From IMG/VR virus record IMGVR_UViG_3300032180_000001, positions 1 through 64,000 of that record: 64,000 bases of DNA; one strand, 5' to 3'. Position numbers and translations under genes: made by a program. How positions within the stretch are numbered: the stretch's first letter is position 1; each line of letters opens with the position of its first letter. The stretch is from a virus. Below the pieces are notes generated by a model that saw nothing but the letters and a program-made list of their open reading frames with translations, was not told the origin of the DNA and searched no databases. This document shows, one piece after another, positions 1 through 64,000 of this stretch.

Positions 1-284
1 TTCCGGATCGTACGGCCCACCACGATCGAGCGCCCCGCAGGGATCTCCGAAACCAAGCACCAATCGAGCTGCCGACCACGAAGCCAGAGCCGTACCGCCG
101 AAGGCCACCAAAGAAACGAAGCAAAAGTCGGCACGGCGTCAAGCGGCAAACCAAGCGCGCTCGCCAGTGAAGCTTGCAGGCAGTTGCCGATAATACCCTG
201 CTGCTCGCCCTCTATACTATAAAGAATAGTTTGACTGATCGGTACGATAGGCGGAGGAATCCACTCATCCGTCTGTGTCGTCAC
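1..284 (-). CDS. hypothetical phage protein, partial (runs off window start)
   Basis: Manual translation from GTG 284: ...GIIGNCLQASLASALGLPLDAVPTF..., open to base 1; GNCxxAxxAS motif is familiar from small phage proteins. Confidence 0.55.
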   Translation of the reverse strand, partial: MTTQTDEWIPPPIVPISQTILYSIEGEQQGIIGNCLQASLASALGLPLDAVPTFASFLWWPSAVRLWLRGRQLDWCLVSEIPAGRSIVVGRTIR

Positions 285-510
285 GCGAGCCGTCCTCGTC
301 AACGCTGGCAATCAGCATGCGAGCGGACACAAATTCGCTCAGGCACTTCCACGAGCACAGATCCACGCCTACCGACCGCGCCCCCGGGCATGACTCGTCC
401 TGGCAATCAGGGCACGCATTCTGCGGAAAGCTCAGGAACAGCCAGGACGGGTCGTCGAGGAAGCTCTCGGCCGAGCACCCTGGTGAATCGCAGCGAGTTA
501 TATCGGACAT
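265..510 (-). CDS. small Cys-rich hypothetical protein
   Basis: MSDITRCDSPGC...CPDC...CSWKC; internal ATG of ORF 265..639. Confidence 0.5.
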   Translation of the reverse strand: MSDITRCDSPGCSAESFLDDPSWLFLSFPQNACPDCQDESCPGARSVGVDLCSWKCLSEFVSARMLIASVDEDGSRDDTDG

Positions 511-538
511 CTGTCTATGATACCACGCGCGCCACCGT

Positions 539-853
539 CTACCAGGGCCGTCCTGTATCGTCAGGCTTGGTTTTTCGCCTTGAGGGGGGATTCTGTTTCT
601 GGCCGGCCGGATACCTTTCCGCGATAATCCGGCGAGCACGCTCCAGACTCATGCCCTGCTTAATTGCATTGCATGCGACCCCATTTTTCGGATCGCACCG
701 ATAGCAGCGGCTTCGCGCACCATGCACAGGCTTCAAATTCGTCAGATCGAGAGCGCGCTCGGGAGCCTCCGTCACCGGTATGACGTGATCCACTTCCCGG
801 TTAGCTCCGTAATGCCCGCAGATAATGCAACGATCGCCATACGTCTCGAACAC
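539..853 (-). CDS. HNH endonuclease (short, terminase-associated type)
   Basis: CIICG...EVDHVIP...NLKPVH...CNAIK. Confidence 0.8.
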   Translation of the reverse strand: MFETYGDRCIICGHYGANREVDHVIPVTEAPERALDLTNLKPVHGARSRCYRCDPKNGVACNAIKQGMSLERARRIIAERYPAGQKQNPPSRRKTKPDDTGRPW

Positions 854-928
854 CAGCCGCTTCAGCTTACCCCAACGGAAAGCCTTCCGCCCCGTAGCGA
901 TTTCTATCTGCCATGCAGGCTAACCTCC

Positions 929-1399
929 TTACGGCTCGTACCAGCCGAGTTCCAGCAGCTTCAGGTGCTCATCGAGGTCACCCGGCTGATATGACTGCTC
1001 CGGCTCCAGCTGCACGACCACCCGGCCATCGTGGGTCCAGTAGACAGCCCGCACCGTCTCGCAGCACCAGCCCTCAGCCAGGTCAACGAACTCGCCGATG
1101 CGGGGAACGGCCGGATAGTCCCGGTGAGTGATGAACAGCCGCGGCCCGCGCTGAGTATCACCATAGACGTCCTGCCGGATCTCCACCCTAACCAGCGGGG
1201 GGCGACGCGGATTCCGTCGCGGCGGATCAGCCCTCGGCTTGTCCAGGACGGCGCGCACCTCGTCGATATCAAACCGGTAATGACCGCCCAGGGTAGTGTC
1301 GAACGGAACGCGGCCCTTTCTTGCCCAGGCTTGCACGGTCGCTGTCTTGAAACCGAGGGCGGCGGCAAGCTGCGAGATAGTAGCGGTCCGGTCAGCCAC
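929..1399 (-). CDS. MerR/excisionase-like HTH DNA-binding protein with extra C-terminal domain
   Basis: TISQLAAALGFKTATVQAWARKGRVP...TLGGHYRFDIDEV. Confidence 0.7.
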   Translation of the reverse strand: MADRTATISQLAAALGFKTATVQAWARKGRVPFDTTLGGHYRFDIDEVRAVLDKPRADPPRRNPRRPPLVRVEIRQDVYGDTQRGPRLFITHRDYPAVPRIGEFVDLAEGWCCETVRAVYWTHDGRVVVQLEPEQSYQPGDLDEHLKLLELGWYEP

Positions 1400-1414
1400 A
1401 GATCAGCCTATCAC

Positions 1415-2599
1415 CTAAGTAGTTGTGAACCTGACGGCAGCGTAATGCCCGTCACTGCTTACCGGCGAGCCCAGCGCCCAGATATGTGCCTGATAACCCT
1501 TGTCCGGCTCAAGGTTAGTAATGTCCGCCCTGGTTCCGATCACCGGCTTGTCATCCCGAACAATCGTCCAGTGGCCCTCCTTGTCGAGGATCGGCGGATC
1601 GTTGTAAAGCACGACTTCGTATCCTGAGGGCACCTTCCCGTACTGCGGGGGAACAGCGTGCCAGGTCAAGTCCACGGTAGTTGTACCCGGATGCGCGGTA
1701 AGTCCCGTCGGAGCGGGGTAGGTCCAGTTCGCGGGCGGAGGCGGCGGGGGCTTCGGCACGGCCCCCTGCAGGTGATTCCACAGTGCCTCGTCAACAACGG
1801 CGGCGGTAACCTTGACGGCGCTGTAGTGCCAGTGCTGAAGAGCCTTCTGCACGGCAGCCTTCGTCAGCGCACCGAAACTGCCGTCCGCGGTCAGCGCCGG
1901 GCTGGCGAACCGCCAGCGGTTGAGGTTTTTCTGCAGCGTGACGACGGCCTCGCCTGCACTACCGAGATGCAGTGGCCAAGGATTCGACGGCGGGGGAGGC
2001 GGCGGAGGTGTCCCAAAAAAACTAACGCTGAACACTGTCCCGTCCAGGCTCCGCCCCTGGTACGTCATGCTGAACTGAGTCCCATCAGCCTGCCACGAAT
2101 ATCCGCACGACGTCGGCCCGCAGATATGTTGCCCTACGTAGTGGGCCGACCACACTTTGTACTGATTTCGGTGAATGCCCGCAGCTGAGGCGGCGTCGAT
2201 GATCTGCTGAACCCAGGAAGCGCTGCCGTAGGCGTAAACGTCCTTGCCGCCCTTAGCCCGCCAGAACGCCGGAAACTGTGAAGGGCTAGCATCACCCGGC
2301 TCCATGTCGAGAACATCAGCAGCAGGATCCCCGTCCGGAGTGACAGAAAGTGATCGCGCGTTCTGGCTTGCCGCGTAGGCACGAACAGCAGTCATGTTAG
2401 CATAAGACCCGTTCTCATACCCGGCGTAGGCGGCAGCTCCTGGTGTGAACTGGCTAACATCAACATCGTCCTCCATCAGCGAGCCCGAACGGAACTCGGG
2501 AGTAATAGCCGGCGCCGCCTCCGGGGCAGTGAACATCCGGCCATTAGGGCCTGGCGCTTGGACCTCGAGCAGCCAGGCTGGATCACGGGGCTTCGGCAT
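1415..2599 (-). CDS. endolysin: GH25-like muramidase + peptidoglycan-binding domain + fibronectin III
   Basis: LDMEPGD...VWSAHY...DGTQF catalytic-like region; LHLGSAGEAVVTLQKNLN...ADGSFGALTKAAV PG-binding; PAPTGLTA...VDLTWHAV FN3; Pro linkers; AGGAGG RBS before ATG 2599. Confidence 0.75.
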   Translation of the reverse strand: MPKPRDPAWLLEVQAPGPNGRMFTAPEAAPAITPEFRSGSLMEDDVDVSQFTPGAAAYAGYENGSYANMTAVRAYAASQNARSLSVTPDGDPAADVLDMEPGDASPSQFPAFWRAKGGKDVYAYGSASWVQQIIDAASAAGIHRNQYKVWSAHYVGQHICGPTSCGYSWQADGTQFSMTYQGRSLDGTVFSVSFFGTPPPPPPPSNPWPLHLGSAGEAVVTLQKNLNRWRFASPALTADGSFGALTKAAVQKALQHWHYSAVKVTAAVVDEALWNHLQGAVPKPPPPPPANWTYPAPTGLTAHPGTTTVDLTWHAVPPQYGKVPSGYEVVLYNDPPILDKEGHWTIVRDDKPVIGTRADITNLEPDKGYQAHIWALGSPVSSDGHYAAVRFTTT

Positions 2600-3218
2600 C
2601 TGATTTCCTCCTATGCTTTCCGCAGGAACATCCGGGCTGACATTCTCGCCCGATCCTCGCACGAGCTGCTTCTGATTGCTTAGCTCTCGTCTCAGACGAA
2701 ACCTCTCTACCAGCTAGAGATTCCGAAAGCTTAGCTCTCGTTTTATCTGAAACTATCCTGTGCCTGTGCTTTCCACACGTACAACCCGGATCGCACGGCT
2801 TACTGCCAGTACGCCTCCTGTTACCAGGCTTATGTCTGCCGCACGAGCAGCCAGGCGAGCATGGACTGGTTCTTTCATCATAACGATCATGACACAAAGT
2901 ACAGAGCGGCACATAATCAGCCTGAGGATCTTCACCCGTCTCTGTATGAATTCTCGCCCATTGACCTGCTCGCTGAATTACCCCGCGCTCTTCGTGAGCC
3001 GCACAGTTCTGAAAACTAGCCTTACCTAGCTCACGCGCTACTACCCGATGACGCCTCTTATACTCTGGCGAACCAGTTGGAGCCACCCTGTCAACCCATT
3101 CAGGATCAGGACCTAGTCTATGATGCCAGCATGTGCACCCAGGCAGGCATTTCTTACTACCTCCGCGAGTCTTATGCCTAGCGCAAGTGCAACCTGGTTC
3201 GCACTTCAGACCAACCAC
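2583..3218 (-). CDS. HNH-like homing endonuclease with NUMOD3-like repeats and five CxPGCxCxxH repeats
   Basis: YKRRHRVV...WARIH...DYVPLCTLCHDRYD; SDKTRAKLSES/SSETRAKQSEA; GGAGG RBS before GTG 3218. Confidence 0.7.
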   Translation of the reverse strand: MVGLKCEPGCTCARHKTRGGSKKCLPGCTCWHHRLGPDPEWVDRVAPTGSPEYKRRHRVVARELGKASFQNCAAHEERGVIQRAGQWARIHTETGEDPQADYVPLCTLCHDRYDERTSPCSPGCSCGRHKPGNRRRTGSKPCDPGCTCGKHRHRIVSDKTRAKLSESLAGREVSSETRAKQSEAARARIGRECQPGCSCGKHRRKSDAEAP

Positions 3219-3355
3219 GGAAAGTCCTCCATGATGTTCCCGGCCCGGAACTCCGGAGTGATCGCGGGCGCCGCCTCGGGAGCATGGAACATCCGGCCGT
3301 TGGGGCCTGGCGCTTGGACCTCGAGCAACCAGGCGGGATCACGGGGCTTCGGCAT
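3206..3355 (-). pseudogene. orphan 49-codon copy of the endolysin 5' end
   Basis: MPKPRDPAW...NIMEDFPWLV*; RBS GAGGAG upstream. Confidence 0.7.
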
Positions 3356-3408
3356 CGCAGTCTTCTCCTCGTACTCGCTTACGCTCGCTTACGCGCTACG
3401 ATACGCCG

Positions 3409-3684
3409 TCAGCCGTCCTTCTGGCCTTCCAGCGCGGCCACGCGCTTCTCCAGCGCCTCGATGCGCCTCTTCAGCGTATCGTCGCTGGCCCGGAGCTGCC
3501 GGATCCAGTAACCTGAACGCGCGGCATAGTCTGCCTCCTCGGCGGCACGCCGGATCTTGCGAGCCTGGGACTGCAGCCGTTCCGCCTCGTCTTCGAGATC
3601 CGATGCCCGTACGAAAGAGTTCTGCTCTTCGTTCCCGGAGAGAACTTCGCTGGCCGCAACTTCAGGCATCGCCGTCTCCCGCAC
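3409..3684 (-). CDS. coiled-coil hypothetical protein
   Basis: ORF track; helical heptad-like sequence; overlaps neighbouring gene. Confidence 0.55.
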   Translation of the reverse strand: MRETAMPEVAASEVLSGNEEQNSFVRASDLEDEAERLQSQARKIRRAAEEADYAARSGYWIRQLRASDDTLKRRIEALEKRVAALEGQKDG

Positions 3685-3901
3685 CGTCCCCTGTGCTGTC
3701 TCCGCCGCGGCCCGACACCTTCTTGATGTAATCGAGCAGGTCCTGCTCGCGCACCCGGAAGCTGCGACCGACCTTGATGCTCTCCAGCTCTTTACTCTTG
3801 ACTAGCCGATAGACGGTCATTTTCGAAACTCTGAGCGCAGTGGCTACTTCGTTTACAGTATGAAACTTAACACCCTCAAGAGCTTCCCGTACAGCGACCA
3901 C
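3662..3901 (-). CDS. excisionase-family HTH DNA-binding protein
   Basis: FHTVNEVATALRVSKMTVYRLVKSKELESIKVGRSFRV. Confidence 0.85.
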   Translation of the reverse strand: MVAVREALEGVKFHTVNEVATALRVSKMTVYRLVKSKELESIKVGRSFRVREQDLLDYIKKVSGRGGDSTGDGAGDGDA

Positions 3902-4066
3902 GTTGTGCCATCCCTCTTCCGCTCGCCAGACCAGCTATCAGCACATCCTACGCCGCAAGTCTCACGATGGCTACGTTTGCCCGCTGTTCATCTAGCACCA
4001 ATTTTCTTCCCACGCAAGGGCCGTCTGACCCTGACTCCGCTCACTTCGCGGGAGGAACCTCCGTCA

Positions 4067-4249
4067 CTACATCCGCTTCAGAAACCTGGCCGCAACCAGG
4101 GGCTCGTACCAGACGCGCATCCGGGGCTTAGCGAACCCGGGCTGCCGCCAGGTAACCCGGACGTTCCCTGCTCTGTCCCGTGCCGACACCGTGCCGACGT
4201 CGCTCTCGTGATCACTGTGCCGGACTTGAGTTCCGATCGTTAGCGTCAT
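4067..4249 (-). CDS. small SH3-like hypothetical protein
   Basis: IGTQVRH...VGTV...GNVRVTW. Confidence 0.5.
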   Translation of the reverse strand: MTLTIGTQVRHSDHESDVGTVSARDRAGNVRVTWRQPGFAKPRMRVWYEPLVAARFLKRM

Positions 4250-4253
4250 CCGG

Positions 4254-4436
4254 CTAGCTTACCCTGCCCTGCAGGGCTGACCACGGAACAACAACCAGGC
4301 GCGTGCCGGGAACCTGGTATGAATCTTCTGATTCCTCAAGCTGCGCGATCAGCGCGTCGAGCCGGGCGATTATCCGCTCCACGGTCTCATTCATCTGCTT
4401 CGTAATCTCCCGCCTATCGTCATCATCACTTGGCAC
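4254..4436 (-). CDS. small protein with C-terminal VVPW tag
   Basis: Ends ...TRLVVVPWSALQGRVS; overlaps polA stop. Confidence 0.6.
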   Translation of the reverse strand: MPSDDDDRREITKQMNETVERIIARLDALIAQLEESEDSYQVPGTRLVVVPWSALQGRVS

Positions 4437-7290
4437 TGCACTCGCCCCAGCTCATACCCGCAGTCATATCTGAAATTATAGGCACGTCCCGCCACATGAA
4501 GGTCATGGCTCGCTGTACCTCCCGCGCGACCTCAAGCGCATCACGCTTCAAGCAGCTTACCAAAATCTCGTCGTGGACCATCACCCGCAGCATCGGCAGG
4601 ATCTCCCGCGGCAGCCGGAGCAGCGCCTCGCCCATGATGTCCCGAGCCCCTCCCTGGCCGAGCAAAGCTGGGGCAACCGTGTACGCACGATCCGGATCAC
4701 ACATCATGCGCCTGCCGAACCCGTTATCCAGGATTTCCCCGGCCTTGCCGCGCGCCCTGATATCCTCCCGCCAGGCGATCAGCTGCGGGTAGTTGGCTTC
4801 CATTCCGGCGATGAAAGCATAAACCTTTTCCGGGTCCAGGCCATTGGCGATCATCCGCTTCGCGCCGAGCCCGTAATTCCAGCCGTGCGAGATGGCCTTG
4901 GTCGCCTGACGGCTGATGCCGATCTTGGCGGCGTTCTCCTTGTGCGCATCATTGGGCTTGCCATCCGGGCCGAAACCGAACAGCGCCATGTACGCGGGGT
5001 CCTGACAGTGCCCAGCGATGGCCCTCATATCAACCTGGGCCAAGTCAAAACTCATCAGGATATGACCCTCGTCGGGGAGAAAGATATCCCGCTCGTGATG
5101 CTTGCCGTCATGCTTGCCGAATACGGTCAGGCCTGGGTTAGTCACCGACCACCGGCCGGATGCCTGCCGGAAAGAATTAACCGGATGCACCCGCCCGTCC
5201 GGGCAGAGGCAGTCACTGGCAGTTCCGTAAACTGACCTGGTCTTGGTAACGATCTCCATCAGCTTCAGCGCCGCCTTGAGATCGCCGGGGCATTCCGGCC
5301 GAACCGCTATCTTATTCAGATCATCGGTGCCGATAGATAGCTTTCCCTTAGCCGTCAGCGGCGGATCGGATACCTGATAGCGCTCCCATATCCTGGCTAG
5401 CCATTCCCTCCCGGCATTTCCGCTTAGGGGGGAATCAACGGTTTCCTCTGATTCAGTTTTTTTCGACCCTCTGCCCCGCATGACTTTTCTCGTCAGCGGG
5501 AGCCCCCACCCTGCGTGCAGGAGATCGAGGGCCTCGCGCTTGCGATTCTCGCCTGCCTCCAGCCGTTCTGTCAAGAGCCTCGTGTCAACCCGGAAACCGT
5601 TGAGGCTCATCCGGCCGGCGATCGCGGCTAGCTGGTGCTCCCGCCGCAAATACGGGTCGGCGTCCAGGTAACCTCCGATGCGCCCGGCCACCGCGGCGGT
5701 CGCCCGCAGGTCACCTTCCAGGTAGCTCCGGTACTCCGGATCGTCGAGCGGGATCTTGTCCCAGCCGCCGTGCTTGCGCTTCAGCCGCATCGCCGAATCA
5801 CTATTATGCGTAACAATGCAGTGCTCAGTAACATACAGGGAGTCGACCGCATCCACGTAAAGACAGGTAACTTCCGCCTGTCCCTCTAGCTCAATGGAAT
5901 TAATTATCCGCTTTGGAATTTTATGACCATTTGGCTCCCAGCCGCTGCGAGTAAGAAATGGATTTATCGGAATATTAATAGTCAGCTTATAACTCGGCTG
6001 CCCCGTGCGCGTTTCTCCCCGATAAGTATACTTCGGTGCTTGCTTGATACTCTTGCGCGCCGTACCGCCAAATGATTCTACCAAAAAACGCACCTGATCG
6101 GTCAAATTTTCTGACGCCGAGGAGAATCTCGTATTCAATCCTCCACGGTAAACTCCATCCTGCGTCCGATACAACTCGCCATCGGTATCCATCAAACCTC
6201 GGAGCAGGTCAAGCCGCTGATTAGCGCTAGAGTAAAGATAGTTATCCGGGATGAACTTACCCTCTGCCCGCTTCCCCCAGAGGCCCATTTCTTTAAGGGA
6301 TTCCTTGATCGGATTAACGAAACGCCACCCGTTAGGCAAACTTCCTCGCTTTCCGTCAGCTCTGCTTATCCTGTATTCAGGCAGCCTTTTACCATACCTA
6401 TAGGAAGCAAGAACTAGGTTAGGAGGCAGACGCCGTTCAACCTCCGCAGGTACCAGCAAGTCACCGGGAGTAAATCTTACCGCCTGAGTTAGAGCACCAT
6501 CTCCCAAGAGAACGCCTAGAATATACGGATCGATCGGAAGTTTTCTGCGCACCATCTTCACGGGAGCGGATACAAGCGGAATAGCCCATCTAGGTTTTCT
6601 ATCACTACTTGCTGAAAGCAATGTCATCAATTCAAGAGTACTGATATCTCGGAACTTAACACCATGTTGTCCGTAGTACGGAGCGGCGGTCCACAAGTGA
6701 TCGCCGTCAGCCAAAATACTAGTCCGGTCATCAAAAGTCACACGATAAACAGAAAGCACCCCACGCCTATAGGTATTAAGAACCTGAACAGGTAGACCAT
6801 TACTTCCGATCACCATATCGCCAGGTACCAGATCCTCCACAGAAACGAAACCCTGCGGTGTAAGAATTCCTGTTCCATGGGGATGTCCCTTTCCCTCAAC
6901 GCCACAGCGTTCCGCCACGCTGGTCAGATCGTAGGAATCCTGAGTATGCGCGGTGTCCCGGGAACGGGGCGGCCACACCTGACGGGCAACCAGCTCGGTG
7001 TCGCAGGATTTCGCGGCCAGGAATTCATAATCTGCGCCATGATGCCAGGCGAGGGCCGGAAGATCAAAAGAACTGGAATTGTGCCCGGTAATCCGGTCAG
7101 CGGATTTCAGCTCGTCGATCAACTGCGAGACGGGAACGATGCGCGGCACTGCCGGGCTGCTGTCAGCGCCGTTCGGACCGAGGGCGCCTGCCAGCCGGAC
7201 GAAGCCCGTGTCGTCGTGCGAGACGTACCGGAACAGCTCGTCGGCACTCCCGGTCTCCAGGTCGAAGACGACCTCGCTACCGCGAGTCAT
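4426..7290 (-). CDS. polA: DNA polymerase family A (3'-5' exonuclease + polymerase) containing an intein
   Basis: ExoI VFDLET, ExoII GHNSSSFDL, ExoIII YLEGD; motif A DLAQVDMR, motif B RQATKAISHGWNYG, motif C VHDE. Confidence 0.95.
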   Translation of the reverse strand: MTRGSEVVFDLETGSADELFRYVSHDDTGFVRLAGALGPNGADSSPAVPRIVPVSQLIDELKSADRITGHNSSSFDLPALAWHHGADYEFLAAKSCDTELVARQVWPPRSRDTAHTQDSYDLTSVAERCGVEGKGHPHGTGILTPQGFVSVEDLVPGDMVIGSNGLPVQVLNTYRRGVLSVYRVTFDDRTSILADGDHLWTAAPYYGQHGVKFRDISTLELMTLLSASSDRKPRWAIPLVSAPVKMVRRKLPIDPYILGVLLGDGALTQAVRFTPGDLLVPAEVERRLPPNLVLASYRYGKRLPEYRISRADGKRGSLPNGWRFVNPIKESLKEMGLWGKRAEGKFIPDNYLYSSANQRLDLLRGLMDTDGELYRTQDGVYRGGLNTRFSSASENLTDQVRFLVESFGGTARKSIKQAPKYTYRGETRTGQPSYKLTINIPINPFLTRSGWEPNGHKIPKRIINSIELEGQAEVTCLYVDAVDSLYVTEHCIVTHNSDSAMRLKRKHGGWDKIPLDDPEYRSYLEGDLRATAAVAGRIGGYLDADPYLRREHQLAAIAGRMSLNGFRVDTRLLTERLEAGENRKREALDLLHAGWGLPLTRKVMRGRGSKKTESEETVDSPLSGNAGREWLARIWERYQVSDPPLTAKGKLSIGTDDLNKIAVRPECPGDLKAALKLMEIVTKTRSVYGTASDCLCPDGRVHPVNSFRQASGRWSVTNPGLTVFGKHDGKHHERDIFLPDEGHILMSFDLAQVDMRAIAGHCQDPAYMALFGFGPDGKPNDAHKENAAKIGISRQATKAISHGWNYGLGAKRMIANGLDPEKVYAFIAGMEANYPQLIAWREDIRARGKAGEILDNGFGRRMMCDPDRAYTVAPALLGQGGARDIMGEALLRLPREILPMLRVMVHDEILVSCLKRDALEVAREVQRAMTFMWRDVPIISDMTAGMSWGECSAK
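5803..6888 (-). mobile_element. intein (362 aa) with LAGLIDADG homing endonuclease, class-3 signature
   Basis: Starts GK|GHPHGTGILTP, block B ADGDHLW, LGVLLGDG and LRGLMDTDG, block F VTCLYV, ends VTHN|S; visibly more AT-rich than the exteins. Confidence 0.9.
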
Positions 7291-7349
7291 TATTCACTCA
7301 CCTCTCGCCAAAAACATACTTTCCGTAACCTGTCCACTGCTAACAGTGC

Positions 7350-7662
7350 GGGTGGGTTCAGCGGGTGGGTCAGTTTCCGAGCATGAAAGTTCTACTTCGC
7401 CGGCTGAGTCGGCTTTCCAGGTATTTTCTGCACCTCGGTGGGCGGGTGGGTTGCCAGTTCTAAAAGTCCGCGCACATGCATGCATGCATGCGCACGCGTG
7501 TCGCGCCCAGGCGCATGCACACACGCGCATGCGGACTTTGAGTATGTTGTAACCCACCCAACCCACCCACAGAGAGTAATAGCAGGTCAGGAATTTATTT
7601 CCGGGTGGGTTACCCTCCTGGAAACCCACCCTGTAACCCACCCAGGCTGATCTAACCCACCC
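7350..7662. repeat. intergenic repeat region with nine GGGTGGGT/ACCCACCC motifs and a (CATG)n alternating purine-pyrimidine tract; candidate replication origin
   Basis: Motifs near 7350, 7363, 7444, 7551, 7560, 7603, 7623, 7635, 7654; lies between primase-helicase and polA. Confidence 0.7.
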
Positions 7663-7672
7663 GCTCATCACA

Positions 7673-10234
7673 TTAATCACGCTGCGCAGTCTCATAAACA
7701 CGACGACGGATCTTCCAGAGACTCCGCCCATGGGATTCTCGGTGCAGCTCGGTCCCGATAAGCCCGGCCAGCCGACGGCCCAAGACCCTCGTACTGTGAA
7801 TGTGCGGGTGGTAGCTGCCAGCCCAGAGGTTGTACTGGGTAAGCAGGTCTCCGATATCTGTTTCCTCTGCGTGAGGAAGCACGCCCGGACGGTCACCGAC
7901 ACTCATCTCATCCATCAGCCACACGGACAGGTCATCGGCCTGGTCGGCTGCTTCCAGGAACGCCTTCGCCGCTTCCGCGGGGGCATCGTCCATCGTTCCG
8001 GACAGCGGATCCTCCAGCACCTTCGCAGCTGATCTCATCAGCATGGCGAGGATAGCGGGTGCCTCAGTGCGGAGAGCAGAAAGGGCGGCATTCGTGGCAG
8101 TGCGTATTCCTTCCAGGTCCGTGCACGCATGAGGAATGGAAACAACGCGTGCCCGGACAGCCGGATCATCATAAGGGAGAGAGACATCGGGATTCAGCGA
8201 AACCATAAAGGTGTGATGCGGCTCGAAGTCCGCAGGATCGCAGTAGAGCAGCCGAGCCTTGAATCTCTGGCCACCGGTTAGCTTCTTCAGTCGGGTACGG
8301 GAGATTTTTCCTTTCCTGTCGCTCCATTCATCTAGGTAGACAAGCCGAGAACCAGGAACGGGACCGAAGGCGCGAGCCGTTTCGATCGTGCCGTCGAACA
8401 GGTCGTCTTCAATGTCTGTCGCGTACCCGGATCCGGTGCCTAGCGCGAAGGAAAGACACCGCGCTAGGCTGCTCTTGGCCGTGTTCGCCGGTCCTCGCAG
8501 CTCGATGATGCCAGCTCGTTTGTCTGTTTTCCCGTGCACAATATGACCGAAGACGCGCAGTGCCCACGTCCGGATTTCCTCGTCGGGGTAGATGGCTTCC
8601 ATCAGGGCCTCGAAGCAGGGCGCTGTTCCGGTGAAGTCCGGTGCGCAGGGTGCGTTCTTCAGGTGCGGAATACCACGGCCGTCTTCTTCTTCCATGGTGC
8701 GCAGATTCCAGAGCCGCCCGCCGGCCCACAGTAGCTCGTCAGCGGAATCCAGGTCTTCTCCTTTAACGACGGCTCCGTGCGCTGCGGCCAGTCGCGCCAT
8801 CTGATGACCAAGGGCAGTATTACCTGAGTCTGACCGGAGTTTCGTTCGTGCGTCGTTACATCGCTTGACTACCAGGGCAGCATCTTTCTGGCTTGCTGTT
8901 ACCGCCTTGTTGTGCGCTTTTACCGCATCGGCTGCTGCCTTGTTCCGCGCTTTCACCGCCGCTTTATCAGCCGGGCTTGCTCCGATAGGAGCTATTTCGG
9001 GCTCGGGTGGGTCCTGGATTTCACCATCGGCGGGAAGGTCAGTGACGACGGGGCAGAGCGCACCGAGCGCCGCGACGTATGTTCCTGCTTCAACTGTCTC
9101 CCAGACGGGACCGCGGTCAGCGATCCATCCTCCGATGCCGGGCGCGTACGCCAGGGTGCCGACAACTCGCCGGAGGATCTCGTCCGCGATCTGGGTCTCG
9201 TCCCAGGAAGTGAGCTGGAACGGTCCGCCTGCGGCCATCTGTTCGTAGGGAGTGGGCGGCCGATCGGGAGGGTATCCGTTGCCGTTGTGACCCGAGCCGT
9301 TCCCGTTGCCCCCGGCGCCAACTCCCGCCATTTCCTGCTGCGGAATGAAAGCTTGCGCTCGCGCCACCCGTTCCGCGATGCTCTCCGGAGTCGCCCCGGT
9401 CCCGGCGATGAGCACGTCCCAGGCATCCCGGTCGTTCACCGCCTCCCAGTAAGCGTCCTCGACTTTCGCTGACCAGTGCCGGTCGAAGTCGGCGTCCGTC
9501 CACTCAGCGTCCACCGCATACTGGATGCGCAGCCATTCCGGGTACGCCTCCTCGCGGCTTAGCCCGGCCCGTGCCATACTCATCACGCAGGCCGAGAGCG
9601 TGTTGTCGTCGGTTACGCAGGCATCTGGCATGTCCCGGGTCCAGCCGCTCACCGCTCCCGTTGCCACCCCATGTCCGTTGGCATTCTGCGGGGGCGGGAA
9701 AAGGATCCTGCACTCAGTCTTGTCGGCTTCCACGGCGCTCACCAGGCTGCCAGACCAGGGCAGCATAATTCCCGGATGCGGCAGGTAATCGGGTTCGCCG
9801 CGAACAAAACCACTGGTTTTCAGGTCGTACGGCCAGTCATGTGTCGCCCATTGAGTCGGCCATTCACCCGGCCAGGCTCTGCCATCAAGATAGACATGTC
9901 TTTTCTCCGCACCGCCGGCTTTTACCGCGCCACGCAACTGATCGAGAAGCGGTTCGAGCAGCGCGCCGATGGCGGTAGAGCCGAAGCCAGCCAGGCGGTC
10001 GATGTCGACGGCGATTAGGCCGGAGGCGCGGCTGGTAACCAGGCCCCAGCCGTGGTGCGGGACGCTGCGCGCTGGCGGGGTGACGCTGCCGTAGCTGAAG
10101 CCTTCGTAACTGAAGCCTTTCAGCAGGCTCGGCCTCTTGGCTCCGTTTTCGTCGACAAAATAGGGGATATAAGTGAACCGGAAACTTTCCTGGCTGGTGG
10201 CTGCGCCTGCGGAAGGCTCATGATCGGGTACCAT
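7673..10234 (-). CDS. primase-polymerase / D5-like SF3 helicase fusion
   Basis: GLIAVDID, RHVY, DLKTSGFV (Prim-Pol-like); GPANTAKSS Walker A variant, LVYLDEW Walker B, LKKLTGG. Confidence 0.85.
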   Translation of the reverse strand: MVPDHEPSAGAATSQESFRFTYIPYFVDENGAKRPSLLKGFSYEGFSYGSVTPPARSVPHHGWGLVTSRASGLIAVDIDRLAGFGSTAIGALLEPLLDQLRGAVKAGGAEKRHVYLDGRAWPGEWPTQWATHDWPYDLKTSGFVRGEPDYLPHPGIMLPWSGSLVSAVEADKTECRILFPPPQNANGHGVATGAVSGWTRDMPDACVTDDNTLSACVMSMARAGLSREEAYPEWLRIQYAVDAEWTDADFDRHWSAKVEDAYWEAVNDRDAWDVLIAGTGATPESIAERVARAQAFIPQQEMAGVGAGGNGNGSGHNGNGYPPDRPPTPYEQMAAGGPFQLTSWDETQIADEILRRVVGTLAYAPGIGGWIADRGPVWETVEAGTYVAALGALCPVVTDLPADGEIQDPPEPEIAPIGASPADKAAVKARNKAAADAVKAHNKAVTASQKDAALVVKRCNDARTKLRSDSGNTALGHQMARLAAAHGAVVKGEDLDSADELLWAGGRLWNLRTMEEEDGRGIPHLKNAPCAPDFTGTAPCFEALMEAIYPDEEIRTWALRVFGHIVHGKTDKRAGIIELRGPANTAKSSLARCLSFALGTGSGYATDIEDDLFDGTIETARAFGPVPGSRLVYLDEWSDRKGKISRTRLKKLTGGQRFKARLLYCDPADFEPHHTFMVSLNPDVSLPYDDPAVRARVVSIPHACTDLEGIRTATNAALSALRTEAPAILAMLMRSAAKVLEDPLSGTMDDAPAEAAKAFLEAADQADDLSVWLMDEMSVGDRPGVLPHAEETDIGDLLTQYNLWAGSYHPHIHSTRVLGRRLAGLIGTELHRESHGRSLWKIRRRVYETAQRD

Positions 10235-10385
10235 CCCACTTCCTGACTAGTTCTGCGGTGGCACGCAAAAAATTTCTGCAAATTTCTGCGCGCCTGGCCG
10301 CCAAACCTGATAATGCGGTAGCCCTGCGCTTCGATGGCGCGCTGCCTTTTACAGTCTTTTGCTCGATCGTTAATTTCTATCGCGT

Positions 10386-10589
10386 TCACGACGCCGCCTC
10401 AAGCTCTTCCGCTTCCTCGGCCTGCTCTCGCTCCGCCTCACCGCCAAGAGCCTGCTCCAGGAGCACGATGATCGTGGCGTTGACCGAGCGGCGGTCGGCG
10501 TCGGCACGTTCACGGAGCCGGTCACGCAGATCACGGGGCAGCCGCACCTGAGTATTGATGAGGTCTGCGGCGTAGGTTGAACGAGTCAT
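10386..10589 (-). CDS. Arc-like ribbon-helix-helix DNA-binding protein
   Basis: TQVRLPRDLRDRLRERADADRRSVNATIIVLLEQAL. Confidence 0.85.
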   Translation of the reverse strand: MTRSTYAADLINTQVRLPRDLRDRLRERADADRRSVNATIIVLLEQALGGEAEREQAEEAEELEAAS

Positions 10590-10638
10590 AGGTGGATCAG
10601 TCTAGTCCCGCCGTCCTCCTTGCGGAAGCGAAGTCTGA

Positions 10639-10950
10639 CTAGACCCTTACAGACTCCGTGCACACCCGGCACAGGGCCTTCGCGCCGCGCTTCTTCAGCT
10701 CCCGTTCGGTACGCAGGGTGCCCGGCCAGGTGCCTGCCAGCTCGAACCCGATCCCCTGCAGGAACGCGATCCGGGTGATGGCCGATCCTGCCGTGCCGTT
10801 GGCGTGCCTCTTCAGCCGTGCGTCCAGGTTCGTCGTGAAGCCGATGTAATGCTGCGCCGACCGGCCATTCCAGGGGCGCTTGTAGTGAAGGAGGTAGCAT
10901 GTACCTATGACATCTGAGCTGCTTGACCTGGGACTTTCTGAGTCAGACAT
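10639..10950 (-). CDS. GIY-YIG nuclease family protein
   Basis: CYLLHY...HYIGFTTNLDARLKRH; start position uncertain. Confidence 0.8.
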   Translation of the reverse strand: MSDSESPRSSSSDVIGTCYLLHYKRPWNGRSAQHYIGFTTNLDARLKRHANGTAGSAITRIAFLQGIGFELAGTWPGTLRTERELKKRGAKALCRVCTESVRV

Positions 10951-11419
10951 AGTACGCTTTTATCGTTTCGTCGGAGACGGTCCCGGAGAGTGCCGGGAAT
11001 GGATGGGGGCGAAGAAAAAGACTGGCTTGGGCTACGGCTTGTTCTCATGGTGGGTGCGGGACGAACGGGGACGTCATACACGAACGATCCTTGCTCATCG
11101 GCTCGCATACCTGCTGGCGACCGGGAACAAACCGGTAGGTCACGTCTGCCATACGTGTGACAATCCGCCCTGTTGTAAGGGCGCTCACCTGTATGACGGG
11201 ACGGCGGTTACAAACAAGGATGATGCAGTACGTCGCCGTCGGCACGCATTCGGGACACGGGTGAATACAGCAAAGCTTACGAATGAGGAAGTAATCGCTA
11301 TGCGTGCCGATTGGGCGGCCGGAGGTGTAACTAAGACAGATCTGGGCCGGAAATACGGTGTCAGCAATGCTATGGCGGGATTCATTATACGGGAAGTAAA
11401 CTGGCGTCATCTGTTGTAA
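10907..11419 (+). CDS. HNH homing endonuclease with C-terminal HTH, antisense to the operon
   Basis: CREWMGA...YG...AHRLAY...VCHTCDNPPCCKGAHLYDGT. Confidence 0.9.
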   Translation: MTSELLDLGLSESDIVRFYRFVGDGPGECREWMGAKKKTGLGYGLFSWWVRDERGRHTRTILAHRLAYLLATGNKPVGHVCHTCDNPPCCKGAHLYDGTAVTNKDDAVRRRRHAFGTRVNTAKLTNEEVIAMRADWAAGGVTKTDLGRKYGVSNAMAGFIIREVNWRHLL

Positions 11420-11428
11420 AGCCCTCGG

Positions 11429-12211
11429 TCATTTAGTTCCCTCCCGTCTCGCTCGGATCTCCCCCGTCGGCATGCCGGACAGCCGCAGCGCAGCATCCTC
11501 GGCGAACGGCTCGTGCAGCTCGATCCCGACGGAGCGCAGGCCCAGCGACCGGGCTGCCACGAGCGTACTACCCGACCCGCAGAACGGATCCAGGATCAGG
11601 CCTCCCGACGGGCATCCGTATTTTATGAGCGGAAGAATAAGCTGGACGGGCTTTTCCGTGCGGTGAATGGCGCCCCGCTGGTGCATGTTCGGAACCCGGA
11701 GCACCGACCGGGCCAGCCGCGTGCCGTCATCGATGTAACCGGAATCGCCGATCTTCCCGGTGTGCGCCGGCCCCTTCCGCGTCGCGATGCTCTTGTCTCC
11801 GGTGCTGGTCTGCGGCACCCGCGGCACCTCATGATGAATCGTGCTCCATGCCCCATGGTAAAAGTGGCCGATGATCTCATGCACCCGCTTGAACCGGTCG
11901 GCCGCGAAACCGGACCCGTTCTGCTTCTCCCAGATGATGTCCTGGCTGAATTTCCATCCTGCCCCAGTGAATTCTCCGCTGCGGGCCATGAACATGCGCG
12001 AACTGCCGAAGCACCACATCGAACGGCCCGCCGTCGCGGCTATTTCCGGCCAGCCCTCGGGCCAGGTATCCCAATCGAAAGAAACCTCTTTTCCGTAAGG
12101 CGGGTCGCAGATGAGGAGATCTGCCTTCAGTTCCAGCGCGGGAATGATATCGCGCATGTCACCGAGGTACAGCTGGGTGAGGGCGTCGTCGTAATAGGGG
12201 ATCATGCCCAC
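11429..12211 (-). CDS. DNA amino-methyltransferase (N6-A/N4-C, beta class)
   Basis: ICDPPY precedes HRTEKP...ILDPFCGSGST. Confidence 0.9.
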   Translation of the reverse strand: MGMIPYYDDALTQLYLGDMRDIIPALELKADLLICDPPYGKEVSFDWDTWPEGWPEIAATAGRSMWCFGSSRMFMARSGEFTGAGWKFSQDIIWEKQNGSGFAADRFKRVHEIIGHFYHGAWSTIHHEVPRVPQTSTGDKSIATRKGPAHTGKIGDSGYIDDGTRLARSVLRVPNMHQRGAIHRTEKPVQLILPLIKYGCPSGGLILDPFCGSGSTLVAARSLGLRSVGIELHEPFAEDAALRLSGMPTGEIRARREGTK

Positions 12212-12500
12212 CCCGTGTCTTTTCAGGTCGCCACGGTATCGCGACTAGCCAGTACCGTCCGGGGGTCTCATCGAGGGGGTGGGTGACGGTCCGGATCTGG
12301 AGATGCTGAAGGTACGAGAGGATCCAGCCATCGTTGTGCAGGGAGCGAGGATAGCCGTCGATGACATGCAGGACGGTCCCGGCCGAGTACCCGCGGAGGT
12401 CTTCCGGACGGCTCACGTACCGCCACTCCCGGTGGTTGTAGCCCATCCGCTGGCACCAGCGCTGCAGTAGCTCCCAGCTAGGGGCGGTGCCCAGGTTCAT
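12159..12500 (-). CDS. small protein with VPW-type tag
   Basis: MNLGTAPSW...RYWLVAIPWRP; TGATG coupling to upstream gene. Confidence 0.6.
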   Translation of the reverse strand: MNLGTAPSWELLQRWCQRMGYNHREWRYVSRPEDLRGYSAGTVLHVIDGYPRSLHNDGWILSYLQHLQIRTVTHPLDETPGRYWLVAIPWRPEKTRGGHDPLLRRRPHPAVPR

Positions 12501-12658
12501 CAGTCCTCCCTCGGCCGCCACGGCACCGCGACGAGCCGGATCCCGGGCAGGTCTGGCAGCATGAGCGTTCCGCAGTTGCAGATGATCAGGTTGATGCCCG
12601 TTCCGGTGCTTGCCTGGCTCCCGCAATCTCCGCAGTTCCACCACACTCTGTCGCTCAT
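12500..12658 (-). CDS. 52-aa zinc-ribbon protein with VPW tag (not in ORF track)
   Basis: MSDRVWWNCGDCG...ICNCG...IRLVAVPWRPRED*; overlapping start/stop at both ends. Confidence 0.65.
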   Translation of the reverse strand: MSDRVWWNCGDCGSQASTGTGINLIICNCGTLMLPDLPGIRLVAVPWRPRED

Positions 12659-12936
12659 GATCTCTCACCCCGTGCTCTCTGCGGGGCTGGCTGCCACGGC
12701 ACCACAACGAGCCGATGCCGACCCTCCCATGCTGACCGCACCTGCACCCGGATCTTTCCCATATAGGCGTCCCAGTCTCCGAAGCGCTCGGTATAGAACT
12801 CCAGTTCTGGTTCCGCGATGGGGATGAGGCCCTCGTTGTTTAGCTTGCGGGTCAATGCCTGCCGAAGAAAGTCCTCGCGACGCGCCCGGCTGGCGTAAAG
12901 CTTCTCGCTGAAGGTGGCCCGGACCTCGAACATCAT
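12655..12936 (-). CDS. small protein with VPW tag
   Basis: Ends ...HRLVVVPWQPAPQ... Confidence 0.65.
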   Translation of the reverse strand: MMFEVRATFSEKLYASRARREDFLRQALTRKLNNEGLIPIAEPELEFYTERFGDWDAYMGKIRVQVRSAWEGRHRLVVVPWQPAPQRARGERS

Positions 12937-13187
12937 CAGCCTTCACCCCGTGTTTCCTGCAGGATTGGCTGCCAGGGTACCACGATGAGCTTACATTTCC
13001 AGGCTGTCAGGTGCCGACTGCACAGCAGATAATAGGAATAATTGATGTCGTGGTGCAATTTCCAGCAGCGGCGAAAGCTTACTACGGAACAGTCATTGCA
13101 CCATGGGATAATTTTACAGTCGGGACAAAATTGAACTTCATATTTAAGGTTACCCTTCAGCATGTCAATGAAGTAAATCGTTTTCAT
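12936..13187 (-). CDS. small Cys-rich protein with VPW tag
   Basis: CPDC...CNDC...CKLIVVPWQP. Confidence 0.65.
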   Translation of the reverse strand: MKTIYFIDMLKGNLKYEVQFCPDCKIIPWCNDCSVVSFRRCWKLHHDINYSYYLLCSRHLTAWKCKLIVVPWQPILQETRGEG

Positions 13188-13432
13188 GATCCCTCACCCT
13201 GTGCTTTCGGCCGCCATGGCACCACGACAAGGGTAGGGGGCAGCCTGACGACGCTGCGAGCATCGAGTGCCGGATCCTCAAGCGCATTAGCCTTATATGA
13301 TGCATAGCATTTCTCACATAGCAGCTCCACGTGCCCTGACTGAGCGAACACCCACAGGTACCGGGCCGGAACTCGCTGCGGCTGTCTCTCTCCGGCTCGC
13401 CAGATTCTCGCGCAGCACATGCATCTCCTCAT
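13184..13432 (-). CDS. small zinc-finger protein with VPW tag
   Basis: CMCC...LCEKC...TLVVVPWRP. Confidence 0.65.
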   Translation of the reverse strand: MRRCMCCARIWRAGERQPQRVPARYLWVFAQSGHVELLCEKCYASYKANALEDPALDARSVVRLPPTLVVVPWRPKAQGEGS

Positions 13433-13779
13433 CAGTCCTCACCCCGTTCCTTTGATCGCCATGGCACGGCAACCAGCCGGTATTTCCTCGCGTTCAGTAG
13501 CACCTCGACGGGATCTTCCCCGCCCTCGATCCGGTCTGCCTCCTCTGGCGTAACCTCGATGCCGCCGATTACCAGCGTTGAGCTAATATTACTCCTGATA
13601 TTCCAGAGGCCCCATGTCGACCTCTTATCTATTTGAGTAGTGTAAACCAGCTGCGCCTCTTCCGGCGTTACGTCCAGGTCGTCGAGAGTAATAACAGGAT
13701 ACGTGAATGAATACGGCGGGATATCGTGATGGAAGTTCAGCGCCCAGCGGCGGGGGTAGCTGCGGCTACTGCGGCTCAT
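13432..13779 (-). CDS. VPW-tag protein, tandem paralog of 13776..14117
   Basis: SRSYPRRW...PVITLDDLDVTPEEA...KYRLVAVPW. Confidence 0.7.
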   Translation of the reverse strand: MSRSSRSYPRRWALNFHHDIPPYSFTYPVITLDDLDVTPEEAQLVYTTQIDKRSTWGLWNIRSNISSTLVIGGIEVTPEEADRIEGGEDPVEVLLNARKYRLVAVPWRSKERGED

Positions 13780-14117
13780 GCCTTTTCCTCCCCCGGCTGC
13801 CATGGCACGGCTTTCAGCCAGTATTTCTTCCCCGTCCCAAGCAGCACATCGACGGGATCTTCCCCGCCCTGGATACGGTTCACTTCCTCCTGGGTGACCT
13901 CGATGCCGCTCAGCCGGAAATACCGATGGGAGTAATTATAGCGAAGGTTCCCGCGGCGCTGGTACGTGATCAGCTGCGCTTCCTCCTGCGTCACGTCCAG
14001 GTCGTCGAGGGTGATGACAGGTGACTCCGCGAAGTGAGTGTACGAGGACCAGTGCAGCGAGGCCGGATCGGGGCGACGGGCGTTCAGCACCCAGTGGCGA
14101 GGATAACTGCGGCTCAC
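13776..14117 (-). CDS. VPW-tag protein, tandem paralog of 13432..13779
   Basis: SRSYPRHW...PVITLDDLDVTQEEA...KYWLKAVPWQP. Confidence 0.7.
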   Translation of the reverse strand: MSRSYPRHWVLNARRPDPASLHWSSYTHFAESPVITLDDLDVTQEEAQLITYQRRGNLRYNYSHRYFRLSGIEVTQEEVNRIQGGEDPVDVLLGTGKKYWLKAVPWQPGEEKA

Positions 14118-14766
14118 CGTCTTCCTTCCCGACGATTTCAGTAATCCGCCGGACAACCCGGACCGGTACCGCTGCCAGAGCTGCCAGAGCCTGAGCCTTC
14201 TCGAGCGTCAGCGTGCCATGGTCGCCGAGGCCGTGATACGCTCGGATGCCGGAAGTGACGGGGAACCAGCCGACATTGTCCTGCCAGAACTCCACGTCGT
14301 AGTCAGTCAGATGTGTCTCTGCCCCGAGGCTGTCGCCGTGCAGCATCATAATGACTTCCTGCCGGACCGTGTCGGCATCGGCGCCGAGCCGAACGAGAAC
14401 CTGAGTGGCTACGTTATCACCTTCGCGGATCAGCCCCAGCAGGAGGTGCTCGGTGCCGGTGTAGTTATGGCCGAGTTGCAGCGCTTCCCGCAGCGCCAGC
14501 TCCAGGACCTTCTTGGCCCGCAGCGTGTACGGGATGTGCCCGTGCAAGGTTTGCTGCCCCCGGCCGACCGTTTCCTCGATCTGCTGGCGGGTCGCTTCCA
14601 GGCTGATCCCGAGCCCGGCGAGCACCTGCCCGGCAATGCCGTCACCCTCGCGGATCAGCCCCAGCAGGATGTGCTCAGTGCCGATGTAGTTATGATTGAA
14701 ATTTTTTGCTTCTTCCTGCGCTAGGATGACAACCTGCCGCGCCCGATCAGTAAATCGCTCGAACAT
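13936..14766 (-). CDS. stand-alone ClpC N-terminal (double Clp-N repeat) domain fused to a phage domain
   Basis: MFERFTDRARQVVILAQEEA...YIGTEHILLG...KKVLELALREA...YTGTEHLLLG; no AAA+ module; last ~60 codons overlap the next gene. Confidence 0.9.
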   Translation of the reverse strand: MFERFTDRARQVVILAQEEAKNFNHNYIGTEHILLGLIREGDGIAGQVLAGLGISLEATRQQIEETVGRGQQTLHGHIPYTLRAKKVLELALREALQLGHNYTGTEHLLLGLIREGDNVATQVLVRLGADADTVRQEVIMMLHGDSLGAETHLTDYDVEFWQDNVGWFPVTSGIRAYHGLGDHGTLTLEKAQALAALAAVPVRVVRRITEIVGKEDGEPQLSSPLGAERPSPRSGLAALVLVHSLRGVTCHHPRRPGRDAGGSAADHVPAPREPSL

Positions 14767-14843
14767 CGCCTCCCCTTCCCCTTCTCCTAGTTTGCCAGTA
14801 TACTAGAGCTAGGTTTTCGCTCTGCCAACATTGGGGATCTGCT

Positions 14844-15605
14844 ATGCCTCGCGCAGTAAAGCTTACCGTTCAACCGGGGGACCGATTCGGACGTTGTGTT
14901 GTGCTCAAGGAGTCGCGAACTCGTTCTGCCAACGGTAAGCTCCATCGTACCGTAGAGCTTAAATGCGATTGTGGGAATACTTTCAGTACTAATATTGACA
15001 ACCTTTTTAGAACAGCCAGAACGCCCACCCGATCGTGCGGATGCCTGCAACGCGAGCTTGCTGCTGAACGTCGTCGGCAACCTGATGAACAAGAGCGACT
15101 TGCAGCCCTTGTTAACTCGCCTGAAAGAAAAGCTGCTGCCGCAGCGGCTAATACAACGCATGGTCTTTCCCGTCATCCACTCTATCGTGAGTGGACAAGT
15201 ATTAAAAACAGATGTTATAACCCAAAGGCCCAACAGTTCCGGGATTACGGTGGTCGAGGAATTGTTATGAGCGATCACTGGCGTAACAGTGCGGCATCTT
15301 TCATCAAGGACATCCTGGTTACAATCGGTCCGCGTCCTGACAAACGGGTCTTGGACCGTATTGACAACAACGGGAACTACGAACCTGGGAACATCAAATG
15401 GAGTGATTGGTTTGAGTCGAACCAAAACCAGCGGCGTCATAAAGATGCAAAACTTGACTCGGAAAAAGTCCTCGATATCAAGAGGAGATTGGCTGCCGGA
15501 GAGCCGGGACGTTCGATCGCTCGCATTCACAACGTTTCGGAAGGTCTCATCAGTGATATTAAAGTCGGCAGAGTATGGCGGCATATTCAACTGTTACCTC
15601 CGTAA
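14844..15605 (+). CDS. HNH homing endonuclease with C-terminal HTH, antisense
   Basis: KCDCG...SCGC...YGGRGI...LDRIDNNGNYEPGNIKW. Confidence 0.9.
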   Translation: MPRAVKLTVQPGDRFGRCVVLKESRTRSANGKLHRTVELKCDCGNTFSTNIDNLFRTARTPTRSCGCLQRELAAERRRQPDEQERLAALVNSPERKAAAAAANTTHGLSRHPLYREWTSIKNRCYNPKAQQFRDYGGRGIVMSDHWRNSAASFIKDILVTIGPRPDKRVLDRIDNNGNYEPGNIKWSDWFESNQNQRRHKDAKLDSEKVLDIKRRLAAGEPGRSIARIHNVSEGLISDIKVGRVWRHIQLLPP

Positions 15606-15682
15606 CTGTGATCGAGCAGCCTGGCCTCTTCCTGCGCCAGCACCACGACCCGTCTCGCCTGATCAGTAAATCGCTCGTACAT
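15587..15682 (-). pseudogene. orphan 5' fragment of the ClpC-N gene
   Basis: MYERFTDQARRVVVLAQEEARLLDHSY then stop; same GAAGGGGA.GCGATG leader as at 14766. Confidence 0.8.
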
Positions 15683-15717
15683 CGCTTCCCCTTCATAGTT
15701 AACGGTTATTTTATCGG

Positions 15718-16011
15718 CTATAACGGGCTCCACGGCACGACAGTGCAGTAGATCCTGCCGAGCAGAACGTCCGCGGGGCGGGCACGCCAGAGGATATGCC
15801 GGGCCTCTTCCGGCGTAATTTCCAGGTTCCTGATGTACTTCATGAAGTTGACATCGATCCAGTCTTTGGCTGCCCGGCCCTGCGCTCGGATCTGCTCTGC
15901 CTCCCCAACGGTAACGGTTACGCTGAGTAGCCAAGCGTTTCGGTCATTGTAGTAGAGGAGGCTGCCGTCTGGGAATCTCCACCACGTTTCCTTTTCGGGA
16001 GTACTCGTCAT
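15718..16011 (-). CDS. VPW-tag protein
   Basis: MTSTPEK...LEITPEEA...VLLGRIYCTVVPWSPL. Confidence 0.65.
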   Translation of the reverse strand: MTSTPEKETWWRFPDGSLLYYNDRNAWLLSVTVTVGEAEQIRAQGRAAKDWIDVNFMKYIRNLEITPEEARHILWRARPADVLLGRIYCTVVPWSPL

Positions 16012-16361
16012 CCTTTTCCCTTTCCTTCCGGCTGCCACGGCACGACTGCCAGCCAGTATCGCTTCCCGTCGAGCAGCACGCTATGCGGGTTAGCACCATC
16101 GCGGATGAGAGCCGCTTCGTCCGGGGTAATGCGAAGGCTGACTGCCCATTGACGGGGAGCAATACGGGCTGGACAATAGATGAAGGCACCACGCTCGGCT
16201 TCATAACGAAAAGCCAGCTCTTGCGTTGTATTGAACTCAACGGTGCAATCGGTCATCGTGAAAGATTTTCGTCCTTCGAGCGCTTGGTATGAAGTAAGAG
16301 TTGGCGCGACACCGGAGAATTCTAGTGTGATCTCAACGGGGTAACGTCGGCACAGTCTCAC
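16008..16361 (-). CDS. VPW-tag protein
   Basis: ...LRITPDEA...VLLDGKRYWLAVVPWQP; GTGA coupling. Confidence 0.65.
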   Translation of the reverse strand: MRLCRRYPVEITLEFSGVAPTLTSYQALEGRKSFTMTDCTVEFNTTQELAFRYEAERGAFIYCPARIAPRQWAVSLRITPDEAALIRDGANPHSVLLDGKRYWLAVVPWQPEGKGKG

Positions 16362-16474
16362 AGGATCCCCGCCAGAATCAGGGCTCCAAGTGTAATTGCG
16401 GCCAGGAACATGAGCGCGGCGATGAAGACGAGCCCGTACAGCAGGCACCCCAGGCCCTCGGCAAAGCCATCCAT
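16358..16474 (-). CDS. 38-aa single-TM membrane peptide
   Basis: MDGFAEGLGCLLYGLVFIAALMFLAAITLGALILAGIL* (manual translation). Confidence 0.5.
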   Translation of the reverse strand: MDGFAEGLGCLLYGLVFIAALMFLAAITLGALILAGIL

Positions 16475-16959
16475 GGTAACCGCGCCTTTCTTGAGAGTGG
16501 ATCCGGCAGCCCGGCATACCTGCATGCGGCAAAAAGCGCTACCCGAGCGCTGTCTCTGGCGTCGATGCTCTTGTTCGTCATCCCGTACAATTTAGTCGCT
16601 ACGAGCCTATTGTTGTCTGCCCAGGTCTTGACCTCGCTTGCGGTGTGCCATTTCCACTCAACAGGCAGCGCATTCAGGTCGGCGATCACCTTCCGGGTGG
16701 CAGCAGCCTGCGGTCCGGTGGCTCCGGCGCCCCGTCCGGGGATGAATTTTTCTCCCGCCGCGATGACGGCTGCCCCCGGGTCTGCCTGCCCACACGCCTC
16801 GACGAGGTACTGCACCAGCCCGAAGACCGCCCCATGGTTACAGCCATACACCGACCGCTCAGTAATAGTCAATTGCCCCGTGCTTTCTGCGGGGTCCAGC
16901 CGTAGTATAGTAACGCCCGTGAAAACACCTGGATCTACGCCAAGTACATAAAGGGTCAT
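16378..16959 (-). CDS. RuvC-like Holliday junction resolvase
   Basis: VLGVDPG, AGEKF, DARDSARVA acidic motifs; C-terminus overlaps next gene. Confidence 0.7.
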   Translation of the reverse strand: MTLYVLGVDPGVFTGVTILRLDPAESTGQLTITERSVYGCNHGAVFGLVQYLVEACGQADPGAAVIAAGEKFIPGRGAGATGPQAAATRKVIADLNALPVEWKWHTASEVKTWADNNRLVATKLYGMTNKSIDARDSARVALFAACRYAGLPDPLSRKARLPWMALPRAWGACCTGSSSSPRSCSWPQLHLEP

Positions 16960-17204
16960 TGCTCTCCCTCTGGTTTCCATGGTACGATAACAAGCCGAAT
17001 CGGGCGCTGCGCTGTTACTTCCCAGTATTCGGTACCGGGGAATTTCTCGCAGGGCAGGCCAAGCTCGTCGCAGGTTATCACGTGCGGGCAGTAGCAGGAG
17101 CATTTCACGTGGCTGCCTCGACGAACGTGCCTTGTGCTCCCTGTCGGGTCACTATCCGTATCCGCATCCCGTGCAGCTGGCGTCAGCACACCCGCAGTCC
17201 TCAT
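16956..17204 (-). CDS. small Cys-rich protein with VPW tag
   Basis: Ends ...IRLVIVPWKPEGEQ. Confidence 0.55.
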   Translation of the reverse strand: MRTAGVLTPAARDADTDSDPTGSTRHVRRGSHVKCSCYCPHVITCDELGLPCEKFPGTEYWEVTAQRPIRLVIVPWKPEGEQ

Positions 17205-17788
17205 TGCCCTTCATTGTCGACCTCTTCCTGCCTTTCGCACCCGGAGCAGATATAGCCCTCTTCGAGGATGTAAACCTCGCTGCCGCAGTTGTAGCACCAC
17301 ATACGACCGGGGTCCGAATTCTGCTCGACGGGGCCGTAATGCCATTCAAGTTCTTCCCAAACCGTGGTGTCTGCCTTCGCCTTCATCTGGGACAGGTACA
17401 TGACTAGCCGATCCCAGTTCCAGAAACACCGTACGCCGGGTATGCAGTGGAACACGTGCTCGCGGGGGCCGACCACGTACAGGTCCTTGCCGAGTGCCGC
17501 GGCCATGCCAAGTTCCACGTGGCGGCCTCCTTTCCCGCCGCCATCAGCCTCTGTAAACGAGATCATCGCATCGGCGGCCTTAATGTCAGCGATATCGCGG
17601 GCCGCGACGTCTGAGCAGTACAACGGGTCGTCGGCTAGCTGCTGCGGCGTGAACGAACCCCGGCCGTACCTGCCCTCGGGAGCCTCGATCCACCGCGACG
17701 TGACCGTGTGCCCGAGCCCTTCCAGCTCGTCGCGGACGCCCCGCATCTCCTCATGGCGGCTGTACCGGGCAGCGAGGTAAAACTTCAT
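17201..17788 (-). CDS. nucleoside 2-deoxyribosyltransferase-like / nucleotide hydrolase with C-terminal zinc ribbon
   Basis: MKFYLA...DIADIKAADA...GRHVELGMAAALGK; CYNCG...CSGC. Confidence 0.8.
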   Translation of the reverse strand: MKFYLAARYSRHEEMRGVRDELEGLGHTVTSRWIEAPEGRYGRGSFTPQQLADDPLYCSDVAARDIADIKAADAMISFTEADGGGKGGRHVELGMAAALGKDLYVVGPREHVFHCIPGVRCFWNWDRLVMYLSQMKAKADTTVWEELEWHYGPVEQNSDPGRMWCYNCGSEVYILEEGYICSGCERQEEVDNEGQ

Positions 17789-17797
17789 TGCTTGCCT

Positions 17798-18028
17798 TCA
17801 CTTTCTTTCATGTTCCGGCTCGGGGTAATGCCTTTCGGTGGTTCGGTGCGACAGGCAGTGCCAAGGCTCCGGGTTCAGATCCGGGTCCAGGGCGGCGTAC
17901 GTATCCCGGCCGGGCGGCGGAATCCACGGGCCGTCAGCGGCATACCATTGGCGCTGAATATCCTGCCGGATAATCTTACCGCAGCCCGAGCAGGTGAACG
18001 ATCGGCTGCGATCCGGCTGAGGTTTCAC
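17798..18028 (-). CDS. small zinc-finger hypothetical protein
   Basis: CSGCGK...WHC...HYP. Confidence 0.45.
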   Translation of the reverse strand: MKPQPDRSRSFTCSGCGKIIRQDIQRQWYAADGPWIPPPGRDTYAALDPDLNPEPWHCLSHRTTERHYPEPEHERK

Positions 18029-18070
18029 GTTATTCTCCTTTCCCTCATCCGCCTCGACGAAATTTTCTGA

Positions 18071-18823
18071 TCACGAGACCGGCCCGCCAGCCACGTACAG
18101 AACCTGCCCGGAGACGAATCCCGCTGACTCGCTGGCGAAGTAGGAGATCGCTGCCGCCACGTCCTCGACTGCGCCGATCCGCCCCGCCGGGCACGCCCTG
18201 GCCGCCTGCGCCCGGAAGTCTTCGTAGGCGAGGCCGAGCCGCGCGGCGGTCGCCGCTGCCATGTCAGTGTCGATGAACCCGGGCGCGACCGCGTTCACGG
18301 TGATGCCGAACCTGCCCAGTTCCAGCGCCAGGGTTTTGGTGAGACCTTGCAGGCCGGCCTTGGCGGCGGAGTAGTTCGCCTGGCCCTTGTTGCCGAGCGC
18401 TGACGTGGAGGACAGGCTGATGACCCGGCCCCATCCGGCGACGACCATGAAATTCTGAACGGCGCGGGTCATCAGGAACGCACCGCGCAGGTGCACGTTC
18501 ATCACCGTGTCCCAGTCGTTGTCCGTCATCTTGAAGAGCAGGTTGTCCCGGATCACCCCGGCGTTGTTCACCAGTACGGTCGGCTCGCCCAGCCCGGCGG
18601 CCACTTTCTCTATCGCGACCTGCACCTGCTCGGCGCTGCTGACATCTGCTCCAACGGCAATCGCCTTCCCGCCAGTCTTCTCGATCTCACGGACGGTTTC
18701 CGCGCCCTGCTCTTCACTGAGGTCAAGGACTGCTACGGCCATTCCGTCGGCTGCCAGGCGCTTGGCGGTGCCTGCTCCGATGCCGCGGGCTGCTCCGGTG
18801 ACGATTGCGATGCGCTCGGTCAT
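18071..18823 (-). CDS. fabG: 3-oxoacyl-ACP reductase-like short-chain dehydrogenase
   Basis: TGAARGIG, VNNAG, NYSAAKAG, VNAVAPGFIDT. Confidence 0.85.
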   Translation of the reverse strand: MTERIAIVTGAARGIGAGTAKRLAADGMAVAVLDLSEEQGAETVREIEKTGGKAIAVGADVSSAEQVQVAIEKVAAGLGEPTVLVNNAGVIRDNLLFKMTDNDWDTVMNVHLRGAFLMTRAVQNFMVVAGWGRVISLSSTSALGNKGQANYSAAKAGLQGLTKTLALELGRFGITVNAVAPGFIDTDMAAATAARLGLAYEDFRAQAARACPAGRIGAVEDVAAAISYFASESAGFVSGQVLYVAGGPVS

Positions 18824-18867
18824 GATACTGCTTTCTCCTTGAGTGATGTTTCGTGCTTATCCACTGA

Positions 18868-19461
18868 TTAATCTTCCCACTGTACGTTAACCGGGTAGTC
18901 TTCGTGGCGTCCGCCATGCGAGCAGGCCCGGTCTCCGTTGCAGAACCATATGACGGAGGAGCGAGTTTGCCTTGCAACCGTTCGATGGCATCCGCCGCAT
19001 TCTCCGTACAGCCCCGCCTCTCCCGCAGGCTCCACGTCTTTCTCCCTCAGCTGCTCTATTTTTGCCTTGAGGTACCACGCTGCTTTTTCAAGATCTTCGA
19101 CAGCACTGACTCCAGGCTTCTTCCCTGCCCGGGAAACGTATTTAATGCAATTACCCAGCTCGAAGCCAAGATTCCACGCCCGGATAACTTTGATCGCCTC
19201 ATACGGGTTATCCTTGCCGCCATAGTGGGCCGGATGATCAACCGTCTCGGCGGAATTGTCTCGCTCTTCTCCGGCCCGAACCTCGTCTTCGTAGGGTGCA
19301 CCGGCTTCTTCCCTGGCTCGGACTTCCCGCTGCCGCTGGTGATCCCTGCGAATAGTCCCTCCGGCCGACGTGAAACGGTTCTCATGCTCGCACCAGGCCA
19401 CTGTTGTACCAGCCCTATGCGGCGGGAGCGAGTACCCGCACATCTCCAGGTCACCGTTCAT
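18868..19461 (-). CDS. DUF3310 (SaV-like) domain protein
   Basis: VDHPAHY...EAIKVI...FELGNCIKYVSRAGKK...EDLEKAAWYL. Confidence 0.85.
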   Translation of the reverse strand: MNGDLEMCGYSLPPHRAGTTVAWCEHENRFTSAGGTIRRDHQRQREVRAREEAGAPYEDEVRAGEERDNSAETVDHPAHYGGKDNPYEAIKVIRAWNLGFELGNCIKYVSRAGKKPGVSAVEDLEKAAWYLKAKIEQLREKDVEPAGEAGLYGECGGCHRTVARQTRSSVIWFCNGDRACSHGGRHEDYPVNVQWED

Positions 19462-19708
19462 GGTCGTCTTCCTGGGTGAGTGCGATAACGGTTAGCATGG
19501 CATTGCGCGGCTTCTCGGCCTCGAGCATGGCGTGGAAGGTCTGGCTCAGGTGCAGTTTGCAGGCCAGCTGCCGGTCGTGTGCCCGGCCGCCGATTCCGAC
19601 AAGCCAGGCCGCCAGCCGCGTGCAGCGCAGCCCGTCTTTTCGGACAAGGAATTCGCACGTACTCATCGGTACCTCTTTTTCAGGACGAGCCGGTTGCACC
19701 GGGGGCAT
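19451..19708 (-). CDS. small Cys/His hypothetical protein
   Basis: ORF track; coupled to the DUF3310 gene. Confidence 0.45.
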   Translation of the reverse strand: MPPVQPARPEKEVPMSTCEFLVRKDGLRCTRLAAWLVGIGGRAHDRQLACKLHLSQTFHAMLEAEKPRNAMLTVIALTQEDDHER

Positions 19709-19834
19709 CGTTTTGATTTTCCGGTTGCCAGTGCCTGCAGCATGCCTTCCCGTTCCCAGTGCCGGTGCCGCCGGAGCACGCAGGCCAGCCGCCGGAAGCG
19801 GTACGCCAGGATGAGGCAGTGAATAATGGTCATG

Positions 19835-20020
19835 TCAGCCGTCCTCACCGGTGATGCAGATCCGCTCTCGGTTGGTCGGGCACCCAGACATGCACCGGTA
19901 AGGCTCCGCTGCGAACGGGCAGAATACGTCAGTGCTGTCGAGGTAGCCGGTTTCTTCCGCGTGGCAGCGCGGCCCGGAATTCGTCCGAGGGTAATCATAG
20001 GCTGGCTTCGGTTCATCCAT
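19835..20020 (-). CDS. small Cys-rich hypothetical protein
   Basis: ORF track. Confidence 0.4.
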   Translation of the reverse strand: MDEPKPAYDYPRTNSGPRCHAEETGYLDSTDVFCPFAAEPYRCMSGCPTNRERICITGEDG

Positions 20021-20246
20021 TGCCCGGCCCGCCTTTCAGCCCCAGGTTTTTCATGGCGACCGCTTTCGCGAAATCTCGCACGATGGTGAACGCCTGCCCG
20101 TCGCTGAACCCGGCTACTGTAAGGTCCGTGTACATTGCATAAAGAGATCGGGCGTAATCCGTTGAGGCCCAGGGGTTGGGAACATCGTCGCTGATTCCTT
20201 CTTGAAATTCTTTATCGTTACCATTATTCTCATCCATGAGGACCAT
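20013..20246 (-). CDS. hypothetical protein whose 5' part is duplicated at 20927-21012
   Basis: DDVPNPWASTDYARSLYAMY... Confidence 0.65.
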   Translation of the reverse strand: MVLMDENNGNDKEFQEGISDDVPNPWASTDYARSLYAMYTDLTVAGFSDGQAFTIVRDFAKAVAMKNLGLKGGPGNG

Positions 20247-20268
20247 TTTTCTTTTAGTTTAATTAACT

Positions 20269-20297
20269 TTGCTAAATTTGGAACGAGCGCTTATAAT
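20269..20297 (+). promoter_or_regulatory. sigma70/HrdB-type promoter upstream of the antisense HNH
   Basis: TTGCTA-17 nt-TATAAT, followed by a 10-bp inverted repeat GCCCGGTCAC...GTGACCGGGC. Confidence 0.6.
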
Positions 20298-20364
20298 GGA
20301 GACAGACAGCCCGGTCACGCTGACCAGAGCAGTGACCGGGCCTGACGCAGAACGGAGCTGCGCT

Positions 20365-20919
20365 ATGATCGATTATACCGAACGATGGCTGCCTATCGTC
20401 GGATACGAAGGCCTGTACGAGGTTAGCAACCAAGGGAGAGTGCGTAGCCTTGCTCGCTACGTTACCGGAGTCAATGGGACGCCTCGCCTGCTCTCCGGAA
20501 AGATACTGAAGCCATCGATTACGGAAAGACCTCGTGACTATCCGGCTGTCATGCTCAGTCGGGAGAACAAGCCTACACGACGGCCGATACACCTCTTGGT
20601 ACTCGAAGCTTTTGGGGAACCACAACCCGAAGGCACAGAAGCTCGACATGGGCCGGGTGGGAGATTTGATGCGTCGATCAACAATCTTTGCTGGGGTACT
20701 CGCGCCGAAAATCTCGGTCCTGACCGGGTTCGCGACGGAACCTCTAATCGAGGAGAGCAACATGGTAATTCTAAGCTTACCCGATGGCAGGTTCTTGAAA
20801 TCAGAAAGCGCGTAGCCAATGGGGAAAGTCAGCGCGCGGTAGCTCGTGATTACAACGTGTGTTTTCAAACGATAAATGATATCGTTCACATGAAAACATG
20901 GAAGCATCTTCCCGATTGA
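20365..20919 (+). CDS. NUMOD4-HNH homing endonuclease with C-terminal HTH, antisense
   Basis: WLPIVGYEGLYEVSNQGRVRS; IHLLVLEAF...EARH...NLCWGTRAEN. Confidence 0.9.
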   Translation: MIDYTERWLPIVGYEGLYEVSNQGRVRSLARYVTGVNGTPRLLSGKILKPSITERPRDYPAVMLSRENKPTRRPIHLLVLEAFGEPQPEGTEARHGPGGRFDASINNLCWGTRAENLGPDRVRDGTSNRGEQHGNSKLTRWQVLEIRKRVANGESQRAVARDYNVCFQTINDIVHMKTWKHLPD

Positions 20920-20926
20920 AGTGGTG

Positions 20927-21012
20927 AAGAGTGATCGGGCGTAATCCGTTGAAGCCCAGGGATTGGGAGCATCATCCGCTGGTACGCTTTGGTTTTCATT
21001 TTCGTCAGCCAT
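20927..21012 (-). pseudogene. orphan 5' fragment homologous to 20013..20246
   Basis: MADENENQSVPADDAPNPWASTDYARSL, then runs antisense into the HNH. Confidence 0.65.
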
Positions 21013-21256
21013 TATTACGTCCTTCAGCTAGCCTTTTTATCCTTATCCTAGTTACCAGCAGGGTGCCTCCGACGCGTAGCAGCTCGCTGTCGCTCCAGAG
21101 TGTTATCGGCAGCCGGAACCCGATTCGCTGACAGGTTCGGTTGCAGCCGGGGCAGCTGCCGGCGGCCCACATTTTACACGGGCGGTCGTATGTCTCATCG
21201 GGATCGAAGACGGGTTCGCTGCCGCCGTTCCAGAGAACTATCTCAAGCCGAGTCAT
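21005..21256 (-). CDS. small Cys-rich protein starting RLEIVLW
   Basis: MTRLEIVLWNGG...CKMW...CPGCNRTC. Confidence 0.5.
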   Translation of the reverse strand: MTRLEIVLWNGGSEPVFDPDETYDRPCKMWAAGSCPGCNRTCQRIGFRLPITLWSDSELLRVGGTLLVTRIRIKRLAEGRNNG

Positions 21257-21468
21257 AGCGACCGGTCCTTCCCGCAGCGATAGCACCGCAGAACGGAGCT
21301 GTTAATCCCAAGGCCGAAAGTGCTCACGATCATGGAACCTGTGCAGCCGCAGTCCGGGCAGCAGTCGGGATCCCGGCAGTCGCACCACCTCTGGGCACGC
21401 GGTTCCCCGCAGGCAGGACAGTGCCAGAGCAGGAAGTCATCGAAGACGATCTCAAGCCGGACGCTCAT
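21253..21468 (-). CDS. small zinc-finger protein starting RLEIVF
   Basis: CPACG...CDC...CPDCGC...CYRCG. Confidence 0.55.
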   Translation of the reverse strand: MSVRLEIVFDDFLLWHCPACGEPRAQRWCDCRDPDCCPDCGCTGSMIVSTFGLGINSSVLRCYRCGKDRSL

Positions 21469-21613
21469 CTGATAACCGCCATCACGTAGCTTTCGAGCAC
21501 TGCAATTTTTGGTCCCTGAGCGACCGTCTGGGGAGATTGACTGGTACAGACATTGTCCTGATGAGTCAAGGTCAGCCACGCGAGTTGCTTCGGCCTGGGG
21601 ATTTTTTGCACAG

Positions 21614-21820
21614 TCATTCGCGTTCCCGTATCCTCTCGTTCAGTGGCGTGCCCGTATCGGAGTGCAAACGGTATTCGTCGAGAGCATGGTCGATTGCGTA
21701 CCATTCAGGGCTGGATACCGGATACACGTCGCGCTTATTCCTTAGCCACGCCTCAACGATGTCTCCCCGGCTCGGCCGGAACCATTCCATTCTGCCTCCG
21801 CAATCACTCTCAATCGCCAT
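21614..21820 (-). CDS. hypothetical protein, paralog of 23465..23698
   Basis: FRPSRGDIVEAWLR...AIDHALDEYRLHSDTGTPL. Confidence 0.7.
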   Translation of the reverse strand: MAIESDCGGRMEWFRPSRGDIVEAWLRNKRDVYPVSSPEWYAIDHALDEYRLHSDTGTPLNERIRERE

Positions 21821-22214
21821 TCCTGATCTCCTCGTCCCACGACCGCCCGCGGCTGTCCACGATCACCTGGCCCGCTACGTCCAGCACCAGCCAGTTGTCC
21901 GGGGCGTCGTACTCGCCGGCCAGCAGCTCCGGTTCGTGCGGGTTACGGTCGGGGAAGCGCCACAGCTCCCACCCCGAGACACGCGTACAAACCACTCGAA
22001 AACCATACGGCAGGTCGAAGAGGCGAGTGCGCTGGATGCCAATAGTGGTGATGTAGAGGTCGTGGTAGCTGGGCGTGTTACCGTTCATGCCGATGTCCTT
22101 CCAATGAGCCTGAATACTTTGCTTAGCTAGCTCGACGGGATCACTGACGGGTTCGGTATCGGCTGCTAGTGCCTGTTCCCGCAACATTTGAAGACGCTCA
22201 TCCGGATCTGTCAT
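21810..22214 (-). CDS. hypothetical protein
   Basis: ORF track; coupled starts and stops. Confidence 0.55.
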   Translation of the reverse strand: MTDPDERLQMLREQALAADTEPVSDPVELAKQSIQAHWKDIGMNGNTPSYHDLYITTIGIQRTRLFDLPYGFRVVCTRVSGWELWRFPDRNPHEPELLAGEYDAPDNWLVLDVAGQVIVDSRGRSWDEEIRNGD

Positions 22215-22738
22215 TCCGTATATCCTCTAGCCAGCACTGCTCGTGTCATCGCTTCGGTTCCCGGAAAAAGATCATCGAATTCGTCACCGGGCTGCATGTT
22301 AAGCAAGTCCAGCACCCAGAGGCAGAATTTTTCCGGCTTGGCTCCGGTCAGGCCTTTCCGCAGGGTGATCGGCTCGGCTATAAAATCCTTCGGCGTGGTT
22401 TGCCTGCCTCCCTTCAGTGGCGGTGGATGATTCTTGTTCCGGCCTCCGTGAAAAATTACCGGCTCCCAGGCGTAAGCTGGCCGGACACCCTTCTTGAAGA
22501 TGCAGAAAGGCTTAACCCAGGCAGCAATACGCACGTCGGGCGGGCACAGCATCAGGATCTCGCGCAGCGAAGGGGAACTGCAAGACATTGCCCAGCCGTC
22601 CGGATAATCAGTTTTCAGCCTGTTAATCAGAAGAAGGTGTGTCTCTAGCTGATCCCAGCACCGGCCATCGGGATGATTATGCTCATAGAACTTTCCGCAT
22701 TTACCGAGATAGGGGGGATCGGCATAGGCAAATTTCAT
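22211..22738 (-). CDS. DNA amino-methyltransferase (DPPY type)
   Basis: MKFAYADPPY...AWVKPF...WEPVIF...KPEKF...DDLFPG. Confidence 0.8.
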   Translation of the reverse strand: MKFAYADPPYLGKCGKFYEHNHPDGRCWDQLETHLLLINRLKTDYPDGWAMSCSSPSLREILMLCPPDVRIAAWVKPFCIFKKGVRPAYAWEPVIFHGGRNKNHPPPLKGGRQTTPKDFIAEPITLRKGLTGAKPEKFCLWVLDLLNMQPGDEFDDLFPGTEAMTRAVLARGYTE

Positions 22739-23132
22739 TCCGTATCTCTCCCTCGTGCCAGGTGATCCACGGCCTCGCGCAGCCATTCGCTGTAGCTGAA
22801 CTCATTGTCATCATTCATGCCGATGTCCTTCGCGACGACGGGCTTTTTCAGTCTGGGAATCTTCCGGTCGTGCCTTCAACCAGTCTCCGATCTCCTTTTC
22901 GGCGGCATCCCAGGCGTCTCTTGCGGTCAGCCAGCGCTGGGCAACGTCATCCGGGATTTCGACGGCATCCTCGCTGAACTGCTCTAGCTCACTTGCCCGG
23001 TAATCCGGATCGTCGTGAACGAAGTCTTCCTGGGTGCCGACGAAGAAGGCCGGGTACGCCTCTCCCATGTCCAGGATTAGTTTCATTCCGTATCTCCCCC
23101 TCGTGCCAGGTGATCCACGGCCTCGCGCAGCC
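22733..23132 (-). repeat. 52-bp direct repeat (22733-22784, 23081-23132; 1 mismatch) of a gene end + RBS + start codon
   Basis: tttcattccgtatct(c/c)(t/c)ccctcgtgccaggtgatccacggcctcgcgcagcc present twice. Confidence 0.9.
22811..23086 (-). CDS. acidic hypothetical protein between the 52-bp repeats
   Basis: ORF track. Confidence 0.6.
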   Translation of the reverse strand: MKLILDMGEAYPAFFVGTQEDFVHDDPDYRASELEQFSEDAVEIPDDVAQRWLTARDAWDAAEKEIGDWLKARPEDSQTEKARRREGHRHE

Positions 23133-23472
23133 GCCGCTCCAACACCGCTTCCCGTTCTTCCATCTTCTCGCTCATCTCCGCGAACGGCTTCACTCGCTGC
23201 ACCGCGTTGTACAGCATCTGTACTTCTGTCGGATCAAAAGCCAGCTCGACGGGACGTTCTTTTTTGCCTTCCTTTTCCTTCGCTGCGCTGATCTCCTCGT
23301 CAAGGTCATCCCAGTCGACGTTCCCGCACTGCGAGCAAACGCGCACCCAGTAAACCAGATGACCCGGCTTATGCTGGGCGACCCAGTGGTGTGCGCATCC
23401 CGGACGCGCCTCACATGGCCAAGACGTCGGGCTTACCAGGCTCTCACCGTGGGACAGCTTTTGCTCAGTCAT
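23083..23472 (-). CDS. hypothetical protein (Cys motif + coiled coil)
   Basis: CAHHW...CSQCG; ends LREAVDHLARGGDTE. Confidence 0.6.
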   Translation of the reverse strand: MTEQKLSHGESLVSPTSWPCEARPGCAHHWVAQHKPGHLVYWVRVCSQCGNVDWDDLDEEISAAKEKEGKKERPVELAFDPTEVQMLYNAVQRVKPFAEMSEKMEEREAVLERRLREAVDHLARGGDTE

Positions 23473-23698
23473 TGTCTCCCGTTTTCTTTTCCCTGATCAC
23501 CGCGTCGAGCGGCGTACCGGTATCTGCATGCGCTCTATAGTCATCAAGCATGTCGTTGATCGCGTTCCATTCTTCGACATCATGAAACGAGTCTCGCCAG
23601 CGCCGCAGCCACGCTTCGACGTCGTCGTTCCTGCTCGGCCGGAACCGGAACTTGTCCCGCTCGCGGAAGAACCGCTCGTACTCATCCTTCCCGGTCAT
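23465..23698 (-). CDS. hypothetical protein, paralog of 21614..21820
   Basis: FRPSRNDDVEAWLR...AINDMLDDYRAHADTGTPL. Confidence 0.7.
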   Translation of the reverse strand: MTGKDEYERFFRERDKFRFRPSRNDDVEAWLRRWRDSFHDVEEWNAINDMLDDYRAHADTGTPLDAVIREKKTGDND

Positions 23699-23955
23699 GT
23701 GCAGTCCTTTGCGATCCGGCGGTTCAGGCTGCGAAGCGCCCTGGCTTGCGTCCATCCGTGCCCGCAACCATGCAAGCCATCTGGGAGTACTTGCGGCTCG
23801 GCTAGATAACCATTAAAGTGATTCCGCATACTTCGCCACTCGCGCCTGCGAGCCTGTCTCGCTAGGTCAAACAGGCTTCGGCGGAGCTTACCGTGCTGCC
23901 AGTCCCGGAGCAGTCCGACCGGGTAAATCATCACAGAGTTATCGTTAGTAGTCAT
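23695..23955 (-). CDS. hypothetical protein
   Basis: ORF track; coupled. Confidence 0.5.
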   Translation of the reverse strand: MTTNDNSVMIYPVGLLRDWQHGKLRRSLFDLARQARRREWRSMRNHFNGYLAEPQVLPDGLHGCGHGWTQARALRSLNRRIAKDCT

Positions 23956-24563
23956 GGCTCCTCACCAGGTGGCAGATCTGCCTTTCCGATCGGCCCGACG
24001 GTCTTGAATGTTATCGAACCCCTGCCGGGAACGGCGTCCCAGTCCTCCGGCTCCTCGACGGAACGCGGATGGCCGATTGAGTCAAAGCCGTAGCAGGTCC
24101 AGGACTCATCGTAGACGTCGCCGCATTCCTCATCGCAGGTATGCTCGCCGTCGTGCCCGCGGTCGAGCCCGCACCCGTGAGAGCCCCAGTAAAAATCGCA
24201 CCTGCTCACCAGGGTCTCCGCATCTGATCCCGCTGCCGCTGCACGTACCTGGCTGAGACGAAGCCTGCCCAAACGCTCCAGGCAACCGCAGCTCCGAGGA
24301 TGATCCACGCCCACGGGCTGAACGGAACGCCAGACAGCTTGCAGCCGGTGGCGGCGAGAAGGCCGAGCACCCAGCCGGAGAACGGCAGCAGGAAGGCCAT
24401 CGCGAAATCTTTCATCTAAGCCCTCTTCCCGGTCTATCGCGGCATCTTCCCGGCCCATCTCGATCCAGTTTTCCCAGGTAACCAGGCCAGAGGCGAGAAT
24501 TGCGTAGCAGATGTCCTGCCACTCCGCATCCAGATCGCATCCGTCCTTGTTGTAGCTGCTCAC
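23952..24563 (-). CDS. hypothetical ORF, probably two genes joined in frame by a junction duplication
   Basis: Two VS starts (24563 and 24209) 354 bp apart; C-terminal CDFYWGSHGCGL...GEHTC. Confidence 0.45.
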   Translation of the reverse strand: MSSYNKDGCDLDAEWQDICYAILASGLVTWENWIEMGREDAAIDREEGLDERFRDGLPAAVLRLGARPSRRHRLQAVWRSVQPVGVDHPRSCGCLERLGRLRLSQVRAAAAGSDAETLVSRCDFYWGSHGCGLDRGHDGEHTCDEECGDVYDESWTCYGFDSIGHPRSVEEPEDWDAVPGRGSITFKTVGPIGKADLPPGEEP

Positions 24564-24594
24564 CAGGGTCTCCGCATCTGGTTCCGCTGCTGCT
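24202..24594 (-). repeat. 39-bp direct repeat (24202-24240, 24556-24594) of a gene junction
   Basis: ctgctcaccagggtctccgcatctg...cgctgc.gct twice; encodes QMRRPW* plus a GTG start. Confidence 0.85.
24206..24415 (-). CDS. two-TM membrane protein
   Basis: Two hydrophobic segments; ends QMRRPW. Confidence 0.55.
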   Translation of the reverse strand: MKDFAMAFLLPFSGWVLGLLAATGCKLSGVPFSPWAWIILGAAVAWSVWAGFVSARYVQRQRDQMRRPW

Positions 24595-24764
24595 TAGTCG
24601 CCATTGCAGTAATCTTCCCAGTCGGAACCGTCGCCGTGACGCTCGTTGAACTCCTCTGTCTCCCGGATTGCCTTCTTCGCCAGATACGTTCCGCGCATCG
24701 CGCCTGAGATGCAGACCACAATGATGACGGCGATGAGGATTCCGAGCCGGATCCAGCTGTTCAT
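24594..24764 (-). CDS. small single-TM protein
   Basis: MNSWIRLGILIAVIIVVCISG... (manual translation). Confidence 0.5.
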   Translation of the reverse strand: MNSWIRLGILIAVIIVVCISGAMRGTYLAKKAIRETEEFNERHGDGSDWEDYCNGD

Positions 24765-24779
24765 GCTTCTTCAAACCCC

Positions 24780-25571
24780 CTACACCTTCGAGAATTCTGG
24801 TACCCAGGAGCCGTCCGGGCGGCAGTCGAAATCGCCGAACAGCAGCGGGTGCTTCTCCGTTACGATCGCGGCCACCATGCCCAGCACCATCCGGATCTCC
24901 TCCTCAGCCCCTGCAGCGGTGCGCACTTCTACGACGTGCCGCAGCTCTCGCGCGTTGACCGTCCAGGTGAGGTGCGTGGCCACTCCCTCAGGCAGGAACC
25001 GGCGCATGAACGACGTTTTCGCCTTCTTCTCACTGAACGGCACGCCAGGCTCGTCCAGGCCGAAGCGATCCGACATCCACCGCTGGTGCTTTTCCAGTGT
25101 GAGCAGTGTTTCGTAGCATTCCCTCTTCAGCTCCGGATCGTCTCGCACCCAGTCCGGCAGCCAGAACGGGATTTCGCCGTCTTTCATCCGCACGAACCTA
25201 AGGCTCTCCTGAGATATCGCGGTACCGGCTCTGTGTCTAGTTATCTCATGAGTAAAAACGCGAGAAACGTTGGAGAAAACGAAGGTGAAATTAGCGTGCT
25301 CGATTACAGATCCGTGACGGCTGAGCAGGATGTTGCGGAAGTAAGCTTCCTGGTCAGTGCGAACCTTCTTTACATTGGGGTTAAGTCCCGGCGCCCACGA
25401 TTTATAGCACAAGCGTCCGGCGAATTCGACGAGGGTTTCGGGTCCTCCGGAGGGGATGTCCTGCAGCCACGCCTGTGCCTCCGGACCGATCTCTTCCAGG
25501 TAGCTGAACAGCGCCTCGTACCGCGGCCGGGTGTCGGCCACCAGGTAAACCTCAGGTGTCACGCTTGCCAC
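24780..25571 (-). CDS. thyX: FAD-dependent thymidylate synthase
   Basis: SRHGSVIEH, SRVFTHEITRHR...SQESLRF, NARELRH, EEEIR. Confidence 0.95.
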   Translation of the reverse strand: MASVTPEVYLVADTRPRYEALFSYLEEIGPEAQAWLQDIPSGGPETLVEFAGRLCYKSWAPGLNPNVKKVRTDQEAYFRNILLSRHGSVIEHANFTFVFSNVSRVFTHEITRHRAGTAISQESLRFVRMKDGEIPFWLPDWVRDDPELKRECYETLLTLEKHQRWMSDRFGLDEPGVPFSEKKAKTSFMRRFLPEGVATHLTWTVNARELRHVVEVRTAAGAEEEIRMVLGMVAAIVTEKHPLLFGDFDCRPDGSWVPEFSKV

Positions 25572-25885
25572 TTTACTTCCGCCACCTCTGAGAACCGGGG
25601 TATGACCTGCCGGTCCGGGACAGCCAAGCGGCCGACCATCGCCAGCGTAATCAGGGCGTCCTGCCAGATGACATCCTTGCTCAGGCACTCCACCCCAAGG
25701 ATGCGGTCGTCAGCGTCGAGGTCGACGAGCAGGCTGTCGGTCACCTGAACGGTGCGCGCGACGGTGCCCTTTCGCAGGTACGCATAGCCGCCGTACGGCC
25801 CATCCTGCACGTAAGAAACAGCATCGGTCACTTCAGACCTCCGAAAATCTGTTCTACTATGCGCCTGTCTTGACCCATGCTTCAC
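25559..25885 (-). CDS. DUF2283-like protein
   Basis: YAYL...VARTVQVTDSLLVDLDADDRILGVECL. Confidence 0.7.
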   Translation of the reverse strand: MKHGSRQAHSRTDFRRSEVTDAVSYVQDGPYGGYAYLRKGTVARTVQVTDSLLVDLDADDRILGVECLSKDVIWQDALITLAMVGRLAVPDRQVIPRFSEVAEVKWQA

Positions 25886-26601
25886 AGTACTCCACCCAGC
25901 AACTCGCGTACAAGATCTTCACGGACGATTCGCTCTAGCCTACTGCCAGGCTGACTGTAGCGAGCGAGCATCTCGACAGCCCATAGAATCTTGTCCCCCA
26001 CCCGCTGCCCCTGCGGCTGGCTCGTACTCCACAGCTCCAGGTTCTCCGGACGGTTGTCGTCCCTGACACCGTTGATATGATGAACATTTTCATCAGTAAA
26101 AAGCTCTCGGCCAAGCATCTGCTCCATGATGATTCGGTGTTCTTGCACTACAACGCATTGGCCGTCCGACAAATACCAGCGCCAGGATGCGTAACGCGTA
26201 GATGCACTAATTTGACGCACAGGGCAGCCACACTGAGATTCCTTTCCTCTAAAAGGGCTCTTGGGTATATCTATAACCTCAGCCTCATGCCCACAGCGTG
26301 TGTCTTTCGCTAGATAATACCAGCCTCCGGCGTTCCTGCGCAAAGCCTTTATTATAATAAATACACCTACCTTTTCTCCATCAGACAGGCGAGGAGGACC
26401 ATTTTTTGATTTAAGCACATCGTTGCAGGTTATACAGCGCCTGGACCCCCCTCTTTTTATAGTGCCTAGCTGTACCCAGCGTTCTTTACCGCAGTCACAA
26501 CAGGCTGCCAGAACGCATCTGTCATGACGCTTAGGCAACTGCACCATCAAAATTTTAATACCCAGAATTTCTTCCGGTACGTACAGGCTGGGTCTGCTCA
26601 C
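25882..26601 (-). CDS. HNH homing endonuclease
   Basis: EHRIIMEQMLGREL...VHHINGVRDDNRPENLELW. Confidence 0.9.
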   Translation of the reverse strand: MSRPSLYVPEEILGIKILMVQLPKRHDRCVLAACCDCGKERWVQLGTIKRGGSRRCITCNDVLKSKNGPPRLSDGEKVGVFIIIKALRRNAGGWYYLAKDTRCGHEAEVIDIPKSPFRGKESQCGCPVRQISASTRYASWRWYLSDGQCVVVQEHRIIMEQMLGRELFTDENVHHINGVRDDNRPENLELWSTSQPQGQRVGDKILWAVEMLARYSQPGSRLERIVREDLVRELLGGVL

Positions 26602-26620
26602 TGTTACTATTCCTAATTGG

Positions 26621-28381
26621 TCACCCTCCCAGTAGTTCTTTCACTACCCGGGGGTCACGCACGAGTTCTGAAAGTTTTTTCGCCTTCGATTTTAGCGCAG
26701 TTCTGACGTGACTGTCAACAGTACCCTTAGCCACTATGTCTATAATCTCAACACAGGTGTTTTTCTGTCCCAGGCGATGAAGACGATCTTCAATCTGGAT
26801 TGATTCGTCGAGTTTCCATGAGCGCTGGAGGACGACTGCCGTTCCCGCTGCGGTGAGCGTGATGCCCAGGCCGCCCGCGCCTGCTGTGGCAAGGATGAGA
26901 TCCAGTTCCCCGGCCTGAAACGCGGCGATGTCATCCTTCCGGTTCTTCGCGCTTGCTGTTCCGGTGATGTACCCGCATCGGTAGCCAGCCTTCTCGCACG
27001 CGACTCCGGCGATGTCGATGAGTTGCCTGCTGTTAGCGAAAACAGCCGTCGGAGCGCAGGATCCCGGCCTCTTCCCGGGTCGCTCGGCGAGGATGCCCAG
27101 CAGGGCGTCTACTTTCCAGGATGGGCTCTTGAGCGTCACGTCGTACTTCTTGGTCTCCTGGCCTAGTTCGTTCAGCTCGACGGAAACAGCTACGTCGAAC
27201 GCGGACGAGGCGAGCTGCGAGAGCCGGGTCAGCTGGGCGAGAACACTCATGACGGGCAGTTCCCCTCCATCAGGAAGCTGAGCTAGCATCTCCTCAGCGA
27301 GAGTATCGTATGCCTTTCGCCATTCCTTCGGTAGTTCAACTCGGCGAACTGAATAGACTTTAGGTGGCAACTGGTCAAGCACGTCTGCTTTTGAGACGCG
27401 GCGCATCTGCCCTTGCGTGATAATGCGGAATTCCGGCTCAGCGAGTGGGTTCAGCCCTTCGATCACTTCTCCATAATCACTGGCCGTAGTAAGAAGATAA
27501 CGTTTTACGAATCTCTCACGGGACGGATACGACTCCGGTTCCATGGCGGCAAGCACGGGGAAGATGTCTCCAGAATCGCGGGTGATCGGTGTTCCAGTGA
27601 GCGCGATGAAATTTCTCGCATGCCGTGATATGCTGCGCAAGGCTATCGAGCGGCCACTCTGAACGTTTTTCAGAGCATGGGCCTCATCCGTAACAACGGT
27701 AACAGGCTTCATTTTCCTCGCCAGTACGTCTGAATCAATCCGGGCAGTGGCGTAAGTTGTCAGCAGGATGTCAGCGTCTAGTTTTTCCGCTCGCCTCGGA
27801 CCGCCGTACATCACCGGTTCCGGCCATTCAGGTGCCCACATGGCTATCTCCCGGCCGAGAGCGTCCGCCACGTCCCAGCTGGGGGACACGATGAGTGCCG
27901 GGAAGATTCCGTGCCCCAGGAGCTGCCTGATCTTCAGCCCGAGGATCGTCGAGCAGCCCTTTCCGGTTCCGGGCTCATCTAGCAAAAGAAACTTTCCAGA
28001 CATCCCAATCATTCGTGCGGCGTCAAGTTGGTAAGGGCGTGGGGTCAGTCCTTCAGGCCATGATGGCGTTGCGCTCGACGGCGTATGTCGCCAGCTGAAC
28101 TCCTCGACGATCCACTTCTGCAATTCTGCCTGCGGCATCCATTGACCAGTCAGCTCCGAGCCATTAAACGTCATCGCCAATTGCGTAATCGTCGCCCACG
28201 TGCACGGCCCTCGGAGCGCACCGGGCGGGTCTGTTTTCTTAAATGCTGCTGTACAATGACGAAGAGCTTTCGCCGCTGCCGCCACCTCGTGATCATCGCC
28301 AGTGGCAATCAGGATGATGTGCTGGCCGTCTCTCGTTCGTTCGGCTACGATTCCCGCTGTCATATGATCACCGTCGCCCAT
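26621..28381 (-). CDS. SNF2-family (SF2) helicase
   Basis: LLLDEPGTGK, VTDEAH, ALTGTP, RRVSK, AGGLGITL, QIEDRLHRLGQ. Confidence 0.9.
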   Translation of the reverse strand: MGDGDHMTAGIVAERTRDGQHIILIATGDDHEVAAAAKALRHCTAAFKKTDPPGALRGPCTWATITQLAMTFNGSELTGQWMPQAELQKWIVEEFSWRHTPSSATPSWPEGLTPRPYQLDAARMIGMSGKFLLLDEPGTGKGCSTILGLKIRQLLGHGIFPALIVSPSWDVADALGREIAMWAPEWPEPVMYGGPRRAEKLDADILLTTYATARIDSDVLARKMKPVTVVTDEAHALKNVQSGRSIALRSISRHARNFIALTGTPITRDSGDIFPVLAAMEPESYPSRERFVKRYLLTTASDYGEVIEGLNPLAEPEFRIITQGQMRRVSKADVLDQLPPKVYSVRRVELPKEWRKAYDTLAEEMLAQLPDGGELPVMSVLAQLTRLSQLASSAFDVAVSVELNELGQETKKYDVTLKSPSWKVDALLGILAERPGKRPGSCAPTAVFANSRQLIDIAGVACEKAGYRCGYITGTASAKNRKDDIAAFQAGELDLILATAGAGGLGITLTAAGTAVVLQRSWKLDESIQIEDRLHRLGQKNTCVEIIDIVAKGTVDSHVRTALKSKAKKLSELVRDPRVVKELLGG

Positions 28382-28620
28382 TCGTGCTCGATCGGGTACA
28401 TGGCGCCAAAACCGTCGACGGGGCCTGCCTCCAGAATCGGTTCCGACAGCGCTAGACACATCAAGTTCGCAACATCAGTCATTGCTCGGAAGACCCATCT
28501 CGATACGATGGCATGGTCGCGGCCCGAATAGACGGTCATGTTCATCTCGCCATTGTCAAGGAGCCGCTGCCGGTCCTCGGGGTACATTGCGATGCGCATC
28601 AGATCATCACCGTCGCCCAC
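28360..28620 (-). CDS. hypothetical protein ending AMYPIEHEWATV
   Basis: ORF track; both ends lie in copies of a repeated junction. Confidence 0.55.
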   Translation of the reverse strand: MGDGDDLMRIAMYPEDRQRLLDNGEMNMTVYSGRDHAIVSRWVFRAMTDVANLMCLALSEPILEAGPVDGFGAMYPIEHEWATVII

Positions 28621-29290
28621 TCATACTCATGCTCGATCGGGTACATGGCGCAGACCGGGAATTCCGAGTTTTTCCGGAAGTCATTTTTAATCCACTTCCT
28701 CGTTAGCCAGGTAAATCTGGGGGAAATTTAGTAGCGCATAATCCCCCCAGGCCTTTCGTGCAGCAGCGTCGTAGGCTTGCGCTGCATCTTCTTCAAGGAT
28801 GAACCGGCCAAGATTATATCGCTTCCAGTTAATTTTGATATCTGCACGCCATTTTTTATTAACTTTGTCCCAAGAAACGCCTTTGTACGAGGAGGTAAAT
28901 CCAAGCGTGGCTCGCTGATTTGCTTGATTCTGCTTCTGCCCAGCTGGTCGCAGATTACATCTCCGATTATCCAGTCCGTTATGATTTTGATGATCGATAC
29001 CTGTACGGATATTCAAGATCAGAACGTGCATGGAAATGGTGGTATTAACGCCGTTGGCATTTCGGATAATTGTTATTGCATAGGGACCGGCTATCCTTCC
29101 GGAAGCTAGTTCTCGCTCTCTCACATACCACTTATATTGACTGACCAGCGGGTAGTCCTCGTCATCAATCAGGGCGACGCGCCCGGCGGCCTTCTTGCCA
29201 TGCAGGGGTATTTCTTTCATATAGTCACCGTAGCCCACGCGTGCTCGATCGGGTACATGGCGCAGATCGGGAATTCGGAATCTTTCCTAA
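28362..29290 (-). repeat. three diverged copies (near 28362, 28601, 29221) of a dual-frame junction module
   Basis: tcaccgt.gccca...tgctcgatcgggtacatggcgc; reads AMYPIEH.WATV* in one frame and (M/V)G(D/Y)GD.M in another. Confidence 0.85.
28687..29238 (-). CDS. HNH-AP2 homing endonuclease
   Basis: IDHQNHNGLDNRRCNLR; SSYKGVSW...KWRADI...LGRF..EEDAAQAYD. Confidence 0.9.
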   Translation of the reverse strand: MGYGDYMKEIPLHGKKAAGRVALIDDEDYPLVSQYKWYVRERELASGRIAGPYAITIIRNANGVNTTISMHVLILNIRTGIDHQNHNGLDNRRCNLRPAGQKQNQANQRATLGFTSSYKGVSWDKVNKKWRADIKINWKRYNLGRFILEEDAAQAYDAAARKAWGDYALLNFPQIYLANEEVD

Positions 29291-29474
29291 TGTGCCACCA
29301 GATTCTGCATCGCGGGCACCAGCCGCCAGGCTGCCAGGTTCCGTACGGGTGGATGCGGACGGTTCCCCCGGCATCGAGTGCGAGAAAGTTCAGGCAGTCA
29401 GGGCAGATGCCTTCCGACAGTGCGGCAACATCCTGCTTGTGCCTTGGGCGGTAAACAGCAGCGGGGGTAATCAT
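29217..29474 (-). CDS. zinc-finger hypothetical protein ending AMYPIEHAWATV
   Basis: CPDC...CPRC. Confidence 0.5.
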   Translation of the reverse strand: MITPAAVYRPRHKQDVAALSEGICPDCLNFLALDAGGTVRIHPYGTWQPGGWCPRCRIWWHIRKDSEFPICAMYPIEHAWATVTI

Positions 29475-29647
29475 TCTGCGGCCTCTCCCGGGCATGCATC
29501 CGCGTGCACCGCGATCTGGTCGAGAAGCTGCTGCACGCTGCTGCCGGGATACCAGCCCAGGGTCAGCTTGCAGGCAGGGCACCGGGCACCAGGCGGCAGC
29601 GTGACCAGCCACTCGTTCAGGCCACGGGGGCGCTTACCGATCATCTC

Positions 29648-30004
29648 TCACCTGAATTCGTAGTCCGCGAAAAAACAGCCCTGGTCGCGCCATTGCTGCT
29701 TTGACAGGTTGGGGTGATAGTGACGGAACCGTGCGTCATCACGCCGGATCAGCTTATCGTCACCGTCAACCATCGGCAGCCAGCTTTCCACCAGTTCCAG
29801 AAAATCATCAATGTCCAGTTCGTGCGAGTACTCGTCCTGAATGAACGCGAAGGTGTCGAGCTGCCGCAGCCATGTCTGGATTCCGATGATGCCCTCGGCC
29901 CGGTTACCCCGGAACAGGAATTCCCAGCCGCCCGCCGACTGGCCGAGCAGCGTCCGCCGGTCGTAGACTTCGTCGGTGTTATATCCGTAATAAACGGTGC
30001 TCAT
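29648..30004 (-). CDS. hypothetical phage protein
   Basis: LGQSAGGWEFLF...IQDEY...YEFR. Confidence 0.6.
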   Translation of the reverse strand: MSTVYYGYNTDEVYDRRTLLGQSAGGWEFLFRGNRAEGIIGIQTWLRQLDTFAFIQDEYSHELDIDDFLELVESWLPMVDGDDKLIRRDDARFRHYHPNLSKQQWRDQGCFFADYEFR

Positions 30005-30200
30005 TTTTTCCTCCCTTAGGATTCCATAGTACGATCTCAAACGGCGTGAACGACACGCGTACCACTTGGTTCATCCAGGCGCCGCACGGGCAGTGAACTA
30101 CTTGCGCGTATCCATACCACCGGTGCCCGCAGTTCCGGCAGGCCCAGGCTGGGTTCATCAGCTCCTCCCACAGCGCTCTTCTTGTCATGCGGGCCTCCAC
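29979..30200 (-). CDS. zinc-ribbon protein with IVLW tag variant
   Basis: CRNCG...CPCG...FEIVLWNP. Confidence 0.55.
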   Translation of the reverse strand: MEARMTRRALWEELMNPAWACRNCGHRWYGYAQVVHCPCGAWMNQVVRVSFTPFEIVLWNPKGGKNEHRLLRI

Positions 30201-30415
30201 AACACGATCTTCAGCCGGGTTTCCGGAACCTCCCGGATCTCATGCATCCGCGTCCCGCAGCCGGGGCAGCTGATCGCCCGCACCCGGGAGAATGACTCGT
30301 ACTGCCAATTGCAGCCGGGGCATTCCCAGGTCTTGCAGAGGTGCCGAGTCAATTGCTCCAGGCAGGTAAACCTTCTCGCGCATCCTATGCATTCATAGGG
30401 CAGAACGGTATTCAC
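30185..30415 (-). CDS. zinc-finger protein with IVLW tag variant
   Basis: CIGC...HLC...CPGC...CPGCG...TRLKIVLWRPA. Confidence 0.6.
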   Translation of the reverse strand: MNTVLPYECIGCARRFTCLEQLTRHLCKTWECPGCNWQYESFSRVRAISCPGCGTRMHEIREVPETRLKIVLWRPA

Positions 30416-30780
30416 GCCGGCACCAGGTTTCCGTCGCGCAGCCAGTAGTGGCCCTCCGGGCAGGTGCCGTTCCTCCAGCCGGGGCAGCCGAGTGATGGGG
30501 TGAGCGTCGGCGCCTCTGCCGTGCCGGTGTTTACCCAGCGGGGGTCGTCCCAGCCGGACACTGGTACCTCGCCGATCTTCCCGTAGTGCCAGCGGGCGCA
30601 GCCGGGGCAGAGCCAGGAGAATCCGCCGTCGTGCCAGCAAAGCAGCGCGGTTCCCCGCCAGATAAGCTCGGCCTGCTCGAAGTTGTCGCGGGAGACGTGC
30701 GGGTCGGTGGCGTGAAAGCGCTTGTTCCGGGCGGCCATGTCCGCGAGCGACAGCACCTGAACCCTCATGCGGGTCTCCAC
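30412..30780 (-). CDS. Cys/His protein resembling DUF6527
   Basis: CPGC...RWVNTGTAEAPTLTPSLGC...GHYWLRDG. Confidence 0.5.
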   Translation of the reverse strand: METRMRVQVLSLADMAARNKRFHATDPHVSRDNFEQAELIWRGTALLCWHDGGFSWLCPGCARWHYGKIGEVPVSGWDDPRWVNTGTAEAPTLTPSLGCPGWRNGTCPEGHYWLRDGNLVPA

Positions 30781-31091
30781 GGCACCACGACCAGCCGGTA
30801 CGGGCTCAGGAAGATCTTGTACGGGTCACCGCTCTCGGCAACCGCTTTAGCCTGCTCTTCCGTGATGTCTAGGATAACGGTCACGGTGTTGTTCGGGTGT
30901 CTCTCCACTTCGGTAACGAAATCTTGCTGATGCAGGAACCATGCTTCTTCCGGGGTCACGCATAGCTTCAGCGACCAGGTTGAATAGCCGGGAATCGACG
31001 CCACCGCTTGGCCCAGATAACTGACGTTGATCCGGTCGGAGGAGAAGTTCAGCACCCACTCCCGCGGTCTCCGGCCGCGCAAGCGCGCCAT
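30765..31091 (-). CDS. VPW-tag protein
   Basis: LDITEEQA...SGDPYKIFLSPYRLVVVPWRPA. Confidence 0.65.
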   Translation of the reverse strand: MARLRGRRPREWVLNFSSDRINVSYLGQAVASIPGYSTWSLKLCVTPEEAWFLHQQDFVTEVERHPNNTVTVILDITEEQAKAVAESGDPYKIFLSPYRLVVVPWRPA

Positions 31092-31239
31092 CAGTCGGGC
31101 GCCCGGAACATACCCTGGTCGCGCATCACCGCGATGGACTCCTCGACGGAACCTTCGTCCAGGCCCTCATCCCGGAGCAGGCTGCGCGTCTCGGCGACCA
31201 GGATCTCGTCATCTTCGGGCGTTCCGCATAGTTCGCACA

Positions 31240-31419
31240 TCAGCTATCCTCCTCGACGGAACTATTATCAATCAGGGTCTTATCATCCTCGGGCGCCTGC
31301 TGCTCTTCTCGGTGAGCCTGCTCGTACGCCTCGATGATCCTGCGCCGGGCCGTGGTGTACTTTTCTCCCGTTTCCAGCATCCGCTGACGGGCTGCCTTCT
31401 TGAGCCGGTTGTTTGTCAT
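31240..31419 (-). CDS. small basic/acidic hypothetical protein
   Basis: MTNNRLKKAARQRMLETGEKYTTARR... (manual translation). Confidence 0.5.
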   Translation of the reverse strand: MTNNRLKKAARQRMLETGEKYTTARRRIIEAYEQAHREEQQAPEDDKTLIDNSSVEEDS

Positions 31420-31428
31420 TGTTACTCC

Positions 31429-31626
31429 TTAGAGACGAGCGAGATGGCTGAAGAACCATTCGAGACGCTGCTCTAGTGCCTGAAGACGATCTTTCAGTGC
31501 CTCGTTTTCCTGCTGAAGCTCCAGGATCGCATGGGGGATGTTCTCCGCGATGACTACCTCCCGACGCGCTCGCTCATCCGGTGGTATCCAGGGCGGGTCG
31601 GGAACGGCACGCAGTTCGTAACTCAT
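31429..31626 (-). CDS. coiled-coil hypothetical protein
   Basis: ORF track. Confidence 0.5.
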   Translation of the reverse strand: MSYELRAVPDPPWIPPDERARREVVIAENIPHAILELQQENEALKDRLQALEQRLEWFFSHLARL

Positions 31627-31955
31627 GTTTCCTTCTCCTTTTTCTGCGGTGTCCAGGGCACGACCTTCAGCTGGTACCGCGGGAACGAGTCGCCGATCAG
31701 GGTCATGTCGTAAGTATCACCGGCCTGGTTGTATTCGCCGAGCTGGTAGGTAACCGTCGCGTTGACGCCGGTAAAGGTAATGGCGACCGGGCCGTCGGGC
31801 CTGTTCAGTTCTAGCGCGACGAAGGGTCCCTGCCGCCCGAGTATCTGACTAAGCCACAGGCTGCGGAACAGCTCGCCGCTTATTCTCGTTTCTGGATCGG
31901 CACGCGTGATGAAGATCTTGTCGTTGAATCTTCGGAACTCGCAGAAGCCTGTCAT
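31623..31955 (-). CDS. VPW-tag protein, tandem paralog of 31952..32251
   Basis: FITRADPET...ITFTGVNATVTY...FPRYQLKVVPWTP. Confidence 0.7.
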   Translation of the reverse strand: MTGFCEFRRFNDKIFITRADPETRISGELFRSLWLSQILGRQGPFVALELNRPDGPVAITFTGVNATVTYQLGEYNQAGDTYDMTLIGDSFPRYQLKVVPWTPQKKEKET

Positions 31956-32251
31956 GCTGGCCTCCACGGCACGATCTCTAGCCGGTACCGCGGGAACGGG
32001 TCACCGAGGAGGATCATCTTGAAAGTGTCACTGGCCAGGTCATATTCGCCGACTCGGTAGGTGACTGTCTGGTTCACGCCTGCGAAAGTGATCGTCCAGT
32101 CTTGCGGGAATCCGTCTAGGACTACCTTAACGGCCGGATGCGGGTTATCCCGGAAGCTCCGCAGCAGGTCGAGGGTGATCGTCGTTTCCGGATCGGCACG
32201 GGTGATGAAAACCTGGCCGTTGCGTTTTTCAAGTACGATGTCGCCTGTCAT
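31952..32251 (-). CDS. VPW-tag protein, tandem paralog of 31623..31955
   Basis: FITRADPET...ITFAGVNQTVTY...FPRYRLEIVPWRPA. Confidence 0.7.
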   Translation of the reverse strand: MTGDIVLEKRNGQVFITRADPETTITLDLLRSFRDNPHPAVKVVLDGFPQDWTITFAGVNQTVTYRVGEYDLASDTFKMILLGDPFPRYRLEIVPWRPA

Positions 32252-32420
32252 CAGCTCTCGCCCCCGTATCTCTTTCTACTCTTCTTCCTCGGCCTCGTCG
32301 ATCAGGCCAGTCGGGCTGTCAGCATCGCGAGCACACGGCGCCCAGCGCGCCCGGCCTTCCCAGACTAGATGGCATCCCCGACAGGCGGGGTAGGGATGAG
32401 CACACACGGCACCTTCCGAG

Positions 32421-32462
32421 AAAGAACCGGCCCGGTCACGACGGGGGGCGCAACCGGGCCGG
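32421..32462 (-). terminator. intrinsic terminator after the SSB-like gene
   Basis: 10-bp stem CCGGCCCGGT/ACCGGGCCGG followed by TTCTTT on the minus strand. Confidence 0.6.
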
Positions 32463-32483
32463 AGTCTCTAGGTTAGCAGTAGA

Positions 32484-33494
32484 TCAGCCTTGGCCGGTGA
32501 GAGCCCTGAGCCTCTCCTGCTGCTCTGGTGTCAGATCGCTAGGCATCGCCATCTGAGGCTGCTGTTGCTGAGCCTGCGGCGGGGCTGGTGCGTACTGGGG
32601 CTGAGCCTGCGGTGGAGCCGGCGCATAAGCAGTGGGTGGTAGAGGCGGCTGAGGCGCCTGGAACTGTGCCTGCGGCGGTGCGTACTGCTGAGCCTGCTGA
32701 GCTGGTGCCTGCGGCGGCGGTGCGTATCCCGCCTGGGGCTGCCCGTACTGCGCGACCTGCTCTTGCGGTGCGTACTGAGCGGGCGCTGGCGGCGCGAACT
32801 GCTGAGGCGGAGGCGGTGGTGCCTGCTGCACGGGAGGTGCCTGAGCGGGTGCCTGGCCGTTGCCGTTCGCATTAACCGGCCGCTGGTAAGTAACGGCCTT
32901 GATCTTCTGCGGCGACATGTTCGGCACCGGCCGGTCGCCCGTGTACGTAACGGTGATCAGCGCGCCTGCTTCCGGCGGGGGCATGTGCCCGTTCACCGGG
33001 GGAACGCCCGCAGCCTCCATCGCGCGCTCGAGTTCCGCCCGCTCAGTGCCCTTGACGTACCAGGTCGCCCGGCCATCCGGAAACTCCTGGGTCGGCGCGA
33101 GGGAGAGCGGTATAATCATTATCCACTTGGGTGAGCCATCGGGATGGAACAGCGGCCGCTTCGAGTTCATCTCGGTCTGCTGCTGAATATCGGCACTCGT
33201 TATCGTACGGGCGACGTAGCCGCTGTAGGCGGTACCGAACGGCTTGTTCTGAAACGAGATCGATTTGCCACTGGCAGCAGGCTGTTCATAAAAGTCGTCA
33301 ACATTGCCCTTGGCTAGGGGTGGTGCCTGAGGTGCCTGCGGTTGAGGCGGACCATAGGCAGGCGGGGGCGGCGGCGGATATCCGTAACCCGGCGGTGCCT
33401 GCGGCGGGTACTGAGCACCAGGCGGGGGGTACAGTGGTGCCTGCGGCGGATAGGCAGGCTGTTGCGGCTGGTAAGGGGGGTTCGGGTACGTCAC
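32484..33494 (-). CDS. actinophage ssDNA-binding-like protein with Pro/Gln-rich termini
   Basis: Core DGSPKW...WYVKG...GALITVTYTG...KAVTY resembles actinophage SSB-type proteins. Confidence 0.55.
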   Translation of the reverse strand: MTYPNPPYQPQQPAYPPQAPLYPPPGAQYPPQAPPGYGYPPPPPPAYGPPQPQAPQAPPLAKGNVDDFYEQPAASGKSISFQNKPFGTAYSGYVARTITSADIQQQTEMNSKRPLFHPDGSPKWIMIIPLSLAPTQEFPDGRATWYVKGTERAELERAMEAAGVPPVNGHMPPPEAGALITVTYTGDRPVPNMSPQKIKAVTYQRPVNANGNGQAPAQAPPVQQAPPPPPQQFAPPAPAQYAPQEQVAQYGQPQAGYAPPPQAPAQQAQQYAPPQAQFQAPQPPLPPTAYAPAPPQAQPQYAPAPPQAQQQQPQMAMPSDLTPEQQERLRALTGQG

Positions 33495-33511
33495 TTGAAC
33501 GGCCTTTCTTT

Positions 33512-34051
33512 TCAGTTGACTGATTCGGAGATAAGTGCTGACTGTTCACCTGGGAATGGGAAGTTGAACCGAGCATATTCACCCCAAGCTTTCCGCGCTG
33601 CTTCATCGTAGGCTCGTGCGGCGTCTTCCTCTACAGCAAAGGATCCAAGCGAGGACAGTTTTCCGTTGATCCGGATGCGTGCCCGCCACTTATTCCGCCG
33701 ATGCTCGAAAGAGAGCCCTTTGAACCGCGATGCACGACTAAGATGAGGACGCCTGTTAGCGCTGCTCATATTTGGGTCTGCCGTACGCAGGTTCGACCGC
33801 TGATTGTTCAGGCCGTAGCAGTCATGATGGTCGATCCCCGCCTGCCCCATGATGAGACAGTGCATGAAAATGGTGGTACGTCGTCCGTTACGGTAGATAT
33901 GAGCTATCGCATAGGGACCGTTATCCCGGCGGCCTGGAACCTTCATCTCCCAGATACGCCACCGGTACTGACTGGCGAGCGGGTAGTCTTCGTCGTCAAC
34001 CAGCGCGACGCGCCCTGCGGCCTTGGCTCCGTAGAGGGGAACAGTCTTCAT
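33512..34051 (-). CDS. HNH-AP2 homing endonuclease, paralog of 28687..29238
   Basis: PLYGAKAAGRVALVDDEDY; IDHHDCYGLNNQRSNLR; SRFKG...KWRARI. Confidence 0.9.
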   Translation of the reverse strand: MKTVPLYGAKAAGRVALVDDEDYPLASQYRWRIWEMKVPGRRDNGPYAIAHIYRNGRRTTIFMHCLIMGQAGIDHHDCYGLNNQRSNLRTADPNMSSANRRPHLSRASRFKGLSFEHRRNKWRARIRINGKLSSLGSFAVEEDAARAYDEAARKAWGEYARFNFPFPGEQSALISESVN

Positions 34052-34167
34052 CTTGTCCTTGCTGACTGTGCTTGACTCTGATGCTCATGCTTGAACCTTG
34101 AACCGGGATAATTTCGGCTCGGGAGGCTCACGTTACGCCGTGGTCTGTGTAGCCTGCAAGACCAGAT

Positions 34168-34197
34168 TTGACAGTCTCTTAGAGTCTCTGCTACTGT
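34168..34197 (+). promoter_or_regulatory. sigma70/HrdB-type promoter at the start of the plus-strand block
   Basis: TTGACA-18 nt-TACTGT with TG extended -10. Confidence 0.6.
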
Positions 34198-34290
34198 CGT
34201 TTCGTCCCGTCAGACACGGCGGGATAAGGCAATCACACCTTTAACAGGCTGCGCGGCGAGAACCGCAAAGCCGAAAGCGAGCAAGCACTG

Positions 34291-34962
34291 ATGAGCACTC
34301 CCAAGAGCCCGACCCAGACCGACCTGGCCGTCCGCGCCGCCTTCGAGGCCCACGGCTACGTCCAGGCGAACGGCGCCATCGATCTCACCAAGCTCCGCGA
34401 GACGATGATCCGCCCGCTGATCGAGCGCAAGGTCGTCTCCTACAAGGAGCGCGGCGAGAAGGCCGTCACCCGCGGCGAGCTGGTCGCGCACGTGTTCCCG
34501 GACCTGCCCGGCCCGGACGCCTTCGATGACCAGCCCGACCCCCGGCTCGCCCAGGACGTGTGGGACGCGCTGTCCGCGAAGCTGTGGAACGAGGCTGCCG
34601 TCAACGCGGACAAGCCGCTGCAGCGGATGGTCGCCATCGAGATGGGTAACGGCTACGTGCTGTGCCGGACCCAGATCGGCAGCAACAAGACGGCCGCCGT
34701 GTACGTCACCGACGACGTGCGCTGCATCGAGACCGACTTCGTGAAGCCGGACAACGACGCGCTGCAGCGCAAGGCGAAGGCCGTCACCGACAACCGTGAG
34801 ATGCTGGTGCTCCGCCAGCCGCACAACGCGAAGCGGTACGAGCGCGGCATCAATGAGACCCTAAAGGCGATCGCCGACACGAGCCGACAGCGGGTCGCGC
34901 TCGCGGTGGCCGCCTCGACGGCCCCGGCCCCGTCTGACGATCGGGACGCAGACGAGGGCTAG
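34291..34962 (+). CDS. hypothetical protein
   Basis: 223-aa ORF, strong G/C third-position bias, downstream hairpin near 34974-35009. Confidence 0.75.
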   Translation: MSTPKSPTQTDLAVRAAFEAHGYVQANGAIDLTKLRETMIRPLIERKVVSYKERGEKAVTRGELVAHVFPDLPGPDAFDDQPDPRLAQDVWDALSAKLWNEAAVNADKPLQRMVAIEMGNGYVLCRTQIGSNKTAAVYVTDDVRCIETDFVKPDNDALQRKAKAVTDNREMLVLRQPHNAKRYERGINETLKAIADTSRQRVALAVAASTAPAPSDDRDADEG

Positions 34963-35010
34963 GGTCAGGCTGGCGGGGCGGGTACGCAGGCAGGCGTACC
35001 TGCCCCGCCC

Positions 35011-35616
35011 TTGCACGTCAACAGGGGGCAAACCATGATCAGCAAAGAGGGGCACGACCTTCCCGACGAGATCATCGAAGCGATCATCACCGGGAACATG
35101 AAGCAGAACGAGGTCCGTAAGCAGTTCGGGCTGCCGGAACGCGCGGCACGAGTGGCGGTGATCCGGGCCGATGAGCGCGAGCGCACCCGGGAAAAGGTAG
35201 GTCAAAGATCCGCACCCGCCTCGACGAAAAATCGTAAGGGCTTTACCGGCAAGTCGGCGGATAAGCGTGTCCGGGAGCTGCGGGCGCGGCAGCGCGGCGA
35301 CTACTCCGAGCGAGTGAGGGCGCAGCTGGAGTTCGCGAAGATGTGCGTCGTGCTGGAAGACATTCACATCGAAGACTACGGCCTGGAAGACACCGACACC
35401 TGGCTGGCCGCTGACGTCTACGATGACCTGGTGAGCCTGGCCGAGCACGTGGACCAGCAGCTTTCCGCCGTGCAACGCTATATCAGTGAGCATGACGTGC
35501 TGGCGCGGATCATGAAGCTGCGCGATACCGCAGGCCGGTCGCCGGAAGAGGCGAAAACCGCGCTCCGGCTGGCTAGCCGACTAGAGCAGAAAATGACCCA
35601 GCGGCTCGGCTCGTGA
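35011..35616 (+). CDS. hypothetical helical protein
   Basis: ORF track, coding-like bias. Confidence 0.65.
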   Translation: MHVNRGQTMISKEGHDLPDEIIEAIITGNMKQNEVRKQFGLPERAARVAVIRADERERTREKVGQRSAPASTKNRKGFTGKSADKRVRELRARQRGDYSERVRAQLEFAKMCVVLEDIHIEDYGLEDTDTWLAADVYDDLVSLAEHVDQQLSAVQRYISEHDVLARIMKLRDTAGRSPEEAKTALRLASRLEQKMTQRLGS

Positions 35617-36206
35617 AATTCGGCACCATCATCTGCGACCCTCCCTGGGCTTACGGCTCGGCATCCCGGCATACTCAGAAGGTGCGCGGTTACACGTCCT
35701 ACCGCCACGGCGAGGGCACCGTTTACCAGCCGCTGAGCACGGAAGATTTGTGCAGGCTGCCTGTCGGAGATCTCGCTGCCCCGGACTCGGTTCTGCTGCT
35801 ATGGACGACCGGCCCATTCATTCCAGAGGCTCTTGAGGTAATAGCGGCGTGGGGTTTCACCTACCGGACGGCGGTGTACTGGGGCAAGCTGAAAGCCGAC
35901 GGCACCGTGCATCGGGGCGGGGTCGGATACTGGTTCCGCGGAGCAGCCGAACCGGTGCTGGTGGCAAGCCGGGGGAAATCGTACCGGACGGGGGAGCCAG
36001 GCCTGCTGCTAACACCGAAGCTAGCACACAGCGAAAAACCAGACTGGCTGCACGAGGTAGCGGAACGAAATTTCCCTGGTCCGTACTTGGAACTATTTGG
36101 TCGACGCGGGCGGGGAGACTGGACTGTCATCGGGGATGAAGCTCCTGGTTGCAGGGGAAAAGATATCAGGACAAGCGTGAAAGAACTAAGGGAGGAAAAG
36201 GAATGA
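35613..36206 (+). CDS. MT-A70-family adenine methyltransferase
   Basis: IICDPPW, LLLWTT, AWGFTY...YWGK, HSEKP, YLELFGR. Confidence 0.9.
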   Translation: MKFGTIICDPPWAYGSASRHTQKVRGYTSYRHGEGTVYQPLSTEDLCRLPVGDLAAPDSVLLLWTTGPFIPEALEVIAAWGFTYRTAVYWGKLKADGTVHRGGVGYWFRGAAEPVLVASRGKSYRTGEPGLLLTPKLAHSEKPDWLHEVAERNFPGPYLELFGRRGRGDWTVIGDEAPGCRGKDIRTSVKELREEKE

Positions 36207-36439
36207 GTATGGAAGACGCACGGCTCGATCACTTGACGCAACGACTCGACAATCTACGGGACGCTCTGATCACCAGGGCTGTGAGGATGGAGAAATATGC
36301 CGAAGACGACAAGAGCAAGGGCATGATCCTCCAAAAAGATAATGCCACCCGAGCGCGAGCGGCTGCTTACCTGACCCACGCAGCAATAATGGAAGCCATA
36401 GCCTGGGAATTCCGTGGCTTGGCGGAGGCAGCAGAATGA
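36203..36439 (+). CDS. hypothetical protein
   Basis: Coupled ORF. Confidence 0.55.
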   Translation: MSMEDARLDHLTQRLDNLRDALITRAVRMEKYAEDDKSKGMILQKDNATRARAAAYLTHAAIMEAIAWEFRGLAEAAE

Positions 36440-36777
36440 GCCTGACCGATGCTGAAAGAGAAACTATAATATCCATGTCCGACGCGGGTGATACCGCTCA
36501 GATCTACTCATCGCAGCGGCGGATCATAACAAAGCTCAAAAAGAATGCCGCCGCCGTTCTTCTCGACGAAGGCACCTTCGAAGGCAGCGCGTGGGCGAAA
36601 TTCGAGATGCCGAGAGCGTTGATCAGTTTCCGGTCGACCACGATTAAGCGGGAGATGACCGACGAGCAGCGGCAGGCGGCGGCCGAGCGGTTCGCCAAGT
36701 ACCGGGCCGGTTCCGCGAATAACCTTGACGAGGGTGGTACGGATGAGGATAATGAGGCAGATGAGGATGATGAGTAA
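36436..36777 (+). CDS. hypothetical phage protein
   Basis: ERETII...MTDEQRQAAAER; acidic tail. Confidence 0.65.
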   Translation: MSLTDAERETIISMSDAGDTAQIYSSQRRIITKLKKNAAAVLLDEGTFEGSAWAKFEMPRALISFRSTTIKREMTDEQRQAAAERFAKYRAGSANNLDEGGTDEDNEADEDDE

Positions 36778-37816
36778 GAGAACACGTTTCGGGCTGACGG
36801 CCCTCGCCCTCGCCCTGGCAGCAACGCTGACCGCGGCACTGGGCGCGCAGGCTACGACGGTGAGCGGCACCATCAACGCCGCCGGATCAGTCTTCCAGGC
36901 TAACTTCCAGCGGCCTGCCATCGCGGACTTCAAGTCGGTCGACCCCGGTGTCACGGTTCACTACAGCGCGGTTGGCTCGATCACGGGCCGAGCCGACCTG
37001 TACGCGAACCGGGTGCTGTTCGCCGGCTCTGACTCGCCGATTCCGGCCAGCGAGAAATACCGGATTCCCAAGGGCAAGACGGTTCTGTACTTCCCGGTGC
37101 AGTTCGGCCCGATCGCACTCGCGTACAACCTGCCGGGCGTGACAGGCCTGAAGCTAACCCCGGCCATCATCGCCGGGATCTTCCAGCACACGATCACCCG
37201 GTGGAATAACCCGGCAATCAAGGCCCTTAACCCCGTTTCGCCCCTGCCGTCAACTCTGATCACCCCTGCCGTCCGCTCCGATTCCTCCGATACGACGGCA
37301 AACGTCTCCCAGTACCTTATCGATGCGGCAAGCAGCACGTGGAAGCTCGGCACGGGCGAGACCATCACGTGGCCGACGACGGACCGCAAGGGCACCGGTG
37401 AAGGCGGCGTTGCTCAGATCGTCAAGACCACTCCCGGTGCCATCGGGTACATGGATTACGTGACCTCTAAGTTCGCCGGGCTGAGCACCGCGCTGATCAG
37501 GAACCGGGCCGGCGCTTATGTCGCACCAACAACCGCGTCAGCCTATGCAGCCGCAACGCACGTCATCCCGAACGCCAGCCTGACGTTCCTGACGCTGAAC
37601 GAGCCGGGCGCGGATTCCTACCCGATCACCTACCAGTCATGGGACCTGGTATACGCGCAGCAGCCGAGCGCCATCGACGTAACGCTGCTCCGGGCTTACC
37701 TCGGCTACCTGCTCGGCACGGGCCAGAATCTGCTTCAGGTCCTCTACCTCGCGCCGCTGCCTGCGAGCATCGACAAGGTCGCCAGGACGCAACTGGGTAA
37801 GATCCTGCACAGCTAA
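36767..37816 (+). CDS. pstS: phosphate ABC transporter substrate-binding protein (secreted)
   Basis: Signal peptide; INAAGS, VHYSAVGS, FAGSD, LAYNLPG, ITRWNNPAIKALNP, RSDSSDTT, GAIGY, DSYPI. Confidence 0.9.
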   Translation: MMSKRTRFGLTALALALAATLTAALGAQATTVSGTINAAGSVFQANFQRPAIADFKSVDPGVTVHYSAVGSITGRADLYANRVLFAGSDSPIPASEKYRIPKGKTVLYFPVQFGPIALAYNLPGVTGLKLTPAIIAGIFQHTITRWNNPAIKALNPVSPLPSTLITPAVRSDSSDTTANVSQYLIDAASSTWKLGTGETITWPTTDRKGTGEGGVAQIVKTTPGAIGYMDYVTSKFAGLSTALIRNRAGAYVAPTTASAYAAATHVIPNASLTFLTLNEPGADSYPITYQSWDLVYAQQPSAIDVTLLRAYLGYLLGTGQNLLQVLYLAPLPASIDKVARTQLGKILHS

Positions 37817-37842
37817 AAGAAGAACGATGACGGGGAGGATGG

Positions 37843-38100
37843 ATGATCGACACCGACTGGATGGACGAAGCGGCCTGCGTAGGCGAGGAACAGTTGTTCT
37901 TCCCCGTCAGCTACATACCCGACCGGATACAGACGATCAAGGAACTGTGCGCCAGCTGCCCTGTCCAGCGCGAATGCGAACGGTACGGTGCGGCACTGCT
38001 CAAGGTCCGGATCCCCATCACCCGCGGTTTCTGGGGCGGGTTCTCCGTCGAGGAACTGCGCAGGAGGCAGAAGATGCCAGCTAAGGCGAGACAACGATGA
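37843..38100 (+). CDS. whiB: WhiB-family Fe-S transcription regulator
   Basis: WMDEAAC...LFFP...CASCPVQREC...GFWGG. Confidence 0.9.
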   Translation: MIDTDWMDEAACVGEEQLFFPVSYIPDRIQTIKELCASCPVQRECERYGAALLKVRIPITRGFWGGFSVEELRRRQKMPAKARQR

Positions 38101-38432
38101 GTGGCGTGACGCTGATCCGGGCGGTTTCCACCCAGCCAGTTTCTTCCGGCGAGCAAAGCGAGCAAGCGGGACATTCTGTGCTGTACGTCGCGGTGCGATC
38201 AATTGACGCCGTAGCACTCATTGCGGGCATCACCGGCGAAAGCAACTTCACTGACCTTGATACAAGAGAATGGGGGGTGCTGCGGGTACCCGGACTGGCC
38301 AGGCTGGTCGCGCAGGTGCTCGGCGGGGAGCAGCCGAAGGCCGTCACCTTCATCGGCACCATCACGCACGGCACCTGGGTCAGCTGGTATCCGCCAGGGA
38401 GTGCACCGCCGGTTCCCGAGGAGGATCGATGA
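38097..38432 (+). CDS. hypothetical protein
   Basis: Coupled ORF. Confidence 0.5.
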   Translation: MSGVTLIRAVSTQPVSSGEQSEQAGHSVLYVAVRSIDAVALIAGITGESNFTDLDTREWGVLRVPGLARLVAQVLGGEQPKAVTFIGTITHGTWVSWYPPGSAPPVPEEDR

Positions 38433-38657
38433 CTAGGCGCGAGGCGTACGACGAGCTGCGCAAGCATGGCTTCTATGGCTTGCAGGCGGCGAACATGCTG
38501 CGGCTAGCCGACGAGTACGGCTGCTGCCCGGGCAAGAGAGTCACGGTAGTCGCGAGTGGAGAAGACGACTATGTACTCAACTGGGACGAGCGTGCTAGAG
38601 TGACAGAAGATCTCAAGAGTTAATCAGAGTATCAAAGAAACCACGGGGGTTTTTACC

Positions 38658-39050
38658 ATGAACAAGCCAGCACTCATCACCGCGCTCGCGGCCAGCGCCA
38701 TCGTTGCCATGGGCCTTAGCGCCTGCAGCAGCGGAGGTAGCAGCACGCCGCCCAGCGCTCAGTCCGTCCTCACCAGCGACGGCTACAGCTACGACGCGGC
38801 ATTGACTAACGCGGGCCAGAGCAGCATCACATCGACGCCCGGTTTCCCCAAGGGAGCGCTGTCGTCGATCGCCGTCGGCACCACCGGCAGCAACGTGCAA
38901 ATCGTGCTCGTGCTCGACAGCCAGGGGCTTGCCACCATCGCCGCCGACGGGGCGAAGAAAGACCTGTCCGGCCAGGGGCTGACGATCGCGCAGGACGGTG
39001 ACGTGGTGACCGTAACCGGACCGCTGTCGGCGCTGAGCAACGGCGGCTGA
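38658..39050 (+). CDS. predicted lipoprotein, paralog of 41381..41908
   Basis: Lipobox LSAC; GLTIAQDGDVVTVTG. Confidence 0.75.
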   Translation: MNKPALITALAASAIVAMGLSACSSGGSSTPPSAQSVLTSDGYSYDAALTNAGQSSITSTPGFPKGALSSIAVGTTGSNVQIVLVLDSQGLATIAADGAKKDLSGQGLTIAQDGDVVTVTGPLSALSNGG

Positions 39051-39081
39051 CTCCGCAAAGGGCGAAACGGGGGACGCAACG

Positions 39082-39315
39082 ATGGGGAACAGGCTGACCT
39101 GGAGCAGAACGGAATACAACGAAGTAGGCAAGGCCGGGCTTATCGTTCTTTTCAGCATCAACTACCGGGTAATCTCGACGGATCTGAAATACTACCTGGT
39201 AACCCGGCTGCCCGGCTTCGACCGAAATAAGAAATGGGCCGACGACGATCCGGACGCGCTGAAGAAAGCAGCTGAGAACATTCTCGGCAAGTGGCTGCGG
39301 GAGGTGGGGGCGTGA
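39082..39315 (+). CDS. hypothetical protein
   Basis: ORF track. Confidence 0.55.
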   Translation: MGNRLTWSRTEYNEVGKAGLIVLFSINYRVISTDLKYYLVTRLPGFDRNKKWADDDPDALKKAAENILGKWLREVGA

Positions 39316-39716
39316 GCACCATGCTGATTACGGCGGTATGGGTGAACGAGGACGAGATTTCGATTCCTTCGGTCGTTTCCTGGACCGATGAGGATCCGCT
39401 GACCGTCACCGTCAAGTTCCTGGCCAAGAGCGGGCTGGAAGCCTGGGTTTTCGGCCGGGACCTGATCGCCGACGCGCTCGACGATTCTTCCCCCCTGAGG
39501 TGGCACGGCGAGGGGGATGTGCGGGTAGCCCGGGGGGTCAAGCGGCCCGGTTTGGACAACACCCTGCAACTGTGCCTGCGCACCCCGGCCGGGTCGGCGT
39601 TCCTGCGCACCGACGGGCAGACCATCCGAGACTTCCTCGACGGCACGTACCGGGAGGTGGCCCGCGGTGCGGAAGAGCTAGCCATCGACGACGCCCTCGC
39701 CCGGATTCTTGGTTAG
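39312..39716 (+). CDS. SsgA-family sporulation/cell-division regulator
   Basis: DPLTVTVKF...WVFGRDLI...GEGDVRV...LRTPAGSA...FLDGTYREV.RGAE. Confidence 0.9.
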   Translation: MSTMLITAVWVNEDEISIPSVVSWTDEDPLTVTVKFLAKSGLEAWVFGRDLIADALDDSSPLRWHGEGDVRVARGVKRPGLDNTLQLCLRTPAGSAFLRTDGQTIRDFLDGTYREVARGAEELAIDDALARILG

Positions 39717-39786
39717 AGCTGGCTGCTGGCCGCGAAACAAGGGGAGCAACCCCGCTCCGGACGTTACAACAGAAAAGAACCTCAGG

Positions 39787-41259
39787 ATGCGAAAGAAAAG
39801 AACCGGAATACTCGCGACAGCGGGCGTTTCTCTGGCGGCAGCTCTCACCATTACCGGCCTCGCGGTTTCCGCCGCCCGCGCCACTTCACCCGTCAGTGCC
39901 ACCGCGCTTTCCAGCGTAGTCTTCGGCACCAACATGCCGCTGTTCGACGGTAACGAGCAGATGCTCTCCAACACCGGCACCCAGGCCATCATCAAGGGCT
40001 GGCACACCCCGGTCATCCGCGTGCCGTTCCGCACCGGCCTTTCGGATAGCGTCGAGCTGCAGGCTCTGCAGACGGTTAAGAACATCGGCGCGGCTCCGCT
40101 CGTCATCATCCACGGCGCGGCCGACAGTAACGTCCTGTCCGACGACACCCATCTCCTCGCCCTTACCGCCCAGGTGTTCGGCAGCAGCACGGTGTACGTC
40201 GAGTACGGCAACGAGGAAGACCTGGCCGGGATCGGCGCGCAGCAGTACACCACGTCGTGGAACGCCACCATTCCGTCGCTCAAGGCCGCCCATCCCTCCT
40301 ACAAGTACATCGGCCCGGTCAACTTCCAGCAGAATCCCGGCTACATCGGCTACTTCGTGGGTCACGCGAACCCGCTCCCCGATCTCGTGTCGTGGCATGA
40401 GTACGTCTGCGGCCCGATCGACGCGACGACGATCTGCTTCTCGCACCTCGCGAACTGGAAGACGCACGTTACCAACACCAACAACGCGGAGGTCGCGGCG
40501 ATCGGGCATACCATCCCGTTCTTCATCTCCGAGTGGAACATGGATCCGCAGAACGATCCTCGCTACCTGAATCAGTCGGTCATCGGGCCGTGGACCACCC
40601 AGGCGATTCAGGAGATGGAATCCCTCGTTCCGATGGGCCTGGCCGGGGCGCAGCAGTACTGCGCGGACAGCCACGGCGGCGGCTTCGAGCTGATCGACTC
40701 GTCCAACAACCTCACCTATCAGGGTGCCGCGTTCCAGGGCGCGATGGGGCCGTCTCCCTCTCCGTCACCCACCACCCCGAGCCCGTCGCCGACTACCCCA
40801 TCACCTTCACCGACCACCCCGTCACCCTCGCCGACTCAGACAAGCCCCTCGCCGTCACCGTCGCCCACTCCGGGCAGTATCCGGTATGACTTCGAGAACG
40901 GCACTACCCAGGGCTGGGCACCCGCGTTCGGATCTATCACCGATGCGAACAGCACCGTTCGGGCCTGGTCGGGTACTCACTCCCTTGCCATCACCAGCAC
41001 GGGCGGTTACCAGGCCGTCCGGGGAAGCGCGAGCCTCACGGCCGGAACGCAGGTCACCTACCATGTGTGGTCTCCCGCCGCGGGCGTGCATGTTGTCCCG
41101 TTCGTCACTGCAGGCTGGACGAACACGTTCGCAAGTGGCGTTACCCTCGCCGCAGGCTGGAACATTGTGACCTGGAAGGCTCCCGTCGCGGCTGCCCAGG
41201 CCGGGCTTCAGGTGAACACCTTCACCGGCACCCTCTACCTCGACGCGGTGTCCTGGTAA
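39787..41259 (+). CDS. secreted clan GH-A glycoside hydrolase + Pro/Thr/Ser linker + CBM-like domain
   Basis: Signal peptide; YGNEED acid/base, FISEWN nucleophile; (PSPSPTT)n linker; YDFENGTTQGW. Confidence 0.75.
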   Translation: MRKKRTGILATAGVSLAAALTITGLAVSAARATSPVSATALSSVVFGTNMPLFDGNEQMLSNTGTQAIIKGWHTPVIRVPFRTGLSDSVELQALQTVKNIGAAPLVIIHGAADSNVLSDDTHLLALTAQVFGSSTVYVEYGNEEDLAGIGAQQYTTSWNATIPSLKAAHPSYKYIGPVNFQQNPGYIGYFVGHANPLPDLVSWHEYVCGPIDATTICFSHLANWKTHVTNTNNAEVAAIGHTIPFFISEWNMDPQNDPRYLNQSVIGPWTTQAIQEMESLVPMGLAGAQQYCADSHGGGFELIDSSNNLTYQGAAFQGAMGPSPSPSPTTPSPSPTTPSPSPTTPSPSPTQTSPSPSPSPTPGSIRYDFENGTTQGWAPAFGSITDANSTVRAWSGTHSLAITSTGGYQAVRGSASLTAGTQVTYHVWSPAAGVHVVPFVTAGWTNTFASGVTLAAGWNIVTWKAPVAAAQAGLQVNTFTGTLYLDAVSW

Positions 41260-41281
41260 CTGAATAGGATAATTAAACACG

Positions 41282-41342
41282 CCTGAGCACTGGCGATCGC
41301 AGACGGGCACGCACCGTTTGCGATCGCAGGCACTCAGCCTGA
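41282..41342 (+). ncRNA. conserved intergenic hairpin element, copy 1
   Basis: CCTGAGCACTGGCGATCGC-stem/loop-GCGATCGCAGGCACTCAGCCTGA; second copy at 53553. Confidence 0.55.
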
Positions 41343-41380
41343 TAAAAAGAAGCGTTACCTAACACGGGGGATACCTTACT

Positions 41381-41908
41381 ATGAGACGCAAGAATATCAT
41401 CATCCTGGCAGCCGGAGCCGGAATCGCGGCTATCATCATCGGTGTCGCCAGCAGTGGCGGTGGCGGTACGAGCACAACTAGCAGCAGCAATGGGGGCAGT
41501 ACGAGCGACTCGCAAAACGCGGCTTCCATCCTCCAGGCAAACGGCTACACGGAATTCCCGGCCGCTGACCCGAACGCAGCTGCTCCGATTATCGGAACCT
41601 CCACGCCCGCCACCTACGCCGCTGACCTGTTCCTGCCCTTCCAGGCGGGGTACGCAGCCAGTGGCGGAACAGAGGCATCAGGTTATACCGGGGATCCGTC
41701 AGCCCCGACAATGGAAGAGTCGGTTGTCACCCTGCCCGGGAACGGCATGACCCTGACCACCGATAACCTCAGCAGCGGGATAACGGGCCTGCAGAATGAG
41801 GCTAGCGCATCGGGGGTTACCCTTACTGTCAACGGTGACGTCGTAACGATCTCCGGCACGGCCGCAGCCGTCGAGGCACTGGCCAGCTCGGGCGGGGACT
41901 TCGGCTGA
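41381..41908 (+). CDS. secreted/anchored protein, paralog of 38658..39050
   Basis: N-terminal TM; GVTLTVNGDVVTISG. Confidence 0.7.
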   Translation: MRRKNIIILAAGAGIAAIIIGVASSGGGGTSTTSSSNGGSTSDSQNAASILQANGYTEFPAADPNAAAPIIGTSTPATYAADLFLPFQAGYAASGGTEASGYTGDPSAPTMEESVVTLPGNGMTLTTDNLSSGITGLQNEASASGVTLTVNGDVVTISGTAAAVEALASSGGDFG

Positions 41909-41912
41909 CGCC

Positions 41913-42224
41913 ATGCAGCCCGACGACACTCTCGATGAGACAGCGAAGATCCCGGTGTATAAACAGGCTCCGCCACGCAGCGGGAACGGGGGCGCGATGC
42001 TCTCCTTCATCACCGGGATCTCGCTCGTCCTGCTCAGCGGTGCCTGCTTCTGGACTGCAGGGCTGACCCGAGCGTCGTGCCAGGCGGGGAACCCGGCCTC
42101 GTCTCAGCTGCTGGGCGGCTGCGTGAATGCCGCGAACTTCTGGGATCTCAGCATCGCCGGGATGGCGATCGGCGGAGTGCTGCTGCTCACCGGGGCGATC
42201 CTCAGCGCGGGAAGGCGGTACTAG
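41913..42224 (+). CDS. two-TM membrane protein
   Basis: Two hydrophobic segments with a Cys-containing loop. Confidence 0.6.
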   Translation: MQPDDTLDETAKIPVYKQAPPRSGNGGAMLSFITGISLVLLSGACFWTAGLTRASCQAGNPASSQLLGGCVNAANFWDLSIAGMAIGGVLLLTGAILSAGRRY

Positions 42225-42317
42225 GTCTTTCGACCCTAGTCACATCAGCCTCTCCTGTAACATACTGAGGGAGCAGAACTACAACTACGCAAGCTAACTA
42301 CGAAAGAGCAGATAGTC

Positions 42318-42749
42318 ATGCAAGACGAATCAGTAACGTACGGCGTCCGTGACCGCGAGGGTCAGATCCGCTACGAGGGCAGCCGCAAGGACGCGTTCCG
42401 CGCCAGAAAGGAATTCGGCGGCCTGGTCGTGCGAAACAGGAACGGCATTGTGAAGCCGTGCAAACGCCGTAAGATCTTTCTGTGGTTCTTCCTTGCCGTG
42501 CAAGCGATCTTCCTTATCTGGATCATAACCGGAGTAAGCAGTGCTGGCGGCAGTATTAACTCTGATGCCGTCGCTTACTGCAACGCAAATCAGAACGCAT
42601 ACATCAGTTTTGCAAATTGCGTGTCCGATTACGGTGGCGGTGAGAAGGTGGGTACTGCTATAGGAGCAGGACTCGTCATCACCATCTGGGTCGTAGTCGA
42701 TTTCTTGATCGGACTTACCTACGGAATCTACCGCCTCGTTACTCGTTAA
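42318..42749 (+). CDS. two-TM membrane protein
   Basis: IFLWFFLAVQAIFLIWII...IWVVVDFLIG. Confidence 0.65.
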   Translation: MQDESVTYGVRDREGQIRYEGSRKDAFRARKEFGGLVVRNRNGIVKPCKRRKIFLWFFLAVQAIFLIWIITGVSSAGGSINSDAVAYCNANQNAYISFANCVSDYGGGEKVGTAIGAGLVITIWVVVDFLIGLTYGIYRLVTR

Positions 42750-42760
42750 AGGAGCAGGTC

Positions 42761-43228
42761 ATGAAGAAAATTATCGTCATCGGTGGTCTAATTATTACAG
42801 GGATAACCGCATGCGCGAACACGGCACCAGCGCTTGGCAGCACCGCGAGCATGGGACCGGGCACGAAATACCAGATCGCTGGTTCCACCGCAACTGTGGC
42901 AGCATCAACGCCGAGCGTGAATTACGGCCAGCAGTACTTGGCGGACATCGGCCCGGCCAACGTGGCGGTCAAGGCCGTACCGTCTAACGCAGTCCTCACG
43001 TCGCCAAGCGTCCTCGCGCTTGGAACTGCAACGGCGGACACCGCACGGGAGCTGCTGGCGCAGTCGTGGCCATCGAACGCGCAAGCCGACGTTCACGCGC
43101 TGGCGCTCGATGCCGAAAAGGTGAATACCGACATCAAGGCACAGGACGAAACGGCGTTCCTGTCAGACGCTGAGGCGATGACCGCGCAGGCGCAAGTTGT
43201 TCGAGCCGATCTCGGACTGCCCGCATAG
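42761..43228 (+). CDS. predicted lipoprotein
   Basis: Lipobox ITAC. Confidence 0.7.
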   Translation: MKKIIVIGGLIITGITACANTAPALGSTASMGPGTKYQIAGSTATVAASTPSVNYGQQYLADIGPANVAVKAVPSNAVLTSPSVLALGTATADTARELLAQSWPSNAQADVHALALDAEKVNTDIKAQDETAFLSDAEAMTAQAQVVRADLGLPA

Positions 43229-43241
43229 AAAAGGAATTACA

Positions 43242-43538
43242 ATGGTAATGGCACCGCCACCACAAGATAACAGCCGGACAACAGAAGGAATTACCGTGAC
43301 TACATCAGATGACAATAAAATTAATACAAGCAGTGATCAGAACGTCGCCTTCACTATCAACCTATCCGCACTACTAACAACCCTCGTCGTCTTCGTAGCT
43401 GACCTCGTTGCAGCAACTCTGATCTGGGCAGCGGTCGGGCAAACTACTCACTACTTTCGATTTGTGGAAGGCACGGTGGGTATTTCGGTGCTGGTCATCG
43501 GCATCGGATACGCAATCACAGCGCTACGGCGCTCATGA
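43242..43538 (+). CDS. two-TM membrane protein
   Basis: Hydrophobic segments. Confidence 0.55.
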   Translation: MVMAPPPQDNSRTTEGITVTTSDDNKINTSSDQNVAFTINLSALLTTLVVFVADLVAATLIWAAVGQTTHYFRFVEGTVGISVLVIGIGYAITALRRS

Positions 43539-44209
43539 ATCAGCGCACCTTCTCGGTACGGCGTAGCACCGCGCTAGCGGCATTGGGCGTTACTACGCTC
43601 GCGCTAGCGGGTGTGGCTGTGGGACTTATCGTCTCCGGTACATATCCGCAAACCAAAGTCTCTACGACTACTACGAAAACAGCGGGGGAAACAACTGTCA
43701 ACGGCTGCGTCGCTTGGGCCGCACAGGAAGAAACTTATAACGGCTCAGGGGGTATGTCCAGCGACCCTACCGCACAAAAAATCATCGCGCAGTCTGCCGG
43801 TACAAACTTCAGTCATGATCTGGCAATATGGCTCGCGGATAGTGGGAACCAGGCACTAGCAGAAGCTGATAAAGTTAATGCAGATTGCACAGCAGCCGGA
43901 GTACCTGTTGCGATCAGTGAATCATCAACTACTCCGTCATCTCCTCCTGAATTCTCCGCATCACCTACTTGGTCGGCAAGAGCTGCAACCATCAATGGAT
44001 GTCGTGCTCTATCTATATGGGCGAGCGAGAACAATACATCGAGTCTCAATAATTTTCCGCCTAGCTCGCAAATTAAAAGCATTCTCGTACAATCAGCAGG
44101 CACTTCCTTCAGCTACGATTTGGAAGGGTGGACCGTCGGTAATCCAGACGCCAGTACTATAAACAATGACTGTATAATAGTCGGCGTACCCATGAGCCTT
44201 TCTAGCTAA
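43535..44209 (+). CDS. membrane-anchored protein with two copies of a Cys-Cys domain; paralog of 44234..44692
   Basis: GLIVSGTYP; VNGCVAW...ADC and INGCRAL...NDC. Confidence 0.65.
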   Translation: MNQRTFSVRRSTALAALGVTTLALAGVAVGLIVSGTYPQTKVSTTTTKTAGETTVNGCVAWAAQEETYNGSGGMSSDPTAQKIIAQSAGTNFSHDLAIWLADSGNQALAEADKVNADCTAAGVPVAISESSTTPSSPPEFSASPTWSARAATINGCRALSIWASENNTSSLNNFPPSSQIKSILVQSAGTSFSYDLEGWTVGNPDASTINNDCIIVGVPMSLSS

Positions 44210-44233
44210 AGATACTATATAAGGACAAGAATT

Positions 44234-44692
44234 ATGAGCCAGCTTACCATCCATGTTAGACGCGGGACCATCCTAGTGTTGTTGCTGATTACCACGTGCG
44301 CACTAGCGGGTGCATCTGTGGGACTCGTCGTTTCGGGAACCTACCCACGGACTGTCACAAAGATCGTTACAAAGACTGTTATCCAGTCAGTACCGGTTCC
44401 GGGACCAACAGTAACGGTTCCGGCGACTGCTTCCGACGTTCAAGTGTGCAACGATGTAAACACCTGGGAATCGAACAATGATGGTCTTGCCGCAACTAAC
44501 TTTGGCACCGATTCTTCGAGTCAAACGATCGTCTCCGAAGCAGCCGCAGCCGGATCCAGCGCAGTAGATAACGACGTTCAGAACCTGTCTAGGGATAGCG
44601 GAAGCAGTGCATCTGCTGATATCAGCTCCCTTAAAGCTGACTGTGCCGCAGCCGGGGTAACACTTACAGGTAGCGACTTCTTGTATGCCTGA
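44234..44692 (+). CDS. membrane-anchored protein with one Cys-Cys domain
   Basis: GLVVSGTYP; VQVCNDV...ADCAAAGV. Confidence 0.65.
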   Translation: MSQLTIHVRRGTILVLLLITTCALAGASVGLVVSGTYPRTVTKIVTKTVIQSVPVPGPTVTVPATASDVQVCNDVNTWESNNDGLAATNFGTDSSSQTIVSEAAAAGSSAVDNDVQNLSRDSGSSASADISSLKADCAAAGVTLTGSDFLYA

Positions 44693-44713
44693 TCATAGTC
44701 GAATGAGGGCGTT

Positions 44714-44971
44714 ATGAATAAAAACGAGCAACGCGCCTGGTATGCTTGGCTAAATACCCTCAACCAAAAAGAACTGGAATTTTTCGAGCCACTTTGTCGG
44801 CAGTATGGCACCGAGGCAGCCACTAGGATTATGCAGGAGAAACAAAAGCATACCGAAGTTATACAGAAAATCACAGATCTGGAGTGTCCCTATTGCCGCA
44901 AGAGAACGGGATACGATAATGATAGAAACTGTGATTACTGTAGTGCACCGAGACCCGGAATAGAAAACTGA
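44714..44971 (+). CDS. zinc-ribbon hypothetical protein
   Basis: CPYC...CDYC. Confidence 0.5.
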   Translation: MNKNEQRAWYAWLNTLNQKELEFFEPLCRQYGTEAATRIMQEKQKHTEVIQKITDLECPYCRKRTGYDNDRNCDYCSAPRPGIEN

Positions 44972-45273
44972 TGAACAAGAAAGCCATCGCTTATATCACA
45001 GTAGGAGCCGTCGCGACGGGACTGATCGCGTGCAGCTCGACGACAGCACTCAGTAATGCATTTGATAACGGAGGCGGTCCGCTCACACCGGTTACTACGC
45101 CCCTTTCGGACCGAGGTGCTGCTTGCCCGGATGCTTCTTTCGGTACGTCAACTCCTAACGCATCTGTTCAACCGCTTCTTAACCTTCAAAAGAGCCTGAA
45201 CCTTACTTATCGACAGATAGCTGCTGTTAATAAGCTGCTGCTTCCCGACGATTCCTGCAGAAACGATAACTAA
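44971..45273 (+). CDS. predicted lipoprotein
   Basis: Lipobox LIAC. Confidence 0.65.
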   Translation: MNKKAIAYITVGAVATGLIACSSTTALSNAFDNGGGPLTPVTTPLSDRGAACPDASFGTSTPNASVQPLLNLQKSLNLTYRQIAAVNKLLLPDDSCRNDN

Positions 45274-45472
45274 AGGAGATCCCCATGAACAACAGTAACG
45301 ACGTTCTCGAACGGACAGCAGTCATTATAGACCGGGCTGCATCGCGGTACCGGATATCACGAGCTACAGAAGTAGCTGTAGGAGTGCTCTTCCTAGCCAA
45401 CCTCACCCTGTATCTGCTTGCGGTGAACGGGCTGCTGGTACCCGGATTCTACCTCTAATCAAAGGGAGTATC

Positions 45473-45997
45473 ATGAACGGAAGCGAGAAGCGCACCACCC
45501 GGGCTGACCGGGAGGCTGCTGCGGAAATCCTGAACAGGCATTACGCGGCTGGTACCCTCGACGATGACGAGTACAACGAGCGTCTCGACGCGGCGATGGA
45601 GGCAAAGTGGCCGCATGAGCTGGCCCCGCTGCTTACCGACCTGCCCCGACTGCAAGAGAATGAGGTGACCCGGCCGGATCCGCGTAAGGTGCCAGATTCT
45701 GCTCAGGCGGACAATCGGCACGCGCTGCAGAACGTGCTGGCCCTCGCAACATCCATCGTTGTGGTCACCGTTGCCGCCATCGTCTTCAGTGGGCATCGGA
45801 ACGGTGGCGGACCTGCCTACGGCATCATGGTGGCGGGCTGTTCCGTGATCGGCGCGCTGACCGGCTGGCGGAAGAAGGACGGTGGCGTCATGGCGCTGAT
45901 CGGTTTTCTGAGTGGCGTCGCGCCGATCGCGGGAACGCTGCTGATGATTTTTCTGACCTGGCGGCGGGACGGACGGCTGCCGCTGCGTCGAACCTGA
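45473..45997 (+). CDS. DUF1707 (SHOCT-like) membrane protein
   Basis: ADREAAAEILNRHYAAGTLDDDEYNERLDAA...ELAPLLTDLP + 3 TM. Confidence 0.85.
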   Translation: MNGSEKRTTRADREAAAEILNRHYAAGTLDDDEYNERLDAAMEAKWPHELAPLLTDLPRLQENEVTRPDPRKVPDSAQADNRHALQNVLALATSIVVVTVAAIVFSGHRNGGGPAYGIMVAGCSVIGALTGWRKKDGGVMALIGFLSGVAPIAGTLLMIFLTWRRDGRLPLRRT

Positions 45998-46047
45998 ATA
46001 TGGTACAGTAGTTGCTTAAGCGACAGAACGTAACGGGGGAACACGAT

Positions 46048-46797
46048 ATGAACAGTAAAGCTATCACATGGACGGCGGCAGGTGCTCTCGGGCTGATGAT
46101 GGCCGCGTGCAGCTCGACGACCACGGTTATCCAGAAGGTCACGTCCGCTCCTTCTGCCACACATGCGGTAATCCCGATTAGGCATGCAGCAGCATCAGCA
46201 AAGCCAAAACCTAAGCCCTCGGTTCCCTCGCCTGTCAGGACCGTGATTGTCCCGACTCCAGTATACGTGCCTTCGCCTGTTTACCATGCAGCTGCGCCTG
46301 ACAACCAGGATTACACGCCTAACGGTCCGTGCTGGGCGAGCCAGCCAAATTGCAGTGGCGATCCGCTTGCCGGAACAGCGACAGGCGGTCCCTGCACGAC
46401 GATAACGGGATATTTCACAGGCGGCCAGCCTGGCCATTACGGTTACGGTGATTTCTGCGTAGCCGATTCAATGTCTGTTCCCACGCCCGCACCAAGCTAC
46501 TCAGCCGATCCGTACTCGGTTGTCTACGAGTTCCTGAACGACGTCAACACCCCTGGGGGCAACCCGGCCGCGTGGGCGCTTCTCGGATCATCTGAGCAGG
46601 CGGCCTGGGGTAGCAGCTACAGCAGCTTCTCCAACTGGGCAGACCCGATCTCGTTCCACAACATCTATGAAGTCAGCGAGTCCGGCGACACGGTTACCGT
46701 TTCTTACGACGAGCGGGACGGGCACGGGCAGCCTCTGGTGCCGTACACCGTGACCTATACCGTAGACGGCGGACTCATCACGTCCAGCAATAGGTAG
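46048..46797 (+). CDS. predicted lipoprotein with Pro-rich linker
   Basis: Lipobox MAAC; C-terminal NTF2-like fold suggested by YTVTYTVDGGLITS. Confidence 0.7.
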   Translation: MNSKAITWTAAGALGLMMAACSSTTTVIQKVTSAPSATHAVIPIRHAAASAKPKPKPSVPSPVRTVIVPTPVYVPSPVYHAAAPDNQDYTPNGPCWASQPNCSGDPLAGTATGGPCTTITGYFTGGQPGHYGYGDFCVADSMSVPTPAPSYSADPYSVVYEFLNDVNTPGGNPAAWALLGSSEQAAWGSSYSSFSNWADPISFHNIYEVSESGDTVTVSYDERDGHGQPLVPYTVTYTVDGGLITSSNR

Positions 46798-47003
46798 CAG
46801 AAGTGCGGGAAGGGGGTAGAGATGAATGATCTCGAACGAACGGTACAGCTGTCAGCGTCCGAGCGACTGCGATCGTGGTGGCTCCGGCTTCGGCTGACGA
46901 TCTCCGAGATGAACTACGCAACGCGACGGATGACGGAGAAGCAGGCACCGTGGATCCCGCAGGATTCGCAGCGGCCCAGGAAGAACGCAACGGGAGAAGA
47001 GAA

Positions 47004-47210
47004 ATGAAGATCACCGTGACCGCAGACGGCCTGAGGGAGCCCGAGCGGACCGGCATGCGCGCCGTGCGCGGCGTAACGGAAGACGGCGCCGTCGTGCTGC
47101 TGACAGGTGGCTGGGGGCTTCTCGAATATATTAGCGAAGAGGTTATGGCGGAGGGCATTGCCGTCATCGAGGACAGCGCCTGCCAGATCCTGTCCGGTAT
47201 ACCCAGGTAA
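47004..47210 (+). CDS. small hypothetical protein
   Basis: MKITVTADG..., coupled to 46822..47007. Confidence 0.45.
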   Translation: MKITVTADGLREPERTGMRAVRGVTEDGAVVLLTGGWGLLEYISEEVMAEGIAVIEDSACQILSGIPR

Positions 47211-47237
47211 GCAGTTAATAACGGGAGAACGCATTTC

Positions 47238-49157
47238 ATGAACAGGAAAACAATCCGTGCCATTGCCGCGACAGGGCTGGCCACCGCGATCGCTCTTGGA
47301 TACGGAGCCGTCCAGGGGAAAGCCGACGAAACTATGGTATCGCGCAACCTGGTCAGAAACGGATGGGATCCGTCCGAGCCCAGTCTGACTCCAGCTGTCG
47401 TCAGTGGCAGTACGTTCGGCCAAATTTTCACCACCACCGTGAACGGGCAAATAGACGCCCAGCCGCTGAAGATCGGCAATGCGTTGATCGTGGTAACCGA
47501 AACCAACCGCATGTACAGCCTGAACGCCTCGACGGGAGCCGTTAACTGGGGGATATCCCTCGGTCCGGCTTGGCCGTCCGCTGCCAATGGCTGCGCCGAC
47601 ATCAATCCTTCCATCGGGGTCACCTCGACGCCCGTCTACGATTCGGCCAGCCACGAGATCTATGTCACGGCCGTGCTGAACAACGGGACGACGGTGAAAA
47701 CCCCGCATGTGGTGCTGAAGGCGATTGCCCTCACGACCGGTCACACCGACTGGCAGGCGCAAATTCAGGGCACTCCGGTGAACGACCCGTCACATCGTCC
47801 GTTCAATTCATTCACCCAGCGGCAGCGAGCCGGCTTGCTGCTGATGAACGGGCACGTGTTCATCGGGTTCGCCTCCTACTGCGACTTCAAGCCGTACACC
47901 GGCCTGATCGCAAGCGTCAGCACGGCAACGACAGTTCCGCACGCGGTATCGCTATGGACAGACGAGGCACGCGGCGTCCAGGCAGGGATCTGGATGGGTG
48001 ACAGCGGCCTGATGTCTGACGCCCCCGGCCGCATCTTCGTCGCCTCGGGTAACGGATCGTCTCCCCCGGCGGCACCTGGCACCAGCCCGCCCGCAACCCT
48101 GTCTGAGTCGGTGATCCGGGTTAACGTGCAGACGAACGGCTCGCTGATCGCGAAAGACTTCTTCGCCCCGGCGAACGCGCCGTATCTCGACGCGCACGAC
48201 GTCGACCTGGGATCCGGCGGGCCGATCGGGCTGCCGTTCGGCACCGCGCTGCATCCGCACCTGCTGCTCCAGGCAGGGAAAGACGGGCGGCTCTTCATCC
48301 TGGATCGGGCAAGCCTCGGCGGGCGCAATGCCACCACCGATCACCCGGTCAGCATCAGCGGCCCGTACGGCGGCCAGGCGGGTCATCCATCGGCTTTCGC
48401 CGGAACCGGCGGCAGCGATTACGTCTACTACCAGGGCAGCCGGATGCCGCTCCGAGTACTGAAATTCAGCACCGTCAACGCAAGCCTGACCAGCGTCGGG
48501 GTTTCGGCGGACGTATTCCCGGGCAGCTCCGGCTCGCCGGCCGTCACCTCGAACGGCACCGATCCGTCCACCGCGGTCGTCTGGGTGGTGAAGCGGGCGG
48601 GCACCACTTCCGTGCTGGAAGCCTTCGCTGGCGTTCCGCAGAACGGGGTACTGCGCCTGCTGCGCTCCTTCCCGATCGGCACCGCAGCCAAGTTCACGAA
48701 CGTCGCCACTGACGGCGGGCGGGTCTACCTGGGTACGAATGACGGCAAGGTCTACGGGTTCGGTGTTACCACAGCTGCCCCGGCCTCGGTCACCGCGCCG
48801 CCGGTCGCGCAGCCTCCCGTTCCGGCCGCCAACGTGGCGCCACCGCTGAGCGTGTACGTCTCGACGAACTATTCCTACGGTGAGATCCTGGTCACGCCAT
48901 CGGTACTGACGGTTTACCGGCCAGCCGGGGGTAAAGCAGGTAACGGATATGAACCGCTTCTTGCCATCCCCAGCCAGCCGGTCACCTTGCCGCCGTCGCT
49001 CAGCAGGCATCACCATATCACCACCGTGCTCCTGCCGGATGGCAGCCATCAGCTCGCCTACGACGGGCAGCCGCTGTACACGTTCTCGGGCGACAAGCAT
49101 CCGGGTGACGCGTTCGGAGCCGGGCAGCACTGGAGGGTGGTCCCCTCGGACGCTTAA
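47238..49157 (+). CDS. secreted PQQ-like beta-propeller protein with C-terminal COG4315-like repeat
   Basis: YSLNASTGAVNW, STPV, DLGSGG, GKDGRLF, VYLGTNDGKVY; QLAYDGQPLYTFSGD..PGDA.G. Confidence 0.7.
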   Translation: MNRKTIRAIAATGLATAIALGYGAVQGKADETMVSRNLVRNGWDPSEPSLTPAVVSGSTFGQIFTTTVNGQIDAQPLKIGNALIVVTETNRMYSLNASTGAVNWGISLGPAWPSAANGCADINPSIGVTSTPVYDSASHEIYVTAVLNNGTTVKTPHVVLKAIALTTGHTDWQAQIQGTPVNDPSHRPFNSFTQRQRAGLLLMNGHVFIGFASYCDFKPYTGLIASVSTATTVPHAVSLWTDEARGVQAGIWMGDSGLMSDAPGRIFVASGNGSSPPAAPGTSPPATLSESVIRVNVQTNGSLIAKDFFAPANAPYLDAHDVDLGSGGPIGLPFGTALHPHLLLQAGKDGRLFILDRASLGGRNATTDHPVSISGPYGGQAGHPSAFAGTGGSDYVYYQGSRMPLRVLKFSTVNASLTSVGVSADVFPGSSGSPAVTSNGTDPSTAVVWVVKRAGTTSVLEAFAGVPQNGVLRLLRSFPIGTAAKFTNVATDGGRVYLGTNDGKVYGFGVTTAAPASVTAPPVAQPPVPAANVAPPLSVYVSTNYSYGEILVTPSVLTVYRPAGGKAGNGYEPLLAIPSQPVTLPPSLSRHHHITTVLLPDGSHQLAYDGQPLYTFSGDKHPGDAFGAGQHWRVVPSDA

Positions 49158-49292
49158 GTGAACAGCCGATTACAAACGCGACACGGGTGCTGTCATCAGT
49201 TTGCGTATGTGGTAAGGTACCGTAGCGACAGACGGGGCAGGAAAAGCCCTGAGCTACAGAAAGCACAATCAAGCACACTCAGGAGAATCGTA

Positions 49293-49703
49293 GTGAAGAA
49301 GCTTATCGCAGGATCCGCCGTTGCGGCATCCGCCATCGCCTGTCTTGGCCTCGCTCTCCCGGCTTCGGCCAGTGGGAGTCCTGTTGCTGGGAACTACGTC
49401 GTCGCCGACAACGGCCAGGGGTGCTGGGCCGGTGGGGCTCTGCTCGCTGACGGTTCTGGTACTGGCGCGGGCGGATGCAGCTTCAGCGGTCCGGCCGGGC
49501 AGGAAGTCCTCCGGTTCACCACTCGGTCCTGGACAGGCGACGCCACTGCGGGGGTCACGCTCTGCGTCAACGCGATCGCCACCAAGGACCCGGCAGGCAT
49601 CTTCCCGACGGGGCAGTTCGCGTTCGGCTGCCTGGGGCCGGTGCCGGTGAACATCGGTCCGGTCAAGATCAACGGCACGCTCATCAAGATCAGCCTGCGC
49701 TAG
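49293..49703 (+). CDS. secreted hypothetical protein
   Basis: Signal peptide ending PASA; Cys pairs. Confidence 0.6.
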   Translation: MKKLIAGSAVAASAIACLGLALPASASGSPVAGNYVVADNGQGCWAGGALLADGSGTGAGGCSFSGPAGQEVLRFTTRSWTGDATAGVTLCVNAIATKDPAGIFPTGQFAFGCLGPVPVNIGPVKINGTLIKISLR

Positions 49704-50012
49704 CGAAACCGGCCTGGCCCCTGTCACCTGATGTGGCAGGGGTCAAGTCGGGCGGAGGACTTATGTTCACCTATTCATACGCTCGCGAACTGCATCGGCA
49801 GCGCGAGGAAGAAACCCAGCGCAGGACGAAGTACGCCTGGCTCGGCAGAGAGGCGCAGATCGCCCGTCGCGATGCCCGCAGGGCACGTTGGCACAGACTC
49901 GTCGCGATGCTAGTCCGGTAGCGCAAAGATTCGTCGTATGATACGGTAGTTACTAATGAGGCAAAAGTTGTCTCTAATCAAATGCTCAGTACCAGCCATC
50001 GGGGGAATCCTC

Positions 50013-50357
50013 ATGCAAGCGACTCAGTTCGATCAGCCCACCCTCTCCGTCCCGACGCGGCAGTCCGCTATCTCGCTGCTCGCTCTCATCTCAGGAGCAC
50101 TATCTGCCGCATCGCTGCTGCCTACCGCGCTCGTACTCGTCTTCTGGGCGAAGGGCCTCCACCTCACTTCGCCAGCAGCCACTCCGTATTCCGCCGTGTT
50201 CGTGCTTGGCACAGCGTTCGCCGCAGCCGGTTCCGTGCTCGCCCTCGGTGCCTTCCGGCCGACTCGAACCGGAATCGCCGCCCTAGTTATCTCGACGCTC
50301 GTTCTCGCAGCAAGCGTTTCCGGCTGGTTCTACTACGCAGCGAACCTGCACAAGTAG
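50013..50357 (+). CDS. three-TM membrane protein
   Basis: Hydrophobic segments. Confidence 0.55.
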   Translation: MQATQFDQPTLSVPTRQSAISLLALISGALSAASLLPTALVLVFWAKGLHLTSPAATPYSAVFVLGTAFAAAGSVLALGAFRPTRTGIAALVISTLVLAASVSGWFYYAANLHK

Positions 50358-50599
50358 GCAAGGAAGAAACGTGCTCTCATACGGAAAAACCACCGGGGCG
50401 ACGGGTCTTATGATCGGCAGCCTTGCCATCAATCAAGTGTACCTCTTGGTCATCGCCCTAGTTTTTGTCATCAGCACAGCAATAGTGCTGCGACTAGGGT
50501 GGCGCCGCGGAAAAGCGGCAAGCGACCGCTGATAGAAGGAGACGATGGCTCCGAGCAGAGTGGCCTGCTCGGAGCCAGGCGGCAGGGAGGGGAAATAAA

Positions 50600-51976
50600 A
50601 TGCAGGCCAGTCGGTACACAGCACGCGTGGGAAATACAGGAACTATCATTCCCGGCGCGCTGATTATCGGAGGCCTTCTATTCTGGACTTTTCGGCATAT
50701 TGCCAGCATCTATGCCACGCATGGCCAGCATTTGCAAGCGGTTTGGCTCTTTGCTTTCGCTGTTCTCCTCATCGAAATGAGTATGTGCTTTACCGAGAGA
50801 CGGTACCGGACAACCTGGCGTCAGCAGAAAGTTCTCAACGAGTCCCATTTGGTGGGAGTTATTCCTGTTTACAACGAGGATCCCGCAGCATTGCGCGAGT
50901 GCATCGCCTCCATGCTCCGGCAGACCAGGCCGCTGAACTGCCTCTGGGTAACTGACGACGGCAGTACCTCCGTGGTGGACTACGCGGAGGTCAGGAAATG
51001 GTTCTTTCGGGTTGCGGAAGCAGCGGGGGTGCGCCCGGTGTGGCACTGGCAGCCGAATGCCGGTAAGCGCCACGCGCAGGGTGCGGCCATCGCCGCCACA
51101 CCCGAGGCAGATTTCTACCTCACCGTGGACAGCGATGCGATTCTCGACCCAGATGCCGTCCGAGAAGGACTCAAGCCCTTTGCGCACTCAGAGGTCCAGT
51201 CGGTGGCCGGCGTTATTATGGTTGCCAACCAGGTGAACCTGCTAACTCGGTTCACCGACCTGTGGTTCGTCATCGGCCAGCTCGTCGACCGCAGCAGCAT
51301 GTCAGCGGCCGGAAGCGTCCTAGTCAACTCGGGGGCGCTAGCCTTCTACCGCGGCAGTCTGCTTCGTGACAACCTGGACGGTTACCTGAACGAGATGTTC
51401 TTCGGACGGGTCATCGAAACGTCCGACGATTCCCTGCTTACCATTTACGCCCTGCTAAAAGGGAAGGCAGTTCAGCAGCACAGTAGCTTTAGCTTCACGT
51501 TCATGCCGGAAAAATACTCTCATCACCGTCGTCAGTACCTGCGCTGGATGCGTGGTGCATTCATCCGCGCCTGGTGGCGGTTCAGGTATCTGCCCGTCCG
51601 CAAGGCAGCCTACTGGTTCAACCTGATCGGCTGGGTTCAGGTCATCCTGTCTACCGTCACCTTCATCGCGCTGTTCATCTACGGAACCATCCGAACGCCG
51701 GATGGCCTGCCGTTTCTCATGCTCATCCCAGTGCTCGTCGGCTACGGACAGGGACTGAGGTACTTCATGATCAGGCGATCAGACATCAGGTTCCGACAAC
51801 AGCTGGTAATGTTCCTGCTCATGCCTGTTCTCGTTTTCTACGGATGGTTCGTACTACGGGCACTCCGTTTTTACGCGATGGCCACGTGCCTGAACGTAGG
51901 CTGGGGGACAAGAGAAACCGTGGAAATTACCATGGCAGATGCCAGCACTCCAGCCTACAGTACATTGAAAGGATAA
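50600..51976 (+). CDS. processive GT2 polysaccharide synthase (hyaluronan/chitin synthase-like)
   Basis: PVYNE, TDDGS, NAGKRHAQ, TVDSD, SDDSLLT, QYLRW (D,D,D,QxxRW); TM helices at both ends. Confidence 0.9.
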   Translation: MQASRYTARVGNTGTIIPGALIIGGLLFWTFRHIASIYATHGQHLQAVWLFAFAVLLIEMSMCFTERRYRTTWRQQKVLNESHLVGVIPVYNEDPAALRECIASMLRQTRPLNCLWVTDDGSTSVVDYAEVRKWFFRVAEAAGVRPVWHWQPNAGKRHAQGAAIAATPEADFYLTVDSDAILDPDAVREGLKPFAHSEVQSVAGVIMVANQVNLLTRFTDLWFVIGQLVDRSSMSAAGSVLVNSGALAFYRGSLLRDNLDGYLNEMFFGRVIETSDDSLLTIYALLKGKAVQQHSSFSFTFMPEKYSHHRRQYLRWMRGAFIRAWWRFRYLPVRKAAYWFNLIGWVQVILSTVTFIALFIYGTIRTPDGLPFLMLIPVLVGYGQGLRYFMIRRSDIRFRQQLVMFLLMPVLVFYGWFVLRALRFYAMATCLNVGWGTRETVEITMADASTPAYSTLKG

Positions 51977-51980
51977 GAGA

Positions 51981-53549
51981 ATGCGAAAGAGAGTAATACT
52001 AGCCGCCCTCGGATCTGCCGCCCTGCTTGCAGGCATGGCAGCAACCGCGCAGGCGGGCGTTCCTAGCTATCATCGGGCTTCATACGGACCGGCTGTTCCC
52101 GGCGGAGTAAACGGGCCTGACGGCGCGGCTTTCCGTACTGCACCACCCATCAAGTCAGCACCTGTGAAGGCACACCTGCCCTATGAGGCAAATCCGAACA
52201 GCCCACTGATCAGGCCGGCGCACCCGGCGATCGCGTCCCCCGCCCGGATGACGACGGCGACAGCTCCTGCGCTCCCGGTGCTGAATAACACCGGCTGCAA
52301 GGGCTACGCCATCTTCACCTTCGACGACGGTCCGAGCGCGGACACCACGCAGAGCCTGCTCGACGAGATGAACGCGGAAAACATCCACGGCCTTTTCTTC
52401 GTTATCGGTACCATGGTGACCGCTCCGGGCGGTGCGCAGCTCATCCAGAATGAGGCGGCCTCCGGTGACCTGGTGGAAAATCACACCTGGGACCACCAGT
52501 CGTTCACCGGAGCCTCCACCGGCACCGCACCGCTCACCGCTGCACAAGTTAACAGCGAGATCGGCCAAGACCAGGCCGCGATCACCGCTGCGGGCGTGCC
52601 TGCCCCGACCATGTACCGTCCGCCGTACGGCGACGTCAACGCCACCAACGACGCGCAGATCCGCAACCAGTTCAGCCTGCAAATCGTGGCTCCGTTCTCC
52701 GTCGAAGGACCGACCTTCCCGGCGGGCAGCGGCGAGGTTACCGACAGCCGCGACTGGACTGGCGCCTCCACGGCGCAGCTTGTCCAGAATGTGACGGTCG
52801 GGTACACCTCGGCCAGCGGGCGGTTCTACCCCGGCATGGCGCAGTCCACGATCGCGCAGCCCGACATCCTCGCCTTCCACGACACGACCGGAACGCAGCT
52901 CTACAACGCGCTGCCGCAGATCGTGGACTGGATGAACGCGAACAATTTCTGCACGACTCGCACCATGCGGACCAACGCGACCGGCGGGCTCGTTCCGACG
53001 CCACCACTGACCGAGCCGTCTACCGGGCTAGTCGTCAACCCGTCCGTCGAGACGAACTGGGCGGCAGGTAACGCGGGCAGCTTCCCGACAAACTGGCCGG
53101 CCGGCTGGATCACGGCAGGATGGGGCACCCGCACCGCGACGTTCGGCACCACAACCGCCGCGCACACCGGCAGCCAGGCGGTAACAGTCTCCATCGCCAA
53201 CTGGGTGAGCGGCACCGCCGACTGGATCATCGTGCAGCGCGGCAAGGGAACCGACTCATCCAACACCTACACACCGCTCGCGCAGCCCGGCCACACCTAC
53301 TCGTTCTGGACCTGGTATTCCGGATCAGCGACGGGCAGCATCGGCATCGTGGCCTATTATCGGGACGCGAACAACGCTTGGCAGTACTGGACCTCCAGTT
53401 ATGCCGTCCCCAACTCTCCGGGGGCATGGAACCTGGCCCAGTACAACTCGCCGCCACTTCCGGCCGGAGCAACGGCAGTCAGCTTCGGCCTGTCGGTCTC
53501 GGGTAACGGCAGCGTGACCTCCGACGACTACCAGATGGTCGCTAATTAA
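51981..53549 (+). CDS. secreted polysaccharide deacetylase (NodB/CE4) + CBM-like domain
   Basis: FTFDDGP, NHTWDH, YRPPYG, LAFHD; signal peptide. Confidence 0.9.
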   Translation: MRKRVILAALGSAALLAGMAATAQAGVPSYHRASYGPAVPGGVNGPDGAAFRTAPPIKSAPVKAHLPYEANPNSPLIRPAHPAIASPARMTTATAPALPVLNNTGCKGYAIFTFDDGPSADTTQSLLDEMNAENIHGLFFVIGTMVTAPGGAQLIQNEAASGDLVENHTWDHQSFTGASTGTAPLTAAQVNSEIGQDQAAITAAGVPAPTMYRPPYGDVNATNDAQIRNQFSLQIVAPFSVEGPTFPAGSGEVTDSRDWTGASTAQLVQNVTVGYTSASGRFYPGMAQSTIAQPDILAFHDTTGTQLYNALPQIVDWMNANNFCTTRTMRTNATGGLVPTPPLTEPSTGLVVNPSVETNWAAGNAGSFPTNWPAGWITAGWGTRTATFGTTTAAHTGSQAVTVSIANWVSGTADWIIVQRGKGTDSSNTYTPLAQPGHTYSFWTWYSGSATGSIGIVAYYRDANNAWQYWTSSYAVPNSPGAWNLAQYNSPPLPAGATAVSFGLSVSGNGSVTSDDYQMVAN

Positions 53550-53552
53550 CCT

Positions 53553-53612
53553 CCTGAGCACTGGCGATCGCGGGCAGGGAAATCTGCTCGCGGTCGCAGG
53601 CACTCAGCCTGA
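53553..53612 (+). ncRNA. conserved intergenic hairpin element, copy 2
   Basis: Same flanks as the 41282 copy, with compensatory inner stem. Confidence 0.55.
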
Positions 53613-53779
53613 AATTAAGAAAGAAGGAAAATCATGAACGAAATCGTCCCGGCTGGGGTGACTGAGATGCTCCAGCGCGCCAGAAGGGCCATAAGCGAGG
53701 GAAACAGCTATGACTGGCAAGATTCACTTGAAGAACTGATCGACTACATAGCCGGTCTCTACGGCCTGGAAGAAGAACA

Positions 53780-62094: not shown

Positions 62095-62846
62095 GTCTTC
62101 ACCATCTTTCCGTAGTCCCGCATAACGTCATAGATCGCATGCTGCAAGTCCCAGACCTTGCCTTCCACCGGGCGGCCGGTCACGCCTGGCTCGAATGGCA
62201 TCTCCAGCGAGGCGTGATAATCCCGCAGCTTGAACGTGCCGTGCTCGACGGGGTGCATGTTCTCCTGGGGCGGGAACTCGAACCGCCGCGGAACGCCCAT
62301 CGCATCGGCGATGATCAGGCCGTGCAGCGAGCTGGTGACCAGCTTCCGGCAGGCGGAGATTTGCCGCATCACGATGAACGGTGAAGCCAGGGGGTTCATG
62401 ATCAGCGGATCATATTTCAGGAATTCCGGGCGCTGGGTCAGGTCGGGGTCGCTCCAGTGCGGCAGCAGCCCCAGCTCGTAGGCTTTCGGCATCGAGTCAA
62501 TCAGCTCGGGGGCGAGCAGCGCCGGGTCCCCGGTCACGGTAGCGTCGGTGCCGGCATGCTGAGCGGTCAGCGGGCCGCGTACCGCGAGGACATTAGCCGC
62601 GAGGGGGAAGTCGTCGGTTTCCTGCAGCAGCCCGGCGCCGAGAACCGTCCCGCGCCAGGGGACCGGCATGTGGCCGAGAACGGATCCGGTAACAATGACG
62701 TCGGCGTGATCGGGAAGTGACCAGACCGGGTTGACCCCGCTAAAATGCTGGAGCAACAGTGGAGTCAGTGCGTCACCCCAGTTGCTTGTGCCCCTCCACC
62801 AGTATGCACGAACCATCTGACCACCCGTCTGTTCGGCGTACCTCAT
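62091..62846 (-). CDS. polysaccharide pyruvyl transferase family protein (ExoV-like)
   Basis: NWGDAL, GSVL, AVRGPLT, GDPALL, TSSLHGLIIADAMGVP. Confidence 0.85.
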   Translation of the reverse strand: MRYAEQTGGQMVRAYWWRGTSNWGDALTPLLLQHFSGVNPVWSLPDHADVIVTGSVLGHMPVPWRGTVLGAGLLQETDDFPLAANVLAVRGPLTAQHAGTDATVTGDPALLAPELIDSMPKAYELGLLPHWSDPDLTQRPEFLKYDPLIMNPLASPFIVMRQISACRKLVTSSLHGLIIADAMGVPRRFEFPPQENMHPVEHGTFKLRDYHASLEMPFEPGVTGRPVEGKVWDLQHAIYDVMRDYGKMVKT

Positions 62847-62874
62847 ACCTTAACAGCGGCGACGGCTCGCTGTC

Positions 62875-63120
62875 TCATGGTGTCTTAACTACGTAGGCGT
62901 TCGCGCTCGCTCGCAGACCGCCGATCCCGGTCAGGCTGCCCGACGGGGGAAGCTCGTTGCGGCTGATGCCGATGCTCTCAGCGGTCTCACCACTAGTGAT
63001 CCCCCCGCCCACCGAGCCGTTGATGGTGTAAACGCCGTCAGGAGGCGCACCTGGACCTTCGGTCTGCGAGGAGACCTGGGCCTGGCCGCCCTGGACGACG
63101 ATGTGAATTGCGTAGGTCAT
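62875..63120 (-). CDS. small hypothetical protein
   Basis: ORF track. Confidence 0.45.
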   Translation of the reverse strand: MTYAIHIVVQGGQAQVSSQTEGPGAPPDGVYTINGSVGGGITSGETAESIGISRNELPPSGSLTGIGGLRASANAYVVKTP

Positions 63121-63205
63121 ACTGCCAGGGTACTCCGAGAGGAACGGCAAAGCGCCCGCTACCTGTGAGGCAACGGGCGCTTTTTACCCTGTGTTTTTTG
63201 CAGGG

Positions 63206-63565
63206 TCACGGACCGACGGAGAGCCGGTACTGCTCGACGACGTTGGCCGGGATCCGGCCGCGGGCCTTGATGCCGAGCTGCTGCTTCTGCGCCCACTCGC
63301 GAACCTTGGCGGTGTCGATGACGCCGCTGTCGCTGCCGCTGCCGTTGGCTGCCTTGCGGGCACTGCCGCGGATCGTCTTGCGGGCGGTTCCGGTCGCCTT
63401 GCGGGCGTGCTCGATGTACGGCGCGAGGGCCGCACGGAATTCCTTGGCGTGCGCGGCGTTCAGGTCGATCTCGTAGTCGGTGCCGTCGAGGCTGAAAGGA
63501 ACGGTGCCTTCCGCGTCCCCGCCGTCGAGGTCGTCAATAAATAGGGTGGTGATCCTCTGGGCCAT
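63206..63565 (-). CDS. lsr2: Lsr2-family nucleoid-associated protein
   Basis: MAQRITTLFIDDLDGG...FSLDGTDYEIDL...VREWA...ARGRIP. Confidence 0.95.
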   Translation of the reverse strand: MAQRITTLFIDDLDGGDAEGTVPFSLDGTDYEIDLNAAHAKEFRAALAPYIEHARKATGTARKTIRGSARKAANGSGSDSGVIDTAKVREWAQKQQLGIKARGRIPANVVEQYRLSVGP

Positions 63566-63667
63566 CGAAGTTCTCCTGATAACTGGCTGATGAGTGACTG
63601 AGATTGAAGCATATGACATCAGGAACAAGAAAGCAAAGAGCGGGAACCGGTATCCGTTTTGCGAGGA

Positions 63668-64000
63668 TCATGCCCGCCGAGTGACGGTTCCCGGACAGCC
63701 AGGTCCGTTATCGTACGCTGCCTGGGGTCGGTACAAGGGACACCAGAGACATTCAGTGGCATCCGGGGTAGCAGCGACCTGGTTGATAGTCAGGTACCCG
63801 TCTCGTATCATCTGTGCAGCAGCCTGCCGGGCAGCCATTTGGTCCAGGACTTCCGCGATCAAAATTTCATCTGCGGGAGTGCAGACATGTTCCCAGACGT
63901 ACATCCCGTCTAGCGTCGAGGCAGTTCGAGGCCACGCAGCAAGGACTACTCGCGTCACCGGTAGCCCGGCTGCACGCACGCCTGCTGCGTAGAGCAGAAG
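63668..64000 (-). CDS. C-terminal part of a PD-(D/E)XK (Cas4-like) phage exonuclease, partial
   Basis: LLLYAAG...VVLAAWPR...ECLWCPLY; open to window end. Confidence 0.65.
   Translation of the reverse strand, partial: LLLYAAGVRAAGLPVTRVVLAAWPRTASTLDGMYVWEHVCTPADEILIAEVLDQMAARQAAAQMIRDGYLTINQVAATPDATECLWCPLYRPQAAYDNGPGCPGTVTRRA

Follow-up and report, generated by a model that had tools for sequence, protein, structure and literature searches.

Some 22 small proteins of an uncultured giant phage end in a common peptide, …R-L-V-V-V-P-W-x-P, and the question raised by this locus is what such a tag might do. Function is lacking for most small early phage genes; a common, selected tail on about 20 of them implies one contact point, and turns twenty puzzles into one tractable question, namely what binds the tail. 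Sixteen of the copies lie in the window analysed here (64,000 nt, positions 1 to 64,000 of IMG/VR record IMGVR_UViG_3300032180_000001). They are listed below with two genes that provide context:

4254..4436, minus strand: tagged small ORF, 60 aa, helical body; RLVVVPWSA at 4275-4298.
12159..12497, minus strand: tagged ORF, 112 aa; YWLVAIPWRP at 12225-12248; tagged homologue at L042:1020-1334.
12500..12658, minus strand: tagged zinc-ribbon-like ORF, 52 aa; IRLVAVPWRP at 12512-12535.
12655..12936, minus strand: tagged ORF, 93 aa; HRLVVVPWQP at 12688-12711.
12936..13187, minus strand: tagged Cys-rich ORF, 83 aa; KLIVVPWQP at 12966-12989.
13184..13432, minus strand: tagged Cys-rich ORF, 82 aa; TLVVVPWRP at 13208-13231.
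13432..13779, minus strand: tagged TPEEA-family ORF, 115 aa; YRLVAVPWRS at 13453-13476.
13776..14117, minus strand: tagged TPEEA-family ORF, 113 aa, likely GTG start, its 5' part overlapping the 3' end of the Clp_N ORF; YWLKAVPWQP at 13794-13817.
13936..14766, minus strand: context, phage Clp_N protein, the candidate hub of the initial annotation.
15718..16011, minus strand: tagged TPEEA-family ORF, 97 aa; IYCTVVPWSP at 15724-15747.
16008..16256, minus strand: tagged TPEEA-family ORF, 82 aa; YWLAVVPWQP at 16029-16052.
16378..16959, minus strand: context, conserved RuvC-like protein with a DPGxxTG start, ending GLPDPLSRK.
16956..17204, minus strand: tagged Cys-rich ORF, 82 aa; IRLVIVPWKP at 16971-16994; tagged orthologue at L040:8495-8653.
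29979..30188, minus strand: tagged zinc-ribbon-like ORF, 69 aa; variant FEIVLWNP at 30018-30041.
30185..30415, minus strand: tagged zinc-ribbon-like ORF, 76 aa; variant RLKIVLWRP at 30191-30214, its TGG-AGG also the ribosome-binding site for the next gene.
30765..31091, minus strand: tagged TPEEA-family ORF, 108 aa; YRLVVVPWRP at 30771-30794.
31623..31955, minus strand: tagged beta-rich ORF, 110 aa, paralogue of the ORF at 31952; YQLKVVPWTP at 31647-31670.
31952..32251, minus strand: tagged beta-rich ORF, 99 aa; YRLEIVPWRP at 31958-31981.

The six-frame translation of the whole 184,980-base record contains 21 matches to a relaxed form of the motif, [LIVFC]x[VIAT][VIT][PLV]Wx[PS], against a mean of 1.35 and a maximum of four in twenty second-order Markov shuffles. 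Addition of the RLVVVPWSA copy at 4283 gives 22, and about 7% of the phage's predicted proteins bear the tag. Its consensus is [RK]-Y-[RW]-L-V-[VI]-V-P-W-x-P. Twenty of the 21 matches are on the minus strand, as is the copy at 4283; six copies lie beyond the window, at 65786, 65959, 66135, 66308, 66544, and 75555 (the last on the plus strand). The Trp is invariant across unrelated bodies and the two Pro nearly so: the copy at 4254 is without Pro at +2, that at 13432 has Ser there, C-T replaces L-x at 15718, and Leu replaces the Pro ahead of the Trp at 29979 and 30185. The initial annotation had named 16 ORF ends as bearing the peptide, and all 16 do so where it placed them, with minor corrections of residues.

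Every copy in the record has a stop codon 4-24 codons downstream, the number of residues after the Trp differing among copies from 3 to 24; the longest tail (24 codons, ORF 12159) is due to a downstream methylase gene that starts within it. The initial annotation had held that a tag just as frequent at internal positions, or in unrelated GC-rich proteomes, would count against its reading. The six-frame translation of the record includes no internal copies, and unrelated GC-rich viral contigs do not contain the tag.

Without the tag, the 22 bodies fall into about 11 BLAST groups: five paralogues, one pair, a loose group of seven, and eight singletons. The claim that the bodies are mostly unrelated thus stands only partly. 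The seven members of the loose group are zinc-ribbon-like and are joined by short CxxC matches only. Since the five paralogues carry what is probably an ancestral strand, and seven others are loosely linked, the number of independent acquisitions must be smaller than 22. The five paralogues (13432, 13776, 15718, 16008, and 30765) belong to an unnamed small-protein family for which we have coined the label TPEEA, defined by profile A1/A3; the other 17 bodies have no match to it. Its features are two units of beta-strand and T-x-E-E-A helix, then G-x-D-P-x-x-V-L-L, then the Y-R-L-x-V-V-P strand. That no named family covers these proteins, as had been suggested, is borne out by Pfam (curated cut-offs) and PHROGs, with zero matches for ten tagged proteins and none for ORF 12159-12497; the motif is not mentioned in any paper found in a literature search.

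A profile search of 1.84 billion proteins yielded 42 TPEEA relatives, the nearer ones ending …YRLVVVPW[TRQ]P and the farther ones …GYRLxAVPDPL. In this sister lineage the same strand finishes …Y-R-L-x-V-V-P-D-P-L, and a zinc-ribbon protein there (L164:3268-3465) likewise ends YRLRIMPDPLL. The RuvC-like gene is directly upstream of TPEEA paralogues in every related contig. In metagenome contigs of related phages, the tag is kept both on orthologues and on further unrelated neighbours: contig L042 has it on four of eight genes in 3 kb, including a helical protein and the homologue of window ORF 12159-12497; L041 has three consecutive tagged genes; and L040 keeps it in the orthologue of 16956-17204. 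A related 117-kb contig has two tags only in the 20 kb read. The tag is otherwise rare, this phage and a few metagenome contigs being the only places where it was found. Among 2.9 million IMG/VR contigs, L-V-V-V-P-W-x-P occurs in 31 stretches, which are either single matches or one local repeat; none of them belongs to clustered gene ends of a comparable kind. Here there are three exact copies within the window and four in the whole record. Among the matches listed from IMG/VR and from species genomes there were no recognisable relatives, and those from IMG/VR resembled chance.

The explanation that we favour, tentatively and at somewhat less than even probability, is that the tag serves as a portable module, for docking or akin to a degron, bound by one putative common partner. 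In about 10-20 residues the module would comprise a basic or aromatic residue, a hydrophobic beta-strand, and a fixed Pro-Trp-x-Pro turn. The strand would originally have been the last one of the TPEEA family, which bears it in both phage lineages, and in this lineage would have been grafted onto many other small genes of the early/replication region. All bearers would then bind the common partner through this strand, added to those of a hydrophobic groove, and binding could either recruit diverse small effectors to that partner or mark them for timed removal. No ClpP, AAA+ ATPase, unfoldase, protease, or sliding clamp gene was found in the 184,980-base phage record, so the partner would most likely be a host protein; candidates are the N-domain of an AAA+ protease (ClpC1 or ClpX), the sliding clamp, and a chaperone. 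Residues past the W-x-P may be there only because the next, overlapping gene needs a ribosome-binding site and a start codon; the sequence 3' of the tag encodes GGAGG-like sites and ATGA overlaps.

If no separate hub exists, the strand and PWxP turn could serve in self-association, as an edge strand or hairpin through which the proteins form dimers or mixed oligomers. This is rather unlikely, but several features are consistent with it. Hydrophobic residues (L at -5, V/I at -3, V at -2, and W at 0) are conserved on each side of the strand, and ahead of most tags come a hydrophobic stretch and a Pro/Gly turn. In an AF2 model of the 31623 protein, QLKVVP forms a strand following another strand, with which it pairs; together with the preceding hydrophobic stretch and turn, this suggests that the tag may belong to a hairpin at the C-terminal end of each fold, instead of being a free handle. 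The confidence of that model is low, however (pLDDT 64.7, from a two-sequence alignment), and in the better model, of a 115-aa TPEEA protein (mean pLDDT 85.6), tail residues 96-115 are predicted as unburied coil with pLDDT 71-76. The sequence of the 60-aa protein encoded at 4254 reads as one predicted helix plus the tag, so that in this protein the strand can have no place in a core. Loose strand pairing also accounts less well than a single fixed reader for a Trp that is invariant, and two Pro that are nearly so, on unrelated bodies.

A more specific proposal, which gives concrete form to the hub idea of the initial annotation and which we consider improbable, is that the tag is a degron for the host ClpC1 N-domain, by which early proteins are degraded on schedule, with the phage Clp_N protein (13936-14766) as a competing decoy that sets the timing. 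Residues 1-150 of the phage protein are about 75% identical to the N-domain of Mycobacterium tuberculosis ClpC1, which also marks the phage host as an actinobacterium, and its gene sits midway in the largest tag cluster. The hydrophobic groove of the ClpC1 N-domain binds cyclic peptides rich in Trp, Val, and Leu, for example cyclomarin, ecumicin, and rufomycin. ClpC2, which is a homologue of this N-domain standing alone, is a cyclomarin sponge (PMC10030653). On the other side, gene proximity by itself is weak, and no Clp_N gene was seen in the short readable parts of the related contigs. An extended version, which must be called quite improbable, would make the tag a transferable address label that connects about 20 small effectors to a single host machine, the N-domain of ClpC1, an essential unfoldase, being the most attractive candidate, with the captured phage N-domain as a decoy timing effector capture or destruction, and VPDPL as the product of co-evolution with a different host pocket.

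It is very improbable that the conserved bases serve as a nucleic acid or translation element: a recombination junction module, a translational coupling signal, or a nascent-chain pause site before the next start. The tags do stand 12-72 nt before the stop, and the next start overlaps the stop or, in two cases (12233 and 30026), precedes it; TGG-AGG/AGC of the tag is a Shine-Dalgarno site in four cases; and the phage genome has a second shared gene end, AMYPIEHxWATVxI, in two genes. But the distance from tag to next start differs threefold or more, and, to our knowledge, the tag is unlike any arrest motif. A repeat or junction module should be conserved independently of codon position; the tag has 1-2 bits of information at the first two positions, against 0.1-0.7 bits at the third, which rules out a DNA or RNA site, and the identity of synonymous codons among copies is 0.40 vs. 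0.32 expected from genome codon usage. With the first two positions conserved and the third nearly free, the selected object is the peptide: purifying selection on the amino acid sequence maintains the tag, as had been concluded earlier from the synonymous variation of its codons.

That the tag is instead a recognition sequence for a modifying or processing enzyme (with Trp- or Pro-directed modification or cleavage, as for RiPP precursors or the ComX pheromone) is hardly credible: it would suit such a role that many small proteins have, close to their C-termini, a Trp that never varies within a fixed P-W-x-P context, but the tagged bodies are folded domains of 50-125 aa rather than leader peptides, there is no radical-SAM match in the 185-kb record (a longer contig, of 222.7 kb, exists), and the neighbouring genes scanned against Pfam, which are replication and nucleotide metabolism genes and HNH endonucleases, include no plausible maturase.

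Should a host hub such as actinobacterial ClpC1, ClpX, or the sliding clamp be the reader of the docking module, then a validated antibiotic target would have a natural ligand in this peptide, which would also offer a ready handle to tools for targeted degradation or recruitment. The tag further illustrates how a structural strand of one family may be copied onto unrelated genes to become a lineage-specific label.

Among known systems, sliding-clamp motifs (bacterial QL[SD]LF-type peptides, and the C-terminal tails by which phage T4 proteins bind the clamp) are likewise short hydrophobic end peptides on many unrelated proteins, and the bearers are likewise encoded among replication genes. There, one hub reads the peptide by insertion into a hydrophobic groove, which for the tag is proposed only. 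The bacterial consensus (Q-L-[SD]-L-F or Q-x-x-[LM]-x-F) does not describe the tag: two of the 22 copies have Gln directly ahead of Leu, the aromatic residue follows Leu at a spacing of 5 instead of 3, and the Pro-Trp-x-Pro is invariant. Bearers of clamp motifs are DNA enzymes, whereas the tagged proteins are tiny and without assigned function, and the phage record has no clamp gene. The acidic tails of T7 gp2.5 and gp4 and the C-terminal tip of bacterial SSB also place one short C-terminal peptide on several proteins and dock on a common partner, which for the tag is putative; they end in an aromatic residue at the free carboxyl, whereas the tag is hydrophobic and basic, and not terminal. The tags and tails read by AAA+ proteins include ssrA and the C-terminal XB peptide of SspB, L-R-V-V-K, a beta-strand that pairs with the N-domain of ClpX. 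Those act at the extreme C-terminus with a free carboxylate, unlike the tag, with its 3-24 residues after the Trp and its Pro-Trp-x-Pro turn. Like the tails that dock on an unfoldase N-domain, however, the tag is a C-terminal basic-plus-hydrophobic strand common to different proteins, and a ClpC1-type N-domain gene adjoins the tagged genes.

About 7% of the predicted genes of this phage end in a portable peptide module that is maintained by purifying selection and has a consensus near R-L-V-V-V-P-W-x-P. A six-frame scan of the window recovered all of the peptides listed in the initial annotation, each at the end of its ORF. For counting, the relaxed motif [LIVFC]x[VIAT][VIT][PLV]Wx[PS] was applied to the whole 184,980-base record, where it matches 21 times, against 0–4 times (mean 1.35) in 20 second-order Markov shuffles; with the variant RLVVVPWSA at 4283, there are 22 copies. 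The minus strand carries the 4283 copy and all but one of the 21 matches; the tag-bearing ORFs all have good coding scores, and every copy is followed by a stop codon within 4–24 codons. Internal copies, which the initial annotation had named as an argument against a tag, number zero in the whole record: all are near ORF ends. Six copies are outside the window, which takes in the first 64 kb of the record, and fall into two sets:

65.7-66.6 kb: five small tagged ORFs, with ends …PYR[LI]VIV[PLV]WQPS
75.2-75.6 kb, plus strand: one tagged ORF, ending KLTITPWEPKKP

A few other peptides resemble the tag in part. A small minus-strand ORF outside the window (167238-167495) has P-R-L-V-V-V-P-D-V-I-L some 20 residues before its end, that is, the shared strand with the continuation of a sister lineage (Asp replaces Trp). 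The sole look-alike away from a C-terminus is M-T-R-L-E-I-V-L-W-N-G-G (21221-21247), at the N-terminus of ORF 21005-21256 and without the Pro at +2. Two further ORFs (28360-28620 and 29217-29474) both finish A-M-Y-P-I-E-H-x-W-A-T-V-x-I; shared C-termini in this genome therefore go beyond the VPW tag.

The bodies of the tagged proteins were initially described as mostly unrelated. This stands in part: all-against-all BLAST of the 22 bodies, with the tags removed, gives about 11 sets, but there are five paralogues and one pair among them:

13432, 13776, 15718, 16008 and 30765: five paralogues of an unnamed small-protein family, here TPEEA
31623 and 31952: a pair, 52% identical
seven Cys-rich, zinc-ribbon-like bearers, joined only via short CxxC matches
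eight singletons, among them a 60-aa protein with little more than one helix and the tag

TPEEA proteins consist of two strand-plus-T-x-E-E-A-helix units and a G-x-D-P-x-x-V-L-L segment, the tag strand being their last strand. Ten tagged proteins have no match above the curated Pfam cut-offs or in PHROGs, and ORF 12159-12497 likewise has none, in keeping with the initial statement that there is no named family. A homologue search with the 31623/31952 pair recovered only itself, and a 40-residue tag profile found matches confined to this phage and one related metagenome contig (L042). PDB sequences gave no match to a tag profile.

The TPEEA profile, searched against 1.84 billion protein representatives, gave 42 matches. 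(Two giant proteins from the profile search, P0012 and P0036, were dismissed as MBG and Big_2 repeat proteins.) The nearer relatives (P0006-P0019) end in …Y-R-L-V-V-V-P-W-[TRQ]-P; the farther ones (P0020-P0041) have the same body and a Y-R-L-x-[AV]-V-P strand, and end in D-P-L-x-G-G or similar. On contigs with the nearer relatives, the tag is also found on adjoining, non-homologous genes:

L042 (3 kb, assembly GCA_040384345.1): four of eight genes tagged, namely two TPEEA, one homologue of window 12159-12497, and one helical
L041 (1.1 kb): three consecutive tagged genes
L040 (20 kb of a 117-kb contig): two tagged genes, one the orthologue of window 16956-17204

The tag module is common to this phage and a small clade of uncultured actinobacteriophages. 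In the sister lineage (contigs L164-L166), TPEEA paralogues finish VVPDPLL, VVPEVL, and the like, and one zinc-ribbon protein too finishes YRLRIMPDPLL; the V-P-D-P-L-L-R-R ending of this lineage may resemble the FtsZ C-terminal peptide. The occurrence of the strand in both lineages with differing endings indicates that it is older than the W-x-P ending, which is lineage-specific, and by sequence comparison the module seems to have spread to many unrelated genes in the lineage of this phage. Across six orthologue pairs, identity is 40–90% in the tag and 31–65% in the body; the tag is mostly slightly better kept, although in one pair the body is, and V-P-W-x-P is kept in all six.

Other collections yielded no recognisable relative. 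GenBank phages have no DNA or protein match to the tagged region, and two protein-based scans of IMG/VR gave no confirmed relative among the matches listed. The 31 matches of an IMG/VR DNA-pattern scan look like chance, and the tag is absent from unrelated GC-rich viral contigs; equal frequency in unrelated GC-rich proteomes is what the initial annotation had named as counting against a tag. Pattern searches gave 18 matches in species genomes, none a relative by tblastn, and 52 in JGI metagenome contigs, again with no relatives; a DNA-pattern scan of the latter had only chance matches among those listed. A 222,744-bp ENA contig (sample ERZ27257219) holds the same phage and runs past the start of the IMG/VR record by at least 10 kb, where it has more small genes of phage type, HNH, NlpC/P60, and DUF1707 among them; because it outruns the record, the genome is probably larger, of jumbo size.

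The genes around the tagged ORFs belong to replication and nucleotide metabolism:

4426-7290: PolA, with an intein (LAGLIDADG and Hint matches)
13936-14766: Clp_N protein
16378-16959: RuvC-like protein
also a primase-like DUF5906 protein, SNF2 helicase, ThyX, N6/N4 methylase, a DUF3310 protein, and several HNH/AP2 endonucleases

Related contigs have fused primase-PolA genes (1400–1540 aa) in place of the intein-bearing PolA. In every related contig (L040, L042, L164-L166) the RuvC-like gene is conserved, with TPEEA paralogues directly downstream of it; its product starts with a D-P-G-x-x-T-G motif and ends G-L-P-D-P-L-S-R-K, the P-D-P-L resembling the sister-lineage V-V-P-D-P-L-L, and in this phage the ORF continues 42 codons beyond that motif, into the next gene.

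The Clp_N protein shares ~75% identity with the M. tuberculosis ClpC1 N-domain over residues 1–150, its nearest metagenomic homologues are labelled Actinomycetota, and the TTA fraction among Leu codons is 0.00 across predicted genes of at least 100 aa; together these point to an actinobacterial host. The lack of TTA fits a Streptomyces-like, TTA-avoiding one. The level of identity makes a recent capture of Clp_N from such a host look likely. The protein has no ATPase part, and genes for ClpP, an AAA+ ATPase, a sliding clamp, or a radical-SAM enzyme are absent from the whole record. Clp_N homologues on long contigs (P0045, P0111) are bacterial ClpC2-like genes rather than phage relatives. The last ~60 residues of the phage protein are rich in Arg, Pro, Gly, and Ser and resemble out-of-frame translation; the tagged gene 13776-14117 is in a different frame, and its apparent GTG start, preceded by GGAAGGAAAA, falls within the 3′ part of the Clp_N ORF, ~180 nt from the end. 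The stretch 13936-14117 is either an unusually long overlap, Clp_N sequence read past its true end, or a frame change.

For the TPEEA protein 13432, AF2 gives a confident model from 33 sequences (mean pLDDT 85.6), in which the tag-holding residues 96–115 are coil (pLDDT 71–76). This model has no Foldseek match in PDB at E ≤ 0.001, no convincing fold match by VIA-align wide (best Z 4.6), and no usable match in ESM Atlas. A weak model of 31623 on two sequences (pLDDT 64.7) places Q-L-K-V-V-P in a strand after another strand, and most tags have a hydrophobic stretch and Pro/Gly-rich turn 8–14 residues upstream, so that the tag may be part of a C-terminal hairpin.

The most economical mechanism would have all bearers present a strand and fixed Pro-Trp-x-Pro turn to one reader, the strand inserting into a groove; an invariant Trp, two near-invariant Pro, and conserved hydrophobics on both strand faces are consistent with this. 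Binding could then serve for recruitment, for inhibiting the reader, or for degrading the bearers at a set time. The ClpC N-domain, proposed initially as one candidate hub, is a lead with perhaps a slim chance of being right: it rests on gene proximity and on the groove of the ClpC1 N-domain, which favours Trp/Val/Leu-rich peptides. A complex prediction for Clp_N residues 1–150 with a tagged TPEEA protein gave no answer (score 0.00) and counts neither for nor against binding. The main rival to a single reader is self-association of the bearers via the tag. Recognition of the tag by an enzyme is unlikely. A role at the nucleic-acid level is also unlikely, given the codon alignment: conservation is 1–2 bits at codon positions 1 and 2 and 0.1–0.7 bits at position 3, and where two copies have the same residue the codon is identical in 40% of cases vs. 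32% expected from genome-wide usage. What is selected is therefore the peptide, as first proposed, rather than a site in the DNA or a motif in the RNA. Residues beyond W-x-P are not conserved; that stretch holds the Shine-Dalgarno site of the following gene and its start, which overlaps as ATGA, and at four junctions the tag's own Trp-Arg/Trp-Ser codons (TGG-AGG/AGC) supply the GGAG core.

Literature searches found no relevant paper on VVPW, VPWRP, and similar strings, or on shared C-terminal motifs in phage early proteins. Docking through a shared terminal peptide is familiar from clamp-binding motifs, the tails of ssrA and SspB, and the acidic tails of T7; new here are this motif, its spread from the last strand of one family, and its location beside a captured ClpC1 N-domain. 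Docking of the tag on a single reader would resemble the way in which the SspB tail binds the ClpX N-domain and clamp-binding peptides bind the clamp, by insertion into a groove.
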